A stretch of 64,000 nucleotides of DNA, from assembly GCA_977020255.1 (NCBI GenBank), contig CDROCS010000506.1, forward strand, positions 1,736,001-1,800,000, written 5' to 3'. Within the stretch, counting starts at the first letter, position 1. Each line of letters opens with the position of its first letter. The translations under genes and the position numbers were made by a program. Positions 1-64,000 of the stretch are shown here, piece by piece. Under the pieces are notes generated by a model that saw only the letters and a program-made list of their open reading frames with translations, had not been told where the DNA came from and ran no database searches. The stretch comes from Obrimoposthia wandeli (lineage: Eukaryota).

Positions 1-563
1 TAACGATAGGTACGGGCAATCATATTCACTTTAAGTAATTCCCCTTGCAGTTTAGTGATCGTGAAATCTTCTAACGTTACGATCCGCGGTAATGCGGCAA
101 TGTCGCTGGTGAATTGTCCAAGTTGATGAAAGGTGCCGATGACTTCCAAACTGACTGGTACTTCGTAAGAAAAATCTCGTTTTACTTCCTGCAACCATTT
201 AAATTTGCGCAGTTGCAAACCGTTATGCTGACCAATATAACTCAAATCATCGAGCAATCCTGCAGTCTCACTTTTCGATGGCAACTGCCTCAACATGTGA
301 TTAAATAAGCTTTCCATCTCGGACATCTGCTCGGTATATAAACCTAAGTTACCAGCAAGGCTGGCTTTGCCTTCAAACTGTAATTTTAAACTGGCTTCTT
401 TCTTTTCAATATTTTCCAGCGTTTGTAACGACGACGCGATAACCATCCAATAGAATAACCCCGCAATTAATACGGAAAAAATGATATTGATGACTATCTT
501 TGCTGGTTTCGGCCAATTTCCCAGATCTTCAAGATCCAGTTCATTAATTTCTTGTAGATTCAT
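1..563 (-). CDS. pilO: Type IV pilus assembly protein PilO, 3' end runs off the window
   Basis: Not in the ORF track. Manual translation from ATG at 563 gives MNLQEINELDLEDLGNWPKPAK...QLPSKSETAGLLDDLSYIGQHNGL...EVPVSLEVIGTFHQLGQFTSDIAALPRIVTL...MIARTYR, typical of PilO; it follows pilN by 1 bp. Confidence 0.93.
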   Translation of the reverse strand, partial: MNLQEINELDLEDLGNWPKPAKIVINIIFSVLIAGLFYWMVIASSLQTLENIEKKEASLKLQFEGKASLAGNLGLYTEQMSEMESLFNHMLRQLPSKSETAGLLDDLSYIGQHNGLQLRKFKWLQEVKRDFSYEVPVSLEVIGTFHQLGQFTSDIAALPRIVTLEDFTITKLQGELLKVNMIARTYR

Positions 564-564
564 C

Positions 565-1119
565 TTAGTTGCCCCCGTCCTTAACCATAGGAGTTACCGA
601 GAACCGCATTTCAAAGCGATTACCCTCTCCTTCCGACAAAGCAACAATAGAGTCTAAATTACCGTCTCTAAGCCAATTTGATTCCTCAATATTACGCAGC
701 AATACCGCAAGACGCGTATTCGAATCACTGGTGCCATTAATCTTAATAATGTCATTTTTAAAGGTTAATTTAGCCAGGTTTACACCTGCAGGAACAAGTT
801 GTGGCAAGGTATTCATCAGTTGCGTAGGTGTATTGCGACTGCGCTGTAAGCTTTGAATTAAATCAATACGCTCTTGCAGCTTATCTTTACGTCCACGTAA
901 CTCTTTAATTTTACCCAACTTCACATCAATAACTTGCATCTCTTGCATCAGCAGTGCATTGCGTTGTTTTTGATTATCAATAAAGCCACCAATAACCATA
1001 TTCAGTATAATCATGACCAACAAGGTCGCACCAAGGCTAAGCCCTGTTAAGGTGTAAAATCGTTGTAGCCTCAGCTTTTTGTCGGCTTCGCGCCAGGGTA
1101 ATAAATTAATATTCGACAT
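565..1119 (-). CDS. pilN: Type IV pilus assembly protein PilN
   Basis: MSNINLLPWRE N-terminus, one TM helix, coiled coil; lies between pilM and pilO. Confidence 0.95.
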   Translation of the reverse strand: MSNINLLPWREADKKLRLQRFYTLTGLSLGATLLVMIILNMVIGGFIDNQKQRNALLMQEMQVIDVKLGKIKELRGRKDKLQERIDLIQSLQRSRNTPTQLMNTLPQLVPAGVNLAKLTFKNDIIKINGTSDSNTRLAVLLRNIEESNWLRDGNLDSIVALSEGEGNRFEMRFSVTPMVKDGGN

Positions 1120-2186
1120 TATAACGCCCTCATCGCTAAACCAAGAGCAACCATATAACGCGGTCCATTGGCGATTAAACGTTCTTTATCTTCAACATTA
1201 TCAGCATAATCAAATTCGACGAATGGATTAGCCACACGCGTGGTGATGCCCAGTTCGTCTTCAACTTGCTGAGCCAGTTCCATGATTAATGCAGAACCAC
1301 CACTAAGCGTGATCATATCTATCTTCTGCAAAGTACCTGAGTTAGTAAACAGCTGCACATTACGGCGGATCTGTTGTATACACGCGGTAATATAAGGCGC
1401 TAATACATCAATATCGTAATCGAGCGGCAATTGCTGAGCGAGTTTCAACTTTTCAGCTTCATCTCGTTTCAAACTATAATGCTCACTAATGGTGCGCGTG
1501 TAGTTTTCGCCACCGAAATTTTGCACTCGAGAATAAATCGATTCTCCCTGATGCAGCATTGAAAAAATGGTCATGTTAGTACCAATATCAATCGCAGCCA
1601 CCACTTTGCTATCATCTTGTAAATCCGCTAAGCGTAAATACAGATCATGAGAACGCGCTAATGCATGTGCCGCCACATCAACAATTGTCGGGGTAAAATC
1701 ATTCTCTTCTAGGCAGCCAGCTAATGATGTCACGCTTTCCGTGCGAGTCGCGCTCAGTAACACATTGTGCTTGCCTGGATTGTTCTCATTAATACCTAAT
1801 ATTTCAAAATCGAGACTGATTTCATCCAGTGGGAAAGGAATTAAACTTTCCGCCTCCAATTCGATATGCATTTCCAGCTCAGGGCCAGAAAGGTCGGTAT
1901 CAACATAAATAATTTTCGTAATAACATTTGTGCCAGACACGGCAGTTGCAGCTTGTTTATAGCGGAAAGGAAAATCTTGACGCACTTGTTGCAAGACATT
2001 AGTTAATGCTTCTATATCTTGTAATTGGTGATCAACGACACATCCTTTTGGCGTTGCTACCTCTGATACCATATCTATCACATAATGCTCTGATCGCTTA
2101 GACAGCGCGAGGGCTTTTACGGAAGATGATCCAAAATCAACTCCGATCATTGCCACTGTCTGATTCCTTTTAAACAGCTTTAGCAT
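1119..2186 (-). CDS. pilM: Type IV pilus assembly protein PilM (actin-like); alternative TTG start at 2198
   Basis: IGVDFGSSSVK, IDIGTNMT and LSGGSA actin-fold motifs; C-terminal MVALGLAMR; divergent from mrcA. Confidence 0.95.
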   Translation of the reverse strand: MLKLFKRNQTVAMIGVDFGSSSVKALALSKRSEHYVIDMVSEVATPKGCVVDHQLQDIEALTNVLQQVRQDFPFRYKQAATAVSGTNVITKIIYVDTDLSGPELEMHIELEAESLIPFPLDEISLDFEILGINENNPGKHNVLLSATRTESVTSLAGCLEENDFTPTIVDVAAHALARSHDLYLRLADLQDDSKVVAAIDIGTNMTIFSMLHQGESIYSRVQNFGGENYTRTISEHYSLKRDEAEKLKLAQQLPLDYDIDVLAPYITACIQQIRRNVQLFTNSGTLQKIDMITLSGGSALIMELAQQVEDELGITTRVANPFVEFDYADNVEDKERLIANGPRYMVALGLAMRAL

Positions 2187-2353
2187 AATGATCTTCAACT
2201 CTATGTAATAACAATGACGATTATCTTTGTTAAGTTATTGTTAATTTAATGTTGCACGCAAAGCATACAGATTTAAATCTCTGAGGTCTACGATAAAGAA
2301 CTCGTACTAATTCACAAAACAGAGATATAATGATCGATTATTAAGAAATTATA

Positions 2354-4960
2354 GTGAGCATTATTGTGAAATGGATTAAACGATTATCCGTATTTTTTTT
2401 AGTTAGCGGACTGCTCGGTGTAGGTAGCATCATTGCACTATATTTTTATATCAAGCCTGAATTGCCTGATGTCACGACATTAAGAACAATGCAATTACAA
2501 ACACCAATGAAGGTCTTTAGCCAGGATGGCAAACTGATCTCTCAATTTGGTGAAAAGCGTCGTATCCCCATTGAGGTTGATGATGTTCCACCTTTGATGA
2601 TCAAAGCATTTCTAGCCACAGAAGATAATCGCTTTTATAGCCACCCTGGTATCGATCCTATCGGTATTGTGCGCGCTGCGACAGTCATGATAATGACCGG
2701 CGAACGTAAACAAGGTGCGAGTACCATTACCCAGCAGGTTGCCCGAAATTTCTTTTTAACTCGCGAAAAAACCTTTATTCGTAAGATTAAAGAAATATTT
2801 TTAGCCTGGCATATTGAACAAAACCTGTCCAAAGATGAGATATTAACTTTATACCTGAATAAGATCCCACTGGGTTATCGTTCATTTGGTATCGGCGCGG
2901 CAGCACAAGTTTATTACGGTAAATCGTTAAACGAATTAACTTTAGCGCAAATGGCCATCATTGCCGGTTTACCAAAAGCACCATCAGCGTTAAATCCAAT
3001 TCGCTCGCCAAAACGTGCTAAAGCCCGTCGTCATGTCGTATTACTGCGAATGTTAGATGAACAATATATCACCAGAGCACAATTTGACGAAGCAAACAAC
3101 GCCCCTATTACGGCTAAATATCACGGTGCCGAAATCGAATTATCAGCACCTTATTTAGCAGAAATGGTCCGTAGTGAAATCATTAAACGCTACGGTGAAG
3201 ATAAAGCTTATTCTCAAGGTTTAAACGTCTACACCACAGTACAAAGTGATCGCCAAACTGCAGCGACGAATGCCCTAATTAATAATTTACTTAATTATGA
3301 TTTACGTCACGGCTATCGTGGTCCATTAGGCCAAGCTTGGACTAACAATGAAGTACTGAGTCATGAAGACATTTTATTATTATTAAAAGATAAACCAAGT
3401 TACAACCCACTTGAGCCAGCGGTCATTACCGCAGTAACAGGCCAAACTGCCGAAGCGTTATTGGCAAATGGCGAACAAGTGATTGTGAGCTGGGATGGTT
3501 TAAAGTGGGCGCGTCCATTTATTTCTGACAAGAAACAAGGCCCTGCACCACAAACAGCCGCTGAGATTGTGAATGCGGGTGATATCGTCTTATTACGTCC
3601 GATGCCTACAACAACTCAATCAGCTACGCAATCAACAGCACAAGCTACGCAATGGATGCTAGGTCAGATCCCTGACGCTAGTTCCGCTTTGATCGCTATC
3701 GATAATAATGACGGTGCAATTGAAGCCTTAGTTGGTGGTTTTAATTATCAACAAAGTAAGTTTAACCGTGTTACCCAAGCCGAACGTCAAATTGGTTCAA
3801 ACATCAAACCATTTGTCTACTCTGCTGGTTTAGCACAAGGAGCAACACTTGCGACACTCATCAATGATGCGCCGATAAACCAAGTAGATAAGCGTGCGGG
3901 GACAGCATGGAGACCAAAGAATTCACCGCCAACTTATAACGGCCCAACTCGTTTCCGCTTAGGTTTAGCTCAGTCAAAAAATGTCATGTCTGTGCGTGTA
4001 TTCCGTCAAGTCGGTTTAAATAACGCCATTAATTACATGTCACGTTTTGGTTTCGATAAAGCTAAACTACCTCGCGATGAATCATTATCATTGGGCTCTG
4101 CATCACTTACGCCACTCGAAGTTGCCGTTGCTTTTGCGACATTCGCCAACGGTGGTTTTAAAGTTGACGCTTACTTTATTGATCGAATTGAGAATGTTGA
4201 TGGTGAAGTAATCTATCAAGCAGCACCAAAACAAGCTTGTCTCGAATGTGAAAAGCAAATTGCGTTAGGCACGGATAATCCTGAATACTGGTTAGACGTC
4301 AAAGGTGATGCACTGGAAAAATGTGATATTGCCGCTTATGGAACACCACAATTAGCACCACGCATTATCACCGAACAAAATGCCTTTCTGATGCGTGAAG
4401 TAATGGCGAGTGTGATTTGGGGCGGTGGCAGTTGGCGTCACAGAACCGGTTGGAATGGTACCGGTTGGCGCGCTGCAGCAGCACTGAAACGACACGATAT
4501 TGGTGGTAAAACAGGGACGACAAACGAGGCTAAAGATGCTTGGTTCTCAGGCTTTAACCCAGATCTATCTGCAACAAGTTGGATTGGTTTTGATGATCAC
4601 AGCCGTGAATTAGGCCGTGTGTCTCGAAATATTAATCTCGATAAAAACCAGATTAGTGGTGGTGAAGCTGGGGCAAAAACAGCGCAACCTGCTTGGATTG
4701 AATTCATGCAGCATGCACTAAAAGGGGTTCCCGAACATCCAAGTATATTACCGGATAATATCGTGCAAGTGCGTATCGATCGTGAGTCAGGTTTACTCAC
4801 GCATAAGTCCGATTATACCTCACGTTTCGAGTACTTTATTAAAGGTACAGAACCAACCGAATACGTGAATAATCAAGATTCAGATTCGTCATTCGATGAA
4901 ATAAATAATAGCGATGAAGACAGTGAGTCAGCAGATGAATCACTCGACGACTTGTTTTAG
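2354..4960 (+). CDS. mrcA: Penicillin-binding protein 1A (transglycosylase/transpeptidase)
   Basis: GT51 motifs EDNRFYSH, GASTITQQVARN, RKIKE; transpeptidase motifs SNIK, SKN, KTG. Confidence 0.97.
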   Translation: MSIIVKWIKRLSVFFLVSGLLGVGSIIALYFYIKPELPDVTTLRTMQLQTPMKVFSQDGKLISQFGEKRRIPIEVDDVPPLMIKAFLATEDNRFYSHPGIDPIGIVRAATVMIMTGERKQGASTITQQVARNFFLTREKTFIRKIKEIFLAWHIEQNLSKDEILTLYLNKIPLGYRSFGIGAAAQVYYGKSLNELTLAQMAIIAGLPKAPSALNPIRSPKRAKARRHVVLLRMLDEQYITRAQFDEANNAPITAKYHGAEIELSAPYLAEMVRSEIIKRYGEDKAYSQGLNVYTTVQSDRQTAATNALINNLLNYDLRHGYRGPLGQAWTNNEVLSHEDILLLLKDKPSYNPLEPAVITAVTGQTAEALLANGEQVIVSWDGLKWARPFISDKKQGPAPQTAAEIVNAGDIVLLRPMPTTTQSATQSTAQATQWMLGQIPDASSALIAIDNNDGAIEALVGGFNYQQSKFNRVTQAERQIGSNIKPFVYSAGLAQGATLATLINDAPINQVDKRAGTAWRPKNSPPTYNGPTRFRLGLAQSKNVMSVRVFRQVGLNNAINYMSRFGFDKAKLPRDESLSLGSASLTPLEVAVAFATFANGGFKVDAYFIDRIENVDGEVIYQAAPKQACLECEKQIALGTDNPEYWLDVKGDALEKCDIAAYGTPQLAPRIITEQNAFLMREVMASVIWGGGSWRHRTGWNGTGWRAAAALKRHDIGGKTGTTNEAKDAWFSGFNPDLSATSWIGFDDHSRELGRVSRNINLDKNQISGGEAGAKTAQPAWIEFMQHALKGVPEHPSILPDNIVQVRIDRESGLLTHKSDYTSRFEYFIKGTEPTEYVNNQDSDSSFDEINNSDEDSESADESLDDLF

Positions 4961-4974
4961 CTTTTAAGTTTTAA
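4954..4974 (+). repeat. 7-nt tandem repeat starting at the mrcA stop codon
   Basis: GTTTTAG / CTTTTAA / GTTTTAA; the first unit contains the TAG stop at 4958-4960. Confidence 0.6.
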
Positions 4975-4986
4975 CATGACGTAAAT

Positions 4987-5025
4987 AAAATGGCGCTGCT
5001 TTATTTAAAAAGCAGCGCCATTTTT
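4987..5025. terminator. Bidirectional intrinsic terminator between mrcA and oxyR
   Basis: AAAATGGCGCTGCTTT / AAAGCAGCGCCATTTT perfect inverted repeat with A and T tracts, between convergent genes. Confidence 0.9.
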
Positions 5026-5050
5026 ATATCGACTTTGTGTATCAGAGCAG

Positions 5051-5108
5051 CTAAACGATCGTTGCTGTTACTTTCTTATTAATCAGTTGTTGTTTAAACT
5101 ATCGTTGC
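5051..5108 (-). repeat. Degenerate 13-15 nt tandem copies of the oxyR 3' end
   Basis: Plus strand CTAAACGATCGTTGC (5051-5065), a degenerate unit, TTAATCAGTTGTTGT (5079-5093), TTAAACTATCGTTGC (5094-5108, contains the stop); outer units 13/15 identical. Confidence 0.7.
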
Positions 5109-5990
5109 CAGCACTTGTTTACTGATAACTTGCGCTATATCGTTAAAACAAGGACGTCTTACTGACCCTTTGCGATACAACAAAACAATTTTTCGAGTTG
5201 GTTCAGGTTCAACAAATTTAATGTACTCCACCCCTTCTGTAAATCGAGTACGTGGAATAGCCAGATGCGGTAATAATGTCACCCCCGCTTCAGCGGCAAT
5301 CATATGACGCAGAGTTTCTAAGCTAGTCGCTTTAAAGCTTTGATCTTCTTCTGCACCAGCCGTAAAACAATAATCCATCGCTTGATCACGCAGACAGTGA
5401 CCGTCTTCTAACATCAGTACTTTCTCGCCGCGCAATTCCGATAAATCCACGCGGTCTCGACCTTTAAAGCGGTGTCCACTCGGAATGATCAGCTCTAAGG
5501 GTTCTTTATATAACTCAATATGACCGTATTTTTCCATGACCGGTAAATAAGCTAATAATAGACAATCTAACTCGCCTTCATCCAACTGCTTTAATAATTC
5601 ATTAGTTTGATTTTCATGTAAAAACATATCTAAATCAGGGAATTTCTGTTTCATTGATGGCACGATCAATGGCAGCAAGTAAGGTGCAACAGTTGGGATC
5701 AAACCAATATGGATAGCACCTGCTGTCGGACTCGCATAACTCTTGGCAATTTCTTTAATGGCTTTAGATTCTAATAATACCGTACGCGCTTGATCAGCAA
5801 TTTGATCACCTGCAGGGGTAAACAATACTTTTCTTGATGTGCGTTCAATCAGGATCACGTCCAGTTCATCTTCTAATTTACGGATCTGGCCACTGAGTGT
5901 CGGTTGGCTGACAAAGCATTTTTCTGCCGCTTTTCTAAAGTGCTTCAATTCTTGTAACGCGACAAGATATTCTAAATCTCTTAAGTTCAT
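5094..5990 (-). CDS. oxyR: LysR-family hydrogen peroxide sensor OxyR
   Basis: MNLRDLEYLVAL...HFRKAAEKCFVSQPTLSGQI HTH; redox Cys pair LEDGHCLRDQAMDYC; ATSLETLRHM. Confidence 0.96.
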   Translation of the reverse strand: MNLRDLEYLVALQELKHFRKAAEKCFVSQPTLSGQIRKLEDELDVILIERTSRKVLFTPAGDQIADQARTVLLESKAIKEIAKSYASPTAGAIHIGLIPTVAPYLLPLIVPSMKQKFPDLDMFLHENQTNELLKQLDEGELDCLLLAYLPVMEKYGHIELYKEPLELIIPSGHRFKGRDRVDLSELRGEKVLMLEDGHCLRDQAMDYCFTAGAEEDQSFKATSLETLRHMIAAEAGVTLLPHLAIPRTRFTEGVEYIKFVEPEPTRKIVLLYRKGSVRRPCFNDIAQVISKQVLATIV

Positions 5991-6112
5991 AGCAACCCAA
6001 CTTGAATGGTAAAAACAATTAAATACCTATTACTGATTTGTATATACTATCAATAAATTCGCATCAACCACACCATTAATCATTAAAATAGCGAATTAAT
6101 GGCGCATAAATA

Positions 6113-6131
6113 AATAATTATAATCATTTAT
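6113..6131. promoter_or_regulatory. Possible Fur box in the oxyR / DUF1566 divergent region
   Basis: AATAATTATAATCATTTAT matches 14/19 of the E. coli consensus GATAATGATAATCATTATC; the AT-rich context makes chance matches likely. Confidence 0.3.
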
Positions 6132-6288
6132 GACAATTTTCACTTCTCAGCCGTTTAAATACTAGGTACTATCGTGCCACGCTAAATTAACATATTGATA
6201 ACATTTATTGTCAATGGGTTCTTTATGTAGCATAAAACAATGATTATTCAGTAAAGGATTACTGTCGTCGCAATAATAAGGATTTTAT

Positions 6289-7896
6289 ATGCACTTAAAA
6301 AAGTTAAGCGTCTTAGCTGTTTTATTTCTGTCACTCGGCTTAACAGGCTGTGGCAGTGATAATTTAGATCAAATCAATAATGGTTCTAGCGGTACTGTTG
6401 ATACAGGTGATAGCTCTGACGGTAGTACCGATGGTAGTACGGATGATAATTCAGATAGTAGCACTGACGATAATGTCTATACTGCAACAGGGAATTTTGT
6501 ACCTAAGATTATCCAAAGAGGGCAAACATTTACCTTTAATTATTATTTAGATAAGACACCAGATGCTCCTGTTATTTACGATATAGGCATTGTCGGTACT
6601 GCAGTACAAGGTAAAAACGAAGACTACACCATCAGCAATGCATCAACGCTAACGTTTGCTAGTGGTTCAACAACAGCCAACCTCACTATAACCACCTACC
6701 CAAAAGATGATGTATATGATGCGCGAACGCTGTCATTAACGTTTACGGGGAATACCGGAGAGCCTGCAACAATTAATTTACTCATTTCGGGCAATGTTTA
6801 CCTTAATGATACAGGCATTACAAATTACTCTGACGGCAATTCCTTCGATATACAGAGCCAAACCAATGATAAGTATAAGCAACAGGATGCAGCTTATGGT
6901 CTTGATATCATCATAAACTCCGCAGCAACAGAACCTGATACTGGCGACAGTAAAGATGATAGTAAACAACTTTATAAAAATGCATTTGACGTTAATCCAA
7001 GTGATTCAGAATATAAAGGTAAAGCAGGATTCCGTTTCGTCAAAATAGCGAATAATGGCATGCCTGTGGTTGCAGGCAGTAGCAGTTATGAATGTGTTAC
7101 CGATGAAGTAACAGGATTAACCTGGCAGGTAAAAGGCCCTCAAAATATCATTACCCATGAGGCAAAATCAGAGCCGGGCGATCCAGATGTTTATACAATG
7201 GCCGATGGGCAAAATTATAAAGCAGTTAACTTTCAATATCCCTGGATGCCATCCGCATTGGGGACAGCTGGAGATGGATGGTTTACCGGTTTAAATGACT
7301 CAACATTAGATGAAGGCGCCGAAGAAGGTGCTCATTATGCAAACCAAGCTTGCGGTTATTCAAATGGAAGCCGTAACAATGGACAACCCTTATACTGCTC
7401 AACAGGCAGCTACACAGATGAAGTGAATCGACTTGGCGCTTGTGGTAAAACAAACTGGGTTGTACCCAGCGTTGAACAATTACGTAGTATCCTAGATTAC
7501 AATGACGTAATTGATTATTCAACAGTGACAGGTACAAACGAACATGCACTTGATGATTCGTTCTTTGATTGTAAAAACACTAGTAATTGCGTCATCGAAA
7601 AAAACTATACAAACCAATGCTTCTTTGTTGTAGATGGTAATGGCGATCCTGTTCTAGATATAAATGGCAATCCAACTACTAGCTGTATACTAGTAGAAAG
7701 TGATAATCCAGACCCCGTTTATTGGACATCAAATCAGGTGAAAGGCTCTGAACAGTTAGCTTGGTGTGTCAACTTACAAACAGGTAACGTCAATACCTGC
7801 CATAAACGAGAAAACCACAGAGTATTAGTCGTCAGTAGCAATGTGCCTGCAGAGTTCTTTACCCCCGTAACTACATCAGATGATTCAGCAGAATAG
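6289..7896 (+). CDS. Lipoprotein with Asp/Ser/Thr linker, Ig/Calx-beta-like domain and C-terminal DUF1566 (Lcl C-terminal) domain
   Basis: Lipobox LTGC at Cys20; DUF1566-like motifs CVTDEVTGLTWQ, CGKTNWVVPSVEQLRSIL, YWTS, AWCVNLQTG. Confidence 0.8.
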   Translation: MHLKKLSVLAVLFLSLGLTGCGSDNLDQINNGSSGTVDTGDSSDGSTDGSTDDNSDSSTDDNVYTATGNFVPKIIQRGQTFTFNYYLDKTPDAPVIYDIGIVGTAVQGKNEDYTISNASTLTFASGSTTANLTITTYPKDDVYDARTLSLTFTGNTGEPATINLLISGNVYLNDTGITNYSDGNSFDIQSQTNDKYKQQDAAYGLDIIINSAATEPDTGDSKDDSKQLYKNAFDVNPSDSEYKGKAGFRFVKIANNGMPVVAGSSSYECVTDEVTGLTWQVKGPQNIITHEAKSEPGDPDVYTMADGQNYKAVNFQYPWMPSALGTAGDGWFTGLNDSTLDEGAEEGAHYANQACGYSNGSRNNGQPLYCSTGSYTDEVNRLGACGKTNWVVPSVEQLRSILDYNDVIDYSTVTGTNEHALDDSFFDCKNTSNCVIEKNYTNQCFFVVDGNGDPVLDINGNPTTSCILVESDNPDPVYWTSNQVKGSEQLAWCVNLQTGNVNTCHKRENHRVLVVSSNVPAEFFTPVTTSDDSAE

Positions 7897-7907
7897 GAGC
7901 AAATAAT

Positions 7908-8489
7908 ATGAACAATTCAAAATCTTTACTTATTAGTAGTACTTTATTTGCTGCAAGTACTTTTACTTTTGCAGCATCTGACCCCATTAACTTAAACTGT
8001 GACGCTCTATTAGATCAAGAATATTCAACCTTCGAATTTATTGATAATCTCAATGGCACAGTAACCGATTTACGAACGAGTCTAATTTGGGCTAAATGTA
8101 CCTTAGGTCAAACTTATGTTTCAGAGACAAACTCTTGCTCAAGTTCTGGTGCTGAAAATTATATCGACTGGGGAGATGCTCTATCCGCGGCCGCTGCTTA
8201 TGAAGTAAATAATATTTCAGGTTGGCGACTACCCAATATTAAAGAATTAGGTTCATTAGTGGATCGCAGTTGCGCTGCCCCCACAATTAACTTAACGCTA
8301 TTCCCAAATACGCTATCAAGTATTTATTACTCAAGTACACCATTCAAAGCCAGTAGTATTGATGCAAGCTATGATCACCTAGTATCACGTGTTATCGACT
8401 TTTCAGATGGTACTGAGATGCCACTAACAACACCAGAAAGTTCAAATACCAGCTACGTGATACGCGCTGTTAAAGGCGGATATAACTAA
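7908..8489 (+). CDS. Secreted DUF1566 (Lcl C-terminal domain) protein
   Basis: Signal peptide; DNLNGTVTDLRTSLIWAKC, WGDAL, GWRLPNIKELGSLV, INLTLFP motifs; GGAG RBS, 11 bp after the previous stop. Confidence 0.85.
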   Translation: MNNSKSLLISSTLFAASTFTFAASDPINLNCDALLDQEYSTFEFIDNLNGTVTDLRTSLIWAKCTLGQTYVSETNSCSSSGAENYIDWGDALSAAAAYEVNNISGWRLPNIKELGSLVDRSCAAPTINLTLFPNTLSSIYYSSTPFKASSIDASYDHLVSRVIDFSDGTEMPLTTPESSNTSYVIRAVKGGYN

Positions 8490-8531
8490 AGCACGACTAA
8501 CTCAAGCTCAAAAACTAACTCAAGATCAAAA
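8481..8531 (+). repeat. 18-nt tandem repeat after the second DUF1566 gene
   Basis: ACTAACTCAAGCTCAAAA (8496-8513) / ACTAACTCAAGATCAAAA (8514-8531), resembling the gene end TATAACTAAAGC. Confidence 0.7.
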
Positions 8532-8556
8532 ACGGCGAGCCTAAGCTCGCCGTTTT
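8529..8556. terminator. Bidirectional intrinsic terminator
   Basis: AAAACGGCGAGC-CTAA-GCTCGCCGTTTT between convergent genes. Confidence 0.9.
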
Positions 8557-8626
8557 GTTATTTGCAACAATGCGACTAAAAATCTAGCCAGTATCACTGC
8601 CGCACGTCAATTTTATATCTAAGTAA

Positions 8627-9544
8627 TTAAATAAGCTCTAATTCAACCATAGCGGCACGAATTTCGTCTTTTGTACCTTGGGTGAGTTCAATAACAGGTA
8701 AACGACACTCTGGCTCACATAGGCCGAGTAACGATACTGCATACTTCACACCAGCAGGGCTAGTTTCTTTAAACATCAAGTTATGCAGCGTAATCAAGCG
8801 ATCTTGTAATTCTCTCGCTTCAACATATTTACCCGCAAACGTTAATTCCTGCACTTGTGCATACAATTTTGGCGCAACGTTAGCAGACACTGAAATCAAG
8901 CCATTACCGCCAGACACGTTATAAGCAACCGTCGTACAATCATCACCAGAAAGGAAAGAGAAATCACCTTTAATTAATTGGCGTTCTAACCAAGGACGCG
9001 ACAAATCACCCGTCGCATCTTTAATGCCGACTACATTTTCTAGTTCAGCCATACGCGCTAATGTTTCAGGTTGGATATCAACAATCGCACGACCTGGAAT
9101 ATTGTAAACAATGATTGGCAAATCATTATTATCGTTAATTGCTTTAAAGTGTTGAAATAAACCTTCCTGACATGGGCGGTTATAATAACCAGCAACATGT
9201 AACGTCGCAATCGCACCAGCAGCTTGCGCATGATTCGATAATAAGATCGCATCCGTCGGGTTATTCGAACCAGCACCAGCAATAACCGGTAAACGCCCTG
9301 CCGCTTGGTTAACAACGATATCAAGGATCTGACAGTGCTCTTCTAGTGACAACGTAGGGCATTCGCCAGTCGTGCCAACAGCAACAATACCGTGCGTACC
9401 CTGCGCGACATGCCAGTCCACTAGATTACGTAATGCTGGTTCATCAATTTCATTATTTTTAAACGGGGTAACCAAAGCAACAATTGAGCCTTTAAGTAAT
9501 GCTTTCATTGCTGATTTATCGGTGACCGTTGAGTTAACACTCAT
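8627..9544 (-). CDS. dapA: 4-hydroxy-tetrahydrodipicolinate synthase (DapA) or close paralog
   Basis: GSIVALVTPF, GTTGE, YYN, YNIPGR, catalytic Lys in GIKDATG, LSGDD. Start placed at 9544 by a GGAG RBS 5 nt upstream; the ORF-track start at 9583 lies inside a terminator. Confidence 0.85.
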   Translation of the reverse strand: MSVNSTVTDKSAMKALLKGSIVALVTPFKNNEIDEPALRNLVDWHVAQGTHGIVAVGTTGECPTLSLEEHCQILDIVVNQAAGRLPVIAGAGSNNPTDAILLSNHAQAAGAIATLHVAGYYNRPCQEGLFQHFKAINDNNDLPIIVYNIPGRAIVDIQPETLARMAELENVVGIKDATGDLSRPWLERQLIKGDFSFLSGDDCTTVAYNVSGGNGLISVSANVAPKLYAQVQELTFAGKYVEARELQDRLITLHNLMFKETSPAGVKYAVSLLGLCEPECRLPVIELTQGTKDEIRAAMVELELI

Positions 9545-9564
9545 AGAAGCTCCATTTCGGTTAT

Positions 9565-9600
9565 AAAAAAACCTCGAATACATAAATTGCGCTCGAGGTT
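9565..9600 (-). terminator. Leader terminator (attenuator) just upstream of dapA
   Basis: Minus strand AACCTCGA-N15-TCGAGGTT followed by a T tract, about 20 nt before the dapA ATG; no minus-strand gene lies upstream. Confidence 0.75.
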
Positions 9601-9658
9601 CCTATAGGGATTTATATGTTCTCGAATCACATGCTACACAGGCTTTAATTTGCCTTGT

Positions 9659-9700
9659 TTATATTGTTTTCGTTTTAAAGTAAGCATGTGACGTTCTCAT
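9659..9700 (-). other. Candidate leader peptide MRTSHAYFKTKTI
   Basis: ATG AGA ACG TCA CAT GCT TAC TTT AAA ACG AAA ACA ATA TAA; overlaps one arm of a 9-bp inverted repeat; no clear SD. Confidence 0.4.
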
Positions 9701-9763
9701 TTTGATGAAAAAACATTTAAGCGGCTATTATTTATCAGTTACTTTTAATATTTATTAAGTTTA

Positions 9764-9792
9764 ATAATTCGTCATTCACCGCAAAATGTCAA
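9764..9792 (-). promoter_or_regulatory. Sigma70 promoter for the dapA leader
   Basis: TTGACA (9792-9787), 17-bp spacer, AATTAT (9769-9764). Confidence 0.55.
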
Positions 9793-9961
9793 GCAGGATA
9801 ATGCATAACTAAATTCAAACAGCTAATCACACATTAAATCGAGTCTCGAACAACTAGCGCGATACCTAATCAGCCAACCGAAAGGAGAAGATATTGAAGT
9901 TGTTTGGGTATATACTCTGCGACCAAATCTTCGAGCAAATTAAGTAAAAGAGCCCAAACCC

Positions 9962-10996
9962 ATGATCAGCAATAGCTACACCCTAGCAAGTCAATTACTC
10001 GCGCGTAACACTGCACATTTTGAAGATAAAGACCTGTTGATTGCGGGTTACATCGAAGATACGTATCCGACTGAATTAGCTAAAATAGCTAAAAAAGTAA
10101 CGTTATTCAGCTACGATTATTCAGCTAAACTACATTTTGATGATGTCAGCAATATTGATAACCATTGCTCGACTGAATACCAAGCGGTGAAGAAACACCA
10201 AGTTGCTTTGGTTTACATGTCAAAATCAAAAGCTGAAGTAGAATATTTATTAGCGAACATTACTGAACATCTTGAAGACGGTGCAATGATCTTCATGGTA
10301 GGTGAAAACAACGCCGGTATTCGTAGCGCAAATAAATTCTTTGCCCCGTATGGCGATATTTGTAACAAACTCGATGCAGCACGTCGCAGTTCATTGTTTG
10401 TGACTGAATTAAATAAACCAGTCGCTAAATTCGTGCAAGACGATTGGATCACAACATTCCCAGTCTCAGTAAATGGTGTTGATCTAACGGTATGTACATT
10501 ACCGGGCGTATTCAGCCACGGTAAATTAGACACTGGTAGTAATATCCTGCTTAATAACTTACACAAAAAACCATCAGGTCGTGTACTTGATCTTGGTTGT
10601 GGTGCAGGTATTATCGGTAGTTATATCGCTAAACGTTTCCCGACAAGCAAAGTTGAAATGACTGATGTAAGTGCACTGGCGGTTAAATCAAGTCAACTGA
10701 CATTAGCGGCGAACGAACTAGCAGGTCAAGCTTACCTTTCTGATGTGTTTTCTGATGTAAACGATAAATTTGATTATATCATTTCAAACCCACCGTTCCA
10801 TGCGGGATTGAAAACTCACTATGCAAGCACTGAAACTTTCTTAAAAGAAGCGAATAGCTACATCAACACACGCGGCCATTTAGTATTAGTTGCGAATAGT
10901 TTCTTGAAATACCCTGAGATTATTGAAGCGAGCTTTGGACATTGTTTATTACAAATAAAATCATCTAAGTTCGCAGTTTATTACGCAAATAAATAG
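9962..10996 (+). CDS. rsmC: 16S rRNA m2G1207 methyltransferase RsmC
   Basis: VGENNAGIRS, KLDAARR, LPGVFSHGKLDTGS, VLDLGCGAG, ISNPPFH motifs. Confidence 0.95.
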   Translation: MISNSYTLASQLLARNTAHFEDKDLLIAGYIEDTYPTELAKIAKKVTLFSYDYSAKLHFDDVSNIDNHCSTEYQAVKKHQVALVYMSKSKAEVEYLLANITEHLEDGAMIFMVGENNAGIRSANKFFAPYGDICNKLDAARRSSLFVTELNKPVAKFVQDDWITTFPVSVNGVDLTVCTLPGVFSHGKLDTGSNILLNNLHKKPSGRVLDLGCGAGIIGSYIAKRFPTSKVEMTDVSALAVKSSQLTLAANELAGQAYLSDVFSDVNDKFDYIISNPPFHAGLKTHYASTETFLKEANSYINTRGHLVLVANSFLKYPEIIEASFGHCLLQIKSSKFAVYYANK

Positions 10997-11060
10997 TTAC
11001 AAATATAGATAGTTGCGCGAATAAATAGTTACGTGAATAAATACTCGCGTAACTAAATCG
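10981..11060 (+). repeat. Five 16-nt degenerate tandem copies of the rsmC 3' end
   Basis: TTACGCAAATAAATAG (gene end with stop) / TTACAAATATAGATAG / TTGCGCGAATAAATAG / TTACGTGAATAAATAC / TCGCGTAACTAAATCG. Confidence 0.85.
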
Positions 11061-11067
11061 CATAAAT

Positions 11068-11107
11068 AAAAACGCCCATAACAAGCAATTGTTATGGGCG
11101 TTTTTTT
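11068..11107. terminator. Bidirectional intrinsic terminator rsmC/plsC
   Basis: AAAACGCCCATAACAA-GCAA-TTGTTATGGGCGTTTT plus T tract. Confidence 0.9.
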
Positions 11108-11159
11108 ATTTATCTTTAATTCAGAACTCGTCTGATTAAGCTAAATACTTACCTATAAA

Positions 11160-11879
11160 TTAAGCATCTCGGGCTTCTACAGATAATTCATCAATACGCT
11201 TTTTCATAATAGCATGCACATCTGTTGATAATTGGCGTACCGCTTTGCGCTCTAAACCCGTCGTTGCAATTGGGTCCATGATCTCAATAATCACTTCGCC
11301 ATTATCCCAACGATTTAATTTAATTTTATTATGCGTATTAGAACAGCATACTGGCACAATCGGCACTTCAGCTTGGATCGCAGTATGGAAGGCACCCGTT
11401 TTAAACGGTAATAAGCCACGACCACGGCTACGCGTTCCTTCAGCAAACATCCAAATACTTAAGTGACCCTTTTTAATGCGATCTGCCACTGCTGAAATAG
11501 TACCTACAGCTTTGCTTTTGTTATTACGGTCAATCAGGATATTACCTGACAGCCAATATACAAAACCAAAAATCGGTACCCAAATTAAACTTTTCTTACC
11601 CACAGATACAGTGCCAGGCTGTACTGCTGCCGTCACAGTAATTAAATCAAAATTGTTTTGATGGTTACCAACAAATACATACGGACCACCATCATTCAAA
11701 CCAGCTGGTTTGCGTACTACTAGCTTCACCCCAAAAATACGCGCCAAACGAGAGAAGTTTCTCGCCACACATGCCACGTGTTTTGGATTTCTAGGCTGTA
11801 AACTAAAGCGTAAAATACTCATGACTAATAAGTAGATCATGAAGAACATGACTAAGACTAAACGACCGATAAATAACAT
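11160..11879 (-). CDS. plsC: 1-acyl-sn-glycerol-3-phosphate acyltransferase
   Basis: NHQNNFD (HX4D), GKKSL, FAEGTRS motifs. Confidence 0.95.
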   Translation of the reverse strand: MLFIGRLVLVMFFMIYLLVMSILRFSLQPRNPKHVACVARNFSRLARIFGVKLVVRKPAGLNDGGPYVFVGNHQNNFDLITVTAAVQPGTVSVGKKSLIWVPIFGFVYWLSGNILIDRNNKSKAVGTISAVADRIKKGHLSIWMFAEGTRSRGRGLLPFKTGAFHTAIQAEVPIVPVCCSNTHNKIKLNRWDNGEVIIEIMDPIATTGLERKAVRQLSTDVHAIMKKRIDELSVEARDA

Positions 11880-11905
11880 TTGTAACCCTCTTTTAACATC
11901 ACCGC

Positions 11906-11934
11906 AGTATACCGAGCCATAACTCGGTGTACAA
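11906..11934 (-). promoter_or_regulatory. Sigma70 promoter of plsC
   Basis: TTGTAC (11934-11929), 17-bp spacer, TATACT (11911-11906). Confidence 0.65.
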
Positions 11935-11943
11935 GCGTTAGCT
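11926..11943. promoter_or_regulatory. FabR operator overlapping the plsC -35
   Basis: GGTGTACAAGCGTTAGCT; 14/18 to each of the E. coli fabA (AGCGTACACGTGTTAGCT) and fabB (GGCGTACAAGTGTACGCT) FabR sites as recalled. Confidence 0.65.
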
Positions 11944-11946
11944 GAA

Positions 11947-14205
11947 TTATTCTTGTGCTACATCGATACTATCAACACGTTGTAATCCACGCGGTAATTT
12001 GAAACCACGACGTCCTCGTTCACCTTTATAATGTTCTAAATCAGCAGGTTTCAATGTTAATTTACGCTTACCGGCATGCAGTGTTACTGACTGCCCTTGC
12101 GGAACGATAGTTAGCATTTGCACAAACTCTTCCCGACTTTTAACGCGGGCAGACGGAATGTTCATGAGTTTATTACCCTTACCTTTCGATAATAATGGCA
12201 ATGATATCAGTGGGAAAATCAACATTCGGCCTTCGTTAGAAATAACTAAACAATGGTCAGAGTTAATATCGTTAACCGCTTGCGGTTCAATCACCAATCC
12301 GCCAACAGGTAAGGTCAATAATGCTTTACCGTTCTTATTACGGCTGACCATGTCACTGAACTTACCAATGAAACCATAACCGGCATCAGAACTCAGCAAG
12401 AATTGCTGGCTATCATCTGCCATCAGCGCATGCGCAAAGGTTTGTCCTGGTGCAAGCGTAAATCGTGTCGTTAACGGCTCGCCCTGACTACGGGCCGATG
12501 GCAATGTATGGGCATCCAATGCGAATGAACGACCACTCGAATCAATAAAGACTGCAGGGCAATTACTGCGCCCTTCTGCGGCATCTTTATATTCATCACT
12601 GGCTTTATAACTGAGTCCGTTAGCATCCACATCATGACCTTTCGCACAACGTGCCCAGCCTTGTTGTGATAACACCACTGTCACGGCTTCATTTGGCATT
12701 AATTCTTTTTCTGTTAACGCTTTGGCTTCTGTACGTTCGATAATTGGTGAACGACGTTCATCACCAAATTTCTCAGCGTCCATAATCAATTCTTTTTTCA
12801 CTAATGTAGCTAAGCGACGATCTGAACTTAATAGCTGTTCTAGTTTATGGCGCTCAGTGTTTAACTCACCTTGCTCACCACGGATACGCATTTCTTCTAA
12901 CTTAGCTAAATGACGTAATTTAAGCTCAAGTACCGCTTCTGCTTGTTTGACCGATAAATCAAAACGACGAATTAATTCTGCTTTCGGATCATCGTACTGA
13001 CGAATGATCTCAATCACTTCATCAATATTTAAGAAGGCAATCAACAAACCATCAAGGGTATGTAAACGCGCCAGTACTTTATCTAAACGGAACTGTAAAC
13101 GACGGCGGACAGTCGTATTACGGAATTCTAACCATTCTGATAATATTGTCTTCAAACCTTTAACTTGTGGTTTTTCATTCAAACCAATCATGTTCAAGTT
13201 AACACGGTAGTTTTTCTCTAAATCAGTACTGGCAAATAAATGCGCCATTAGCTGATCGATATCAATACGGTTAGAGCGTGGGATAATAACCAAACGGGTT
13301 GGGTTCTCATGATCTGATTCATCACGTAAATCCGCCACCATAGGTAATTTCTTCGCCTGCATTTGTGCCGCGATTTGCTCTAAAATTTTACCACCAGAAA
13401 CTTGATGCGGTAGTGCCGTAATAACAATATCACCACTTTCTAGGCTAAATACCGCACGCATTTTAATGCTGCCTTTACCTGTTTCGTAGATTTTGGCGAT
13501 ATCTTTTTCTGGTGTAATAATCTCTGCTTCAGTCGGATAATCAGGGCCTTTTACATAAGCCATTAATTCTGACAATTCAGCTTTAGGTTTATCAATTAGA
13601 TGCAAACAAGCGTTAGTAATTTCACGCACGTTATGTGGCGGAATATCCGTCGCCATACCGACCGCAATACCCGTCACACCATTCAATAAAATGTGCGGTA
13701 AACGCGCAGGTAATAATTGTGGCTCTTTCATGGTGCCGTCAAAGTTAGGCGACCAGTCAACCGTGCCTAATCCCACTTCACCTAATAGTACTTCAGCAAA
13801 TTTTGACAATTTAGCTTCGGTGTAACGCATTGCCGCAAATGATTTTGGATCATCCGGTGCACCCCAGTTACCTTGGCCATCAACCAGCGGATAACGATAA
13901 GAAAATGGCTGCGCCATCAATACCATTGCTTCATAACAAGCACTGTCGCCATGGGGATGATACTTACCTAGAACATCACCAACCGTACGCGCTGACTTCT
14001 TATATTTTGCCCCTGCATGCAAGCCAAGCTCAGACATTGCATAGGTAATACGGCGTTGCACTGGCTTTAACCCATCACCAATATGAGGCAAGGCACGATC
14101 CATGATCACATACATGGAATAGTTCAAATATGCTTGCTCGGTAAATTCCCTTAGCGGTTGTTCTTCGACACCATCTAAGCTCATATCAATAACGTCAGTC
14201 ATCAA
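11947..14205 (-). CDS. parC: DNA topoisomerase IV subunit A
   Basis: [38 protein letters not shown] catalytic Tyr; C-terminal beta-pinwheel repeats. Confidence 0.97.
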
Positions 14206-14444
14206 AAGTCCTGTTATTTAGAATAAAATAAAAATTTAATAATTAAAGGCGAAAACAACATATGCTATTCATGTGCATTTATATTATGATGAAACGCGAA
14301 AATTAGCTTAGATAATAACAATTAGCCTGCTGTAGACGTGTTATAGATAGTTATTTCAACTATAACCCGTCACTATTATAATTATCTAAGGTGACTTTCT
14401 TTAGCTCATAATCCGATTAAAAACAAAATGACAGGAAATTAATC

Positions 14445-15044
14445 ATGGGGAGCAAGGCATTATATTCTCTTATAGAGAAAACTAAATTATTATTTCCATC
14501 ATTAACTAAACGCGTCGGCATGTTGAGTAATTCATTCAAATCACTACCGCGCCTACACCGTAAACTATTGCCTATACTATCACTGATTGTCATCGTTCTG
14601 CTGCTTATACCTAGCACTGATATAACGAATGTGGATAACACGGCAGCGAATGAACGTAAGTCAATCACACTGACTATCGCGTCAACTCAAAATGTAGCAA
14701 ATAAAGCAGGTCTAGAACAGGGACCAACAAGTAATACGCCACAGCCAGTACAAATTAAGGTTTTAGATCCAGAAAATATTGATGGAGAATGGCGGGCACA
14801 TGTTATTCGTAAAGGTGATTCTGTTTATCGCATTTTCCGCCAGTATGATATACCTTCTGCTGTACTACATACTTTAATCGCAGTACCGACACCAGAACGA
14901 TATATAACCCAAGTAAAACCCGGACAAGTAATGTCATTTTACATCTCGACGGCGGGTAAATTAATACAGCTTCGAATCACCGATGCTGACAGCGCACCAA
15001 CGTTATTTGCATTACGCGAAGACGGTAGTTATATTTATCGCTAA
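14445..15044 (+). CDS. OapA/YtfB-like LysM peptidoglycan-binding protein (true start may be downstream)
   Basis: LPRLHRKLL OapA N-terminal motif, TM helix, LysM-like HVIRKGDSVYRIFRQY, C-terminal REDGSY. Confidence 0.75.
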   Translation: MGSKALYSLIEKTKLLFPSLTKRVGMLSNSFKSLPRLHRKLLPILSLIVIVLLLIPSTDITNVDNTAANERKSITLTIASTQNVANKAGLEQGPTSNTPQPVQIKVLDPENIDGEWRAHVIRKGDSVYRIFRQYDIPSAVLHTLIAVPTPERYITQVKPGQVMSFYISTAGKLIQLRITDADSAPTLFALREDGSYIYR

Positions 15045-15087
15045 AGTGATGTAGTTACATCAAGCTACATGTGTGCTGGGTACCTAC

Positions 15088-16332
15088 TTAGGTGAGAGCA
15101 GCACACACTTGATTTCGCCCAGCTTCTTTGGCTTTATACAATAACTGATCCGCTGCTTTAATGACATTTTCAGGGGTTGTCATCGAGCTACGCCCTTGCG
15201 CGACTCCAATACTAATTGTCACTTGCACTGTGTCCTCAATTATTTCCACACGACTATCCGTCTTTTGGGACTTTTCACCCTGCAGCTCTCTACGTTCGAG
15301 AGGCTGGCGAATTTGAAAAGGATAACCAGCAATTAACACTCTGATTTCCTCTAAATAAACCACACAGTCTGCCGCCGACTTACCTTTAAATACAATGGTA
15401 AATTCTTCACCACCATAGCGATATACTTTACCTCGGCCTTTAACTGTCGCTAATTGTGATGCAACCATTTTTAAAACCGTATCGCCAATATCATGACCAT
15501 AGGTATCATTGAATTTTTTAAAAAGATCGATATCCAACATGGCAATACTATATTTACCACTCAACTGCGCCAATTCAATATTTAATGCACGACGACCTGG
15601 GATCCGAGTCAGTTCATCAATAAAAGCTTGTTCATGACTACGCTGCAATATGCTTAATAGCAAAATAATTGCGCTCATCATAAACATGCAGGCTGATATC
15701 CACTGCTGGTCAAATTCGACCACAGTTAATGTACACGCTAACAAGGCGCTGAGAAATGCCTGATCTGAAGCAACATCCCTAAATAACATAAGCGTAGCGG
15801 CCGTTAATACCGCACAAATTAATAAACCAAATAAGATGCTGGGTAATACCGAAAAACCACCTAAAACTAAAAACCAGGGTTCTAGCGTCGTCAATATAAG
15901 GGTGACTTGGGGTAATTGCTCTGGTTGAATAAACCAGTAATAGGTGACCGCTTGCACCATAAAAATAGCATGGTAAGAAAGCGCTTTAACAGAAAATAAC
16001 GCTCGCTCTGGTAAAAATAATAACAACACTAAATTTATCGGCAGTACCAGCACCAAAAAATAATATTCAAATAATGTACTACCTATCGATAGCGGGGTTT
16101 GTAAGCGTTGTTGAATGACGTTGTAAGCCACCAGCATCAGTAATGCCGCAAAACCACTACGCCCCTGCTTAAAGAAGTGACTTAATATAATCACCAATAA
16201 AAACAGTACACTCGGTAATTCAACTAACATGCCCTGCTGCGCAGTTGAAAACGCAGCAAAAAATGGCGGAATAAAAAGCCCTGCGAACATAATTACAAAT
16301 GTAAATAATAGTCTTGAATACATTAATGTCAC
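15088..16332 (-). CDS. Multi-TM diguanylate cyclase (GGDEF)
   Basis: Several TM helices, then DELTRIPGRR, DIDLFKKFNDTYGHDIGD, YRYGGEEF, AADQLLYKAKEAGRN; no RxxD I-site. Confidence 0.92.
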   Translation of the reverse strand: MTLMYSRLLFTFVIMFAGLFIPPFFAAFSTAQQGMLVELPSVLFLLVIILSHFFKQGRSGFAALLMLVAYNVIQQRLQTPLSIGSTLFEYYFLVLVLPINLVLLLFLPERALFSVKALSYHAIFMVQAVTYYWFIQPEQLPQVTLILTTLEPWFLVLGGFSVLPSILFGLLICAVLTAATLMLFRDVASDQAFLSALLACTLTVVEFDQQWISACMFMMSAIILLLSILQRSHEQAFIDELTRIPGRRALNIELAQLSGKYSIAMLDIDLFKKFNDTYGHDIGDTVLKMVASQLATVKGRGKVYRYGGEEFTIVFKGKSAADCVVYLEEIRVLIAGYPFQIRQPLERRELQGEKSQKTDSRVEIIEDTVQVTISIGVAQGRSSMTTPENVIKAADQLLYKAKEAGRNQVCAALT

Positions 16333-16350
16333 TTATTGTCGCACGAGCTA

Positions 16351-17310
16351 TTAACTCGGTTCTATTTTAGCAATATAGTAATTAACAGAAATAGCTGCTG
16401 AAACTAACCCCATGCTAATAGCGGTAATAAACAACAGCATTACCTCACTGAATGTTAATCCCTGAATAACAAAATCAGTGTTATACAATTGGGCAAGGTT
16501 AACGACCGTATCTTCCATCCAATACACCATAAACAGCGTCACGAACCAAGCTAAAATACCGCCGATCGCACCGTACCAAAAACCGGTATATAAAAAAGGC
16601 CGTTGCACAAATGAATTAGTCGCACCAATTAATTTTAATACTTCAATTTCGGCGCGATTAGATAAAATATTTAAGCGAATGGTATTACCGGTAATTAATA
16701 ATACCGAACTTAATAATAAGACAGAGACAACTAACACTGCATCACTAAAAATAGAGATAATACCTTCTAGACGTGCAAGCCACATAATATCTAGCTTACC
16801 CTGCTGTACTTCGGGTTCTCTTTCTAATTTAGCTAATAATTCTTGTGCTGCTATTGAACTACGGTAATAAGGCTTAGGTGTTACCACAACCACTGCAGGT
16901 AAGGGATTATGGTCTAGCAAGGTTAACGCCGATACTAATCCTGAAGAACGCTTAAACTCTTCCATGCCCTGCTCTTTGGAAATGTATTCAACGCTATCAA
17001 TTTCTTTATAGGTCTTTAAACGGTGTAATAAATTTTGGTAACGCGAATCTGGTAAGTCTTTCTTCAAAAATAGGTTTATGTCGGTCGGACTGGTCCACCC
17101 CTGACTTACTGTTTGGCTATTCTTTAATACCACATACAAAGTGCTTGGTAAGGCTAAACTCACGCCCAACACTAACATCGTCATCAACGATGCAATAGGC
17201 GTACGCCATACATCCGTTAAGCTTGATACCGCGTGATGGATATGTTGTTGGCAGCGGATTTGAATACGTTTAATGATGGGTGCGTCAGCGCGGTTAGTTT
17301 GCTTGTTCAT
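16351..17310 (-). CDS. ftsX: Cell division ABC permease FtsX
   Basis: 4-TM FtsX topology; NPLPAV, GNTIRL, LIGATNSFVQRPFLY; ATG at 17310 directly after the ftsE stop. Confidence 0.95.
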   Translation of the reverse strand: MNKQTNRADAPIIKRIQIRCQQHIHHAVSSLTDVWRTPIASLMTMLVLGVSLALPSTLYVVLKNSQTVSQGWTSPTDINLFLKKDLPDSRYQNLLHRLKTYKEIDSVEYISKEQGMEEFKRSSGLVSALTLLDHNPLPAVVVVTPKPYYRSSIAAQELLAKLEREPEVQQGKLDIMWLARLEGIISIFSDAVLVVSVLLLSSVLLITGNTIRLNILSNRAEIEVLKLIGATNSFVQRPFLYTGFWYGAIGGILAWFVTLFMVYWMEDTVVNLAQLYNTDFVIQGLTFSEVMLLFITAISMGLVSAAISVNYYIAKIEPS

Positions 17311-17311
17311 G

Positions 17312-17983
17312 TTAGATCCCTTGTAACTCGTCATTACACATCTCGCCTTGCTTAATACGTAACGTGCGATAGCGCATTTTAGCAATCAAGCCCAAATCAT
17401 GAGTGGCAATCAATACTGTCGTGCCGCTGCGATTGAACTCTTCAAATAATTTAATGATCTCCATAGATAACTGAGGATCTAAATTACCGGTTGGTTCATC
17501 CGCTAATAACAATTTGGGACGAGAAATAATCGCTCTTGCGATACCTACCCGTTGTTGCTCACCGCCTGAAAGCATCGGTGGATAACACTTGGCTTTATTG
17601 TGCAAACCGACTTTGTCTAATGCCGCTAGAACACGGTTTTTCACTTGTTTCGCGGTATAACCTTGAATGATCAACGGCAGGGCCACATTATCAAAAATAG
17701 TGCGTTCGACTAACAAACGATGATCTTGGAAGATAATACCGATATCACGACGTAAAAATGGAATGTCCGATTTACTGACTTTACTGACATTACGCTCATT
17801 AAGAAAAACATCGCCGGCTGTTGGTCGTTCCAGCATGCTAATTAATTTTAATAAGGTACTTTTACCTGCGCCAGAGGGACCCGTTAAAAAAGCCATCTCG
17901 CCTTTTTCAAGGTGAAAGTTTACTTTCTGTAATGCGCAAAGACTGCCAGGGTAAATTTTAGATACATTATCAAACCGAATCAT
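17312..17983 (-). CDS. ftsE: Cell division ATP-binding protein FtsE
   Basis: [53 protein letters not shown]; AAGGA RBS before 17983. Confidence 0.95.
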
Positions 17984-18019
17984 GATGACGGCGTCCTTGC
18001 TGTGTGCTGGTATAAAATC

Positions 18020-18047
18020 GTGAATAGTGAATAGTGAGAAGTGAACG
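18020..18047. repeat. 7-nt tandem repeat between ftsY and ftsE
   Basis: GTGAATA GTGAATA GTGAGAA GTGAACG. Confidence 0.6.
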
Positions 18048-18102
18048 CAATAGCCCACCGAATTAACGATCATCTATTGCGTCACACATACTGCTATTAC
18101 TG

Positions 18103-19398
18103 TTATTTTTTATCTTCGTTACTAAACAGCGCTTCAATAAACTCTTCTGAATTAAAGGTACGTAAATCATCAATACCTTCACCAATACCGATAAAACGAA
18201 TTGGGATCTCAAATTTATCTGCCACAGCAAAGATAACACCACCTTTAGCAGTACCATCTAATTTAGTAATAGTAATGCCAGTCAGACCTACAGCTTCTTT
18301 AAATAGTTCCGCTTGGCTTAAGGCATTTTGGCCGGTACCAGCATCAATCGTTAACATGATCTCGTGCGGCGCAGTCGCATCATGCTTACGCATAACTCTA
18401 ACCACTTTTTTCAGCTCTTCCATCAAGTGGGCTTTATTTTGTAAACGACCGGCTGTATCAGCGATAAGTACATCAACATCTTTAGCTGTTGCTGATTGCA
18501 TAGCATCAAACAATACCGATGCACTATCTGCACCTGTGTGTTGAGCTACCACAGGGATACCGTTACGGTCGCCCCATACTTGTAATTGTTCTACCGCAGC
18601 AGCACGGAACGTATCACCAGCTGCTAGCATCACTGATTTACCTTCACCTTGGAATTTCTTCGCCATCTTACCGATAGTAGTGGTTTTACCCACACCGTTC
18701 ACGCCAACCATTAAGATCACGTGGGGTTTGTTATTACTATCAATAACCAGCGGTTCATCAACCTTGTGTAATAACTCTGCCATGTCTTTTTTCAGAATGT
18801 CATACAAGGCTTCAGCATCTTTTAAGTCTTTACGTGATGCTTGTTGGGTTAAATTATCAATAATACGCGTAGTTGTCGCGACACCCAGATCGGCAATTAA
18901 TAGCTGTTCTTCAAGTTCTTCAAATAACTCATCATCGATATGCTTACCACGGAAAAAGTTTTTAAAGCCACTACCGATATTACCTTTGGTACGTGATAAA
19001 CCACGTTTCAAACGAGTAAAGAATTTATCTTTATCAGCAGGTTCGTCTGCGTCCACACTTTCTGTAGCATCTGTCTTAGCATCAGTGCTAACAGTTTCGA
19101 TTTCTGCTGGTGCTGGTGTTGCTGTGACAATCTCAGTTTCTGTTACAACCGCTTCTGGTTCTATTATTACTGGTTCTACAACTACAGGCTCAGCCGCGAT
19201 AATGTCACTTTCGCTAGCAGCACTGTTGTTTTCGAAATCAGTGAAAAGTCGTAAATCTGCAGCGCGACGAATGGCTTTTTCTTCCGCCGTTTCATCATCA
19301 CTCGATACAAGTAATTCCGGATTAACTTTATCTTCATCCGTGCTGATCGCGTCTTTTTTACCTAAACCAAACCAATTCTTCATGCTTTTTTTTGCCAT
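18103..19398 (-). CDS. ftsY: SRP receptor FtsY
   Basis: Acidic N-domain; GVNGVGKTTTIGK, DTFRAAA, DTAGR, TKLDGTAKGG. Confidence 0.97.
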   Translation of the reverse strand: MAKKSMKNWFGLGKKDAISTDEDKVNPELLVSSDDETAEEKAIRRAADLRLFTDFENNSAASESDIIAAEPVVVEPVIIEPEAVVTETEIVTATPAPAEIETVSTDAKTDATESVDADEPADKDKFFTRLKRGLSRTKGNIGSGFKNFFRGKHIDDELFEELEEQLLIADLGVATTTRIIDNLTQQASRKDLKDAEALYDILKKDMAELLHKVDEPLVIDSNNKPHVILMVGVNGVGKTTTIGKMAKKFQGEGKSVMLAAGDTFRAAAVEQLQVWGDRNGIPVVAQHTGADSASVLFDAMQSATAKDVDVLIADTAGRLQNKAHLMEELKKVVRVMRKHDATAPHEIMLTIDAGTGQNALSQAELFKEAVGLTGITITKLDGTAKGGVIFAVADKFEIPIRFIGIGEGIDDLRTFNSEEFIEALFSNEDKK

Positions 19399-19498
19399 TT
19401 TTAGAAAACCTTACTTTCGCCAGTCTTGAACTGCTACAATGACCCAATATCAATATGGTGATTATATTATCACCTTTCTGTCCAGACAAAGAATTACT

Positions 19499-20113
19499 AT
19501 GGCAAAATCTAGCACAAAACAACAAAATCAACGTCCTTCTGGACATATTCGGATCATCAGTGGTCAATGGCGCGGTCGAAAGCTCCCAGTTAAGGATGTG
19601 ATTGGTCTACGCCCTACAACCGACCGTGTAAAAGAAACCGTATTCAATTGGTTATCCCCTTACGTACGCGACAGCCATTGTTTAGATCTGTTTGCTGGTA
19701 GTGGTGGTTTAATCTTTGAAGCATTATCACGTTATGCTGAATCAGGTTTACTGTTTGAAAAAGACGCCGGTGCAGCAGCGCAATTACAACAAAATATTGA
19801 ATTGCTGAAAGCCGATAATGCCCAGTTAGTACGTGGTGATACGTTAAAATTATTGACCAAAGTACCAACACAAACTTATGACATGGTATTTATCGACCCA
19901 CCTTTCCGTCAAGATTTACTGGAAGACTGTTGCGCTAAACTCGAAGAATACAATTGGTTAAGTGCTGATGCGGTGATTTATATCGAACGTGAAAAAGAAC
20001 TTAATCAAGTTAAGTTACCCGCTAATTGGCACATTTTAAAAGACAAACAAGCCGGACAAGTTTGTTTTGAGCTATACCAACGTCAAGCTGTCATAAACAC
20101 GACCGCTGAATAA
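19499..20113 (+). CDS. rsmD: 16S rRNA m2G966 methyltransferase RsmD
   Basis: IRIISGQWRGRKL, LRPTTDRVKETVFNWL, DLFAGSG, DPPF; divergent from ftsY. Confidence 0.96.
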   Translation: MAKSSTKQQNQRPSGHIRIISGQWRGRKLPVKDVIGLRPTTDRVKETVFNWLSPYVRDSHCLDLFAGSGGLIFEALSRYAESGLLFEKDAGAAAQLQQNIELLKADNAQLVRGDTLKLLTKVPTQTYDMVFIDPPFRQDLLEDCCAKLEEYNWLSADAVIYIEREKELNQVKLPANWHILKDKQAGQVCFELYQRQAVINTTAE

Positions 20114-20143
20114 ACGCTGCAACATAACAGTAAATGAATAAAC

Positions 20144-20175
20144 AACGAGTGCTTAAAATCAGTTGAGCATTCGTT
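20144..20175 (+). terminator. Probable rsmD terminator hairpin
   Basis: AACGAGTGCTT...GAGCATTCGTT imperfect stem with a weak U tract. Confidence 0.45.
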
Positions 20176-20294
20176 ATTATGCCTATATGCTGTAGCCTTA
20201 TTAGCCATATATTGCATACCTAATAAAACCCCGAATACCTTCCCAGCTCGCAATGAATACCCAACAATATCGCCTGTCTATGGTGTGAGTGTTT

Positions 20295-20347
20295 AGTCTA
20301 TAATTTCAGCTATAACTTTTAGTCTATAACTTTTAACCTATAATGAG
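20295..20347 (+). repeat. 13-14 nt tandem array of TATAAT/TATAAC-containing units upstream of the LysE gene
   Basis: AGTCTATAATTTC / AGCTATAACTTTT / AGTCTATAACTTTT / AACCTATAATGAG. Confidence 0.8.
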
Positions 20348-20381
20348 TGCGGCTGTAACCCTACTTTGGAGAATAATAACA

Positions 20382-21005
20382 ATGACGTTAGATACTTGGT
20401 TACTTTTTGTTTCGACTATTTTTGTGGTGATCTTAATTCCCGGTCCACTATCAATTTATATGATCACCAATTCGATATCTTATGGTATCAAGCAAACAGC
20501 GCCCGCTTTTGCCGGTGGTGTACTGGCGTCATCATTATATTTAATTGCCTCTGCAACTGGATTAGGCGCACTGATTATCGCTTCAGAAAGTTTATTCTCG
20601 GTGATCAAAACTCTCGGCGCACTTTACCTCGTGTATTTAGGGATAACGACATGGCGTAATGCCAGTCGTGGCGGAAGTATTACTATCACCGAAGAAGCGC
20701 AAAAGCCCAATAACAAAGCCATGTTTAGCAAAGCCTTTTTACTCGGCGCATCGAATCCAAAAGACATTTTGTTTTTCATCGCGTTTTTGCCACAATTTTT
20801 GAATCCACAAGCCGATTTATTTCAGCAACTAGTCGTGATTGTCAGCACTTGGATCGTGGTAGATTTGATTTGTAAGTTACTTTACGGCAGCACTTCGCAT
20901 GCGATTAAACCGGTATTAACCAGTGCCCGTAACAAGGTTCGTTTTGATAAAACAGTTGGTGGGATATTTGTCGCAGCAGGCGCATCGGCCGCATTAATCA
21001 AATAG
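20382..21005 (+). CDS. LysE/RhtB family amino acid exporter
   Basis: LIPGPLS, GALYLVYLG, GASNPKDILFFIAFLPQF; GGAG RBS before the ATG at 20382. Confidence 0.9.
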   Translation: MTLDTWLLFVSTIFVVILIPGPLSIYMITNSISYGIKQTAPAFAGGVLASSLYLIASATGLGALIIASESLFSVIKTLGALYLVYLGITTWRNASRGGSITITEEAQKPNNKAMFSKAFLLGASNPKDILFFIAFLPQFLNPQADLFQQLVVIVSTWIVVDLICKLLYGSTSHAIKPVLTSARNKVRFDKTVGGIFVAAGASAALIK

Positions 21006-21008
21006 CGG

Positions 21009-21926
21009 TTAACTCGAGCTTAAATTACGGTATTGGCGCGGAGAGATCCCCACCAACTTTTTAAAATAACGTCCCATGTGGCTTTGATTCGCAAAGCCAC
21101 ATTCTAATGCAATTTCCGCCATACTTGCTTGCCCGTGTGAAACGCGTAGTTTCACTTGCTCTATTCTAATCGCTAACAAATATGCTTGTGGTGTTTGCGC
21201 CATGCTCTGTTTGAACATTCGACAAAAATGATATTCACTCAACTGAGCTAATTCGGCCAACTCAGCAAGGTAAACCTGGCGGTAAAAATGAACCTGCATG
21301 TAATCACAAACTAACGCAACGACTTTTGGTGACAACCCCCCTTTTACTGGCGATGTCAGTTTGGTGATCCCCATATTCTGCAGCATAGACACTAAAATGG
21401 TATTGGTGACTTGTTCCATAGCCAGGTGATCATGACCACTGTGCCAATCGCTGGTTGCCATACAATGCCGAAACAAGGCTTCTGTAGCAGCATCATTAGT
21501 GAAGGTCAGCTCTGGCAGCTGTAACATCCGCGGGTCAATATCAAATACCTTCAACGCTAGTTGTTTAAGATAGTCATCAGTAAAATATAAATGCATGAAC
21601 TGCTGAGTTTGTCCCAGCTGCCAATGACTCTCAGAACCTTTTGGCATTAAACAAAATTTACCTGGCGCGCCAAAACCCGAATCAACATCAGTACGGTGAG
21701 TTTCATAACCACCAGACATGTACAAACTCAAGGTATGCTGTTTTTCATTCACATAAAATAAACGGTCATGTTCATTTTGATAATGCGCCCACGACAACGC
21801 CTCCGTTAATGACGTTTGTCGTAAACAGATCTTACTGGTTGATTGGTCAAAGCTGATTTCATTCGGTTCAAGTAGCGACGAACTGATATCAAGCTCAATA
21901 TCCATGAGTGGTTTTATTAACGGCAT
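21009..21926 (-). CDS. AraC family transcriptional regulator
   Basis: C-terminal double HTH: LAELAELAQLSEYHFCRMFK, IALECGFANQSHMGRYFKKLVGISPRQYR. Confidence 0.93.
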   Translation of the reverse strand: MPLIKPLMDIELDISSSLLEPNEISFDQSTSKICLRQTSLTEALSWAHYQNEHDRLFYVNEKQHTLSLYMSGGYETHRTDVDSGFGAPGKFCLMPKGSESHWQLGQTQQFMHLYFTDDYLKQLALKVFDIDPRMLQLPELTFTNDAATEALFRHCMATSDWHSGHDHLAMEQVTNTILVSMLQNMGITKLTSPVKGGLSPKVVALVCDYMQVHFYRQVYLAELAELAQLSEYHFCRMFKQSMAQTPQAYLLAIRIEQVKLRVSHGQASMAEIALECGFANQSHMGRYFKKLVGISPRQYRNLSSS

Positions 21927-22117
21927 AACAAAATATTACCATTAATGGCAGATTGCTCAACTACTGCTGTGATCAAGGTGAGTATTAAAGCGCAATATTG
22001 TGTTAGTTTTGCCAATATCGTGATATTCCCACTCTCGAAACAGAACCATAATGCAGGTTAATTAATGGTAGTCGTCTTTCATGACGCCTTCTATATGGTA
22101 ATAATAAAGGATCAGCT

Positions 22118-23026
22118 ATGTCAGCCATACTCTACGTTTCAATGATATTTATTTGGGGCTTTTCGTGGATATCAATTAAGTGGCAACACGGTGATGTACC
22201 TATGGAAGTCTCTATATTTTACCGCTTTGCAATTGCTGCAACAGTCATGTTTGTTGTCGGTAAACTGTGGGGCAAACTACAAACAGTTAAACGCCAAGAT
22301 CATGCCTATTTAGCGCTGCAAGGTGTGTGTTTATTCTGTTGTAATTTCCTCGCCTTTTACAGTGCAACTTTGTATATCCCCAGTGGTTTAGTCGCGGTAT
22401 TCATGGCAACAGCGCCGGTATTTAATGCCTTTCACAGTAAGCTATTTTACAAAACTCAAACCAATGCTAATTTCTGGCTCGGGGCGATACTCGGACTTGC
22501 TGGCATTAGCTTATTATTTGCTGGTGATTTATTACAAACCAATTGGTCGCAAGACACGTTATACGGTTTAATGTTCGCATTAATAGGAACTTGGTGTTTC
22601 TCGATGGGTAACATGTTGAGTATCCGTAATACCAGAAATAACGTGCAACCTTTTACCGCCACCAGCTATGCCATGGTATATGGTTGCGTGGCGCTGTTAG
22701 TGATTATTCTTGTGCGTGGTATTTCGTTTGAGTTCACGCTGACGACGCAATATATAGGCAGCTTGTTGTATCTAGCCATTCCAGCATCGGTACTTGGTTT
22801 TACTTGTTATTTGATTTTAGTGGATCGTCTCGGCGCCAGCAATGCAGCTTATATTTTGGTGATCACCCCGATTGTCGCCTTGAGTGTTTCTGCGGTATTT
22901 GAAGATTATCATTGGACTATATATTCAACACTGGGGCTGGTATTAGTGATACTCGGTAATGTATTAACCCAACGTAAAAAAGCATTATTTAAACGAATCA
23001 AAACGCAGCCTGTGCCACTAAGTTAA
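22118..23026 (+). CDS. EamA/DMT family transporter
   Basis: IWGFSW start, about 10 TM helices in two repeats; divergent from the AraC gene. Confidence 0.9.
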   Translation: MSAILYVSMIFIWGFSWISIKWQHGDVPMEVSIFYRFAIAATVMFVVGKLWGKLQTVKRQDHAYLALQGVCLFCCNFLAFYSATLYIPSGLVAVFMATAPVFNAFHSKLFYKTQTNANFWLGAILGLAGISLLFAGDLLQTNWSQDTLYGLMFALIGTWCFSMGNMLSIRNTRNNVQPFTATSYAMVYGCVALLVIILVRGISFEFTLTTQYIGSLLYLAIPASVLGFTCYLILVDRLGASNAAYILVITPIVALSVSAVFEDYHWTIYSTLGLVLVILGNVLTQRKKALFKRIKTQPVPLS

Positions 23027-23035
23027 GCTAAGTGT

Positions 23036-23068
23036 AAAACCCGTATGATTTATTCATACGGGTATTTT
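23036..23068. terminator. Bidirectional terminator EamA/MCP
   Basis: ACCCGTATGA-TTTAT-TCATACGGGT flanked by A and T tracts. Confidence 0.85.
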
Positions 23069-23108
23069 ATTTTTAATTTACTTTATTTCACTAGCCTAAA
23101 TTTACTCA

Positions 23109-25010
23109 TTAGATTTTGAATTTTCCTACAATAGCTTCAAGCTGCGTATTGGTGTCGGCGAGCGCCTGACAGTTACTCAGCTCTTTTTCACCGTTCTCGG
23201 TTAGCACTTCAGCCATGTTGGTAATCGCGGTCATATTCTTACTAATATCTTCAGAAACTGCACTTTGTTCCTCAGCGGCAGTAGCAATCTCTATCGCAAT
23301 ATCATTAATGTATGCGATTGATTTAGCCATACTGTCGAGATCCACATTTATTCGCTCAGTGCTTTCAGCTGTATGACTGCAACTCACCTTAATCGTATCC
23401 ATATTGGTCACTAATCGATTAGCACCTGAAGTCAAAATAGTAAGCATATTGGCAATTTCAGAAGTACTCTCTTGAGTTCGAGCAGCTAACGCACGAACTT
23501 CATCAGCAACGACAGCAAACCCCCGTCCTTGTTCACCAGCTCGGGCAGCTTCAATTGCTGCATTTAATGCTAACAAGTTGGTCTGGTCTGCAATATCCCC
23601 AATTACTTTGAGTAAATTAGCTATGTTGAAGATATTACCGTTCATATTAGTGATATCTCCAGACATAGACTCCACTTCGTCTACTAATGAAGAGACAGTC
23701 TGAACAGCTTTGGAAACTACCATCTTAGAGGCTTCGGCTTGTTCTTTCGCATTTTGTGTATGACTCGAAGCCTGAGAAGCATGACGAGCGACAGTCTCTG
23801 CCGTCACGCTCATTTCATGAACAGCTGTAACAACTTGATTAGCCTCGTCAAAATGTAATTGTAATACTTCACTGTTTTTTTCTGACTGGTTAGATAGCTC
23901 ACTCACTCGGGCTGAAGTATCTAATGTTGTTTGCGCAACTTCTTGCATCATACTTTGCAGATTGCCAATAAAAGTATTGATACCCAATGATATTTGTCCC
24001 AGATCATCTTTGCTTTTTACTTCAAGGCGACGAGTAAGGTCACCCGTGCCCATAGATAGGTCAAGGACAGTGTCTTTAAGCGCTAGGATAGGTTTGTACA
24101 ATCGATTTAATATTATCAGTACGATAGCGATGGCGATAAGTATCACAATGAATGAGGTGATAATCGTCTCAACTAACTCAGCTTCTAAATCGGAGTACAT
24201 CACCGAATCAGCAATACCAACATAGATAAACCAACGACTATCACCGGGCAATTTCACATCAGAGAAATAGGCATGTTTTTTTACGCCTTCCCATTGATAG
24301 TCTGCGACACCATGACCTTGTTCTGTCATCTTTTGTTCTAGTGCTGGGAGGTCAAAATAGATGCCAATCTCATCGCCTGGATCTGTAGAAGCAAGTTGAG
24401 TAAACTTATCATCAAGCACAAGTAATACAGCACCAGGGAAATCAACTTGCGAGATAATATCGTTGAGAATATCAAGAGATATATCACCAGCAACAACGCC
24501 TCGATTACCGATTGGGCTTGCTAAACTTATCATTAACCCGCCAGTCGTATCATCAGTATAAATATCCGTCAGGATGGTAGACTGTTTAGCCTGCGCATTT
24601 TTATACCAATCTCGCGTTCTTGGATCATAATCACTCACGTCAAATACGCCGTTGTCTCCTCCGGAATCACCAAAAGCACGTCCATCGCTATAACCAGCAG
24701 TAAAACTGGCATATCTAGCCGATTTAGTCACCATTTTAGCCACATTCACATAATCAGCATCAGAGTGTTCACCTTCAAAGTAAATACGGCTGGATTCTAA
24801 CGCATCAACCCAAGAATTTATCTTTAGTTCCACTTTATTTGAAGCGTTATCTACGATGATCCGCGACATACTTTCAATAGAAGCCATTTGTTGGGTCTTA
24901 AATTTATCATAAGACAACCAATTAAAGATTAATAAGGCGACTGATACTAAGATAGTCATGGTTAAGACAAGCCGTTGTTTGAAACCAAGGCTTTGTAGTG
25001 ATAAAGGCAT
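23109..25010 (-). CDS. Methyl-accepting chemotaxis protein (dCache-like sensor, HAMP, signalling domain)
   Basis: Two TMs; [10 protein letters not shown] and IYTDDTTG Cache motifs; [34 protein letters not shown]. Confidence 0.95.
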
Positions 25011-25197
25011 TCGTTGATCCCCTAGTTATAACAGATGTTATAGCTACTCGAATTACTGACAGTGAGGCTGATTTTCATTAAATGCTAACAGCCCAATGAA
25101 TTACAAGTAACATCTTAAAGGCGAATCAACTTACCTTCTGAGACTTTCATTATATTTTTGACTATCTTTTAAACTATTTTAAAGAATATAGTTACTT

Positions 25198-25225
25198 AAA
25201 AACAGCCACAAACAGTGTTTGTGGC
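25198..25225 (-). terminator. metH terminator
   Basis: GCCACAAAC-ACT-GTTTGTGGC then TGTTTTT on the minus strand. Confidence 0.8.
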
Positions 25226-25242
25226 ATGACAAGGTAATAAGT

Positions 25243-28200
25243 TTAATCAGGTGCATAACCTAAGTTAGGCCCTAACCAACGTTCGGCTTCTTCAAGCGTC
25301 ATGTTTTTACGTTCTGCATAGTCTTTAACTTGGTCTTCTTGAATCGATGCAACAGCAAAGTAACGAGATTCAGGGTGTGAGAATATCCAACCTGAAACCG
25401 CGGCACCCGGCCACATTGCATAAGAAGAGGTTAGTTTCATACCGATGCTTTCTGGGTCTAATAAATCCCAAATAGCGCCTTTCTCGGTATGTTCAGGACA
25501 AGCAGCGTAACCCGGAGCCGGACGAATACCTTGGTATTTTTCACGGATCAGGTCATCGTTATTCCACTCTTCTGTTGGCGTGAAACCCCACTCTTCTTTA
25601 CGCACTAATTCATGCATGCGCTCTGCCATTGCTTCCGCTAAACGGTCACACACAGATTGCACCAAGATCGCGTTGTAATCATCCTCAATACCTTTGAAGT
25701 AATTAGCCATATCGTCTTCACCGATACCACCTGTTACTGCAAATGCGCCAATGTAATCGAATTTACCCGATTCTTTTGGAGCAATGAAATCCGCTAGACA
25801 ATTATTAAATTGACCGCCTTTCTTCTTGGTTTGCTGACGCAAGTGTTCAAGACGTTTTAATACCTTGGTACGGGTTTCATCGGTATATACTTCAACAGTA
25901 TCGCTGTTCACTGTATTTGCAGGGAACAGACCAAACACACCGTTAACGCCAACTTCATTGGTTTCTTGTAAACGATCTAACATCGCATTGGCATCGTTAA
26001 ACAAGCTTGTCGCTTCTACGCCTACTACTTCATCAGTTAGGATGCGAGGGTATTTACCCGCTAGCGTCCATGTCATGAAGAATGGTGTCCAATCGATATA
26101 CTTGCGTAATTCTGCAATTGAGTAGTTAATGTATTTTTGTACACCCAGTGTTTTCGGTACTGGTGGTGTGTAATTAACCCAATCAATGTCGGCTTTATTA
26201 GCACGTGCAACCTCTAATGTAACCGGCGCACTACGTGGACGTTTACGGGCATGCTGTTCACGGGCTACTTCGTATTCTTTGGCCATACGTGCTACTAATT
26301 CAGGCTTTTTAGTTTCCGACAATAACGCGGCAACCACACCTACCGCACGTGATGCATTGGATACATAAATCACTGGTTCATCGTAGTTTTGCTCAATCTT
26401 AACCGCTGTATGGGCTTTCGATGTTGTTGCGCCACCAATCAAGATTGGCAGTTTTAAACCTTTACGTTTACATTCTTTAGCAACGTGTACCATTTCATCT
26501 AACGATGGCGTGATCAGTCCGGATAAACCAATAATGTCGCAGTTTTCTTCTACCGCTTTTTTCAAGATGTCATCGCAAGATACCATCACACCCATATCAA
26601 CGATTTCATAGTTATTACACTGCAGTACAACGCCAACGATATTTTTACCAATATCATGTACGTCGCCTTTCACTGTCGCTAATAAGATCTTACCGTTTGA
26701 AGAACCTTTCTGTTTTGACGCTTCAATGTAGGGATTTAAATAAGACACTGCACGTTTCATTACTCGAGCTGATTTAACAACCTGTGGTAAGAACATTTTA
26801 CCCGCGCCGAATAAGTCACCAACGGTATTCATACCATCCATTAATGGGCCTTCAATCACTTCTAACGGCAATGTAGCTTGTTGGCGTGCTTCTTCTGTGT
26901 CTTCTTCAATAAATTCAGTGATGCCTTTAACTAACGCATGCTCTAAACGCTTGTTAACATCAAAAGTACGCCATTCTTGTGTTTCAGCTTCCACTTCCAC
27001 ACCGGAATCACGGTATTTTTCTGCCATGTTTAACAGCGCTTCCGTGCCTTCTGGGGTACGGTTAAGAATAACGTCTTCAACGGCATCTAATAATTCTTTT
27101 GGTAGGTCATCATAAATCGCAAGTTGCCCTGCATTTACGATACCCATATCCATGCCTTCCTTGATGCAGTAATACAAGAACACCGCGTGAATCGCTTCAC
27201 GTAATGGGTTGTTACCACGGAACGAGAAAGATACGTTAGATACACCACCCGAGATCATCGCATGGGGTAACTCACGCTTAATGTCTTTTACCGCTTCGAT
27301 GAAATCAACCGCATAGTTGTTATGCTCTTCGATACCCGTTGCTACTGCAAAGATATTTGGATCGAAGATGATGTCTTCTGGCGGGTAATTTAATTCATGT
27401 ACTAGGATGTCGTAAGAACGCTTACAAATTTGGAATTTACGCTCTTGCGTATCTGCTTGGCCGTCTTCATCAAATGCCATTACGATCATTGCAGCACCAT
27501 AACGACGAATTAACGTTGCTTGGCGGCGGAAGTTATCTTCGCCTTCTTTTAATGAAATCGAGTTAACAATGGCTTTACCTTGAACACACTTCAGGCCAGC
27601 TTCTAGAATTTCCCATTTCGAAGAATCGATCATGATCGGCACTTTCGAAATTTCCGGTTCAGAAGCAACAAGGTTTAAGAAACGCTGCATACAATGCAAC
27701 GAATCCAACATGCCTTCATCCATATTGATATCGATGATTTGTGCGCCTGACTCTACTTGCTGCTGAGCAACATGCAGGGCTTCGTCGTAATTTTCTTCTT
27801 TGATAAGACGTTTAAAACGTGCCGAACCAGTAACGTTAGTACGTTCACCGACGTTAACAAACAGGCTTTCTTTAGAAATAGTTAATGGTTCAAGACCACT
27901 TAAACGACACGCAATTTCAATTTCCGGTAATACACGCGGTGCGATACCTTCAACTGCATCAGCCATGGCTTTAATGTGTTCTGGCGTAGTACCACAACAA
28001 CCACCAACCATATTCAAGTAACCAGCTTCAGCCCATTCCTTAATATGCTCAGCCATGTCTTCTGGGCTTAAATCGTATTCGCCAAAAGCATTCGGTAAAC
28101 CGGCATTCGGATGCGCAGTCACATAGGTTTCAGAAATACGTGATAACTCACCAACGTATTGGCGCAATTCATCTGGACCTAACGCGCAGTTAAGACCAAA

Positions 28201-28932
28201 GGTGATCGGTTCTGCATGGCGTAATGAGTTATAGAATGCTTCGGTTGTTTGACCTGTTAAGGTACGGCCTGATGCATCGGTAATAGTACCCGAGATCATA
28301 ATAGGTAATTCGTAGCCTAATTCTTCATAAACTGTTTTAACAGCGAATACAGCCGCTTTAGCGTTTAGAGTATCAAACACGGTTTCGATCAGAATCATGT
28401 CTGAACCGCCTTCGATCAACGCTTTAGTTGATTCGATATACGCTTCAACCATCAAGTCGAATGAAGTATTACGGAATGCAGGATCATTTACATCTGGAGA
28501 GATCGAACACGTACGGTTTGTTGGGCCTAATACGCCGGCAACAAAACGTGGACGATCTGGATTTTCTGCGGTTTTTGCATCTGCAACTCGGCGGGCAATA
28601 CGCGCCGCTTCACGGTTGATCTCTGCCGATAATGATTCCATATCATAATCAGCCATCGCGATAGTAGTGGCATTGAACGTATTGGTTTCGAGGATGTCTG
28701 CGCCAGCATCAAGGTATTCTTTATGAATATCAGCAATCAGCTGCGGCTTACTTAATACCAATAAGTCATTGTTACCTTTGACGTCGCTATGCCAATTAGC
28801 AAAGCGTTCACCACGGTAATCAGATTCTTCTAATTTATAGTCCTGGATCATCGTCCCCATGCCGCCATCGATAAGCATGATACGTTTTTTTAATTGCTGT
28901 TCCAGTTGCTGTTTGTTTTTTATAGTAGCCAC
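25243..28932 (-). CDS. metH: B12-dependent methionine synthase
   Basis: [33 protein letters not shown] cobalamin motif, RPAPGY; GTG start with GAGGGA RBS. Confidence 0.98.
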
Positions 28933-29000
28933 AAGATCCCTCGTTTAATTTACTGCAGACTCAATCCTGAGTCTTATTATTTGATACTAATCTATTTACT

Positions 29001-29084
29001 GAATAACAGTTCGAATAACGGCTCGAATAACAGTCCTAATAACAGTGCTAATAGCTGATCGACCATCTACTCGAATAGCATTTA
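29001..29084 (-). repeat. 12-nt degenerate tandem array from the metA stop toward metH
   Basis: Plus strand GAATAACAGTTC / GAATAACGGCTC / GAATAACAGTCC / TAATAACAGTGC / TAATAGCTGATC / GACCATCTACTC / GAATAGCATTTA (last unit contains the metA stop). Confidence 0.8.
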
Positions 29085-29993
29085 TAGATCGTTTAAGTCA
29101 TATGGCGTTTGTTGATAAACATAATAGTTTAACCAATTGCTATAGAGCAGATTACCATGACTGCGCCAAGTAACAAGAGGGCCGTTTTCAGCATTATCAT
29201 CTTTATAATAATTCGCAGGTACTTCTGCTTCAACGCCGTCAGCAACATCGCGCATATATTCTTGATGCAAGGTATCAGCACTGTATTCAGGGTGACCAGT
29301 AACAAATACCTGGCGGAAATCAGCTGACGCAGCTAAATACACACCCGTTTCAGCATTGGCCGCTAAAATATTAAGATCGGTATCAGCAAACATGTCTTTC
29401 GAAAAGTTAGCATAGCGCGACATAGGTACTGGAAACTCATCATCAAAACCACGCACTAACGGGTTATGACGGTGGAATGTTTGCTGTGGGTATACCCCAG
29501 AAAATTTAGTCTCGTGGACTTTTTTATCAATACCATGCAGTACTTTTAATGCCGCTTGTGCAGCCCAGCATAGGAATAAAGTTGATACTACGTGGGTCTT
29601 AGACCAGTGAATGATCTCTTCGATTTGTGGCCAATACGCCACATCTTCATGACCAACGAGCCCTAGCGGTGCACCGGTAATAATTAAGCCATCGTAATTG
29701 TTATGACGTATACGTTCGAAGTCGTGATAAAACTCATCAATGTGTTCTTGTGGAGTATTCTTAGAGGCACGGTAATCAATACGTAATAGCTCTACATTTA
29801 CTTGCAGTGGCGTATTCGATAATAACCGTAAAATTTGGTTTTCAGTCTCAATTTTTTTCGGCATAAGGTTAAGAACAACAACCTGCAGCGGTCTAATTTC
29901 TTGCTTGGTTGCACGCGACTCTAGCATCACAAAAATATTCTCGTTACCTAATATTTCAGCAGCCGGTAGTCCGTCTTTAATTCTAATTGGCAT
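29082..29993 (-). CDS. metA: Homoserine O-succinyl/acetyltransferase MetA
   Basis: [49 protein letters not shown]; AAGGA RBS before 29993. Confidence 0.96.
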
Positions 29994-30018
29994 TATTCCC
30001 ATCCTTAAGTAATACATT

Positions 30019-30034
30019 AGCCATCCAGAAGTCT
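30019..30034. promoter_or_regulatory. Tandem MetJ (Met) boxes upstream of metA
   Basis: AGCCATCC AGAAGTCT: 5/8 and 7/8 to AGACGTCT, adjacent 8-mers, 25-40 nt upstream of metA. Confidence 0.75.
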
Positions 30035-30266
30035 ACCTTAATTATCCAGCCTTTGTAAGTCTTGTCGCTGATTAAAATAGTCCATTACGTAGCTTTACAC
30101 TGTGAAACAAACAAAATGCTGACCGCTCGTTCAGTTTCTACTGCCTATCGCTTGTTATTCGGTTGACCATAATCATGTTTATATATAGGATCGCCTGCTG
30201 CAAGGAACGCTGCCTATTTCTCATGGATTTATCACTTACCTATTTTCAAACTAAAGGTTTGTAAAA

Positions 30267-30884
30267 ATGCTCACTTATATCTATTTAATTGCCATCACTG
30301 CCGAAGCTATGTCCGGCGCACTAATGGCGGGTCGTCGTAATATGGACATCTTTGGTGTGGCCGTTATTGCCTTTGTCACTGCACTTGGTGGCGGTACGGT
30401 ACGTGATGTATTATTAGGTAACTTTCCAATTTCTTGGACCCAACATCCGCACTATGTGTATATCACTATATGCGCGGGTTTGTTTACCATTCTGATTGCT
30501 AAACACATGAACCATTTACGCCGCTTATTCTTAGTACTCGATGCGCTAGGACTGATTGCATTTACTATCATTGGCTGTAATGTGGCGATGAAACTCGGTT
30601 ACCACCCAACAGTGATCGTTATGGCGGGCATGATAACGGGTATTTGTGGCGGGGTGTTACGTGACTTACTCTGTAACCGAACACCTGTGGTATTCAGCAA
30701 AGAAATATACGCTGGCATATCATTATTAGTGGCGCTACTTTATCTAGGTTTAGAGCACTTTGGTGTTGACCACAACATCACCCTTATTGTGGCTTTCAGT
30801 GTTGGTGTTACTTTACGTTTGTGTGCTATTTATTGGAAATGGTCATTACCAACCTTTAACTACACATCGGAAGAATGGGACTAG
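30267..30884 (+). CDS. UPF0126/YadS (TRIC-like) membrane protein
   Basis: AMSGAL...MDIFGV...TALGGGTVRDVLLG and LDALGL...GICGGVLRDLL internal repeat. Confidence 0.9.
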   Translation: MLTYIYLIAITAEAMSGALMAGRRNMDIFGVAVIAFVTALGGGTVRDVLLGNFPISWTQHPHYVYITICAGLFTILIAKHMNHLRRLFLVLDALGLIAFTIIGCNVAMKLGYHPTVIVMAGMITGICGGVLRDLLCNRTPVVFSKEIYAGISLLVALLYLGLEHFGVDHNITLIVAFSVGVTLRLCAIYWKWSLPTFNYTSEEWD

Positions 30885-30931
30885 ACAGTACTAAAACGGC
30901 ACTAAACAGAGCTAAACAGTACTAGCGCTGA
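30881..30931. repeat. 10-11 nt tandem array bridging two convergent stop codons
   Basis: CTAGACAGTA / CTAAAACGGCA / CTAAACAGAG / CTAAACAGTA / CTAGCGCTGA; the first unit holds the yadS-like stop, the last the yacL stop. Confidence 0.8.
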
Positions 30932-31293
30932 CTAAAAAATGCTAACCAGGCTTGGAGTATGATTTCAAAATCCTCCAGGCCGCATACAGCCACCGTTTCT
31001 GCATCATAAAAGTTCATGTCGTCATCCAACTCTTCACCCGAATCAATTAACTCTGAATTCATACAAGCACAAACATCTTCTTGCGTCATGGTTAATGTCA
31101 TCTCGTCGCCGATTAAACGATACTCTTGTTTCTTACGGGCTTTTAATAAATCAATTTCAGCTTGAATCAACGCGATAGTGGCTTTATCCGTGCCTAAAGT
31201 GCCTTGGATCCAACTACCCAATGCCGTCTGTTCCATTGAGATTATTACGCGGTAAGTATCTGTCAGGGTATCTTTTCGAAATTCAAAATCCAC
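30922..31293 (-). CDS. yacL: UPF0231 protein YacL
   Basis: MDFEFRKD start, acidic C-terminal half, CGLEDF; downstream of acnB as in enterics and vibrios. Confidence 0.85.
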   Translation of the reverse strand: MDFEFRKDTLTDTYRVIISMEQTALGSWIQGTLGTDKATIALIQAEIDLLKARKKQEYRLIGDEMTLTMTQEDVCACMNSELIDSGEELDDDMNFYDAETVAVCGLEDFEIILQAWLAFFSQR

Positions 31294-31328
31294 GGTTATG
31301 CCTGCTTATTCGTTAGAGGGGTCATCAT

Positions 31329-31372
31329 TTATTAATCGCTTAATAGTCGCTTATTAATCACCTATTAATTGG
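31329..31372. repeat. 11-nt degenerate tandem array upstream of yacL
   Basis: TTATTAATCGC / TTAATAGTCGC / TTATTAATCAC / CTATTAATTGG. Confidence 0.65.
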
Positions 31373-31427
31373 ATAATAGTTTGATCGGTTTTCAAGGGAA
31401 GGGATTGTAGCAAAAAATAGCGGAAAC

Positions 31428-31457
31428 AAAAACGGCTCCCTATCGAGGGAGCCGTTT
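31428..31457 (-). terminator. acnB terminator
   Basis: AAACGGCTCCC-N6-GGGAGCCGTTT with T tract on the minus strand. Confidence 0.85.
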
Positions 31458-31525
31458 CATACACTTATTTTGTTCTATTCGAGTTAGCTAATTAACGATA
31501 CAGTCGTCACTGCATCATCGATTAA

Positions 31526-34105
31526 TTAAACCGCTTCTTGAACAATAACTTCGTTTGCTTTCTCGATGTAAGAAGCAATTTGATCGAAGTTCAGGTAACG
31601 GTAAGTATCCGCTGCCGTTGCATCAAGTTCAGACGCCAGTTCCATGTACTCAGCAACAGTCGGAATACGACCTTTAATTGCCGCTACCGCTGCAACTTCA
31701 GCTGAACTCAAGTAAACATTAGCACCAGTACCTAGACGGTTCGGGAAGTTACGTGTTGAAGTCGAAACAACCGTCGTATTATCACCTACACGTGCTTGGT
31801 TACCCATGCACAGTGAACAACCTGGCATTTCGGTACGTGCGCCCGCTTTACCAAAGATTGAGTAATAACCTTCGTCACTCAATTGTGCGGCATCCATACG
31901 CGTTGGCGGAGTTACCCACATACGTGTTGGTAGCGTACCGTTGAATTTCTCAAGCAATTTACCTGCTGCGCGGAAGTGACCGATGTTAGTCATACATGAA
32001 CCAACAAATACTTCGTCAATCGCAACACCAGCAACATCAGATAATAATTTCACATCATCTGGGTCATTTGGACAAGCTAGGATAGGTTCTTTAACGTCAG
32101 CTAAATCAATTTCGATGATTTCTGCGTATTCAGCGTCAGCATCAGCTTCAAGTAACTGTGGATCAGCGATCCAAGCTTTCATTTCAGCAACACGGCGAGC
32201 AATCGTTTTCGGATCGCCATAACCTTCAGCAATCATCCAGTTCAACATCACGATGTTAGACTCTAGATATTCAATGATTGGCGCTTCGCTTAATTTGATT
32301 GAGCAACCAGCGGCAGAACGTTCTGCAGATGCATCTGATAATTCAAACGCTTGCTCAACTTTAAGCTCTGGTAAACCTTCAATTTCTAGTACACGGCCAG
32401 AGAATGCATTAATTTTGCCTTCTTTAGCAACCGTCAACAGACCTTTCTGGATAGCGTAGTAAGGGATAGCATTAACAAGGTCACGTAGTGTGATACCCGG
32501 TTGTAGTTCACCTTTAAAACGTACCAAGATAGATTCAGGCATATCAAGTGGCATAACACCTGTTGCAGCAGCGAATGCTACTAAACCAGAACCCGCAGGG
32601 AATGAAATACCTAATGGGAAACGTGTATGTGAATCACCACCAGTACCAACGGTATCTGGTAATAACATACGGTTTAACCATGAGTGAATTACACCATCAC
32701 CCGGACGTAAAGAAACACCCGCACGGTTACGAATAAAGTCTGGTAACGTATGGTGAGTTTGTACATCAACTGGTTTAGGGTAAGCCGCTGTATGACAGAA
32801 AGACTGCATTACTAGGTCTGCAGAGAAACCAAGACAAGCTAGATCTTTCAATTCATCACGCGTCATAGGACCCGTAGTATCTTGAGAGCCAACCGTTGTC
32901 ATTTTAGGTTCGCAATATTGGTCAGGACGAACGCCCGTTACACCACATGCTTTACCAACCATCTTCTGCGCTAAAGAGTAACCTTTAGTCGATTCTGCAA
33001 CATCTTTTGGCAGACGGAATACCGTCGAATCTTCTAGACCTAATGCAGCACGAGCACGCGTAGTTAAACCACGACCAATGATAAGTGGAATACGACCACC
33101 GGCACGAACTTCATCTAGAATTACATCAGTTTTGATTTTGAATTCTGTAATTGCAGCGCCAGTATCGTTAGCTTTCACTACACCTTGGTAAGGGTAGATA
33201 TCAATAACGTCGCCAGTGCTTAGGCTACTTACATCAAATTCTAATGGTAGTGCACCTGAATCTTCCATTGTGTTGAAGAAGATTGGCGCGATTTTAGAAC
33301 CGATACAAACACCACCACCACGTTTGTTAGGCACGAATGGGATATCATCACCCATACACCATAACACTGAGTTAGTTGCTGATTTACGCGAAGAACCCGT
33401 ACCAACAACATCACCAACGTAAGCAACTGGGTGACCTTTTTCTTTTAGCTCTTCAATTGCTTGAAGTGGCGTAGCAGAAACACCTTCACGCTCATTTTTA
33501 AGCATAGCAAGTGCATGCAGCGGGATATCTGGACGAGACCATGCATCTGGTGCAGGTGACAAGTCATCTGTATTTGTTTCGCCAGGTACTTTAAATACTG
33601 TTACTGTAATTTTCTCAGCAACTTCAGGTTTAGCTAGGAACCATTCAGCATCAGCCCAAGATTGCATTACTTGTTGTGCGAATTTGTTACCCGCTTTAGC
33701 TTTTTCTTCAACAGTATAGAAAGCATCAAACATTAATAGCGTGTGTGATAAGCCTTTTGCAGCGATAGGTGCAAGCGCATCAACGTCCAGTAATTCAACC
33801 AGCGTTTCGATGTTGTAACCACCTTGCATCGTGCCAAGTAGTTCAGTAGCACGTTCTGCAGATAAGATAGGTGATGTCGCTTCACCTTTAACAATCGCTG
33901 TTAAAAAGCCAGCTTTTACATAAGCAGCTTCATCCACACCCGGTGGTACACGATTAGTTAAAAGATCTAAAATAACGTCTTCTTCGCCAGCGATTGGTGA
34001 TTTAACCAATTCAACTAGACCAGCAACTTGTTCAGCATCAAGAGGTTTAGGTACAACCCCATCAGCGGCACGTTCTTCGACATGTTTACGATAAGCTTTA
34101 AGCAC
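31526..34105 (-). CDS. acnB: Aconitate hydratase B
   Basis: [62 protein letters not shown]. Confidence 0.98.
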
Positions 34106-34383
34106 AACACATTCCTCTCATTTTATGCCACCCATGGTGGACATCCTTGTTATATATAACCCTAACTTAGTAATTTTTTCTGTGAGTCCAACGGTTATTT
34201 ATGTGAACTCAGCAATAATAAAGTTAGAGCCTCTTGCAGAGTGTTCACAAATATAACATTTTTAACTTAAAATTAAAATTAAAGCAGCATGTGCATCAGG
34301 ACTTTTACATAAATACTCAACATTCATCAAACTTATGATGAAAAAGTCATAGCTAATTTATATGAATGTCTCTAACGTCATAT

Positions 34384-36702
34384 TTAGAAATTATTACCTA
34401 TAAACAGGTACCCAGACGCATGACCACCTTCAGCATAACCATACGACAACATCACCGGGCCAATACCGGTATCTAGCGCGACAAACATACTACCCGCTGT
34501 AATCGTTGAATCAAAACTGATGTCATCAGTATCGTTCCAGACATTACCCTGTTCGATTGAAGCCCCTAAATAAAGTGGTAATGAGAATGCACCAAAATTG
34601 TTATCCAATAAACGATGGCGATAGATTAATGCCACAAGTCCTTTATGATTACCGGTGAGTTCGTTAATACCATAACCCGACAGATTCTGAAAACCACCAA
34701 TACCGACTTCGAACGTCGGTGAAATAGGCGGTCCATCATAACTGGCCACCGATGCCTTAAACTCCAACGTAGAGCGATCTAATGACACCGCATTACGCCA
34801 GTCTAAGCTAAAGAAGATATTATTTTCGTTACTATTTAAATATTCACCAGTATCAATATAAACATCCGCATCTAATTTAAAACCTTTTGTTGGAAACGAG
34901 ATATTATCAAACGAATCTAAACGAGTTTTTACATACCAACCTTGGCTATCGAAATCTTCATCGAGGGTAGTACCAATGATTTCTGCAGTACCTGATTGAT
35001 AATAACTACCAACCGCAACTTGCATCCACTCAAACGGGATCACACCTAACTCAGCATATACACCTACTTGCTCGGTTCTAACCGGAAAATATTCGAAAGT
35101 CGAATTGATTGGCGTCAGCCCCGGATCATTAACAGAACCTAAATAGAGCTTACTTTCATAGTTTTCTAAGCGCACGCCAGTTTTAAAGAAAAAATACTGG
35201 TGATAATCAATTGGAGAATAAAATTCAGTAGTGATATTTGAATCCGATCCATACACTAACTCAGTACGCCATTCCCCGCCCAGTCGATTCAAATCACTCA
35301 AGATATATTGTAAACCGATTTGTTGGCTATCATCACTGGTGGTTGATTGTTGAATGTTGAATTTAAAATCCACATAACCCGGTCCCCAACTTTTCTCAAC
35401 CACGTTGATATTCAAGTCATGAAGACCATCTTTTTCAGTGATGGTGTAATCAATTTTTTGAAATAAATTTAATGCATAAAGCTCATCAAGTTCCTGTTCT
35501 AACTCCGCGACAGTGATTTTGTCACCACGCTTTAAGCTTAATTTATTTTCGATCACGCGTGGGCTTAACCGCGTATCGGTATTAATTTTAATATCGTTTA
35601 TTTCAATGGTTTCTATTTGCGCTAATTGCTGCTTTCGCGCTGCTTTTTGTTGTAGGTATAATGCGTACTCAGCATCAGATACAGACAATGCATTCAATTT
35701 AGCACTGGCATACTCTGCGGCTTTCTCACCTCGCACAACAGCCTCAGGCATCAAATCAAAGTCAGCCGTACCGATACCATCAATATCAGGGCTCAATAAC
35801 ACATCTTGCTCAGATAACTTTAAGATCTGTTCATTAGCACTCGCACGTGTCATCGAACTCGATAGCTGATCAAAAATAAGAAACGCACTGGTGATCTCTT
35901 CTTGAGTATAAAGTTGAGAACCGATATCCACCGCAATGACAATATCTGCGCCCATCTCTTGCAAGACACCAATCGGTAAGTTATTCACCATGCCACCATC
36001 AACAAGATGCTGACCGTCAATAAATACTGGCGTTAATGCTCCTGGGATCGACATACTAGCTTGCATGACTTTGGACAAATCGCCACGCTCTAATACCACT
36101 TCGCGCATAGTTTCAACATTGGTTGCAATAGCGCGGTATGGGATTGGCAATAAGTCAAAATGGCTCACATAAGGTAAGCTATTGGTGGATAGGCGCAACA
36201 ATTTACCCATACCCTGGCCTTGAACAAAGCCCGATGGATACTCTACATTTTTACCGTCAAAGCCAATATTAGTCTGAATTTGGAAGGAATCCTGACGTCG
36301 CTTTTCTCTTATGGAGAGCGCCTCACGTGGCACATCATCGTTATAACCTTGGGCCCAGTCATAATCCGCTAAGATAGCTTCAATTTCAGCAGATGAACGC
36401 CCCATCGCATACATACCCGCAATAAATGAACCCATGCTGGTACCGGAGACATAATCGACAGGAATATTGTGCTTTTCTAAATACTTAATCACCCCTAAAT
36501 GCGCAGCACCTTTGGCACCACCGCCACTTAAGGCCAGGCCAATTTTTGGACGTGTTTTTTCACTCACCTGAATAGTTGCTGGAGCTGAGGTAGAAATACC
36601 ATCTGCGGCTGTCGCAGTGCTTATATTAAGGCTAATAAAAGCGAGAAGTAACCCGTTCATCATTGTAAATGAAGAACCAAAAATCCGTTTAATCTGAGAC
36701 AT
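34384..36702 (-). CDS. Patatin-like phospholipase with POTRA and Omp85-like barrel (PlpD/type Vd-like)
   Basis: Signal peptide; GGGAKG, GTSMG and DGG patatin motifs; POTRA-like segment; beta-rich C-terminus ending GYLFIGNNF. Confidence 0.85.
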   Translation of the reverse strand: MSQIKRIFGSSFTMMNGLLLAFISLNISTATAADGISTSAPATIQVSEKTRPKIGLALSGGGAKGAAHLGVIKYLEKHNIPVDYVSGTSMGSFIAGMYAMGRSSAEIEAILADYDWAQGYNDDVPREALSIREKRRQDSFQIQTNIGFDGKNVEYPSGFVQGQGMGKLLRLSTNSLPYVSHFDLLPIPYRAIATNVETMREVVLERGDLSKVMQASMSIPGALTPVFIDGQHLVDGGMVNNLPIGVLQEMGADIVIAVDIGSQLYTQEEITSAFLIFDQLSSSMTRASANEQILKLSEQDVLLSPDIDGIGTADFDLMPEAVVRGEKAAEYASAKLNALSVSDAEYALYLQQKAARKQQLAQIETIEINDIKINTDTRLSPRVIENKLSLKRGDKITVAELEQELDELYALNLFQKIDYTITEKDGLHDLNINVVEKSWGPGYVDFKFNIQQSTTSDDSQQIGLQYILSDLNRLGGEWRTELVYGSDSNITTEFYSPIDYHQYFFFKTGVRLENYESKLYLGSVNDPGLTPINSTFEYFPVRTEQVGVYAELGVIPFEWMQVAVGSYYQSGTAEIIGTTLDEDFDSQGWYVKTRLDSFDNISFPTKGFKLDADVYIDTGEYLNSNENNIFFSLDWRNAVSLDRSTLEFKASVASYDGPPISPTFEVGIGGFQNLSGYGINELTGNHKGLVALIYRHRLLDNNFGAFSLPLYLGASIEQGNVWNDTDDISFDSTITAGSMFVALDTGIGPVMLSYGYAEGGHASGYLFIGNNF

Positions 36703-36881
36703 AGTTTAATGACGATCCTAAAAATTAATCCATCCCATCCACTGGGAACAACACGTTATATTCAATAAAATGTATAGCTATACCCAACTATACTAGCAAC
36801 TTCTGTTTTAAAATGCCTAATACCAATTACATAAAATAACCGAACAGACATTTTGTTGGCAAGGATAGGAATAACAGGCAT

Positions 36882-36907
36882 AAAAAAAGCGACCCTAAGG
36901 TCGCTTT
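36882..36907 (-). terminator. lpdA terminator
   Basis: AAAGCGACC-TTAG-GGTCGCTTT plus T tract on the minus strand. Confidence 0.9.
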
Positions 36908-36933
36908 CTACTTTTAACGATTAACTCGCTAAA

Positions 36934-38364
36934 TTATTTTCTTTTTACAGCTTTTGCATTAGGAAGATCTGTAATAGAACCTTCATAAATTTCTGCAGCC
37001 ATACCAACTGATTCGTGTAACGTTGGGTGAGCATGAATTGTTAATGCGATATCTTCTGCATCACAACCCATTTCAATTGCTAGACAAACTTCACCTAGTA
37101 ATTCACCAGCGTTAGTACCAACCATAGCACCACCGATAATACGGTTAGTGTCTTTGTTGAATAATAACTTAGTCATACCGTTAGATGCGTCAGAAGCGAT
37201 CGCACGACCTGATGCAGCCCAAGGGAATACAGCAGCTTCGTAGTTTACGCCTTGCTCTTTCGCTTCTTTCTCAGTTAGACCTGCCCACGCCATTTCTGGC
37301 TCAGTGTAAGCAATTGATGGAATAACTTTAGGATCGAAGAAGTGTTTCTTGCCAGCAATGTTTTCTGCAGCAACGTGACCTTCATGCACACCTTTATGCG
37401 CCAACATAGGTTGACCAACGATATCGCCGATTGCATAGATGTGTGGAACGTTCGTGCTCATAGTTTTATCTGTTTCGATAAAGCCACGCTCAGTTACATT
37501 AATACCCGCTTTCTCAGCATTTAAGCCAAGACCGTTTGGTACACGACCAACAGCAACAAGAACAGCGTCATAACGTACTGGTTCAGCAGGCGCTTTTTTG
37601 CCTTCAAACGTAACGTATAGACCGTCTTCTTTTGCTTCAACGCCAGTTACTTTAGTGCTTAGCATAACGTTAAATTTGTTTTTAACTGCTTTAGCATAAA
37701 TTTTAACGATGTCTTTATCCGCTGCAGGTACTAATTGATCTGCAAACTCAACAACGTCAATATCAGAACCTAGTGCAGAGTACACAGTACCCATTTCTAG
37801 ACCGATAATACCACCACCAAGAACCAATAGTTTACCAGGAACTTCAGTCAATGCTAACGCATCTGTTGAATCCCAAACGCGTGGATCTTCATGCGGAATA
37901 AATGGTAGTTTAACTGGACGTGAACCCGCTGCAATGATTGCATTATCAAAAGTAACTGTTGTAACGTTACCGTCACGGTCAGTTGCTTCGATTGTGTTAG
38001 CGCCAGTAAATTGTGCTAAACCTTCAACCACTTTAACTTTACGCATCTTAGCCATTCCGCCAAGACCACCAGTTAATTGACCAACAACTTTTTCTTTCCA
38101 TGAACGGATTTTAGTGATGTCAGTTTGTGGTTCGCCGAACACGATACCGTGCTCTGCTAATGATTTTGCTTCTTCGATTACTTTAGCTACGTGTAGTAAA
38201 GCTTTTGAAGGGATACAACCAACGTTAAGACAAACACCACCTAGGGTGTTGTAACGTTCGATGATTACAGTTTCTAAACCTAAATCTGCAGCACGGAATG
38301 CAGCAGAGTAGCCCGCAGGACCAGCGCCAAGTACTACTACTTGAGCTTTAACTTCATTACTCAT
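36934..38364 (-). CDS. lpdA: Dihydrolipoamide dehydrogenase
   Basis: GAGPAGY, GGVCLNVGCIPSK redox disulfide, GGGIIGLE, HAHPTLHE. Confidence 0.98.
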   Translation of the reverse strand: MSNEVKAQVVVLGAGPAGYSAAFRAADLGLETVIIERYNTLGGVCLNVGCIPSKALLHVAKVIEEAKSLAEHGIVFGEPQTDITKIRSWKEKVVGQLTGGLGGMAKMRKVKVVEGLAQFTGANTIEATDRDGNVTTVTFDNAIIAAGSRPVKLPFIPHEDPRVWDSTDALALTEVPGKLLVLGGGIIGLEMGTVYSALGSDIDVVEFADQLVPAADKDIVKIYAKAVKNKFNVMLSTKVTGVEAKEDGLYVTFEGKKAPAEPVRYDAVLVAVGRVPNGLGLNAEKAGINVTERGFIETDKTMSTNVPHIYAIGDIVGQPMLAHKGVHEGHVAAENIAGKKHFFDPKVIPSIAYTEPEMAWAGLTEKEAKEQGVNYEAAVFPWAASGRAIASDASNGMTKLLFNKDTNRIIGGAMVGTNAGELLGEVCLAIEMGCDAEDIALTIHAHPTLHESVGMAAEIYEGSITDLPNAKAVKRK

Positions 38365-38383
38365 TATGACCTCGTTGTCATTT

Positions 38384-38462
38384 AATTATCTGGAATGGCG
38401 GATACCTCACTCAGAGGCACAATTTAAAGCTTCTGAGTAATGATGTTCGAATCCAGATAATT
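38384..38462 (-). promoter_or_regulatory. Long stem-loop in the lpdA leader
   Basis: 11-bp perfect outer stem AATTATCTGGA/TCCAGATAATT and 7-bp inner stem ACTCAGA/TCTGAGT. Confidence 0.7.
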
Positions 38463-38487
38463 TTACATATATGTTAAATAAATGAGA
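38460..38487 (-). promoter_or_regulatory. Internal lpdA promoter (-10 TAAAAT) with adjacent ArcA-like box
   Basis: TTTAACATATATGTAAAAT resembles the E. coli Plpd region as recalled; GTTAAATAAATGAGA (38473-38487) is 12/15 to the ArcA consensus GTTAATTAAATGTTA. Confidence 0.5.
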
Positions 38488-38551
38488 AGTAAAAAGAGTT
38501 AAAACATTGCAAAAATGCGATAACTCTTCTGATTAAATACCAAAACTTCTC
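38484..38551 (-). terminator. Nested hairpin after aceF, possible terminator or stabiliser
   Basis: GAGAAGT/ACTTCTC and AAGAGTTA/TAACTCTT nested inverted repeats. Confidence 0.45.
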
Positions 38552-38608
38552 TTTAATTAAATACTAAAACTATTACTCGATTAAAATTAAGCTTTTGCTT
38601 AACTAAAA

Positions 38609-40204
38609 TTAAAGTACTAGTTGACGAAGATCTGAAAGATATCCGTTTAATGCTGTAACAAAACGAGCACCATCAGCACCATCGATCACACGGTGATCAT
38701 ATGAAAGAGCCATTGGTAACATAAGACGAGGAGCAAAGTCTTTGCCATCCCACTTAGGTTTAATTTCAGAACGTGATACGCCTAAAATTGCAACTTCAGG
38801 AGCATTAACGATTGGTGTAAATTGAGTACCACCGATACCGCCAAGGCTAGAAATTGTGAAACAACCGCCTTGCATGTCAGAAGAAGTTAGTTTACCAGAA
38901 CGTGCTTTCTTAGAGATAACAGCAAGATCTTGGCAAAGCTCGTAAATACCTTTCTGGTCAACGTTACGGATAACCGGAACAACTAGACCGTTTGGAGTAT
39001 CAACAGCAACACCAACGTTGATGTATTTCTTCTGAATGATGCTTTCGCCATCTTCGCCGATTGAAGTGTTGAACTTCGGATAATCAGCTAACGCTTTAGC
39101 TACTGCTTTAACGATGAAGATAAGTGGAGAAATCTTGAAGCCTTTATCTTGCTTAACAAGTTTGTTGTTCTCAACTTTACGGAACGCTTCTAGTTCAGTG
39201 ATGTCTGCTTCGTCGAACTGTGTAACGTGTGGGATTTTAACCCAGTTACGGTGCAGGTTCGGACCAGAAATTTTCTGGATGCGAGTCATCTTAACTACTT
39301 CGATTTCACCAAATTTAGCGAAATCAACTTTCGGCCATGCTAGTACGTCCATACCAGAACCGTTGCCGCCAGTAGCGCCAGATTCTAAACGTTTAACTGC
39401 ATTTTTAACGTAAGTTTGTACGTCTTCTTTCGCGATGCGACCTTTACGACCAGTTGCGCCAACTTTATCTAAGTTAACACCGAATTCGCGTGCTAGACGA
39501 CGAACTACTGGTGATGCATGGTGGTAAGCGTCGTTTTCAACGAAACCAGTTGCTTCAGGTGCAGTTTTTGATGCAACAGGAGCAGCAGCTTTCGGTGCTT
39601 CAACTTTTGCAGCAGGTGCAGCGGCAGCAGCTTGTGCTACAGGAGCAGCAACAGGTGCAGCGCCAGCAACTTCAAACGTCATGATGAAAGAACCAGTTGT
39701 TACTTTATCGCCAACAGCTGCTTTAATTTCTTTCACAACACCAGCGAATGGTGCAGGAACTTCCATTGAAGCTTTATCGCCTTCAACAGCCATTAACGTG
39801 TCTTCTTCAGCAACAGTATCGCCAACTTTAACTGAAATCTCAGTTACTTCCACTTCATCGTCGCCGATGTCAGGAATGTTAACTTCTAATACTTGTACCG
39901 CAGCAGCTGCAACAGGAGCCGCTTCAGCTACTGGAGCAACAGCAACGTCAGCTACTGGAGCCGCTGCGCTTGCTGCATCAGCAAAGATAAAGATTAATGA
40001 ACCAGTTTTCACTGTGTCGCCAACATTTACACGGATTTCTTGTACTACACCAGCTTGTGGTGCAGGAACTTCCATAGACGCTTTGTCACCCTCAACAGCA
40101 AGCAAAGTATCTTCTTCTGCAACTGTATCGCCGATTTGAACGGAAATCTCAGTTACTTCTACTTCATCATCACCAATGTCTGGAACGAAAATTTCAATAC
40201 TCAT
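38609..40204 (-). CDS. aceF: Pyruvate dehydrogenase E2, two lipoyl domains
   Basis: Two GDKASMEVP lipoyl motifs, [13 protein letters not shown]3-binding domain, DHRVIDG catalytic motif. Confidence 0.97.
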
Positions 40205-40214
40205 TTTTTATACC

Positions 40215-42872
40215 TTATGCGTATAGAGGGTTTATTTTGTCAGCGTCGATATCGAATTTTGCAATTGCATCAACAACAACTTTATTATCAATCTCGCCTT
40301 TCTTAACTAATTCAGATAATGCAGCAACAACTACGTATTGCGCGTTAACTTCGAAATGACGACGTAAGTTTGCACGGCTGTCTGAACGACCAAAACCGTC
40401 AGTACCAAGCACTTTGTATGAAGTCGGCACGTATGCACGCGCTTGTTCAGCATAGTTTTTGATATAATCTGTCGCGGCAATCGCAGGTGCATCACTCATT
40501 AGTGTAGTGATGTACGGTACTTTTTGCTCTGCTTCAGGGTGTAACATGTTGTAACGTTCAACATCTTGACCATCACGTGCAATTTCATTGAATGAAGTTA
40601 CAGAGAATACGTCAGAACCAATACCATAGTCTTCACTTAAGATACGAGCCGCTTCGCGCACTTGCATCATGATAGTACCAGAGCTTAGTAATTGAACTTT
40701 AGCTGTTTCGCCAGTATAAGTTTCTAACTTATACATACCTTTACGGATACCGGCTTCAGCACCTTCAGGCATTGCATGGTGAGCATAGTTTTCATTCATC
40801 AATGTGATGTAGTAGAAAACATTTTCTTGCTCGCCGTACATACGACGTAAACCATCTTGTAATACAACAGCAACTTCATACGCGAATGTTGGGTCATAAG
40901 ACACACAGTTCGGAATAAGGCCTGCTTGTACTAAGCTGTGACCATCTTCATGTTGAAGACCTTCACCGTTTAGTGTTGTACGACCAGCTGTAGCACCTAA
41001 TAGGAAACCACGAGCCATTTGATCGCCAGCCATCCATGCAGAGTCACCAATACGTTGGAAACCAAACATTGAATAGTAGATATACAGTGGGATCATAGGT
41101 ACGTCATTGGTACTGTATGATGTTGCCGCTGCAACCCATGAAGACATAGCACCTAACTCGTTAATACCTTCTTGAAGTACTTGGCCGCTAGTTTCTTCTT
41201 TGTAGTAAGAAACGATTTCGCGATCTTGAGGTGTGTATGTTTGGCCTTTAGGGTTATAAATACCAACTTGACGGAATAAACCTTCCATACCAAATGTACG
41301 CGCTTCATCGGCGATAATTGGTACGATGTTTTTGCCAATGCCTTTATGCTTAAGTAGCACATTTAGGGCACGAACATAAGCCATCGTTGTAGAGATTTCA
41401 CGTTTCTGCTCACCAAGTAGTACGCTGAAATCTTCAACAGTTGGAATATCCAATTTGCCAGAGAACTCAGTTTTACGCTGTGGTAAGTAGCCGTTTAATT
41501 CTTTACGACGTGCATGCATGTACTCGTGTTCAGGCGAACCTTCTTCAAGTGTTACATACGGTAATTCTAATAATTGATCATCAGATACAGGGATATCGAA
41601 ACGATCACGGAACTGCATAAGCGTATCCGATTTCATTTTTTTCACGCCATGCGCGATATTTTTACCTTCAGCTGCTTCACCCATGCCGTAACCTTTAACA
41701 GTTTTAGCTAGGATTACAGTTGGTAAACCTACAGTTGCTTTTGCTTTTGCATAAGCAGCGTATAGTTTACTAGTAGAATGACCACCACGTTTCAGTTCCC
41801 AAATTTGCTGGTCAGTCATATCTTTAACTAATTCAGCAGTTTCTGGGTAACGGTTAAAGAAGTGCTCACGTACGTAAGCGCCGCCTTTAGCTTTTAGCGT
41901 TTGGTAATCACCATCAACAGTTTCATTCATTAACTGTAGTAAACGACCAGAAGTGTCTTTAGCTAGTAGCTCATCCCACTCTTCGCCCCATACAACTTTA
42001 ATCACATTCCAACCAGCGCCTTTAAATAAGCTTTCTAGTTCTTGAATGATCTTGCCGTTACCCATTACAGGACCGTCAAGACGTTGTAAGTTACAGTTAA
42101 CAACAAATACTAAGTTGTCTAAACCTTCACGAGCAGCAAATGATAATGCGCCACGTGATTCAGGCTCATCCATCTCGCCATCACCTAGGAAAGCGTATAC
42201 AGTTTGATCTTCAGTTTGCTTAAGACCACGGCCATCTAGGTATTTCAAGAAACGAGCTTGATAGATAGCTGAGAATGGACCAAGACCCATAGATACTGTA
42301 GGGAACTGCCAGTATTCAGGCATCAACTTAGGATGTGGGTATGACGGGATACCTTTACCATCAACTTCTTGACGGAAGTTGTTTAGTTGATCTTCAGTTA
42401 AACGACCTTCAACAAATGAACGAGCGTAAATACCAGGAGAAATATGACCTTGGTAATAAACTAAATCGCCACCGTCTTTTTCCGTAGGAGCACGGAAGAA
42501 GTGGTTGAAACATACATCGTAAAGTGCAGCAGAAGACTGGAAAGATGCCATGTGGCCACCTAACTCTAAGTCTTTCTTAGATGCACGTAGTACGATCATT
42601 AAAGCATTCCAGCGGATAATCGAACGAATACGACGTTCTAGTTTCTCGTCACCTGGGTATGCAGGTTCGTCTTCAGTACGGATAGTATTGATATAATCCG
42701 TAGTGATGCCGCCTTTACCTAGGGCAACGCCGTCTTGATGTGCTTTTGCAATTACTTTTTCTAATAAATACTGCGCACGTTCAAGACCTTCTTCACGAAT
42801 TACTGATTCGATTGATTCTAGCCATTCGGTAGTTTCGATTGGGTCTACATCATGCTTTAAGATGTCGGACAT
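40215..42872 (-). CDS. aceE: Pyruvate dehydrogenase E1
   Basis: DVDPIETTEWL, GGHMASF, PTVSMGLG, GDGEMDE TPP motif, GEGLQH. Confidence 0.98.
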   Translation of the reverse strand: MSDILKHDVDPIETTEWLESIESVIREEGLERAQYLLEKVIAKAHQDGVALGKGGITTDYINTIRTEDEPAYPGDEKLERRIRSIIRWNALMIVLRASKKDLELGGHMASFQSSAALYDVCFNHFFRAPTEKDGGDLVYYQGHISPGIYARSFVEGRLTEDQLNNFRQEVDGKGIPSYPHPKLMPEYWQFPTVSMGLGPFSAIYQARFLKYLDGRGLKQTEDQTVYAFLGDGEMDEPESRGALSFAAREGLDNLVFVVNCNLQRLDGPVMGNGKIIQELESLFKGAGWNVIKVVWGEEWDELLAKDTSGRLLQLMNETVDGDYQTLKAKGGAYVREHFFNRYPETAELVKDMTDQQIWELKRGGHSTSKLYAAYAKAKATVGLPTVILAKTVKGYGMGEAAEGKNIAHGVKKMKSDTLMQFRDRFDIPVSDDQLLELPYVTLEEGSPEHEYMHARRKELNGYLPQRKTEFSGKLDIPTVEDFSVLLGEQKREISTTMAYVRALNVLLKHKGIGKNIVPIIADEARTFGMEGLFRQVGIYNPKGQTYTPQDREIVSYYKEETSGQVLQEGINELGAMSSWVAAATSYSTNDVPMIPLYIYYSMFGFQRIGDSAWMAGDQMARGFLLGATAGRTTLNGEGLQHEDGHSLVQAGLIPNCVSYDPTFAYEVAVVLQDGLRRMYGEQENVFYYITLMNENYAHHAMPEGAEAGIRKGMYKLETYTGETAKVQLLSSGTIMMQVREAARILSEDYGIGSDVFSVTSFNEIARDGQDVERYNMLHPEAEQKVPYITTLMSDAPAIAATDYIKNYAEQARAYVPTSYKVLGTDGFGRSDSRANLRRHFEVNAQYVVVAALSELVKKGEIDNKVVVDAIAKFDIDADKINPLYA

Positions 42873-42912
42873 ATGAGATTCCTTACTAATTAGATCTCTA
42901 CAACGTTAAAGA

Positions 42913-42946
42913 AATATTCTTAAGCATCTTCATGTTTAAGAATATT
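42913..42946 (-). other. Intercistronic stem-loop between pdhR and aceE
   Basis: AATATTCTTAAGCAT / ATGTTTAAGAATATT, 14/15 complementary. Confidence 0.7.
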
Positions 42947-42957
42947 CATTAGTAACA

Positions 42958-43719
42958 CTATTTAGCTTGTTTTATACGGCGTGACGCACGATTAATGCGG
43001 CTATCTTCACGCCCAATATCGAGCAATGCTTGCTCGATATAAGCCAGATGGGCATGACATGCTTCTCTGGCCGTTTCTGGTTGTCGGTTAAGAATTGCAG
43101 TGAGCATATCACCGCGATGTTGGCTAATTTGTTCAACCACACCTTGACGCTTTTCCAACAACCTAAAATTTTGACAAATATTATCTTCTAACAATGGATT
43201 TAAACCACGCAAAAGATGCAGTAACACAATATTATGTGATGCCGCGGTAACCGCAATATTAAACGCACTAACCGCTTGCGCTTGTAATTTAGGATCTTGT
43301 GCTACTTCCGATGCCGTTATAGCATCCAGCGCAACACGTAATTGCTGAAAGTCGGTTTCAGTACCACGCAACGCGGCGTAATAAGCTGAAATGCCTTCTA
43401 AGGCATGACGAAATTCAAGTAGATCCAATTGCGCTTCTGGGTGTGTCGTCAATAATTGAAATAGCGGTTCCATCAGTGTTTGGTCCATGACCTTCTTCAC
43501 CCATGTACCACGTCCTTGACGACGCTCCAATAAACCTTTGCTTTCCAAACGTAGAATTGCATCGCGTACAGTTGGGCGAGAAACCTCTAACTGCAGGGCT
43601 AAATCACGTTCTGAAGGTAAGCGCTGGCCAGATTCTAAACTACCTTCCAAAATCATTTGCTCTAGTTGTTCTGCTATTGCATCAGACAACTTCGGCGGCT
43701 GAATTTTTCGATAGACCAT
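42958..43719 (-). CDS. pdhR: Pyruvate dehydrogenase complex repressor PdhR (GntR/FadR family)
   Basis: GQRLPSERDLA...VSRPTVRDA HTH, RRQGRGT, FCD domain; GAGG RBS before 43719; upstream of aceEF. Confidence 0.96.
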   Translation of the reverse strand: MVYRKIQPPKLSDAIAEQLEQMILEGSLESGQRLPSERDLALQLEVSRPTVRDAILRLESKGLLERRQGRGTWVKKVMDQTLMEPLFQLLTTHPEAQLDLLEFRHALEGISAYYAALRGTETDFQQLRVALDAITASEVAQDPKLQAQAVSAFNIAVTAASHNIVLLHLLRGLNPLLEDNICQNFRLLEKRQGVVEQISQHRGDMLTAILNRQPETAREACHAHLAYIEQALLDIGREDSRINRASRRIKQAK

Positions 43720-43744
43720 GTGAACCTCAAAATGACCAGTGGTA

Positions 43745-43761
43745 AATTGGTAAGACCAATT
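43745..43761. promoter_or_regulatory. PdhR operator (proximal)
   Basis: AATTGGTAAGACCAATT, identical to the E. coli PdhR box as recalled. Confidence 0.92.
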
Positions 43762-43988
43762 TAATATTAAGTCATGACAATTTACCAAAACCGCGTTCGA
43801 TTGTCATTAAAAATAGACATTTTTGTTGGTATTAATGCTGTTTAAATCAAAATAGTCAGTATTAATCAATCTAAATAAATGCATAAACCAAGCAGATTAA
43901 TAGGGTAATTACTCTTCAAGCCAGTTTAAACAACTAAAGCCTAAGCCTTAAACTGCAACAAACTACCCCCAAAGTGATAACCTTGTCA

Positions 43989-44005
43989 TATTGGTCTTAC
44001 CACTT
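43989..44005. promoter_or_regulatory. Second, distal PdhR operator
   Basis: TATTGGTCTTACCACTT, 15/17 to the reverse complement of the proximal box; 244 bp away. Confidence 0.7.
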
Positions 44006-44024
44006 AAGAGGATGTTTAAGCACA

Positions 44025-44056
44025 ATAAAGCATAGACCATTAAGCCTATGCTTTAT
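44025..44056 (-). terminator. Probable ampDE terminator
   Basis: ATAAAGCATAG-N10-CTATGCTTTAT perfect 11-bp stem. Confidence 0.65.
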
Positions 44057-44139
44057 CAAAAATAAGATGATTTCACTACACTAGATTATACTTCACGAAT
44101 CACTAAATACTGGTCGAATGATTATTCGACACAAATTAC

Positions 44140-44192
44140 ATTCGTATTAGATGCGTATTAGATATATTTAATACCTATTAGATACCTGTTAA
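44140..44192 (-). repeat. 9-11 nt tandem array beginning at the ampE stop
   Basis: Plus strand ATTCGTATTAG / ATGCGTATTAG / ATATATTTA / ATACCTATTAG / ATACCTGTTAA (last unit contains the stop); each unit carries TAA on the minus strand. Confidence 0.75.
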
Positions 44193-45037
44193 ATAATAGT
44201 ACCGTTAATGGTAAGGAGGGAAATAATTGTCACAAAGAAGGTAATATTACGTTTCGCGAGTTGCACTAAATAGCAGGTGTAATCATAACATTTATCAGTT
44301 TCGACGTTGGCTTTACTCGCGAGATATACCACCTTACCTAATAAATCAAATTCAGGCGTAGAGAAGTCACGCCAGCTGCGTAAACTCTGTGGTAGTGCCG
44401 CCTGTTCCTCAGCCACCAGCGCAAAACCAAACATGGTTAAGCGTGCCGGCAACCAATCAACAATACGCATAACCCGATGGATACCACTGCGATTTAACTG
44501 CTTACTGTGATGCTGAGTAACATATTTATGGTAACTACGCGCTACCACGTACAGCGTTAAACCAACAGGACCAGCGATGATAAAGTAAAAAATCACCGCA
44601 AAATAAAAACGGTAGTTAAGCCAAACTAGCTGTTGAGCGACAGCTTGAGTCAATAACGTCGCGCAAAAACGTTCACTATTTACATCTAAACAATTGGCAT
44701 ACATGCCCTTAGCTTCTAGATCATTACGACTTAGCGCTTTGAGATATTCGCGATAATCACGACGATAATCACTCCCACCAAAGCTCATCAATAATAAGAC
44801 TAGCCAAGTAAGGGTGGTAAAAATGCCATAATACAGACCCGCCAGTGCATCCAATAAGCTGTACATTAAGATAGCCGGTAACGTGATAATCACTAACGTA
44901 CCAAACAGACCAGCATTGATAAATGAAGGTAATAACGGGAACAGATAACGCTGCAGCACACTATCGAGCTGAAGTTTAGCGCTTAAATGCACCACTCGTT
45001 CAATCAGCAATGCCAGCAGCAGAGATATTAAAGCCAT
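44189..45037 (-). CDS. ampE: AmpE membrane protein
   Basis: MALISLLLALLIER, YRFYFAVIFYF..GP, DWLPARL; directly downstream of ampD. Confidence 0.88.
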   Translation of the reverse strand: MALISLLLALLIERVVHLSAKLQLDSVLQRYLFPLLPSFINAGLFGTLVIITLPAILMYSLLDALAGLYYGIFTTLTWLVLLLMSFGGSDYRRDYREYLKALSRNDLEAKGMYANCLDVNSERFCATLLTQAVAQQLVWLNYRFYFAVIFYFIIAGPVGLTLYVVARSYHKYVTQHHSKQLNRSGIHRVMRIVDWLPARLTMFGFALVAEEQAALPQSLRSWRDFSTPEFDLLGKVVYLASKANVETDKCYDYTCYLVQLAKRNITFFVTIISLLTINGTII

Positions 45038-45038
45038 A

Positions 45039-45611
45039 TTAAATGTCCTTCGAGTTTAAGCATGCAAAGTAATGTGTCCAGTCAAAATGTGGACCAGGAT
45101 CATCTTTACGGTTCGGGGCGATATCGCTGTGCCCAGTAATACGTGCTTGGGTGATTAATGGGTAGCGGATTTGTATTTCGCGGGTCACGGTTGTCAGGCA
45201 TTGATACTGGGCCGCGGTATAAGGATGATTAACATCCCCCTCTAACTCGATACCAATAGAAAAGTCATTACACCTGCCTTTACCTGCAAACTCAGAGAGT
45301 CCAGCATGCCAAGCGCGTTTAGCCAAAGGCACAAATTGGATCAAGCGACCATCTCGGCGTATGTACAAGTGTGCAGATACTCTGACCGAGATTAATTTTT
45401 GAAAATAAGGGTGCAGGCTACAGTCGAGCTTACCGAGAAAAAAATCTTCGACATAATCAGCGCCATATTGCTCAGGGGGTAAACTGATACAATGAATAAC
45501 TAATAAATCGATATCTACGTCAGTTGGGCGGTCATCAAAATGTGGCGATGATAAAAAATTAGCATTCGCTAATATTTCTGAATCTACTTGTCTATTTACC
45601 ACTGCCTTCAT
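45039..45611 (-). CDS. ampD: 1,6-anhydro-N-acetylmuramyl-L-alanine amidase AmpD
   Basis: SPHFDDRP, VIHCISLPP, RAWHAG, NDFSIGIELEG, GHSDIAPNRKDDPG. Confidence 0.96.
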   Translation of the reverse strand: MKAVVNRQVDSEILANANFLSSPHFDDRPTDVDIDLLVIHCISLPPEQYGADYVEDFFLGKLDCSLHPYFQKLISVRVSAHLYIRRDGRLIQFVPLAKRAWHAGLSEFAGKGRCNDFSIGIELEGDVNHPYTAAQYQCLTTVTREIQIRYPLITQARITGHSDIAPNRKDDPGPHFDWTHYFACLNSKDI

Positions 45612-45640
45612 ACCTTCTGACTATAATCGGGGTTAACTAC

Positions 45641-45822
45641 TATGCAAGACTACTGTTTGCAATAACGACTAGTTACAATAGCGGCTAGTTACAATAGATC
45701 TACTTTACAATGATATCGTTAGCAATAACATAGTTACATCGGTAAAATACAGCCCTGAGCCAGTAAAATATAGCCCTAAGTCAGTCACTGAGCCAGCAAA
45801 GTGCTAAGCCAGTAAACTAACC
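45641..45822 (+). repeat. Two consecutive degenerate tandem arrays (16-nt then 21-nt units) in the ampD / protease divergent region
   Basis: TTGCAATAACGACTAG / TTACAATAGCGGCTAG / TTACAATAGATCTACT / TTACAATGATATCGTT, then GTAAAATACAGCCCTGAGCCA / GTAAAATATAGCCCTAAGTCA and shorter derivatives. Confidence 0.8.
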
Positions 45823-45854
45823 TATTTATCCTCGAAAAAGAATGGAGAAAGACA

Positions 45855-46361
45855 ATGGATGGAAATCAAAAAATTGCCAAAGCCATGACTTATATTGCTT
45901 GGATAAGTGGGTTAATTGTCATGACCCTATTCTTTAATAACTATTTATCCAACCAACAAAATCCCAATACGAACCCAGAGAGTTACCAACAAAACGGTAA
46001 TGCAGTGGTAATGCTGCAACAAAATCGCGCCGGACACTATGTTACTAATGGTTATATAAATGGTTATCAGGTAAAATTTTTACTCGATACTGGCGCCACA
46101 CAGGTATCAATACCGGCAAACGTCGCCGAACAGATCGGCTTAACCGCTGGCTATAGTCAATCAGTGAATACCGCTAATGGTGTGATTGACGTATTTTCAA
46201 CACGTTTAGATAGCTTATCGGTTGGTAAATTAACGCTTTACGACCTCAGTGCGAATATCAATCCTTATATGGATGGTGATACAATTCTGCTGGGTATGAA
46301 TGCATTGAAACAAGTTAAATTAGTCCAGCAAGGCAAAACCCTCACGTTAAGTGAATATTAG
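45855..46361 (+). CDS. Clan AA (retropepsin-like) aspartic protease with N-terminal TM
   Basis: QNRAGHY, FLLDTGATQVSIP, TANG, ILLGMNAL motifs. Confidence 0.9.
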   Translation: MDGNQKIAKAMTYIAWISGLIVMTLFFNNYLSNQQNPNTNPESYQQNGNAVVMLQQNRAGHYVTNGYINGYQVKFLLDTGATQVSIPANVAEQIGLTAGYSQSVNTANGVIDVFSTRLDSLSVGKLTLYDLSANINPYMDGDTILLGMNALKQVKLVQQGKTLTLSEY

Positions 46362-47344
<983 letters not shown>

Positions 47345-47345
<1 letters not shown>

Positions 47346-47373
47346 GCACTGCCACTTTACGGTAGTGCTTTTT
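47345..47373 (+). terminator. nadC terminator
   Basis: AGCACTGCC-N7-GGTAGTGCT plus TTTT. Confidence 0.8.
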
Positions 47374-47695
47374 ACATTTTAAATAAATAACCAAGCCGAA
47401 CTCTGCAAATAATATTAATACCTATCTCCTACCCACTATTCAGTCATTCATCTAGAAATAGTATTCTAATCACCGTATTTACACTTCAAATCCTCTAGTA
47501 ACATAATTTTTTATATCAACAAATCAAGCGATTATAGTGACGTATTGTCCTATAACTTGAACTTGATCGTTAAACTTATGTATACAAAATGTTAAATAAA
47601 CGTTTAAATCAATTCAACTCATCAGATGTCTCATACCATTTGATACCTTGTGATGAGCAAAGGACTATTTGGTAATTTTTATAAGGATATAAAAA

Positions 47696-48136
47696 ATGAA
47701 AGTACAACAAAAAGCACAGCAACAAGGTTTTACGTTAATTGAATTAATGATCGTCGTCGCGATCGTGGCTATTTTGGCTGGTGTAGGCATGCCTGCTTAT
47801 CAAAATTATACTGACCGAGCGAAATTTACAGAAATCGTAGCTGCAACAGGTCCAATCAAAACAGGAATTGAGCTTTGTGCTCAAATCGAAGGTATTACTA
47901 AATTCGAAAAGACGAATGCTGGTTGTGGCGTACTAGGTCAAAAAGGTATTCCATCAGCACCTGCAGGTTCAGCTGAATTAAAATCAATAGAACTAGATGT
48001 TAAATCAGATAAAGTGGTGATTACCGCGTCAAACAATGATGATACAGCGGTTACATACGAGCTCACTGGTACAGTAAGTCAAGGCCGAGTAACTTGGACA
48101 TCAGGCGGTGGTTGTGATGCTTTAGGTTACTGTTAA
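47696..48136 (+). CDS. pilA: Type IVa major pilin
   Basis: Class III signal QQG|[23 protein letters not shown], four Cys; AAGGA RBS. Confidence 0.95.
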
Positions 48137-48145
48137 TAACCCCTA

Positions 48146-49849
48146 ATGCAACACAAGCATAACGCTAGCGGCCTGGCTCACAGCCTGGTCGCACATTCAT
48201 ACCTCGCGGTAGAAGAAATCCCCCAACTTCTACAAAGCGCTAAACTGGAAGGTAAAGCCTTCACGACCCTACTCGTCGACAGTAATATCATCGACAGTCA
48301 GGTATTAGCCAAATTACTCGAGCGTGAATACGGCGTACCACTACTTGATTTAGATACTTTCAAACTCGAAGAGATCCCGAGCAACCTGCTCAATGAAAAG
48401 CTCATCGAAAAACACCATGCACTGCCTATCTATGTGCAAGGACAAACCTTATATCTGGCCATGTCCGATCCGACCAATGTCAGCGCATTAGAAGAGTTTG
48501 CCTTTAGCTTTAGTTTACATACCGAAGTATTACTGGTTGATGAACTGCAATTACAAAAAGCCTTAGAAGTCGTATTAGAAAATGACATTGATGCCCTAGG
48601 CGATCTTAACGATACCGATATCGGTGACTTGGAAGTTGATAATAGCGAATCACGCTTAGATCAAGAAAATAAAGACAGTAATGACGACGCCCCGATTGTT
48701 AAGTTTGTGAATAAGATCCTCTTGGATGCGATCAAAAAAGGCGCTTCGGATATTCACTTCGAACCCTATGAATTTAAATACCGTGTACGTTTTCGTATCG
48801 ATGGGATCTTACATGAAATGGTATCGCCACCGGTAAACTTAGCCATGCGTTTTTCAGCGCGGTTAAAAGTCATGGCACAACTGGATATTGCCGAGCGCAG
48901 AGTGCCACAAGATGGCCGTATTAAATTAAAGTTATCTAAAAACAAATCCGTCGATCTGCGTGTTAGCACCCTACCCACCATGTGGGGTGAAAAAGTGGTG
49001 ATGCGGATCCTCGATTCTAACCAAGCCAGCCTCAATATCGACATTCTTGGTTATGACGATAAACAGAAAGATCTTTACCTAAAAGCATTACAAAAACCAC
49101 AAGGCATGATCTTGATCACCGGCCCTACAGGGAGTGGCAAAACCGTTTCGTTATACTGCGGACTTAACATTCTAAACACCGTCGAACGCAACATATCCAC
49201 AGCCGAAGATCCTATCGAGATTAATCTATCTGGTATCAATCAAGTGCAGATCAACCTGAAAGCTGGGTTAACCTTCCCAACCGCATTACGATCGTTTTTA
49301 CGCCAAGATCCCGATGTAGTGATGGTCGGTGAGATCCGCGATATTGAAACCGCAGAGATTGCCATCAAAGCAGCGCAAACCGGACACTTAGTATTATCAA
49401 CATTGCATACCAATTCTGCTGCAGAAACCCTGACCCGTTTATCGAACATGGGTGTGCCCGCTTATAATATTGGCTCATCCGTTAGTTTGATCATAGCTCA
49501 GCGCCTAGGTCGTCGACTTTGCAATGAATGTAAACAGCCTGAAGATGTTCCGGCGATAGAATTAGCTAAGCTTGGCTTTAGCCAACAACAAATTGATCAG
49601 GGTATTACCACATTTAAAGCCATTGGCTGTAAGCAATGTACCAAAGGCTATAAAGGCCGTGTGGGGATCTATGAAGTAATGCCAATGTCAGACAAGATCG
49701 CTCGAATGATCTTAACCGGCAGTAACTCTCTGGAACTCGGCACACAAGCTCAGCAGGAAGGCATGGATACCTTACGCCAATCAGCATTACAAAAAGTGAT
49801 CGACGGCGTCACCAGTTTGCTTGAAGTCGAACGAATTACCAGTCATTAA
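48146..49849 (+). CDS. pilB: Type IV pilus assembly ATPase PilB
   Basis: [35 protein letters not shown], CxxC...CxxC zinc motif, GYKGRVG. Confidence 0.97.
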
Positions 49850-49922
49850 CAGGTATCACATAGGCACGCCGTACTTTGTTTAACAAGGAACTTATCTTCC
49901 TCCATACGCTAAGGATAGCATC

Positions 49923-51173
49923 ATGGTCACAGCAACCAAAACAACCAGTCGCACCCCATCAGCCGTAAAAAAACGCTATCCATATCATTGGCAAGGCGTT
50001 AACCGTAAAGGTAAAAAAGTCAGTGGTGAAATACCAGCAGAAAGCATCAGTAACCTAAAAGTAGAATTACGCCGTCAGGGGATTAATGTTTTAAAAGCCA
50101 AACGTAAATCAACAGGATTATTTTCGGCTGGCAGTAAGAAAATTAAAGCCATGGATATTGCCGTCATTTCCAGGCAAATCTCCACCATGCTTAATGCCGG
50201 CGTGCCTTTAGTACAAAGTCTTGAGATCATTGCACGCAGTCATGAAAATCCTGCCATGCGTGTATTAATCGCTGAGGTAGCTGCCGAAGTCGCAACAGGG
50301 ACCACACTGTCAGACACCTTGCGTAAACACCCTCTTTATTTTGATGATTTATATTGTGACTTGATCAGCGCAGGCGAACAATCTGGTTCATTGGATACAA
50401 TTTATGATCGTATCGCCACCTATAAAGAAAAAGCCGAAGCGTTGAAATCTAAGATCAAGAAAGCCATGCTCTATCCAACAATGGTGGTCGCGGTCGCGGT
50501 TGTCGTCACGCTAATTTTATTGTTGTATGTCATTCCGCAATTCAAAGACATCTTCGCTAGCTTTGGGGCAGAATTACCGCCTTTCACCCTCTTTGTATTA
50601 TCTATTTCTGATTTTGTCAGTCAATTTTGGTATTTGGTGATCGGGGTATTATTTGGCATACCTGTTATTTACCTCAGAGCTAATAAACGTTCGATTAAAG
50701 TTAAACACATGACTGAACGTACTATCCTCACGATACCAGCTATCGGCCCCATTATGCATAAAGGCGCGATGGCTCGTTTTGCCAGAACGCTATCAACCAC
50801 CTTTGCCGCTGGTATTCCATTAGTAGATTCGCTGACCTCTGCTGCAGGTGCTTCGGGTAATATTATTTACAAAAATGCAGTAATGGAAATGCGTAATGAA
50901 GTGATCGCCGGATTGCAAATGCATATAGCGATGCGCTCAACCAATTTATTTCCTGACATGGTCACCCAGATGGTCATGATCGGTGAAGAGTCTGGTTCAC
51001 TCGATGATATGTTAGCCAAGGTCGCACACATTTATGAGCAACAAGTGGATGATGCCGTTGATGGGCTAACCAGTTTAATTGAACCCATGATTATGGTCGT
51101 ACTAGGTGTGGTGATTGGTGGTCTGGTGATTGCCATGTACCTACCTATCTTTGAAATGGGCAGTATTATGTAA
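49923..51173 (+). CDS. pilC: Type IV pilus platform protein PilC
   Basis: RQISTMLNAGVPL, GEQSGSLD, KAMLYP, GEESGSLD, LIEP, AMYLPIF. Confidence 0.96.
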   Translation: MVTATKTTSRTPSAVKKRYPYHWQGVNRKGKKVSGEIPAESISNLKVELRRQGINVLKAKRKSTGLFSAGSKKIKAMDIAVISRQISTMLNAGVPLVQSLEIIARSHENPAMRVLIAEVAAEVATGTTLSDTLRKHPLYFDDLYCDLISAGEQSGSLDTIYDRIATYKEKAEALKSKIKKAMLYPTMVVAVAVVVTLILLLYVIPQFKDIFASFGAELPPFTLFVLSISDFVSQFWYLVIGVLFGIPVIYLRANKRSIKVKHMTERTILTIPAIGPIMHKGAMARFARTLSTTFAAGIPLVDSLTSAAGASGNIIYKNAVMEMRNEVIAGLQMHIAMRSTNLFPDMVTQMVMIGEESGSLDDMLAKVAHIYEQQVDDAVDGLTSLIEPMIMVVLGVVIGGLVIAMYLPIFEMGSIM

Positions 51174-51290
51174 TTGATTGTCACAACCTGTGCATTGCTT
51201 GCCGCTTTAACAGCTTTTCAGTGGCTAGTTTGCTATCATCTTATTTCAATTAATATTTATCTCTTAATCTGATCTGTACAGGTAATTAAA

Positions 51291-52184
51291 ATGCAAGACT
51301 TAGCGCTACTCTTTCAACTCACTCCTTGGCTATTATGGTTAACGGTTGCCCTTCTTGGTCTGCTCGTCGGTAGTTTCTTGAATGTCGTCATTTACCGCTT
51401 ACCCATTATGATGGAAAGTGAATGGAAGGAGGAATGTACGGTTTATTTTAGCGATGAATGCAAAACAGCTAGCAGTAAGCCTGTATCTGAAACAACTAAA
51501 TTCAACCTATTATTACCCCGCTCTGCTTGTCCTAAATGCGGCCATAAAATTACCGCATTAGAAAATATCCCTGTGATTAGCTGGCTAATATTACGAGGTA
51601 AGTGCAGCAGTTGTGCCAATCCAATTTCAGCTCGCTACCCAAGCATTGAATTATTAACCGGTTTACTCTCACTTGTAGTCGCTTTATATATCCCTTATGG
51701 CATTCAATTAGCTGGCGCGTTGATCTTAACCTGGACCTTAGTAGCGCTGACTTTTATCGACATAGATAAAATGCTATTACCCGATCAAATAACGCTACCA
51801 CTATTATGGTTCGGTCTGTTTCTTAACGTAAATTATGCTTGGGTAACGCCATCTGACGCCATCATTGGTGCTATCGTTGGTTATCTATCACTGTGGTCGG
51901 TTTATTGGGGCTTTAAGTTATTAACCGGTAAGGAAGGTATGGGCTATGGTGATTTCAAACTACTCGCTGCATTTGGTGCTTGGTTCGGTTGGCAATCAAT
52001 TTTAGCTATCGTATTACTGTCTTCATTTGCCGGTGCCATTATTGGCATTACCCAGATTGCATTAAAGAAACATACCCAAGGCAACCCTATTCCATTTGGC
52101 CCTTACTTGGCTATCGCTGGTTGGTTGTACCTTATTTGGGGCGATCAAATTGTCGATTTCTATTTAATTAATTTTATTTACTAA
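51291..52184 (+). CDS. pilD: Prepilin peptidase/N-methyltransferase
   Basis: GSFLNVVIYRLP, CPKC...C..C, IDIDKMLLPD, EGMGYGDFKL, IPFGPYL. Confidence 0.97.
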   Translation: MQDLALLFQLTPWLLWLTVALLGLLVGSFLNVVIYRLPIMMESEWKEECTVYFSDECKTASSKPVSETTKFNLLLPRSACPKCGHKITALENIPVISWLILRGKCSSCANPISARYPSIELLTGLLSLVVALYIPYGIQLAGALILTWTLVALTFIDIDKMLLPDQITLPLLWFGLFLNVNYAWVTPSDAIIGAIVGYLSLWSVYWGFKLLTGKEGMGYGDFKLLAAFGAWFGWQSILAIVLLSSFAGAIIGITQIALKKHTQGNPIPFGPYLAIAGWLYLIWGDQIVDFYLINFIY

Positions 52185-52213
52185 ATCTATCTATTAAATC
52201 TATATATTAAGGC
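52175..52213 (+). repeat. Three 13-nt copies of the pilD 3' end
   Basis: TATTTACTAAATC (contains the stop) / TATCTATTAAATC / TATATATTAAGGC. Confidence 0.8.
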
Positions 52214-52221
52214 CAGTCGAT

Positions 52222-52827
52222 ATGTATGTTGTTGGATTAACCGGTGGAATTGCATCAGGTAAAACCACTGTCGCCGATATGATTGCTAGCGAAGGCATCA
52301 ATGTCGTCGATGCTGATATTGTTGCCAGAGAAGTCGTTGCCATTGGCAGTGATGGTTTAGCGCAAATTAGTGCGTATTTTGGCAGTAGTATATTGTTAGA
52401 TGACGGTAGTTTGGATCGTGGATTATTACGCGAGAAAATATTTTCCGATAATGCCAACAAACAGTGGCTAAATGATTTACTGCACCCGTTGATTAGAACT
52501 GAGTTATTAGCGCAACTCGCTGCGAGTAATTCGCTATATACCTTGTTAGTCGTGCCGCTGTTAGTTGAAAATAATCTAACGACGTTATGCGATCACGTGC
52601 TAGTTGTTGATGTGGCAGAGCAAGTACAAATACAGCGAACGATGGCGCGGGATAACGTTTCAGAGCAGCAAGCTAAGGCGATATTACAAGCCCAAGCGAC
52701 ACGTGAGCAACGCCTTGCTGCAGCAGACTCAGTAATTGTTAATAACGACCGTCAACAAGTGAGCAAAGATGCTGCGGTGTTACATCAGAAATTTCTTGAA
52801 TTAGCGACAACTGCCATGGCAAACTAG
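52222..52827 (+). CDS. coaE: Dephospho-CoA kinase
   Basis: VVGLTGGIASGKTT, DAD, LDRGLLRE, LHPLI, VPLLVE. Confidence 0.96.
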   Translation: MYVVGLTGGIASGKTTVADMIASEGINVVDADIVAREVVAIGSDGLAQISAYFGSSILLDDGSLDRGLLREKIFSDNANKQWLNDLLHPLIRTELLAQLAASNSLYTLLVVPLLVENNLTTLCDHVLVVDVAEQVQIQRTMARDNVSEQQAKAILQAQATREQRLAAADSVIVNNDRQQVSKDAAVLHQKFLELATTAMAN

Positions 52828-52860
52828 CCACTTTCAAGCACCGTTTATTTAGGATATACC

Positions 52861-53046
52861 ATGCAAGTAAATTGCCCGACCTGTCAAAACCCCGTTGAAT
52901 GGGTAGCTACGAATGAATTTCGCCCGTTTTGCAGTGACCGTTGCAAGCTGATTGATCTTGGTGAGTGGGCAAGTGGAGAACGTGCGATCCCGGGTGAAGA
53001 GGTTTCACCACAAGAACTCCAGCCTAAAGGTTACGAGTTCGACTAG
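52861..53046 (+). CDS. yacG: DNA gyrase inhibitor YacG
   Basis: CPTC...[17 protein letters not shown] zinc finger. Confidence 0.95.
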
Positions 53047-53087
53047 TTAGATTAGCGCGGCTGACTGAATTTATGCTGATAAATGGC

Positions 53088-53480
53088 TCAGGCAAACTGA
53101 GTCATTAGCATTTCGACAATCACCTGATTTGCAGCTGGGAATTTATAATCCGCTAATGCATTAATATTAACCCACGCCGTTTGCTGCCCTTCAAGACCCT
53201 TACCCACACCTGTAAAATCATCCACAAGATAAAAATCCAATTGTACGATCTTATCGCCATAATCGAATTCTAATTGGTGAAATGCCTGCGCATTAATAAC
53301 ATCAAGGTTAACTTCCTCTTTAAGCTCTCTGGTTAACGCTTCAAGCACAGATTCCCCTGATTCCACCTTACCACCAGGAAACTCCCACTTGTTACCTTGG
53401 TGCTGCTCTGAGCTACGTTTACTGATAAATACTTGCTGATCACGTACGATGATACCAGCTGCAACATGGACTATTTTCAT
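53088..53480 (-). CDS. mutT: 8-oxo-dGTP diphosphatase MutT
   Basis: Nudix box WEFPGGKVESGESVLEALTRELKEEVNL, EGQ, FPAAN; downstream of secA. Confidence 0.93.
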   Translation of the reverse strand: MKIVHVAAGIIVRDQQVFISKRSSEQHQGNKWEFPGGKVESGESVLEALTRELKEEVNLDVINAQAFHQLEFDYGDKIVQLDFYLVDDFTGVGKGLEGQQTAWVNINALADYKFPAANQVIVEMLMTQFA

Positions 53481-53523
53481 GACGGGTCCTCTTATAAATT
53501 TAGATCATTAAATAACAGTTAAC

Positions 53524-53557
53524 AAAAAGCGCTAAAACATTGCTGCTTTAGCGCTTT
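53524..53557 (-). terminator. secA terminator
   Basis: AAAGCGCTAAA...TTTAGCGCTTT stem with T tract on the minus strand. Confidence 0.8.
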
Positions 53558-53591
53558 CGATTTTAATCATAGTACTGGTTAGTAAGCCTTA

Positions 53592-56309
53592 TTAGCTTAA
53601 CTTACCATGACACTGTTTAAATTTAGCACCTGAACCACAAGGACACGGATCGTTACGACCTACTTTCTGACCTTGGCGCACAAATGTTTCAGCGTCATCA
53701 ACAGCTGACGAATCAGCCAATTGATTTTCCGCCGTTGCGTGGCTCATGTTTTGTGGTAATGATTCACCACGACGACGTTGTGCTTCAACCGCTTCAACAT
53801 CTTCAGGCGCTTGCACCTGCACTTTAGAGATCACACCAACCACATCTGATTTTAGGTTCTCTAACATTTCAGTAAACAGTTCAAACGATTCACGCTTATA
53901 TTCTTGTTTCGGGTTTTTCTGAGCATAGCCACGTAAATGAATACCTTGACGTAAATGGTCCATCGCCGCTAAATGCTCTTTCCATAAACCGTCTAGTGTT
54001 TGTAACATCACTGCTTTTTCAAACTGACGAATAACTTGCGCACCCACAGCATCTTCTTTCGCTGTGTAAGCTTCATTAGCTTGCGTCATGATACGTTCAC
54101 GGATCTGCTCTTCATACAGTTTATTATCATCATCTAACCACTGCTGAATAGGCAGTTCAAGCATGAAGTCTGCGCGTAGACGCTGTTCTAAACCGGTGAT
54201 ATCCCACATTTCATGTAATGAGTTTGGTGGAATGTAAGCATCCATTACCGCATTGATCACGTCTTCACGGATCGCAACCATAGTGTCACTGATATCTTCC
54301 GCTTCCATTAACTCGTTACGTTGCTCATACACCACTTTACGTTGGTCATTGGCAACATCATCGAATTCAAGTAATGACTTACGAATATCAAAGTTACGGC
54401 CTTCAACTTTACGTTGGGCATTTTCGATTGCGCGCGTTACCCACTTATGCTCAATCGCTTCACCTTCTTCCATACCTAATTTCTTCATCATGCCAGTAAT
54501 ACGGTCTGATGTGAAAATACGCATAAGCGGATCGGCCATTGATAGATAGAAACGCGTTGAACCAGCATCACCCTGACGACCAGAACGACCACGTAGCTGA
54601 TTATCAATACGACGAGATTCATGACGTTCAGTACCGATGATATGTAAACCACCCGCAGTCAATACAGCATCGTGACGCACTTGCCATTCAGATTTGATAT
54701 GTGCAATTTGAGCTTCAGTTGGTTTCTTCAGTTTATCAACTTCAGTCTGCCAATTACCACCTAACACAATATCAGTACCACGACCGGCCATGTTCGTTGC
54801 AATAGTAACAGCACCAGAACGACCCGCATCAGAAACGATCTCTGCTTCACGTTCATGGAACTTAGCATTCAATACGTTATGTTTAATCTTGTCTTTTTTC
54901 AGTAGATTCGACAGTAACTCTGAACTCTCGATCGATACAGTACCAACCAAGACCGGCTGTTGTCTCTTCACGCAATCTTTAATGTCTTCAATGATCGCAA
55001 CATGCTTTTCAGCCGCAGTCAGGTAAACAAGATCGCCGAAATCTTTACGCGCCATTGGTTTGTTGGTCGGTAAAACCACTGTTTCCAAGCTATAAATAGA
55101 TTGGAATTCGAAAGCTTCAGTATCAGCAGTACCCGTCATGCCTGACAATTTGTCATACATACGGAAATAATTCTGGAAGGTAATCGATGCTAATGTTTGG
55201 TTTTCGTTTTGGATCTTCACACCTTCACGGGCTTCTACCGCTTGATGCAGACCTTCAGACCAACGACGACCCGGCATAGTACGGCCAGTGTGCTCATCAA
55301 CAATTACAATTTCACCGTCATCACTGACAATATAATCAACATCTTTTTCAAACAACGTATGCGCACGTAATGCCGCATTGATGTGATGTAATAATGAAAT
55401 ATTCGCAGCTGAGAATAAAGAGTCTTCTTCGCTTAATAAGCCACGCTCTTTAAGCATTTCTTCTACTTTAATTTGACCGTTCTCAGTCAGTAATACCTGC
55501 TTGTTCTTTTCATCAACCGTGTAGTGACCAACACCCGTATATTCTTCAGTATCTTCTTGCTCTTGCTGTTCTAGCAACGGGATGATGGTATTGATATTAG
55601 TATATAATTCTGAGCTATTGTCCGCTGGACCAGAAATAATCAACGGTGTACGTGCTTCATCGATTAGGATTGAATCCACTTCATCGATTACCGCGTAGTA
55701 TAACGGACGCATTACACGCTGTTGTGGTTCGAACGCCATGTTGTCACGCAGGTAATCAAAACCAAATTCATTATTGGTTCCGTAAGTTACATCCGCTGCA
55801 TATGCTTCACGTTTAGCCATGTTATCCATGCCAGACACGTTCAAGCCAACGGTTAACCCTAAGAATTCAAATAGTTCACGATTCCATTCCGCATCACGTG
55901 CAGCAAGGTAATCATTCACCGTAATAATATGGACGCCTTTACCTGTTATGGCATTTAAATAAGCCGGTAGCGTAGCCGTTAATGTTTTACCTTCACCTGT
56001 ACGCATTTCAGCGATCTGGTTATTATTTAAAACCATGCCACCTAATAACTGTACATCGAAGTGACGCATGCCAAATACACGTTTAGAGCCTTCGCGTACT
56101 ACCGCAAATGCTTCCGCTAAAAGACTATCAAGTGATTCACCAGCAGCGAAACGTTGTTGGAAATCAACTGTTTTTGCTTTTAGTTCTTCATCTGATAATA
56201 CTTCAAAATCTGCTTCTAATTGATTAACTTGTTTTACAACTTTGTGCAATTTTTTTAAAATGCGGTCATTGCGGCTACCGACTATTTTTGTAATTATATT
56301 AGTTAACAT
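53592..56309 (-). CDS. secA: Preprotein translocase ATPase SecA
   Basis: [46 protein letters not shown] motif [11 protein letters not shown]. Confidence 0.99.
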
Positions 56310-56355
56310 TTTATGACCAAAAGTTATTGTGAATCTATTTGAAATTTAAAGCATT

Positions 56356-57270
56356 TTAGCGATAAACATAGCGTTTAGGATCGACTTGTCGTCCCGATTT
56401 TAGCACTTCGTAGTGCACATGGGGTCCAGTAGAACGTCCTGAACTTCCCATAATAGCAATAGTTTGCCCTTTACCTACAACATCACCTTCTTTGGCGATC
56501 AACTCTTTAGAGTGGGCGTAACGTGACGACAGACCATTACCATGATTAATTTCGACTAATAAGCCATAACCTGAACGTCTTCCAGACCAAGTGACAACAC
56601 CTGCGCCCGTAGCAATAATATTCATGCCATTATCACCTGCAAAATCAACACCCTTATGCATAGTTGCTCGCCCCGTAAAAGGGTCTTTACGCACACCATA
56701 ATGGGACGATAACCAAGAACCTCGTTCAATAACAGGTCGACCAGATAAAACGGCCTCATCTGTTATATTGTGATTCAATAGCATAGTTTCAAGTAGTGAA
56801 AGCTGTTGTGAACGATTATTTACTTCTAATGACAGTAAATCCATCTCTTCAAGCAAGGTTTGTAAATCAACAGCATAACTTGAATCGGTATCCACAGGAC
56901 CACCAATGGCAGGCTTTAGCATAAAATCAAATTCACCACGTGTCAAACTGGCATCTTTAGCCAATTCATCACCTAATAAACTCAAACGGTTAACTTCCGC
57001 TTGCATCATGCCAACTTTACTCGCAAACACGGCTATTTTCAAATCTGTTTCTTGACGTAGCGCAAGGACTTGATCGGCTTGTTGTTGATATTTTTGCTGC
57101 GTTTTTGCAATCTTAAGCTGAATTGCTTGAGAAGAGTAGTTTGAATAGAGGAACCAAGAAGACGCAATCGAAACCGCAATAACAGCAATTAAGGCTAATA
57201 TGAAGAAGTAGAGATTAAATAATTTAGAATAGCTGTTTTTACTATTCGTGTAAGTAACTGTAACGCTCAT
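56356..57270 (-). CDS. M23 family metallopeptidase
   Basis: TM, coiled coil, GG motif, SSHYGVRKDPF, HKGVD, YAHS, STGPHVHYE. Confidence 0.93.
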   Translation of the reverse strand: MSVTVTYTNSKNSYSKLFNLYFFILALIAVIAVSIASSWFLYSNYSSQAIQLKIAKTQQKYQQQADQVLALRQETDLKIAVFASKVGMMQAEVNRLSLLGDELAKDASLTRGEFDFMLKPAIGGPVDTDSSYAVDLQTLLEEMDLLSLEVNNRSQQLSLLETMLLNHNITDEAVLSGRPVIERGSWLSSHYGVRKDPFTGRATMHKGVDFAGDNGMNIIATGAGVVTWSGRRSGYGLLVEINHGNGLSSRYAHSKELIAKEGDVVGKGQTIAIMGSSGRSTGPHVHYEVLKSGRQVDPKRYVYR

Positions 57271-57391
57271 AATCTTTTTTTAACTGATGAATGTGTGGCA
57301 CTAAATATAAACAATTTGATGCCACAATTCTATCTGTATTTATCTTAGCGCTGATTTGTAACATCAGTTCCGAGATACTAAACCTATTTGT

Positions 57392-57429
57392 TTAGATTAT
57401 AACGCCAACTTTTTTAGATTATATTGCCA
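57392..57429 (-). repeat. Duplication of the lpxC 3' end (22-nt period)
   Basis: Plus strand TTAGATTATAACGCCA (57392-57407) / TTAGATTATATTGCCA (57414-57429, contains the stop). Confidence 0.75.
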
Positions 57430-58342
57430 GGGTTAAATTTGGCTCTAACCAACGAATTGGCGCATCTTGTGCTTCGTCAACGGTGGTAAATTCCCACGCT
57501 TCTTGATTAGCAAGTAATGCTCTTAACAATAAGTTATTCATGCCGTGGCCAGTTTTGAATGCACGAAACTCACCTAAGATTGAATGGCCTGATAAGTACA
57601 AGTCACCCACAGCATCAAGTACTTTGTGTTTAACGAATTCATCGTCATAACGTAAACCGTCATCATTTAGAATACGGAATTCATCAACCACAATCGCGTT
57701 GTCTAGACTACCGCCCAGCGCGAGGTTTTGTGACTGTAGATATTCAATATCTTTCATGAAACCAAAAGTACGTGCACGACTGATTTCTTGATGGAACCAA
57801 TCGCCAGAAAAATCTGCGCGTATATGCTGATTTTGGCCTTCAAATACCGGATGATCAAATTCAATACGTAAATCCATAATAAAACCATGGTTCGACGGTA
57901 AGAATTCAGCCCATTTATCGCCATCTTCAACACGGATCGGTTGTTTGATTTTAATAAATTTCTTAGCACAGTTTAGTTCTTCAATTCCCGCACTTTGCAG
58001 CAAGAAAATGAAAGGACTAGCACTGCCATCCATAATCGGAATTTCAGCTGCATCAACTTCAATAATAATATTATCGATGCCAAGGCCAGCTAATGCCGCA
58101 TTAATATGTTCGACTGTCGAAATACGGTGACCATCTTCGCTAACAAGGCAAGTGCACAACATAGTATCTTTTACCATGTCTGCTGATGCTTTGAAATCGA
58201 CCACAGGATCGAGATCGATACGGCGATAGATAATACCGGTATTCGCTGCTGCTGGACGAAGATTTAGGGTAACCTTATTGCCAGAATGTAGACCGATGCC
58301 GGTACCACGTACAGCTTGCTTTAATGTTCTTTGTTTAATCAT
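57419..58342 (-). CDS. lpxC: UDP-3-O-acyl-GlcNAc deacetylase
   Basis: [42 protein letters not shown] motif. Confidence 0.98.
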
Positions 58343-58511
58343 TAATGTCACCCTATTTAAATCCCACACTCCAACGAGAGGCCGAGCAATTTACCATAAC
58401 TCTAGTCGAAATGCAAAATCACCGTTCCAAACACAGCTTATACAATTCAATCTTTAGGCTAAAAATAACCCGTCAGACTGAATCATATTCTAGCAACTAT
58501 ACAATAAAGTA

Positions 58512-59705
58512 TTAGTCAGCTTGACGACGTAAGAACGCGGGAATATCAAGATAGTCCGGTTCGCTCTTAGTTGCCGTAGTCGTATTGCTTTCACCAACTG
58601 CTACTTGCTGTGCAACATTTTGCACATCAACTTTACTATCGGCAGCAACCACAGTCGCTTTAGCTGTTTCTTCAATTCTTACAGGTTCAACTTTAGCTTC
58701 TTCAACTTTTTTTACTGGTGTTGGTACTAACGTGATATCAGGCTTGTTTTCAGCGCCGATACCCGTAACAACAACCGTCACACGTAATTCATCTGTCATT
58801 TCAGGATCGATAACCGCACCCACAACAACCGTTGCATTATCAGATGCAAACGCTTTAATTGAATTACCAACCGTTTCGAACTCTTCGATGTTGATATCTA
58901 GGCCAGCAGTAATATTAACTAGAATACCGCGTGCGCCCGCTAGATCGACATCATCAAGTAATGGGCTTGAGATAGCAGCTTCAGCCGCTTCTTCAGCACG
59001 ATCTTCACCAGAAGCAACGCCCGTACCCATCATCGCAGTACCCATTTCGCTCATAACTGTACGAACATCGGCGAAATCCACGTTGATAAGACCAGGACGA
59101 GTAATAAGTTCTGCAATACCTTGCACAGCACCAAGCAATACGTTGTTAGCTGCTTTGAAAGCATCTAATAAGCTCACACCGCGACCCAATACTTTCAGTA
59201 GTTTGTCGTTAGGGATAGTAATTAAAGAATCAACTTGTTCACTTAATGCGTCAATGCCCGCTTGCGCGTAACTCAGACGACGTTTACCTTCGAAAGAGAA
59301 AGGTTTAGTCACTACAGCTACCGTTAAGATGCCTAATTCTCTTGCAATCTCAGCGACAACAGGCGCAGCACCAGTACCTGTACCACCGCCCATACCAGCA
59401 GCAATAAAGATCATATCAGAACCTTGTAGGTGCTCCCGAATTGCATCGCGATCTTCCATTGCAGCTTCACGACCTACCTGAGGATTTGCACCCGCACCTA
59501 AGCCTTTTGTGATTGTGTTACCGATTTGAATAACAGATCCAGCTGCTGAATTACGTAATGCCTGTGCATCCGTATTAATAACTATGAATTCAACACCTTC
59601 AATTGTTTCACTGACCATATGGTCAACTGCGTTACCGCCGCCACCACCGACACCAATGACTTTAATGACAGCTTCATCGTGACTATCATCGAGTAGTTCA
59701 AACAT
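58512..59705 (-). CDS. ftsZ: Cell division protein FtsZ
   Basis: GVGGGGGNA, GMGGGTGTG tubulin signature, NVDFADV, C-terminal LDIPAFLRRQAD. Confidence 0.99.
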   Translation of the reverse strand: MFELLDDSHDEAVIKVIGVGGGGGNAVDHMVSETIEGVEFIVINTDAQALRNSAAGSVIQIGNTITKGLGAGANPQVGREAAMEDRDAIREHLQGSDMIFIAAGMGGGTGTGAAPVVAEIARELGILTVAVVTKPFSFEGKRRLSYAQAGIDALSEQVDSLITIPNDKLLKVLGRGVSLLDAFKAANNVLLGAVQGIAELITRPGLINVDFADVRTVMSEMGTAMMGTGVASGEDRAEEAAEAAISSPLLDDVDLAGARGILVNITAGLDINIEEFETVGNSIKAFASDNATVVVGAVIDPEMTDELRVTVVVTGIGAENKPDITLVPTPVKKVEEAKVEPVRIEETAKATVVAADSKVDVQNVAQQVAVGESNTTTATKSEPDYLDIPAFLRRQAD

Positions 59706-59735
59706 GGTACTTTCTCCAAGAATCTTATTGGGGTT

Positions 59736-60983
59736 TTAAAACCCGCCTTTGAACCAGCTCATTATTTTTTTAAATAGCTGGTTATAATTATTTTTTTCTA
59801 CGACTACTTCTGTTACAGGTTCGAACTGATGCTCTTTACCAAACTTAAGTAAGCCAACCGCTGTTGAGTACACTGGTGTATTTACATATTCAGTTAACCC
59901 ATTGATATTTAAAGGGCTACCAATTCTAACTTGAGAGTTAAATACGCCTTCAGCACATTCAACCAAACCTTCAATTTGTGCAGCGCCGCCAGTGAGGACA
60001 ATACCCGCTGCTAATTTTTCCAGTTTTAATGAGGCCAAAACAGTTTTTAATTCAGCTTCAACCATTCCGAATAGCTCAGAATATCGAGGTTCTATCACTT
60101 CTGCAAGTGTTTGTCGTTGTAAAGTGCGCGATGGTCGACCGCCAACACTCGCAACTTCGATAGTATCATCACGCTGTAATAAACTTGCATGTGCACAACC
60201 GAACTTAACTTTAATATCTTCAGCATCTGCAGGTGGTGTGCCAAATGCATAAGCAATATCACTAGTAACTGCATTTCCCGCATAAGAAAATACCGATGTA
60301 TGACGTAATGAACCGTCATAAAATACGGCGATATCAATAGTACCGCCACCAATATCCACAACACATACGCCGAGTTCTTTTTCATCATCAGTGACGACAG
60401 CGTAGCTTGACGCTAGCGCAGAAAAAATTAATTTATCGACGTGTAAATCACAGCGTTCTGCACATTTTACAATATTTTTTGCCATGTCATTGTGACATGT
60501 GATCAAATGCACCTTGGCTTTCATGCGAACGCCTGATAAACCAACAGGGTTTTTAATGCGTTCTTGATAATCAATAGCATATTCTTGCGGGATCACATGT
60601 AAAATTCGATGTTCGTCACGAATTCGCACCGACCTTGCAGTATAGATCACATTATCAACATCATCTTGTGTGACTTCATCTTCAGATATTGCCACCATGC
60701 CAATTTCATCTTGGCTGCTAATGTGTTTACCCGAAATACTCAGATAAACAGATGATATTTTCATATCAGCCATCATTTCAGCTTCTTGTAATGCACGTTG
60801 CACGGCTTTGACCACAGATTCAAGATCGTTAACACCACCTTTATCCATGCCGCGCGATACACTTTCGCCTAAACCGATGATGTTCAGCTCGCCGTCAGGT
60901 AATAACTCACCAACGACAACGGCAATTTTTGATGTGCCGATATCCAAACCTACAATTAATTTTCGTTCCATCGACTTAGTCAT
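59736..60983 (-). CDS. ftsA: Cell division protein FtsA
   Basis: LDIGTSK, DIGGGT, VLTGGAA, C-terminal amphipathic WFKGGF. Confidence 0.98.
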   Translation of the reverse strand: MTKSMERKLIVGLDIGTSKIAVVVGELLPDGELNIIGLGESVSRGMDKGGVNDLESVVKAVQRALQEAEMMADMKISSVYLSISGKHISSQDEIGMVAISEDEVTQDDVDNVIYTARSVRIRDEHRILHVIPQEYAIDYQERIKNPVGLSGVRMKAKVHLITCHNDMAKNIVKCAERCDLHVDKLIFSALASSYAVVTDDEKELGVCVVDIGGGTIDIAVFYDGSLRHTSVFSYAGNAVTSDIAYAFGTPPADAEDIKVKFGCAHASLLQRDDTIEVASVGGRPSRTLQRQTLAEVIEPRYSELFGMVEAELKTVLASLKLEKLAAGIVLTGGAAQIEGLVECAEGVFNSQVRIGSPLNINGLTEYVNTPVYSTAVGLLKFGKEHQFEPVTEVVVEKNNYNQLFKKIMSWFKGGF

Positions 60984-60988
60984 TATCA

Positions 60989-61807
60989 CTACTCTTTATT
61001 GTCATTTTTCCAGCCAACTGAGAAACCTGTATCGTAACGTAAATCTATATAGGCTATTTTTTCTTTATCTAATACTGCGACATAGTCGATATAACGCTGG
61101 ATACGAGAAATCGCATCTTCTCGCCCCAAGCGCAACATAATACCATTACTTAGTACAACCGTGATTGCATTGCGTAAATTAACTGTCATCGCAACGATAT
61201 TGTAATTATTTAACTGCAGTAATCCGTTGAATTCGTTGTACTTTAAAAGTGCTTGTTTGATTCTATCATCAGGACTATAAAGTTTCACTAAGGATTCCGG
61301 CGCTCTATCGATGTTCGCATCGAAAACAATACCATCTTCGTTTAATAATTGACTATCATTCCAGATCGCGACAACCGGTTGTTCTTGGATATAAACGCGT
61401 AATAAATCAGGCCAACTTTTACGTACCGAAGCATGGTATACCCAAGGTAATGATTCAATTTTACGTTGAATATCATCGACATTAACCGAAAAATAATTTT
61501 CTATCGCTGGTTTTTCCAGCAATACCGCACGGATATCATCATCACTAACGTAATCTCGATCGCCTTGAATAATCAGTGCTGACATTGGCATTTTACTGGC
61601 GTCGGTCAAGTATGTTTCCATACTGCTGAACATCCAGCTAAAAAACACTATCACCATGAAGAAGAAAAATAGACCTAAACCACGCTTTAAACGTGATGGT
61701 CCCAATGTTTCCACGCAGGATTCATCCGCTTGAATTTCAAGTTCGGTCAATGCAAAGATATTATCATCTTGCACTGCTTCTTCCGGCGTTATCGTGACAG
61801 TTGTCAT
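60989..61807 (-). CDS. ftsQ: Cell division protein FtsQ
   Basis: TM, POTRA (LPWVYHASVRKSWPD), YIDLRYDTGFSVGW. Confidence 0.96.
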   Translation of the reverse strand: MTTVTITPEEAVQDDNIFALTELEIQADESCVETLGPSRLKRGLGLFFFFMVIVFFSWMFSSMETYLTDASKMPMSALIIQGDRDYVSDDDIRAVLLEKPAIENYFSVNVDDIQRKIESLPWVYHASVRKSWPDLLRVYIQEQPVVAIWNDSQLLNEDGIVFDANIDRAPESLVKLYSPDDRIKQALLKYNEFNGLLQLNNYNIVAMTVNLRNAITVVLSNGIMLRLGREDAISRIQRYIDYVAVLDKEKIAYIDLRYDTGFSVGWKNDNKE

Positions 61808-61809
61808 AT

Positions 61810-61846
61810 TTAAATACGTCGCTTAATACGTCGATCAATGCGCAAG
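61810..61846 (-). repeat. Three 12-13 nt copies of the ddl 3' end
   Basis: Plus strand TTAAATACGTCGC / TTAATACGTCGA / TCAATGCGCAAG (contains the stop). Confidence 0.75.
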
Positions 61847-62758
61847 CGCTAACACCTTAGATACGAGACTTTCAAAGTCATAACCTGCAGCATTAGCCGC
61901 CATTGGTACTAAACTTTTTTCAGTCATTCCTGGAACAGTATTCACTTCCAACAATTGGAACTGACCTTGTGCATCGAGCATTGCATCAACACGGCCCCAG
62001 CCTTCAGCCGCTACCGCATGAAATGCTTGTAGTGCATAGGCTTGTAACTGCTGACGTTGAGCATCTGTAATCGGTGCTGGGCACAAGTATTCAGTGGTAT
62101 TTGACTGGTACTTGGCTTGATAATCATAAAAGGTGTTCGGCGTTTTAAGTTGAATAACCGGTAATACTTCGTCACCAAGAATGGCCACGGTAAACTCTGG
62201 TCCTTCGATCCACTGTTCAATTAGAATTTCGTTATCATATTCAAACGCAGCTGTTACCGCGATTTCTAATTCCGCCACGTTATGCACTTTCGCCATGCCA
62301 ATACTCGAACCTTCTTTCGCCGGTTTAATGATCACCGGAGAGCCAAGTTCAGCAATAATATTACTGGCAATGTCAGTACTAAAATCTGTCGGCGTGACAA
62401 TGCGATAAAGCGCCGTAGGTAAACCTTGAGCTTGCCAAATTTGTTTAGTGCGGATTTTATCCATCGCTAACGCAGCACCTAATACACGGCTGCCAGTATA
62501 CGGAATAGCAAGCAGCTCTAACGCCCCCTGCATAACCCCATCTTCGCCACCACGACCGTGTAAGGCAATAAATGCATGGGTGAAACCATCACGACCAAGA
62601 TTATGTACATCGTATTCAGCAGTATCTAATGCATGCGCATCAACACCTGCACGTTGTAATCCGGCAGTTACCGCTGCGCCTGATTTGAGTGACACTTCAC
62701 GTTCAGCTGAATGTCCGCCAAATAATACTGCTACTTTTTTCGTGTTTGTTGCGCTCAT
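61835..62758 (-). CDS. ddl: D-alanine--D-alanine ligase
   Basis: GGHSAEREVSLKSG, HGRGGEDG, KPAKEGSSIG, EVNTVPGMT. Confidence 0.97.
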   Translation of the reverse strand: MSATNTKKVAVLFGGHSAEREVSLKSGAAVTAGLQRAGVDAHALDTAEYDVHNLGRDGFTHAFIALHGRGGEDGVMQGALELLAIPYTGSRVLGAALAMDKIRTKQIWQAQGLPTALYRIVTPTDFSTDIASNIIAELGSPVIIKPAKEGSSIGMAKVHNVAELEIAVTAAFEYDNEILIEQWIEGPEFTVAILGDEVLPVIQLKTPNTFYDYQAKYQSNTTEYLCPAPITDAQRQQLQAYALQAFHAVAAEGWGRVDAMLDAQGQFQLLEVNTVPGMTEKSLVPMAANAAGYDFESLVSKVLALAH

Positions 62759-62760
62759 GA

Positions 62761-64000
62761 TTACTTCTTCCATTGTTTCATCGTATCCACATCCATTGCC
62801 ATCGCAGCAAGGTCTTTAGCCAGTGTTCCGACATTACCAGCACCTTGAGTCAATACTAAATCACCGTCTTGTAAATGCTCAGCGAGAATCGCTGGTAATT
62901 CATCAGGGCTTGCTACAAAAATCGGTTCGATATTACCGCGTTGTCGAATACTACGACAAAGTGAACGGCTATCTGCACCCGGAATTGGCTCTTCGCCTGC
63001 CGGGTATACTTCCAATAGTAACAACAAATCAACTTTTGATAAGACGTTAGCAAAATCTTCGTATAAATCACGCGTACGAGTATAACGGTGTGGTTGGAAT
63101 ACCGATACTAGGCGTTTTTCCGGCCAACCCGCACGAGCAGCTGTAATAGTAACATCAACCTCGGTTGGGTGATGACCATAATCATCTACCAACATCACAT
63201 TACCAGCACCTGAATCAAATTCACCGAGGTGATCGAAACGGCGACCAGTACCAGCAAAATTAGCTAATGCGGTGACAATCGCGCTATCTGCAATGCCATC
63301 TTCAGTCGCAACAGCAACCGCTGCGGCTGCATTTAAGGCATTATGTTGACCGGGCGAGTTTAAACTCACACGCAAATCATCACGATCTTTACGGCAAATA
63401 GTAAAGTGACTTTGATGACCTTTTTGCACATAATCAACAATGCGAACATCGGCATGTTCAGAAAAACCGTAAGTAACGACCTGACGACCCACATCTGGGA
63501 TCAGTTTTTGAATAACCGCATCGTCGGCACACATAACCGCTAGACCGTAAAACGGTAGGTTATGCAGAAAATCAATGAAGGTTTTCTCTAACTTGGCAAA
63601 GTCACCACCATAAGTATCCATATGGTCGGCTTCAATATTTGTCACCACAGCAACCATTGGCTGCAATAATAAGAATGACGCATCGCTTTCATCTGCTTCA
63701 GCAATCAAATAACGGCTAGTCCCTAACCCAGCATTGGTGCCAGTGCTCTTTACTAAGCCGCCATTCACATAGGTAGGATCTAAACCTGCTTCATGATAAA
63801 TACCCGTCACCAAGGCTGTCGTTGACGTTTTACCGTGCGTACCTGATATAGCAATACCATGACGAAAACGCATCAATTCCGCTAGCATTTCAGCACGTTT
63901 AATCACTGGGATACGATTTTCATGCGCGGCAATAATTTCTGGATTGCTTAAATCAATAGCGGTTGAGACCACCACAACACTAGCATTCAATACATTTTCA
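62761..64000 (-). CDS. murC: UDP-N-acetylmuramate--L-alanine ligase, 5' part beyond the window
   Basis: [48 protein letters not shown]. Confidence 0.97.

Follow-up and report, generated by a model that had tools for sequence, protein, structure and literature searches.

Why should so many genes of one chromosome be followed by short, imperfect copies of their own 3′-ends, with the stop codon included? The initial annotation of the DNA considered here (a stretch of 64 000 nt, 'the window') described such repeats at 11 or more loci; it offered as explanations either a lineage-specific duplication process focused on termination regions, or selection for backup stops or for 3′ UTR spacing. The window is a piece of a Moritella chromosome, its NadC being 98% identical to that of M. 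dasanensis, and NCBIfam and Pfam bore out its gene names. Stop codons were assigned a lag-repeat score T, for which the stop must fall inside the first copy; the observed T of each of 47 stops in the window was compared with 300 shuffles of the downstream DNA. Tandem arrays were located independently by TRF. For comparison between groups, stop-anchored repeats were counted at T≥9. We examined 264 kb of this genome (including 200 kb of unselected flanking DNA) and ∼20–60 kb of each relative; genes were called with an ORF heuristic, which leaves their start positions approximate. The GTDB family consists of 13 Moritella genomes only, with no sister genera within it; Shewanella, Psychromonas, Photobacterium and others served as outgroups at the same locus.

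Repeats at gene ends in the window

Strong repeats anchored on the stop (T attained in no more than 1 of 300 shuffles) were found at 11 of the 47 stops. About nine of them are true arrays, at the ends of rsmC, rsmD, yadS, yacL, ampE, nadC, pilD, lpxC and ddl; the signals at the remaining two, a PdhR-like gene and ampD (≤1/300 as well), resemble a conserved hairpin and a coding overlap rather than arrays. Marginal signals (3–15 of 300 shuffles) were seen at mrcA, both DUF1566 genes, the 11160 gene, ftsY, aceF and yacG. The shuffle test, together with TRF arrays at the places described initially, showed that tandem copies at gene ends in the window are real. Among the 11 loci first listed, rsmC, yadS/yacL, ampE, nadC, pilD, lpxC and ddl are strong, mrcA and the second DUF1566 gene are marginal, metA is not anchored on its stop and the unit size given for oxyR was wrong. 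As to the cases listed as weaker, ftsY and yacG proved marginal, and lpdA, aceE, the M23 gene and EamA found no support (T of 4–5, reached by >100 of 300 shuffles).

The end of nadC, coding for SMRFIK and the stop, is followed by three 21-nt copies (47207–47283, plus strand; T=36, 0/300; TRF 47208–47283, 21 nt × 3.2). The LSMRF end of NadC is common to other genera. The oldest and most decayed copy is the sole copy kept in three species genomes (G005, G007 and G008) and in three metagenome contigs; the two newer copies lie between the gene end and this shared older copy, and in both of them the in-frame TAG has become TAC. The array region has one match in the whole assembly, and a pattern scan of metagenomes returned only other species, ∼86% identical.

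At rsmC, the gene end is followed by ∼4 degenerate 16-nt copies (10981–11070, plus strand; T=19.5, 0/300; TRF) extending to the terminator at 11068–11105. Gene-end copies past the stop occur in 6 of 6 species, with a strong array only in the window, G001, G004 and G005 and a weak one in G007 and G008; copy number varies among species, and the G004 period is 14. Between the convergent stops of yadS and yacL we saw four 10–11-nt copies of the yadS end (30874–30926; T=9.5 and 8.5, 0–1/300), each containing a stop on both strands; the number of units by species is 0, 1, 1, 3, 4 and 4. The ampE end is followed by 11-nt copies (44135–44195, minus strand; T=15, 0/300; TRF), and stop-anchored arrays, differing ones, are present at ampE in G001, G003, G005 and L003. 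Two 13-nt copies of the pilD end fill the pilD–coaE spacer (52167–52210, plus strand; T=16.5, 0/300; TRF), with 0 to 3 copies in other species, and two 12-nt copies of the ddl end lie in the ddl–ftsQ spacer (61813–61842, minus strand; T=10.5, 0/300), the units by species being 0, ∼1, 2, 2, 2 and 4 and the first three copies in G004 being identical. The single 22-nt copy of the lpxC end (57388–57429, minus strand; T=12.5, 1/300) is common to G007 and G004 and missing from G001, G005 and G008. Finally, a 9-nt word that includes the rsmD stop (coding region 19439–20113) recurs at 28 nt (20107–20143, plus strand; T=9.0, 0/300).

Among the marginal cases, the mrcA end with about two 7-nt copies (4955–4974, plus strand; T=8.0, 9/300) corresponds to a longer 7-nt array in the G004 ortholog (T=11). 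The end of the second DUF1566-like gene has two 18-nt copies adjoining a terminator at 8529–8556 (8483–8533, plus strand; TRF 8496–8533, 95% match); G001 has one unit, and G004 has another, 14-nt stop-anchored array. At ftsY a 9-nt unit is present twice (18089–18107, minus strand; T=7.5, 3/300; TRF score 31).

Other arrays do not lie on a stop. The 12-nt array that had been placed at the metA terminus is real (∼4 units; 29001–29053, minus strand; TRF) but begins 28 nt past the stop, with no visible derivation from the gene end; relatives have ∼3 to 4 units as read by eye, and G001 has another repeat starting from its stop, with T=6 only. A 24-nt repeat (×2–2.3) occupies the 3′ flank of aceF upstream of lpdA (38524–38612, minus strand; TRF 38524–38585); it is unusually conserved, near-identical across 120 nt in five species, and judging from this conservation at least one array may be constrained. 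An array of control type in the acnB–yacL spacer (11 nt × 3.7; 31329–31369; TRF) has six perfect units at the orthologous site in G005, and a 14-nt × 3.9 array, classed as start-spanning, ends on the start codon of the 20343 gene (20292–20343, plus strand; TRF). Two further arrays (16 and 21 nt; TRF) are situated in a divergent promoter region at 45660–45785; thus, the duplication process is not confined to gene ends. An Rfam search of the whole window at gathering thresholds gave zero family matches, so there is no known structured RNA in the 3′ flanks.

Frequency in Moritella and in other genera

Stop-anchored repeats with T≥9 were found at 21.7% of stops in the window and 8.1% in the unselected 200 kb of flanking DNA. 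Other Moritella species had them at 14.8% of stops, and the other genera, compared at the same locus, at 1.7%; the odds ratios of Moritella versus other genera were 5–10 (p from 2e-5 to 2e-7). Controls gave ∼1% (shuffled sequence) and ∼2% (mirrored start codons). By TRF, stop-spanning arrays numbered 3.6–6.9 per 100 genes in Moritella versus 0–1.1 in other genera, and the density of repeats in coding regions was equal in all groups. In Moritella, that is, in this genome and every species compared, roughly one gene in 10 has behind it a head-to-tail series of decaying copies of its final bases and stop. The tendency is lineage-specific, as had been proposed: the excess is confined to Moritella with respect to the sampled genera. 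In a full-text literature search we did not find an earlier description of such a genus-wide excess at gene 3′-ends, with coding end and stop as the first unit at about one tenth of genes.

One could suspect that the copies resemble each other by chance in AT-rich DNA, or that assembly produced them; the arrays are 75% AT versus 65% in the surrounding 3′ flank, and several of the weaker cases listed earlier fail to beat shuffles. This explanation is hardly credible, however, given 8–22% observed against the shuffled level and the presence of orthologous arrays in independently assembled Moritella genomes and metagenome contigs; for the strong loci it is refuted. AT-richness alone is rejected as the cause as well, since Psychromonas (39% GC), equally AT-rich, has no excess of stop-anchored repeats.

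Units, turnover and fate of the stop triplets

Periods of the arrays range from 6 to 32 nt (median 12), with ∼2–4 copies and a median of ∼85% matches; one third of the periods are multiples of 3, and A and T contents are 0.379 and 0.376. The commonest period was 11 nt (13 of 69 arrays, with orthologous arrays counted more than once). The TRF arrays and their unrelated units confirm a head-to-tail arrangement with a locus-specific unit; pairwise similarity of units between loci is close to that of shuffled units. The view that each locus has its own unit, with no mobile repeat family involved, has therefore held (word sharing is barely above that of shuffled units), and with the nadC array region single-copy in the assembly and the units unrelated we rejected a dispersed family or shared motif of the REP, ERIC, MITE, MIRU or TAACTGA type. 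So has the description of the arrays as local duplications of gene ends, the coding end being the conserved source copy. Attachment-site duplication by an integrative element was rejected too: the copies are directly adjacent, with periods of 7–42 nt and no integrase element between them.

Turnover is rapid. Of the 41 orthologous gene ends with scores from four or more species, 15 had a stop-anchored repeat in at least one species and none had it in all. Copy number at one locus differs among related genomes (0–4 at ddl and yadS/yacL, 0–3 at pilD, two versus four at nadC with the gene end included), and perfect young copies in G004 (rsmC, ddl) stand beside decayed ones in other species.

With respect to placement, we observed 19 stop-spanning arrays versus 18.3 expected under uniform placement in the first 100 nt past the stop, and 4.5% of true stops lie inside repeats versus 5.3% of other intergenic stop-like triplets; the proposed focus on termination regions gains little from these figures. 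Array starts do not pile up exactly one period ahead of the stop. Their phases range from 0.1 to >1 period, and a duplicated segment anchored exactly on the last base of the stop was rejected on this ground. Repeat coverage in Moritella is ∼1% in coding DNA, 1–3% just upstream of starts, 13–14% at 0..+30 nt past stops and ∼6% further out; other genera show no such peak, their profile being flat. The stop-proximal excess over +45..+87 nt was not significant in a paired test (p=0.076).

Do the extra stops serve a function? A stop triplet at the homologous place is retained in 74% of copies, a fraction predicted by the overall per-base identity of 82–84%. Stop triplets in the copies are preserved no better than neighbouring bases: identity to the gene copy is 81.6% at stop positions versus 83.5% at other positions of the unit (p=0.62), which speaks against the selection for backup stops proposed initially. 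Equal decay of stop triplets, uniform placement and stops no richer in repeats than other triplets together argue against function. Fixed 3′ UTR spacing does not hold either; the rsmC stop-to-terminator distance varies from ∼24 nt to >100 nt across species. Backup (tandem) stop codons are in-frame and conserved; like them, Moritella copies place extra stop triplets shortly past the real stop, but these fall in any frame and decay like the bases around them. According to the initial annotation, stop triplets decaying at the neutral rate would leave a mutational bias and no function; this is largely what was found as to function, whereas the bias itself stands.

It is decidedly improbable that the arrays are selected 3′ UTR elements, whether supplying backup stops in several reading frames, spacing the terminator from the stop, or tuning mRNA decay through AU-rich sites for binding or cleavage. 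The retained triplets, the position of arrays ahead of terminators and the aceF array conserved in five species would fit such a role; still, the nadC copies lose their in-frame stop, close species differ by 0 to 4 copies with no gene end bearing an array in all of them, stop–terminator spacing is highly variable, and a motif common to the loci is absent.

Origin of the arrays and known repeat systems

The 3′-end arrays look like the outcome of fast replication-slippage turnover that builds DNA past genes, and not like a backup-stop device. We give a probability of roughly 0.65 to the reading that they are VNTR-like short tandem duplications, generated or retained by Moritella in non-coding DNA and filtered by selection; slippage as the mechanism is what we infer, and the turnover is probably neutral. 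In its non-coding DNA, Moritella would make or retain short duplications two to three times as often as related genera do. Where the first copy holds the last codons and the stop, the protein would stay intact and the duplication would be tolerated; duplications within genes or across ribosome-binding sites and promoters would be purged by selection; the main place of survival would thus be the stretch from just ahead of the stop to the terminator. The gene end, fixed by selection on the protein, would stay the source copy while downstream copies decay. Once two copies are present, more slippage could add or remove units, so that copy number and even period would come to differ among species.

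No cause of the Moritella bias was found among repair genes. Loss of repeat-stabilising genes was rejected, as ExoI (PF08411), RecJ, ExoVII (XseA) and MutS are present in 5 of 5 Moritella genomes tested, and end-joining by Ku was rejected because Ku is absent. Since Moritella differs five- to ten-fold from sister genera while its repair-gene set seems normal, some further determinant of the rate of tandem duplication is suggested. Should whole-genome data bear out the bias, Moritella would lend itself to studying how bacterial 3′ UTRs and intercistronic spacers originate, how fast they turn over, and how fusion of a decayed copy back to its gene can yield new C-termini. Strain typing would also gain many variable markers from the arrays, in a genus with a fish pathogen among its members.

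The coverage peak right at the stop (13–14% vs 6%) may hint at a stop- or terminator-linked hotspot, in which the gene end or terminator provokes re-copying of the preceding bases and so focuses duplication on termination regions. It might be triggered by stalled replication at terminator hairpins, stable ones in an organism living in the cold, or by transcription–replication conflicts where ribosomes and RNA polymerase stop. Besides the peak, this is favoured by arrays adjoining terminator hairpins (the second DUF1566 gene, rsmC) and by independent arrays with different units at the same gene ends in different species (rsmC, ampE, oxyR, the DUF1566 gene). We nevertheless regard a site-directed hotspot as rather unlikely: the proximal–distal difference lacks significance, the stop-spanning count equals the uniform expectation, the stop has no phase preference, divergent promoter regions and sites well away from stops have arrays too, and Psychromonas, also cold-living, shows no excess. 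It appears improbable that Moritella has a process of its own lineage, driven by an enzyme or tied to termination or to terminator hairpins, by which the last 7–30 bases of genes are actively copied again; if it existed, 3′ UTRs of the genus would be built and rebuilt from gene ends, and copies would occasionally replace the C-terminus, as two OxyR alleles suggest. At oxyR the initial annotation gave a unit of ∼15 nt; actually there is a single copy of 39–42 nt, the coding end at 5094–5135 being followed by a 39-nt second copy at 5051–5089 (5051–5135, minus strand; by alignment). This second copy represents the alternative Moritella allele for the C-terminus of OxyR: together with the next 19 nt it matches the coding end and flank of G001, and the coding copy matches the G007/G004 allele. 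To judge by these matches, recombination between alleles would explain oxyR better than slippage. One could extend this to all arrays as scars of an imported diverged Moritella allele: the import would cross over once within the conserved gene and be joined illegitimately in the variable flank, so that resident and incoming gene ends come to lie next to each other. In the oxyR case the copy past the stop and its flank are indeed of the G001/G005 allele, and the coding end and terminator of the G007/G004 allele. As a general account this is very improbable, for it cannot yield three or four identical short units (rsmC and ddl in G004) or periods of 7–13 nt, the newer nadC copies stem from the resident gene end, and oxyR is the one clear case.

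The slippage reading relates the arrays to bacterial VNTRs, which arise by slipped-strand mispairing (Levinson and Gutman 1987; Lovett 2004; tandem-repeat reviews). Both consist of head-to-tail locus-specific units, vary in copy number among related genomes, include perfect arrays of recent origin as well as old decayed ones, and are concentrated in non-coding DNA. Moritella differs in the genus-wide 3′-end excess, in having the coding end and stop as the first unit, in low copy numbers (2–4) and in unusually decayed copies. Mycobacterial interspersed repetitive units (MIRU; Supply et al. 1997) are reportedly a dispersed family of 40–100-bp units with shared sequence, found in tandem in operon spacers and overlapping the stop of the upstream gene. 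The ddl–ftsQ and pilD–coaE arrays resemble them as intra-operon spacer repeats over an upstream stop; however, MIRU units are related and 40–100 bp long, and Moritella units are unrelated and 6–32 nt long.

Borg extrachromosomal elements carry pervasive tandem repeats that are locally unique, independently arisen and fast-evolving (PMC9879509). In being genome-specific, locally unique, independent in origin and fast in evolution, they are like the Moritella arrays. Borg repeats are, however, essentially perfect, A-enriched and common in ORFs as amino-acid repeats with a period divisible by 3 (PMC9879509), whereas Moritella copies are ∼85% alike, their A content is about equal to T and their coding density is no higher than in other genera, so that they do not qualify as Borg-type repeats. 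Marine Beggiatoaceae carry TAACTGA direct-repeat arrays, with one heptamer at 169 loci (PMC4679880). As in Moritella, tandem arrays are plentiful between genes and have stop triplets within their unit; there a single heptamer is common to the loci, whereas the unit of each Moritella locus is its own and comes from the adjacent gene.

Gene-end arrays in a Moritella chromosome

The window (64 kb, 41% GC, without N) covers 1,736,001–1,800,000 of a 3.78 Mb contig within a mixed assembly of 1.35 Gb and 6912 contigs. Its NadC was 92–98% identical to NadC of Moritella species and at most 73% identical to that of other genera; therefore, the window is Moritella chromosome. Moritella is a passenger or co-assembled organism in an assembly that has another main subject. 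Gene names given in the initial annotation (mrcA, oxyR, rsmC, metA, yadS-like, yacL, ampE, lpxC, nadC, pilD, ddl, ftsY, yacG, EamA and M23) were confirmed by NCBIfam and Pfam. Positions 23454–23620, within the gene at 23109..25010, had matches at dozens of places per Moritella genome, as would be expected of a large family of chemoreceptors that share a conserved signalling domain.

Listing the final 33 nt of every ORF plus 130 nt of downstream sequence, we saw tandem copies of gene ends, with the stop codon inside the first copy; most of these stop-anchored arrays were also called by a tandem-repeat finder (TRF). In nadC, the 21 nt coding for SMRFIK and the stop are followed by three more 21-nt copies, while the final 16 nt of rsmC are followed by ∼4 copies. 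The same behaviour was seen in pilD (unit of 13 nt), ampE (11 nt), yadS (10–11 nt), lpxC (22 nt) and ddl (12 nt).

A lag-repeat score T (periods 6–30 nt, match +1, mismatch −1.5, stop codon required in the first copy) was computed for all 47 window stops, and the downstream DNA was shuffled 300 times per stop. At 11 of the 47 stops T was equalled by no more than one of 300 shuffles; at seven further stops it was equalled by 3–15. The claim of stop-anchored arrays at gene ends is thus upheld at stops passing the shuffles, except that two of the 11 resemble other features, a conserved hairpin at the PdhR-like gene and a coding overlap at ampD. Some loci had been described differently from what we found: the metA array begins 28 nt past the stop rather than on it, oxyR carries a single 39–42-nt copy instead of a ∼15-nt unit, and the weaker cases proposed at lpdA, aceE, M23 and EamA were unsupported within the window.

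Excess in Moritella and position relative to the stop

ORF calling and statistics were identical for three sets: this contig (264 kb, the window plus an unselected 200 kb upstream), other Moritella species, and other genera. Gene calls came from an ORF heuristic, with approximate start positions. A T of at least 9 was reached by 8.1% of the stops of the unselected 200 kb and by 21.7% of window stops; the share was 14.8% for other Moritella species and 1.7% for other genera, the last set comprising 74 loci around nadC and hence sampling one locus (odds ratios for Moritella versus other genera 5.2 and 10.4, P = 2.5e-5 and 1.7e-7). As controls, shuffled downstream DNA gave ∼1% and a mirror test at start codons ∼2%. 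The window is denser in such repeats than its surroundings, but the Moritella excess is no artefact of the choice of window. Strict TRF arrays spanning the stop occurred at 3.6 and 6.9 per 100 genes in two Moritella sets, 1.1 in Shewanella, 0.5 in Psychromonas (39% GC), 0.8 in Aeromonas/Tolumonas and 0 in Photobacterium/Vibrio; in-gene repeat density was equal across all groups compared.

The stop itself is mostly not special for repeat placement. By a strict score applied to intergenic stop-like triplets, 4.5% of true stops and 5.3% of the others were in repeats. Stop-spanning arrays made up 19 of the 79 arrays downstream of Moritella genes, with 8.7 expected under uniform placement over whole spacers and 18.3 under uniform placement within the first 100 nt; array starts had no preferred phase relative to the stop. 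Repeat coverage in Moritella was ∼1% in coding DNA, 1–3% just before starts, 13–14% at 0 to +30 after stops and ∼6% further out; the profile of other genera was flat (4–5%). In a paired per-gene test, −12 to +30 versus +45 to +87, the values were 24% versus 16% (P = 0.076). Thus, the pull toward the stop is mild and non-significant, atop a two- to three-fold non-coding excess.

Turnover across Moritella species

Orthologous regions from 13 Moritella genomes were compared. Scores from at least four species were obtained for 41 gene ends; 15 of these had a stop-anchored repeat in some species, and none had one in every species (34 positive of 235 gene-by-species cells). The rsmC stop is followed by gene-end copies in all six species compared, in variable number; the array is strong only in the window, M. 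dasanensis (G001) and two other genomes, G004 and G005, and in G004 three perfect 14-nt units replace the 16-nt type. The convergent stops of yadS and yacL overlap in G004; in the other species the interval between them holds the yadS end 1, 1, 3, 4 and 4 times, each copy with a stop on both strands. Unit numbers are 0, about 1, 2, 2, 2 and 4 in ddl-ftsQ and range from 0 to 3 in pilD-coaE; ampE arrays differ among several species, and the lpxC duplicate is common only to the window, G004 and G007. In nadC of G005, G007, G008 and three metagenome contigs, a single decayed copy corresponds to the window's last copy; in the window two newer copies, similar to the coding end, are inserted between that end and the old copy.

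Two Moritella C-terminal alleles of OxyR stand side by side at 5051–5135 (minus strand). The coding allele, ending in AQVISKQVLATIV, recurs with slight changes in G004 and G007, and the coding end plus terminator match these genomes; right behind it lies an untranslated copy of the allele of G001 and G005, ending in AQLINKKVTATIV, with its own flank, the copy and the next 19 nt matching that allele. The case differs from the other arrays: by its sequence, it fits either recombination that left a short mosaic or early duplication followed by alternative loss among lineages. It shows that gene-end copies can underlie swaps of a protein C-terminus.

The largest array seen, in the oxyR 3′ flank of G005 (loci L120/L125; 13-nt unit, ∼6 copies, T = 48.5), begins within the oxyR stop and consists almost entirely of TAG/TTAG words. 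ampD and ampE overlap at stop and start in most species, but in M. dasanensis (locus L002, 8626..9201) a 13-nt array built from the ampD end, three copies including the gene end, separates the two genes by 37 nt; arrays can therefore uncouple overlapping operon genes. The acnB-yacL spacer has 3.7 decayed 11-nt units (CGATTAATAAG-like) in the window (31329–31369) and six perfect ones in G005 (locus L133, near 12650..14491), the repeat varying across species. An ORF at 187427..189193 of the stitched contig (locus L100), some 13 kb before the window on the upstream side, has a 12-nt unit twice in its last 26 nt, in frame within the protein C-terminus, and three more times past the stop.

Selection, known systems and origin

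Stop triplets in the copies were no better kept than neighbouring bases: in 58 downstream copies, identity to the gene copy was 81.6% at stop positions and 83.5% at others (P = 0.62). The triplet is kept in 74% of copies, roughly as overall identity predicts. One third of array periods are divisible by three, array composition is 75% AT with A ∼ T, and the stop-to-terminator distance varies several-fold among species. No Rfam families were found in the window.

In full-text literature we found the pattern described neither for Moritella nor as a general bacterial phenomenon. MIRUs have one common unit; units of the Moritella arrays are hardly more similar across loci than shuffled units. Backup stop codons, in contrast to these arrays, are in-frame and conserved. 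The nearest described case is Borg elements, with pervasive, locus-unique tandem repeats, some beginning within gene ends; unlike the Moritella arrays, however, Borg repeats are A-rich and perfect, and they occur frequently within ORFs (PMC9879509). TAACTGA arrays of Beggiatoaceae differ in having one common unit (PMC4679880). We class the Moritella arrays as a variety of ordinary slippage-type tandem repeats.

The simplest account would be tandem duplication by strand slippage, filtered by selection: a duplicate that takes in the stop would survive because the ORF is left intact, the coding copy, held by selection, would go on seeding new copies, and repeats already present would slip further. 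A gene-content cause of the excess was not found among repair genes and Ku: ExoI, RecJ, the ExoVII large subunit and MutS are all present in five Moritella genomes, arguing against repair-gene loss, and Ku is absent.

Five species share an almost unchanged aceF-lpdA spacer (38524–38612; orthologous loci L162–L166) over ∼120 nt, its 24-nt repeat included; other 3′ flanks in the same species are scrambled. Judging from this conservation, the repeat may be regulatory, an exception among the arrays; the spacer is a candidate for a pair of operator sites or for an lpdA promoter element.

Follow-up and report, generated by a model that had tools for sequence, protein, structure and literature searches.

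A candidate lysine-codon leader peptide and transcription attenuator upstream of dapA in Moritella and related gammaproteobacteria

What signal might be read by a leader that places a promoter, a short lysine-rich open reading frame (ORF) and an intrinsic terminator in front of dapA? Control of lysine genes is usually ascribed to the lysine riboswitch, to regulators of the LysR/ArgP type or to feedback on enzymes, and leader-peptide attenuation is a textbook mechanism. We address the question at a dapA locus within a window of 64,000 nt (the whole stretch of DNA that was analysed, to which all coordinates without a further label refer). Contig C506, the source of the window, lies in a 1.35 Gb assembly; as the sequence is bacterial and the dapA product is 91–100% identical to those of Moritella genomes, we regard the window as part of a Moritella contig within that larger assembly. 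A sequence-only reading of the locus had proposed a Lys/Thr leader-peptide attenuator on dapA. The attenuator type, the connection with lysine, the target gene, the terminator and both helices of that proposal are upheld here; the ORF chosen as sensor and the part given to threonine and isoleucine are not. On the whole, we consider it likely that the leader is a ribosome-mediated transcription attenuator of dapA that senses charged tRNA-Lys and forms part of a wider, uncatalogued family.

The dapA gene (4-hydroxy-tetrahydrodipicolinate synthase; TIGR00674, 309 bits against a cut-off of 206) occupies 8627–9544 on the minus strand, with its ATG at 9544–9542 and a Shine–Dalgarno sequence GGAG at 9553–9550, as read from the sequence. 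Its divergent neighbour, rsmC (NF007023, 320 bits), lies at 9962–10996 on the plus strand. Downstream of dapA, a bidirectional terminator (8529–8556) cuts the gene off from a convergent gene, and dapA is therefore monocistronic. The dapA behind the leader is a second paralogue in Moritella: a canonical dapA, 43% identical to the leader-linked one, is also present in 13 of 13 Moritellaceae genomes, and in Moritella this canonical gene is without a comparable leader containing a Lys-rich ORF. A sequence found near both paralogues, TATACCCAARCWACTTCAA, was considered as a common regulator site and rejected, being a dispersed repeat with 7–11 copies per genome. Some copies of this repeat form inverted pairs 245 nt apart.

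The leader is preceded by a sigma-70-type promoter on the minus strand, in which TTGACA (9792–9787) and AATTAT (9769–9764) are separated by a 17-nt spacer. This promoter, already named in the sequence-only reading, is the best sigma-70-like match in the region (10/12) and hardly varies among 14 Moritella species; the −35 block CTTGACATTT is likewise retained upstream of homologous leaders in other genera. RNA contigs assembled from four metatranscriptome runs (three studies) were compared with 8400–10300. The leader is transcribed and joined to dapA in RNA—contigs cover it in all four metatranscriptomes, and one contig is continuous from the leader through dapA. Because RNA contigs cross the terminator, read-through is at least not rare. 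A contig from one of the runs ends at 9753, near the start predicted from the −10 box, which agrees with the leader of about 210 nt implied by the earlier reading. The contigs of three runs (X1, X5 and X7; two studies) are suggestive of a further RNA 5′ end at 9714 on the minus strand, either a second start site or a processing site: they stop at 9713/9714, followed by Illumina adapter, and two extra letters at their ends are compatible with a T7 strain variant. Hardly any RNA maps beyond these ends: the depth in X1 was ~72 downstream of 9714 and 2–3 upstream of 9744. X7 contained leader-only contigs that were deeper than its dapA contig.

We aligned the rsmC–dapA spacer of, at first, 7 and then 13 further Moritella species (14 in total). 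The promoter and the segment from ~9700 to the dapA ATG were almost invariant, and flanking intergenic DNA and dapA third positions varied; mean pairwise identity was 0.91 in the leader, 0.79 in the remaining spacer and 0.68 at dapA third codon positions. Unrelated insertions of 0 to ~85 nt distinguish the species in the stretch from the −10 box to ~9735. The 221-nt leader was more stable than its shuffles (z −2.8), and 26 of 26 modelled base pairs were retained in 15 distinct Moritella leaders, with five one-sided G–U changes and no compensatory change at any base pair. Given that variation in Moritella consists of one-sided G–U changes only, the structure is compatible with the data and unproven within the genus. 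Helix covariation, which had been suggested as a check, was accordingly found in one of two places: none within Moritella, and compensatory changes across genera in the terminator and in the 1:2, 2:3 and 3:4 pairings. RNAalifold additionally returned a long-range pairing of 9627–9616 with the dapA start region, where there is no variation. A covariance model (R1) was built from eight Moritella leaders and searched in 151 genomes of the order. Each Moritella genome contained exactly one strong copy; the remaining 143 genomes sampled from the order gave no strong match, and weak matches (E 0.01–1) were not beside dapA. A search of 73 distant dapA loci gave no match. As R1 was too specific to Moritella, homologues in other genera could be reached only through the dapA protein.

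Which ORF would a ribosome read in this leader? The earlier choice was MRTSHAYFKTKTI, which is indeed found at 9700–9659 on the minus strand and whose final codons (K-T-K-T-I) belong to the aspartate family. The sequence-only reading had proposed to examine conservation of this ORF and its Lys/Thr codons across dapA leaders, and had itself named loss of conservation as evidence to the contrary; loss is what the alignment revealed. The ATG is missing in 3 of 14 Moritella species (L114, L116 and L121); 8 of 16 leaders have a TAA at codon 7, ahead of K-T-K-T-I; L003 has lost the stop; and codons 3–4 vary non-synonymously. Moreover, MRTSHAYFKTKTI is without a counterpart in other genera, where another frame is conserved. 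A role of MRTSHAYFKTKTI and its Lys/Thr/Ile codons as the sensing peptide is thus extremely improbable, and the Thr and Ile codons are, from these comparisons, irrelevant to sensing. A competing short ORF had also been pointed out and is present at 9716–9675; it was rejected on two grounds: the RNA 5′ end at 9714 falls on its AUG, and a T run that varies in length among species (T6/T7) changes its reading frame.

The most likely sensor is MLTLKRKQYKQGKLKPV, a putative leader peptide in the third frame that is encoded by 17 codons and a UAG stop at 9687–9634 on the minus strand (ATG 9687–9685, TAG 9636–9634). Five of the 17 codons specify lysine (9675–9673, 9669–9667, 9660–9658, 9651–9649 and 9645–9643); they are dispersed, not tandem, and a CGA Arg codon between the first two completes a K-R-K core. 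The start, stop and 17-codon length are intact in 14 of 14 Moritella species with zero indels inside the ORF—those of L122 fall just downstream of it. Of the lysines, K5, K7 and K15 never vary, K10 is present in 13 of 14 species and K13 in 11 of 14. Taken alone, an intact ORF within an A-rich invariant stretch of Moritella could be due to chance. The third positions of ten codons of the ORF are invariant in Moritella, compared with only 21% among amino-acid-conserved dapA codons; there is therefore a nucleotide constraint beyond coding within this genus, and the overlapping structures account for only part of it. Eight nucleotides before the AUG, GAG(A) at 9698–9695 (GAG at the same spacing in 14 of 14 Moritella species) is a candidate for a weak Shine–Dalgarno sequence and the sole element of that kind for the Moritella leader ORF. 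RNA folds place GAG(A) in a 5′ hairpin, UUUUCAU/AUGAGAA (9694–9711, minus strand), that is not conserved in L114, L116 and L122.

The leader ORF is enclosed by helix P1 (1:2), in which UCACAUGCU (9691–9683) pairs with AGCAUGUGA (9635–9627) on the minus strand. This 9-bp helix, seen in the earlier reading, is contained in the MFE, centroid and alignment folds, and all of its pairs are kept (100%) in 15 distinct leaders, where two one-sided G–U changes and no compensatory change were seen. The AUG lies in its 5′ strand and the UAG at the start of its 3′ strand, immediately ahead of UUCGAG; with the AUG inside the stable P1, initiation would therefore have to precede P1 folding. Within the ORF, the alignment fold has a small hairpin, P2 (GGC/GCC; 9641–9654, minus strand), with Lys codons in its loop, which is a candidate pause hairpin on the basis of these models.

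The intrinsic terminator (3:4) is formed by AACCUCGAG (9600–9592) and UUCGAGGUU (9578–9570), with inner GCA/UGU pairs and a T7 run at 9571–9565, all on the minus strand. In keeping with the proposal of a terminator and U tract ~20 nt before dapA, folding predicts a 12-pair hairpin and U7 that end 21 nt before the ATG, and the terminator is invariant in Moritella except for G–U changes. The competing antiterminator (2:3), UGUG.UUCGAG/CUCGAG.CGCA, pairs 9631–9621 with 9597–9588 on the minus strand; it forms in nascent-RNA folds, reaching its extended form when the 5′ portion of the ORF is masked. In Moritella its duplex has an energy between −10 and −12 kcal/mol, with z values from −1.2 to −3.4. 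Its core, the previously described helix of UUCGAG (9626–9621) and CUCGAG (9597–9592), forms in nascent-RNA folds before the terminator 3′ arm exists. The caveat that the 1:2 and 2:3 helices overlap little is partly resolved, in that UGUG (9631–9628) pairs with CGCA (9591–9588) and so extends the antiterminator into the 3′ strand of P1; the overlap between antiterminator and P1 is four pairs, and the stop codon of the ORF sits there. Conservation does not extend to the inner UAUA/UAUA pairs in the loop of the antiterminator, and a short UCGAG/CUCGA helix is able to form even without a ribosome.

In geometric and thermodynamic tests, the antiterminator is exclusive of the terminator and its 5′ strand can be masked at the stop codon, although the full-length MFE favours the terminator. 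The terminator is always present in the full-length MFE structure once its 3′ arm has been made, and antitermination must therefore be kinetic. When a 28-nt ribosome footprint was masked on the nascent Moritella leader RNA, the extended antiterminator formed with the A site at K5, K7 or K15 and was abolished with the A site at the stop codon. With the A site at K10 or K13, the thermodynamic fold still closes P1 around the masked stretch, a closure for which, in our view, a ribosome would leave no steric room. In ribosome-free folds, P1 and a 5-bp remnant of the antiterminator form.

To extend the comparison beyond Moritella, the dapA protein was searched in 401 genomes of the same order, ~94 of which contain the leader-linked type (56–68% identity). 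These same-order relatives led us to reject an alphaproteobacterial origin of the leader-linked dapA, an impression that had come from a pattern-based locus search. Beyond the 14 Moritella genomes, 77 upstream regions of this dapA type were read, and 44 of the 77 have a terminator just before dapA and a short ORF with 3–6 Lys codons that ends 20–38 nt upstream of this terminator. At loci without the leader, lysS is mostly directly upstream of dapA. A divergent rsmC-like methyltransferase neighbour also occurs in two other genera. The dapA leaders encode at least seven peptide families that have Lys richness as their common feature. Four peptide groups have the same K-R-K core as Moritella in ORFs of 22–26 codons (for example, L140:1346–1414, L137:1327–1398 and, on the minus strand, L154:208–273 and L166:213–278), and others are Lys-rich only, without K-R-K (L174:175–252 on the minus strand, L197:423–512 and L164:442–516). 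Shuffled upstream regions served as a control for counts over all 91 loci, the 14 Moritella loci included. ORFs with at least three, four and five Lys codons were found at 58, 52 and 41 of 76 terminator-bearing loci, respectively, versus 0.15, 0.05 and 0.018 of shuffled loci; species of one genus are not independent in these counts, and the seven distinct peptide families are. Among the 73 distant dapA loci, six have a comparable Lys ORF and none a K-R-K-like one.

In an alignment of 24 leaders, the core AAACGNAAA (K-R-K) is in register across genera. The Moritella terminator AACCUCGA/UCGAGGUU aligns with AACCCCGG/CCGGGGUU (CCCCGG/CCGGGG) of other genera, and two pairs have changed in a compensatory manner (C–G to U–A and G–C to A–U). 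In leaders of the L154, L161 and L150 types, the K-R-K codons pair with the last ORF codons (1:2), the region around the stop codon (GCGUGACCG or a similar sequence) with the 5′ arm and loop of the terminator (CGGUUACGC or a similar sequence; 2:3), and the terminator provides 3:4. The homologous 2:3 pairing in other groups has z values of −2 to −4; a simple 2:3 test gave no good antiterminator for the L140 and L174 types. Inside the ORF, a hairpin that carries Lys codons in its loop is found at the same position across groups, and its stem sequence changes between them (covaries): at the place of P2, other peptide groups have the stems CCGCU/AGCGG, CUGCU/AGCAG, GCCUG/CGGGC and AACCCA/UGGGUU. 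That ORF, Lys codons and position are retained while the nucleotides diverge favours a translated leader peptide over an aptamer. Judged by sequence, the Moritella form appears to be a shortened family member of 17 codons in which P1 takes the 1:2 role, and UUCGAGAAC, the Moritella homologue of region 2 in the other leaders, now lies just after the stop codon. We lean towards the broader view that lysine has a leader-peptide attenuator class of its own on dapA. This class would comprise seven or more peptide families from numerous genomes of a single gammaproteobacterial order and would be missing from Rfam, Pfam, NCBIfam and the searched literature; the Moritella form would be a shortened and remodelled member, with its start and stop codons relocated to the two strands of helix 1.

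On the basis of these structures, we infer translation of the ORF, stalling, termination and a response to lysine as follows. Transcription would start at the TTGACA/AATTAT promoter and yield a leader bearing the 17-codon ORF at 9687–9634 with its five Lys codons. With plentiful lysine, the pioneering ribosome would reach the UAG, where its footprint would cover UGUGAUUCGAG (9631–9621), so that this segment would be unable to pair with the terminator 5′ arm; the terminator (9600–9570 and U7) would then form and RNA polymerase would stop before dapA. When Lys-tRNA is scarce, the ribosome would stall at a Lys codon inside the ORF. Because P1 could not close around the stalled ribosome, 9631–9621 would be free to pair with 9597–9588; the antiterminator would be formed and the polymerase would read through into dapA. 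In the absence of a ribosome, P1 would form and lock the AUG together with part of the antiterminator, and the terminator would win, so that the default state would be off. Points against this mechanism include the scattered placement of the Lys codons and the replacement of K10 and K13 in a few Moritella species, as well as the weak Shine–Dalgarno candidate, the nucleotide constraint beyond coding, the lack of compensatory changes within Moritella and the terminator in every full-length MFE described above.

The same RNA could be read differently. In a riboswitch-like leader, or one bound by a protein (for example, Hfq), a small RNA (sRNA) or a metabolite, the P1 domain and the invariant A-rich loop would decide between antiterminator and terminator, and the ORF would be incidental. 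Such a leader would fit the nucleotide conservation in the ORF beyond the codon requirement, the invariant blocks AAACGAAAAC and AAACAAGGC separated by hypervariable positions, and the location of AUG and UAG within a palindromic helix, possibly for structural reasons. We nevertheless consider it unlikely, given that loop nucleotides diverge strongly in other genera whereas the Lys ORF is retained and keeps both its frame and its placement with respect to the terminator (unexpected for an aptamer), that there is no Rfam match and that the genome has no second copy, contrary to the prediction for a regulon. A nascent arrest peptide is quite unlikely too: here K-R-K..K, lodged in the ribosome tunnel in the manner of TnaC or SpeFL, would respond to free lysine or a different small molecule rather than to the supply of Lys-tRNA. 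The Arg between two Lys residues is kept in four peptide groups through different codons (CGA, CGC and CGU), which hints at selection at the peptide level; yet the L174 and L195 types are without K-R-K and share Lys richness alone, and in the L154 type K-R-K is conserved because its codons double as one strand of a helix.

The leader might also be an independent sRNA gene, with its own promoter, an RNA of ~150–190 nt and its own terminator, from which dapA is expressed only by leak-through. The promoter and the strong predicted terminator are what such a gene would have, the leader-only contigs of X7 exceed the dapA contig in depth, and attenuator RNAs can double as sRNAs, as rnTrpL does (PMC10117765). 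Against it, the 21 nt between terminator and ATG are too few to hold a dapA promoter, across genera the unit occurs in strict linkage with the leader-linked dapA type, each genome has one copy and one contig joins leader and dapA. We therefore judge a separate sRNA gene to be highly unlikely, but a trans-acting role could coexist with attenuation.

The families of Rfam, Pfam and NCBIfam do not account for the leader. Searching 8500–11000 against Rfam (E ≤ 10) returned no family in the leader, the lysine riboswitch included, which bears out the earlier failure to find a lysine riboswitch core. Similarly, cmscan with Rfam leader models (Thr_leader, His_leader, Leu_leader, Trp_leader and others) gave nothing above chance for the window region and nine homologous leaders, and the leader peptides have no family match in NCBIfam or Pfam. 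The lysine riboswitch is a five-helix aptamer of ~180 nt, and this aptamer is absent from the dapA leader according to the Rfam search. Each Moritella genome does have one copy of the riboswitch elsewhere (RF00168; 115–120 bits), before an NhaC-family transporter. Both elements would provide lysine-dependent control of lysine genes via a leader terminator, and they coexist in the same genomes; however, the riboswitch binds free lysine, whereas the dapA leader would read tRNA-Lys charging through the ribosome.

The closer likeness is to the leader-peptide attenuators thrL, trpL, hisL, pheL, leuL and ilvL/ivbL, which share with the dapA leader a short ORF rich in end-product codons, alternative 1:2, 2:3 and 3:4 helices, an intrinsic terminator before the first biosynthetic gene and a stop codon that lets the terminating ribosome mask region 2; as with thrL, the dapA leader serves the aspartate family. 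It differs from the enterobacterial attenuators in its amino acid, lysine, and, in Moritella, in the dispersed Lys codons (5 of 17), the AUG inside helix 1 and the UAG inside helix 2. A 2013 survey covers His, Leu, Thr and Trp attenuators, plus those for Ile/Val and Phe (PMC3766115). The nearest published idea in the searched literature is an sORF with Thr/Lys codons before the aspartate dehydrogenase gene of Sinorhizobium, proposed to encode a leader peptide (PMC10117765). Like the dapA leader ORF, it is a small ORF (there translated) with aspartate-family codons upstream of a gene of a related pathway; unlike it, it belongs to another phylogenetic group and another gene, is dominated by Thr and has no sequence relation to the dapA leaders, and the passage on it describes no terminator logic (PMC10117765). 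A survey of cis-regulatory RNAs in Shewanella does not mention dapA, and the full-text literature that was searched yielded no lysine leader peptide or dapA attenuator; key older work lies outside its coverage, and an earlier description is possible.

If the proposed mechanism is true, a dapA attenuator that senses Lys-tRNA would add a seventh amino-acid specificity to the six in the surveyed literature, and the leader would be a compact, natural lysine-responsive part. The dapA leader ORFs are unannotated small genes that have been overlooked by genome pipelines. Attenuation of this kind would account for the control of the committed step in lysine and diaminopimelate synthesis across a large group of gammaproteobacteria from marine and aquatic habitats, and Moritella cells would then possess two lysine sensors—a riboswitch for free lysine on a transporter and an attenuator for charged tRNA on dapA.

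The window comes from the gammaproteobacterium Moritella: its contig (C506), at least 1.8 Mb long, sits within the 1.35 Gb, 6912-contig assembly G000. The source of the contig is therefore a symbiont or pathogen of the organism that was sequenced, or else a contaminant. The DapA protein of the window was 100% identical to that of one Moritella species genome, G102. Two dapA genes were present in 13 of 13 Moritellaceae species genomes: the rsmC-adjacent copy, which carries the leader (window 8627–9544), and a canonical copy with a gcvR-like neighbour and without the leader (G102:C1:171666–172526). The two are 43% identical within the Moritellaceae, and elsewhere in the order many genomes seem to have the leader-type gene as their sole dapA.

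Between the −10 box (AATTAT, 9769–9764) and the conserved leader lie AT-rich insertions that are unrelated and vary by species (window 9735–9760), measuring 21 nt in the window, about 45 nt in two other Moritella loci (L110 and L111) and about 85 nt in a third (L122). RNAs that start at 9714, where assembled contigs of three metatranscriptome runs end, lack the insertion-bearing part of the transcript. A run of six to seven T residues (GUUUUUU; 9708–9714) directly follows this 5′ end, and G9714 may mark either processing of the RNA or a second transcription start at which the transcript could slip. Further upstream, the minus-strand sequence TATACCCAAACAACTTCAA (9894–9912, inside about 9855–9935) is a member of a dispersed repeat with 7–11 copies per Moritella genome, which is MITE-like because some copies form inverted pairs 245 nt apart. 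The approximately 80-nt stretch containing it, between rsmC and the dapA promoter, is present in 11 of 14 species and absent from 3, and another copy of the repeat lies 5′ of the canonical dapA. Downstream of dapA, weak Rfam matches to STnc320 and MicX (8520–8616; below the gathering score) merely reflect a bidirectional terminator (8529–8556) between dapA and the convergent gene at 7908–8489.

Moritella has a single lysine riboswitch (115–120 bits; L226:1501–1685, corresponding to G102:C1:1074696–1074880), located 5′ of a gene of the NhaC/Na+–H+ antiporter family, which is not biosynthetic and is a candidate lysine transporter. In a set of small genomes of the same order (about 2–2.5 Mb), lysS, encoding lysyl-tRNA synthetase, sits directly upstream of the leader-type dapA (loci L153, L156, L162, L171 and L188–L192), and these loci have no Lys-rich leader. 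The lysS–dapA adjacency is a further lysine-related linkage of the leader-type dapA.
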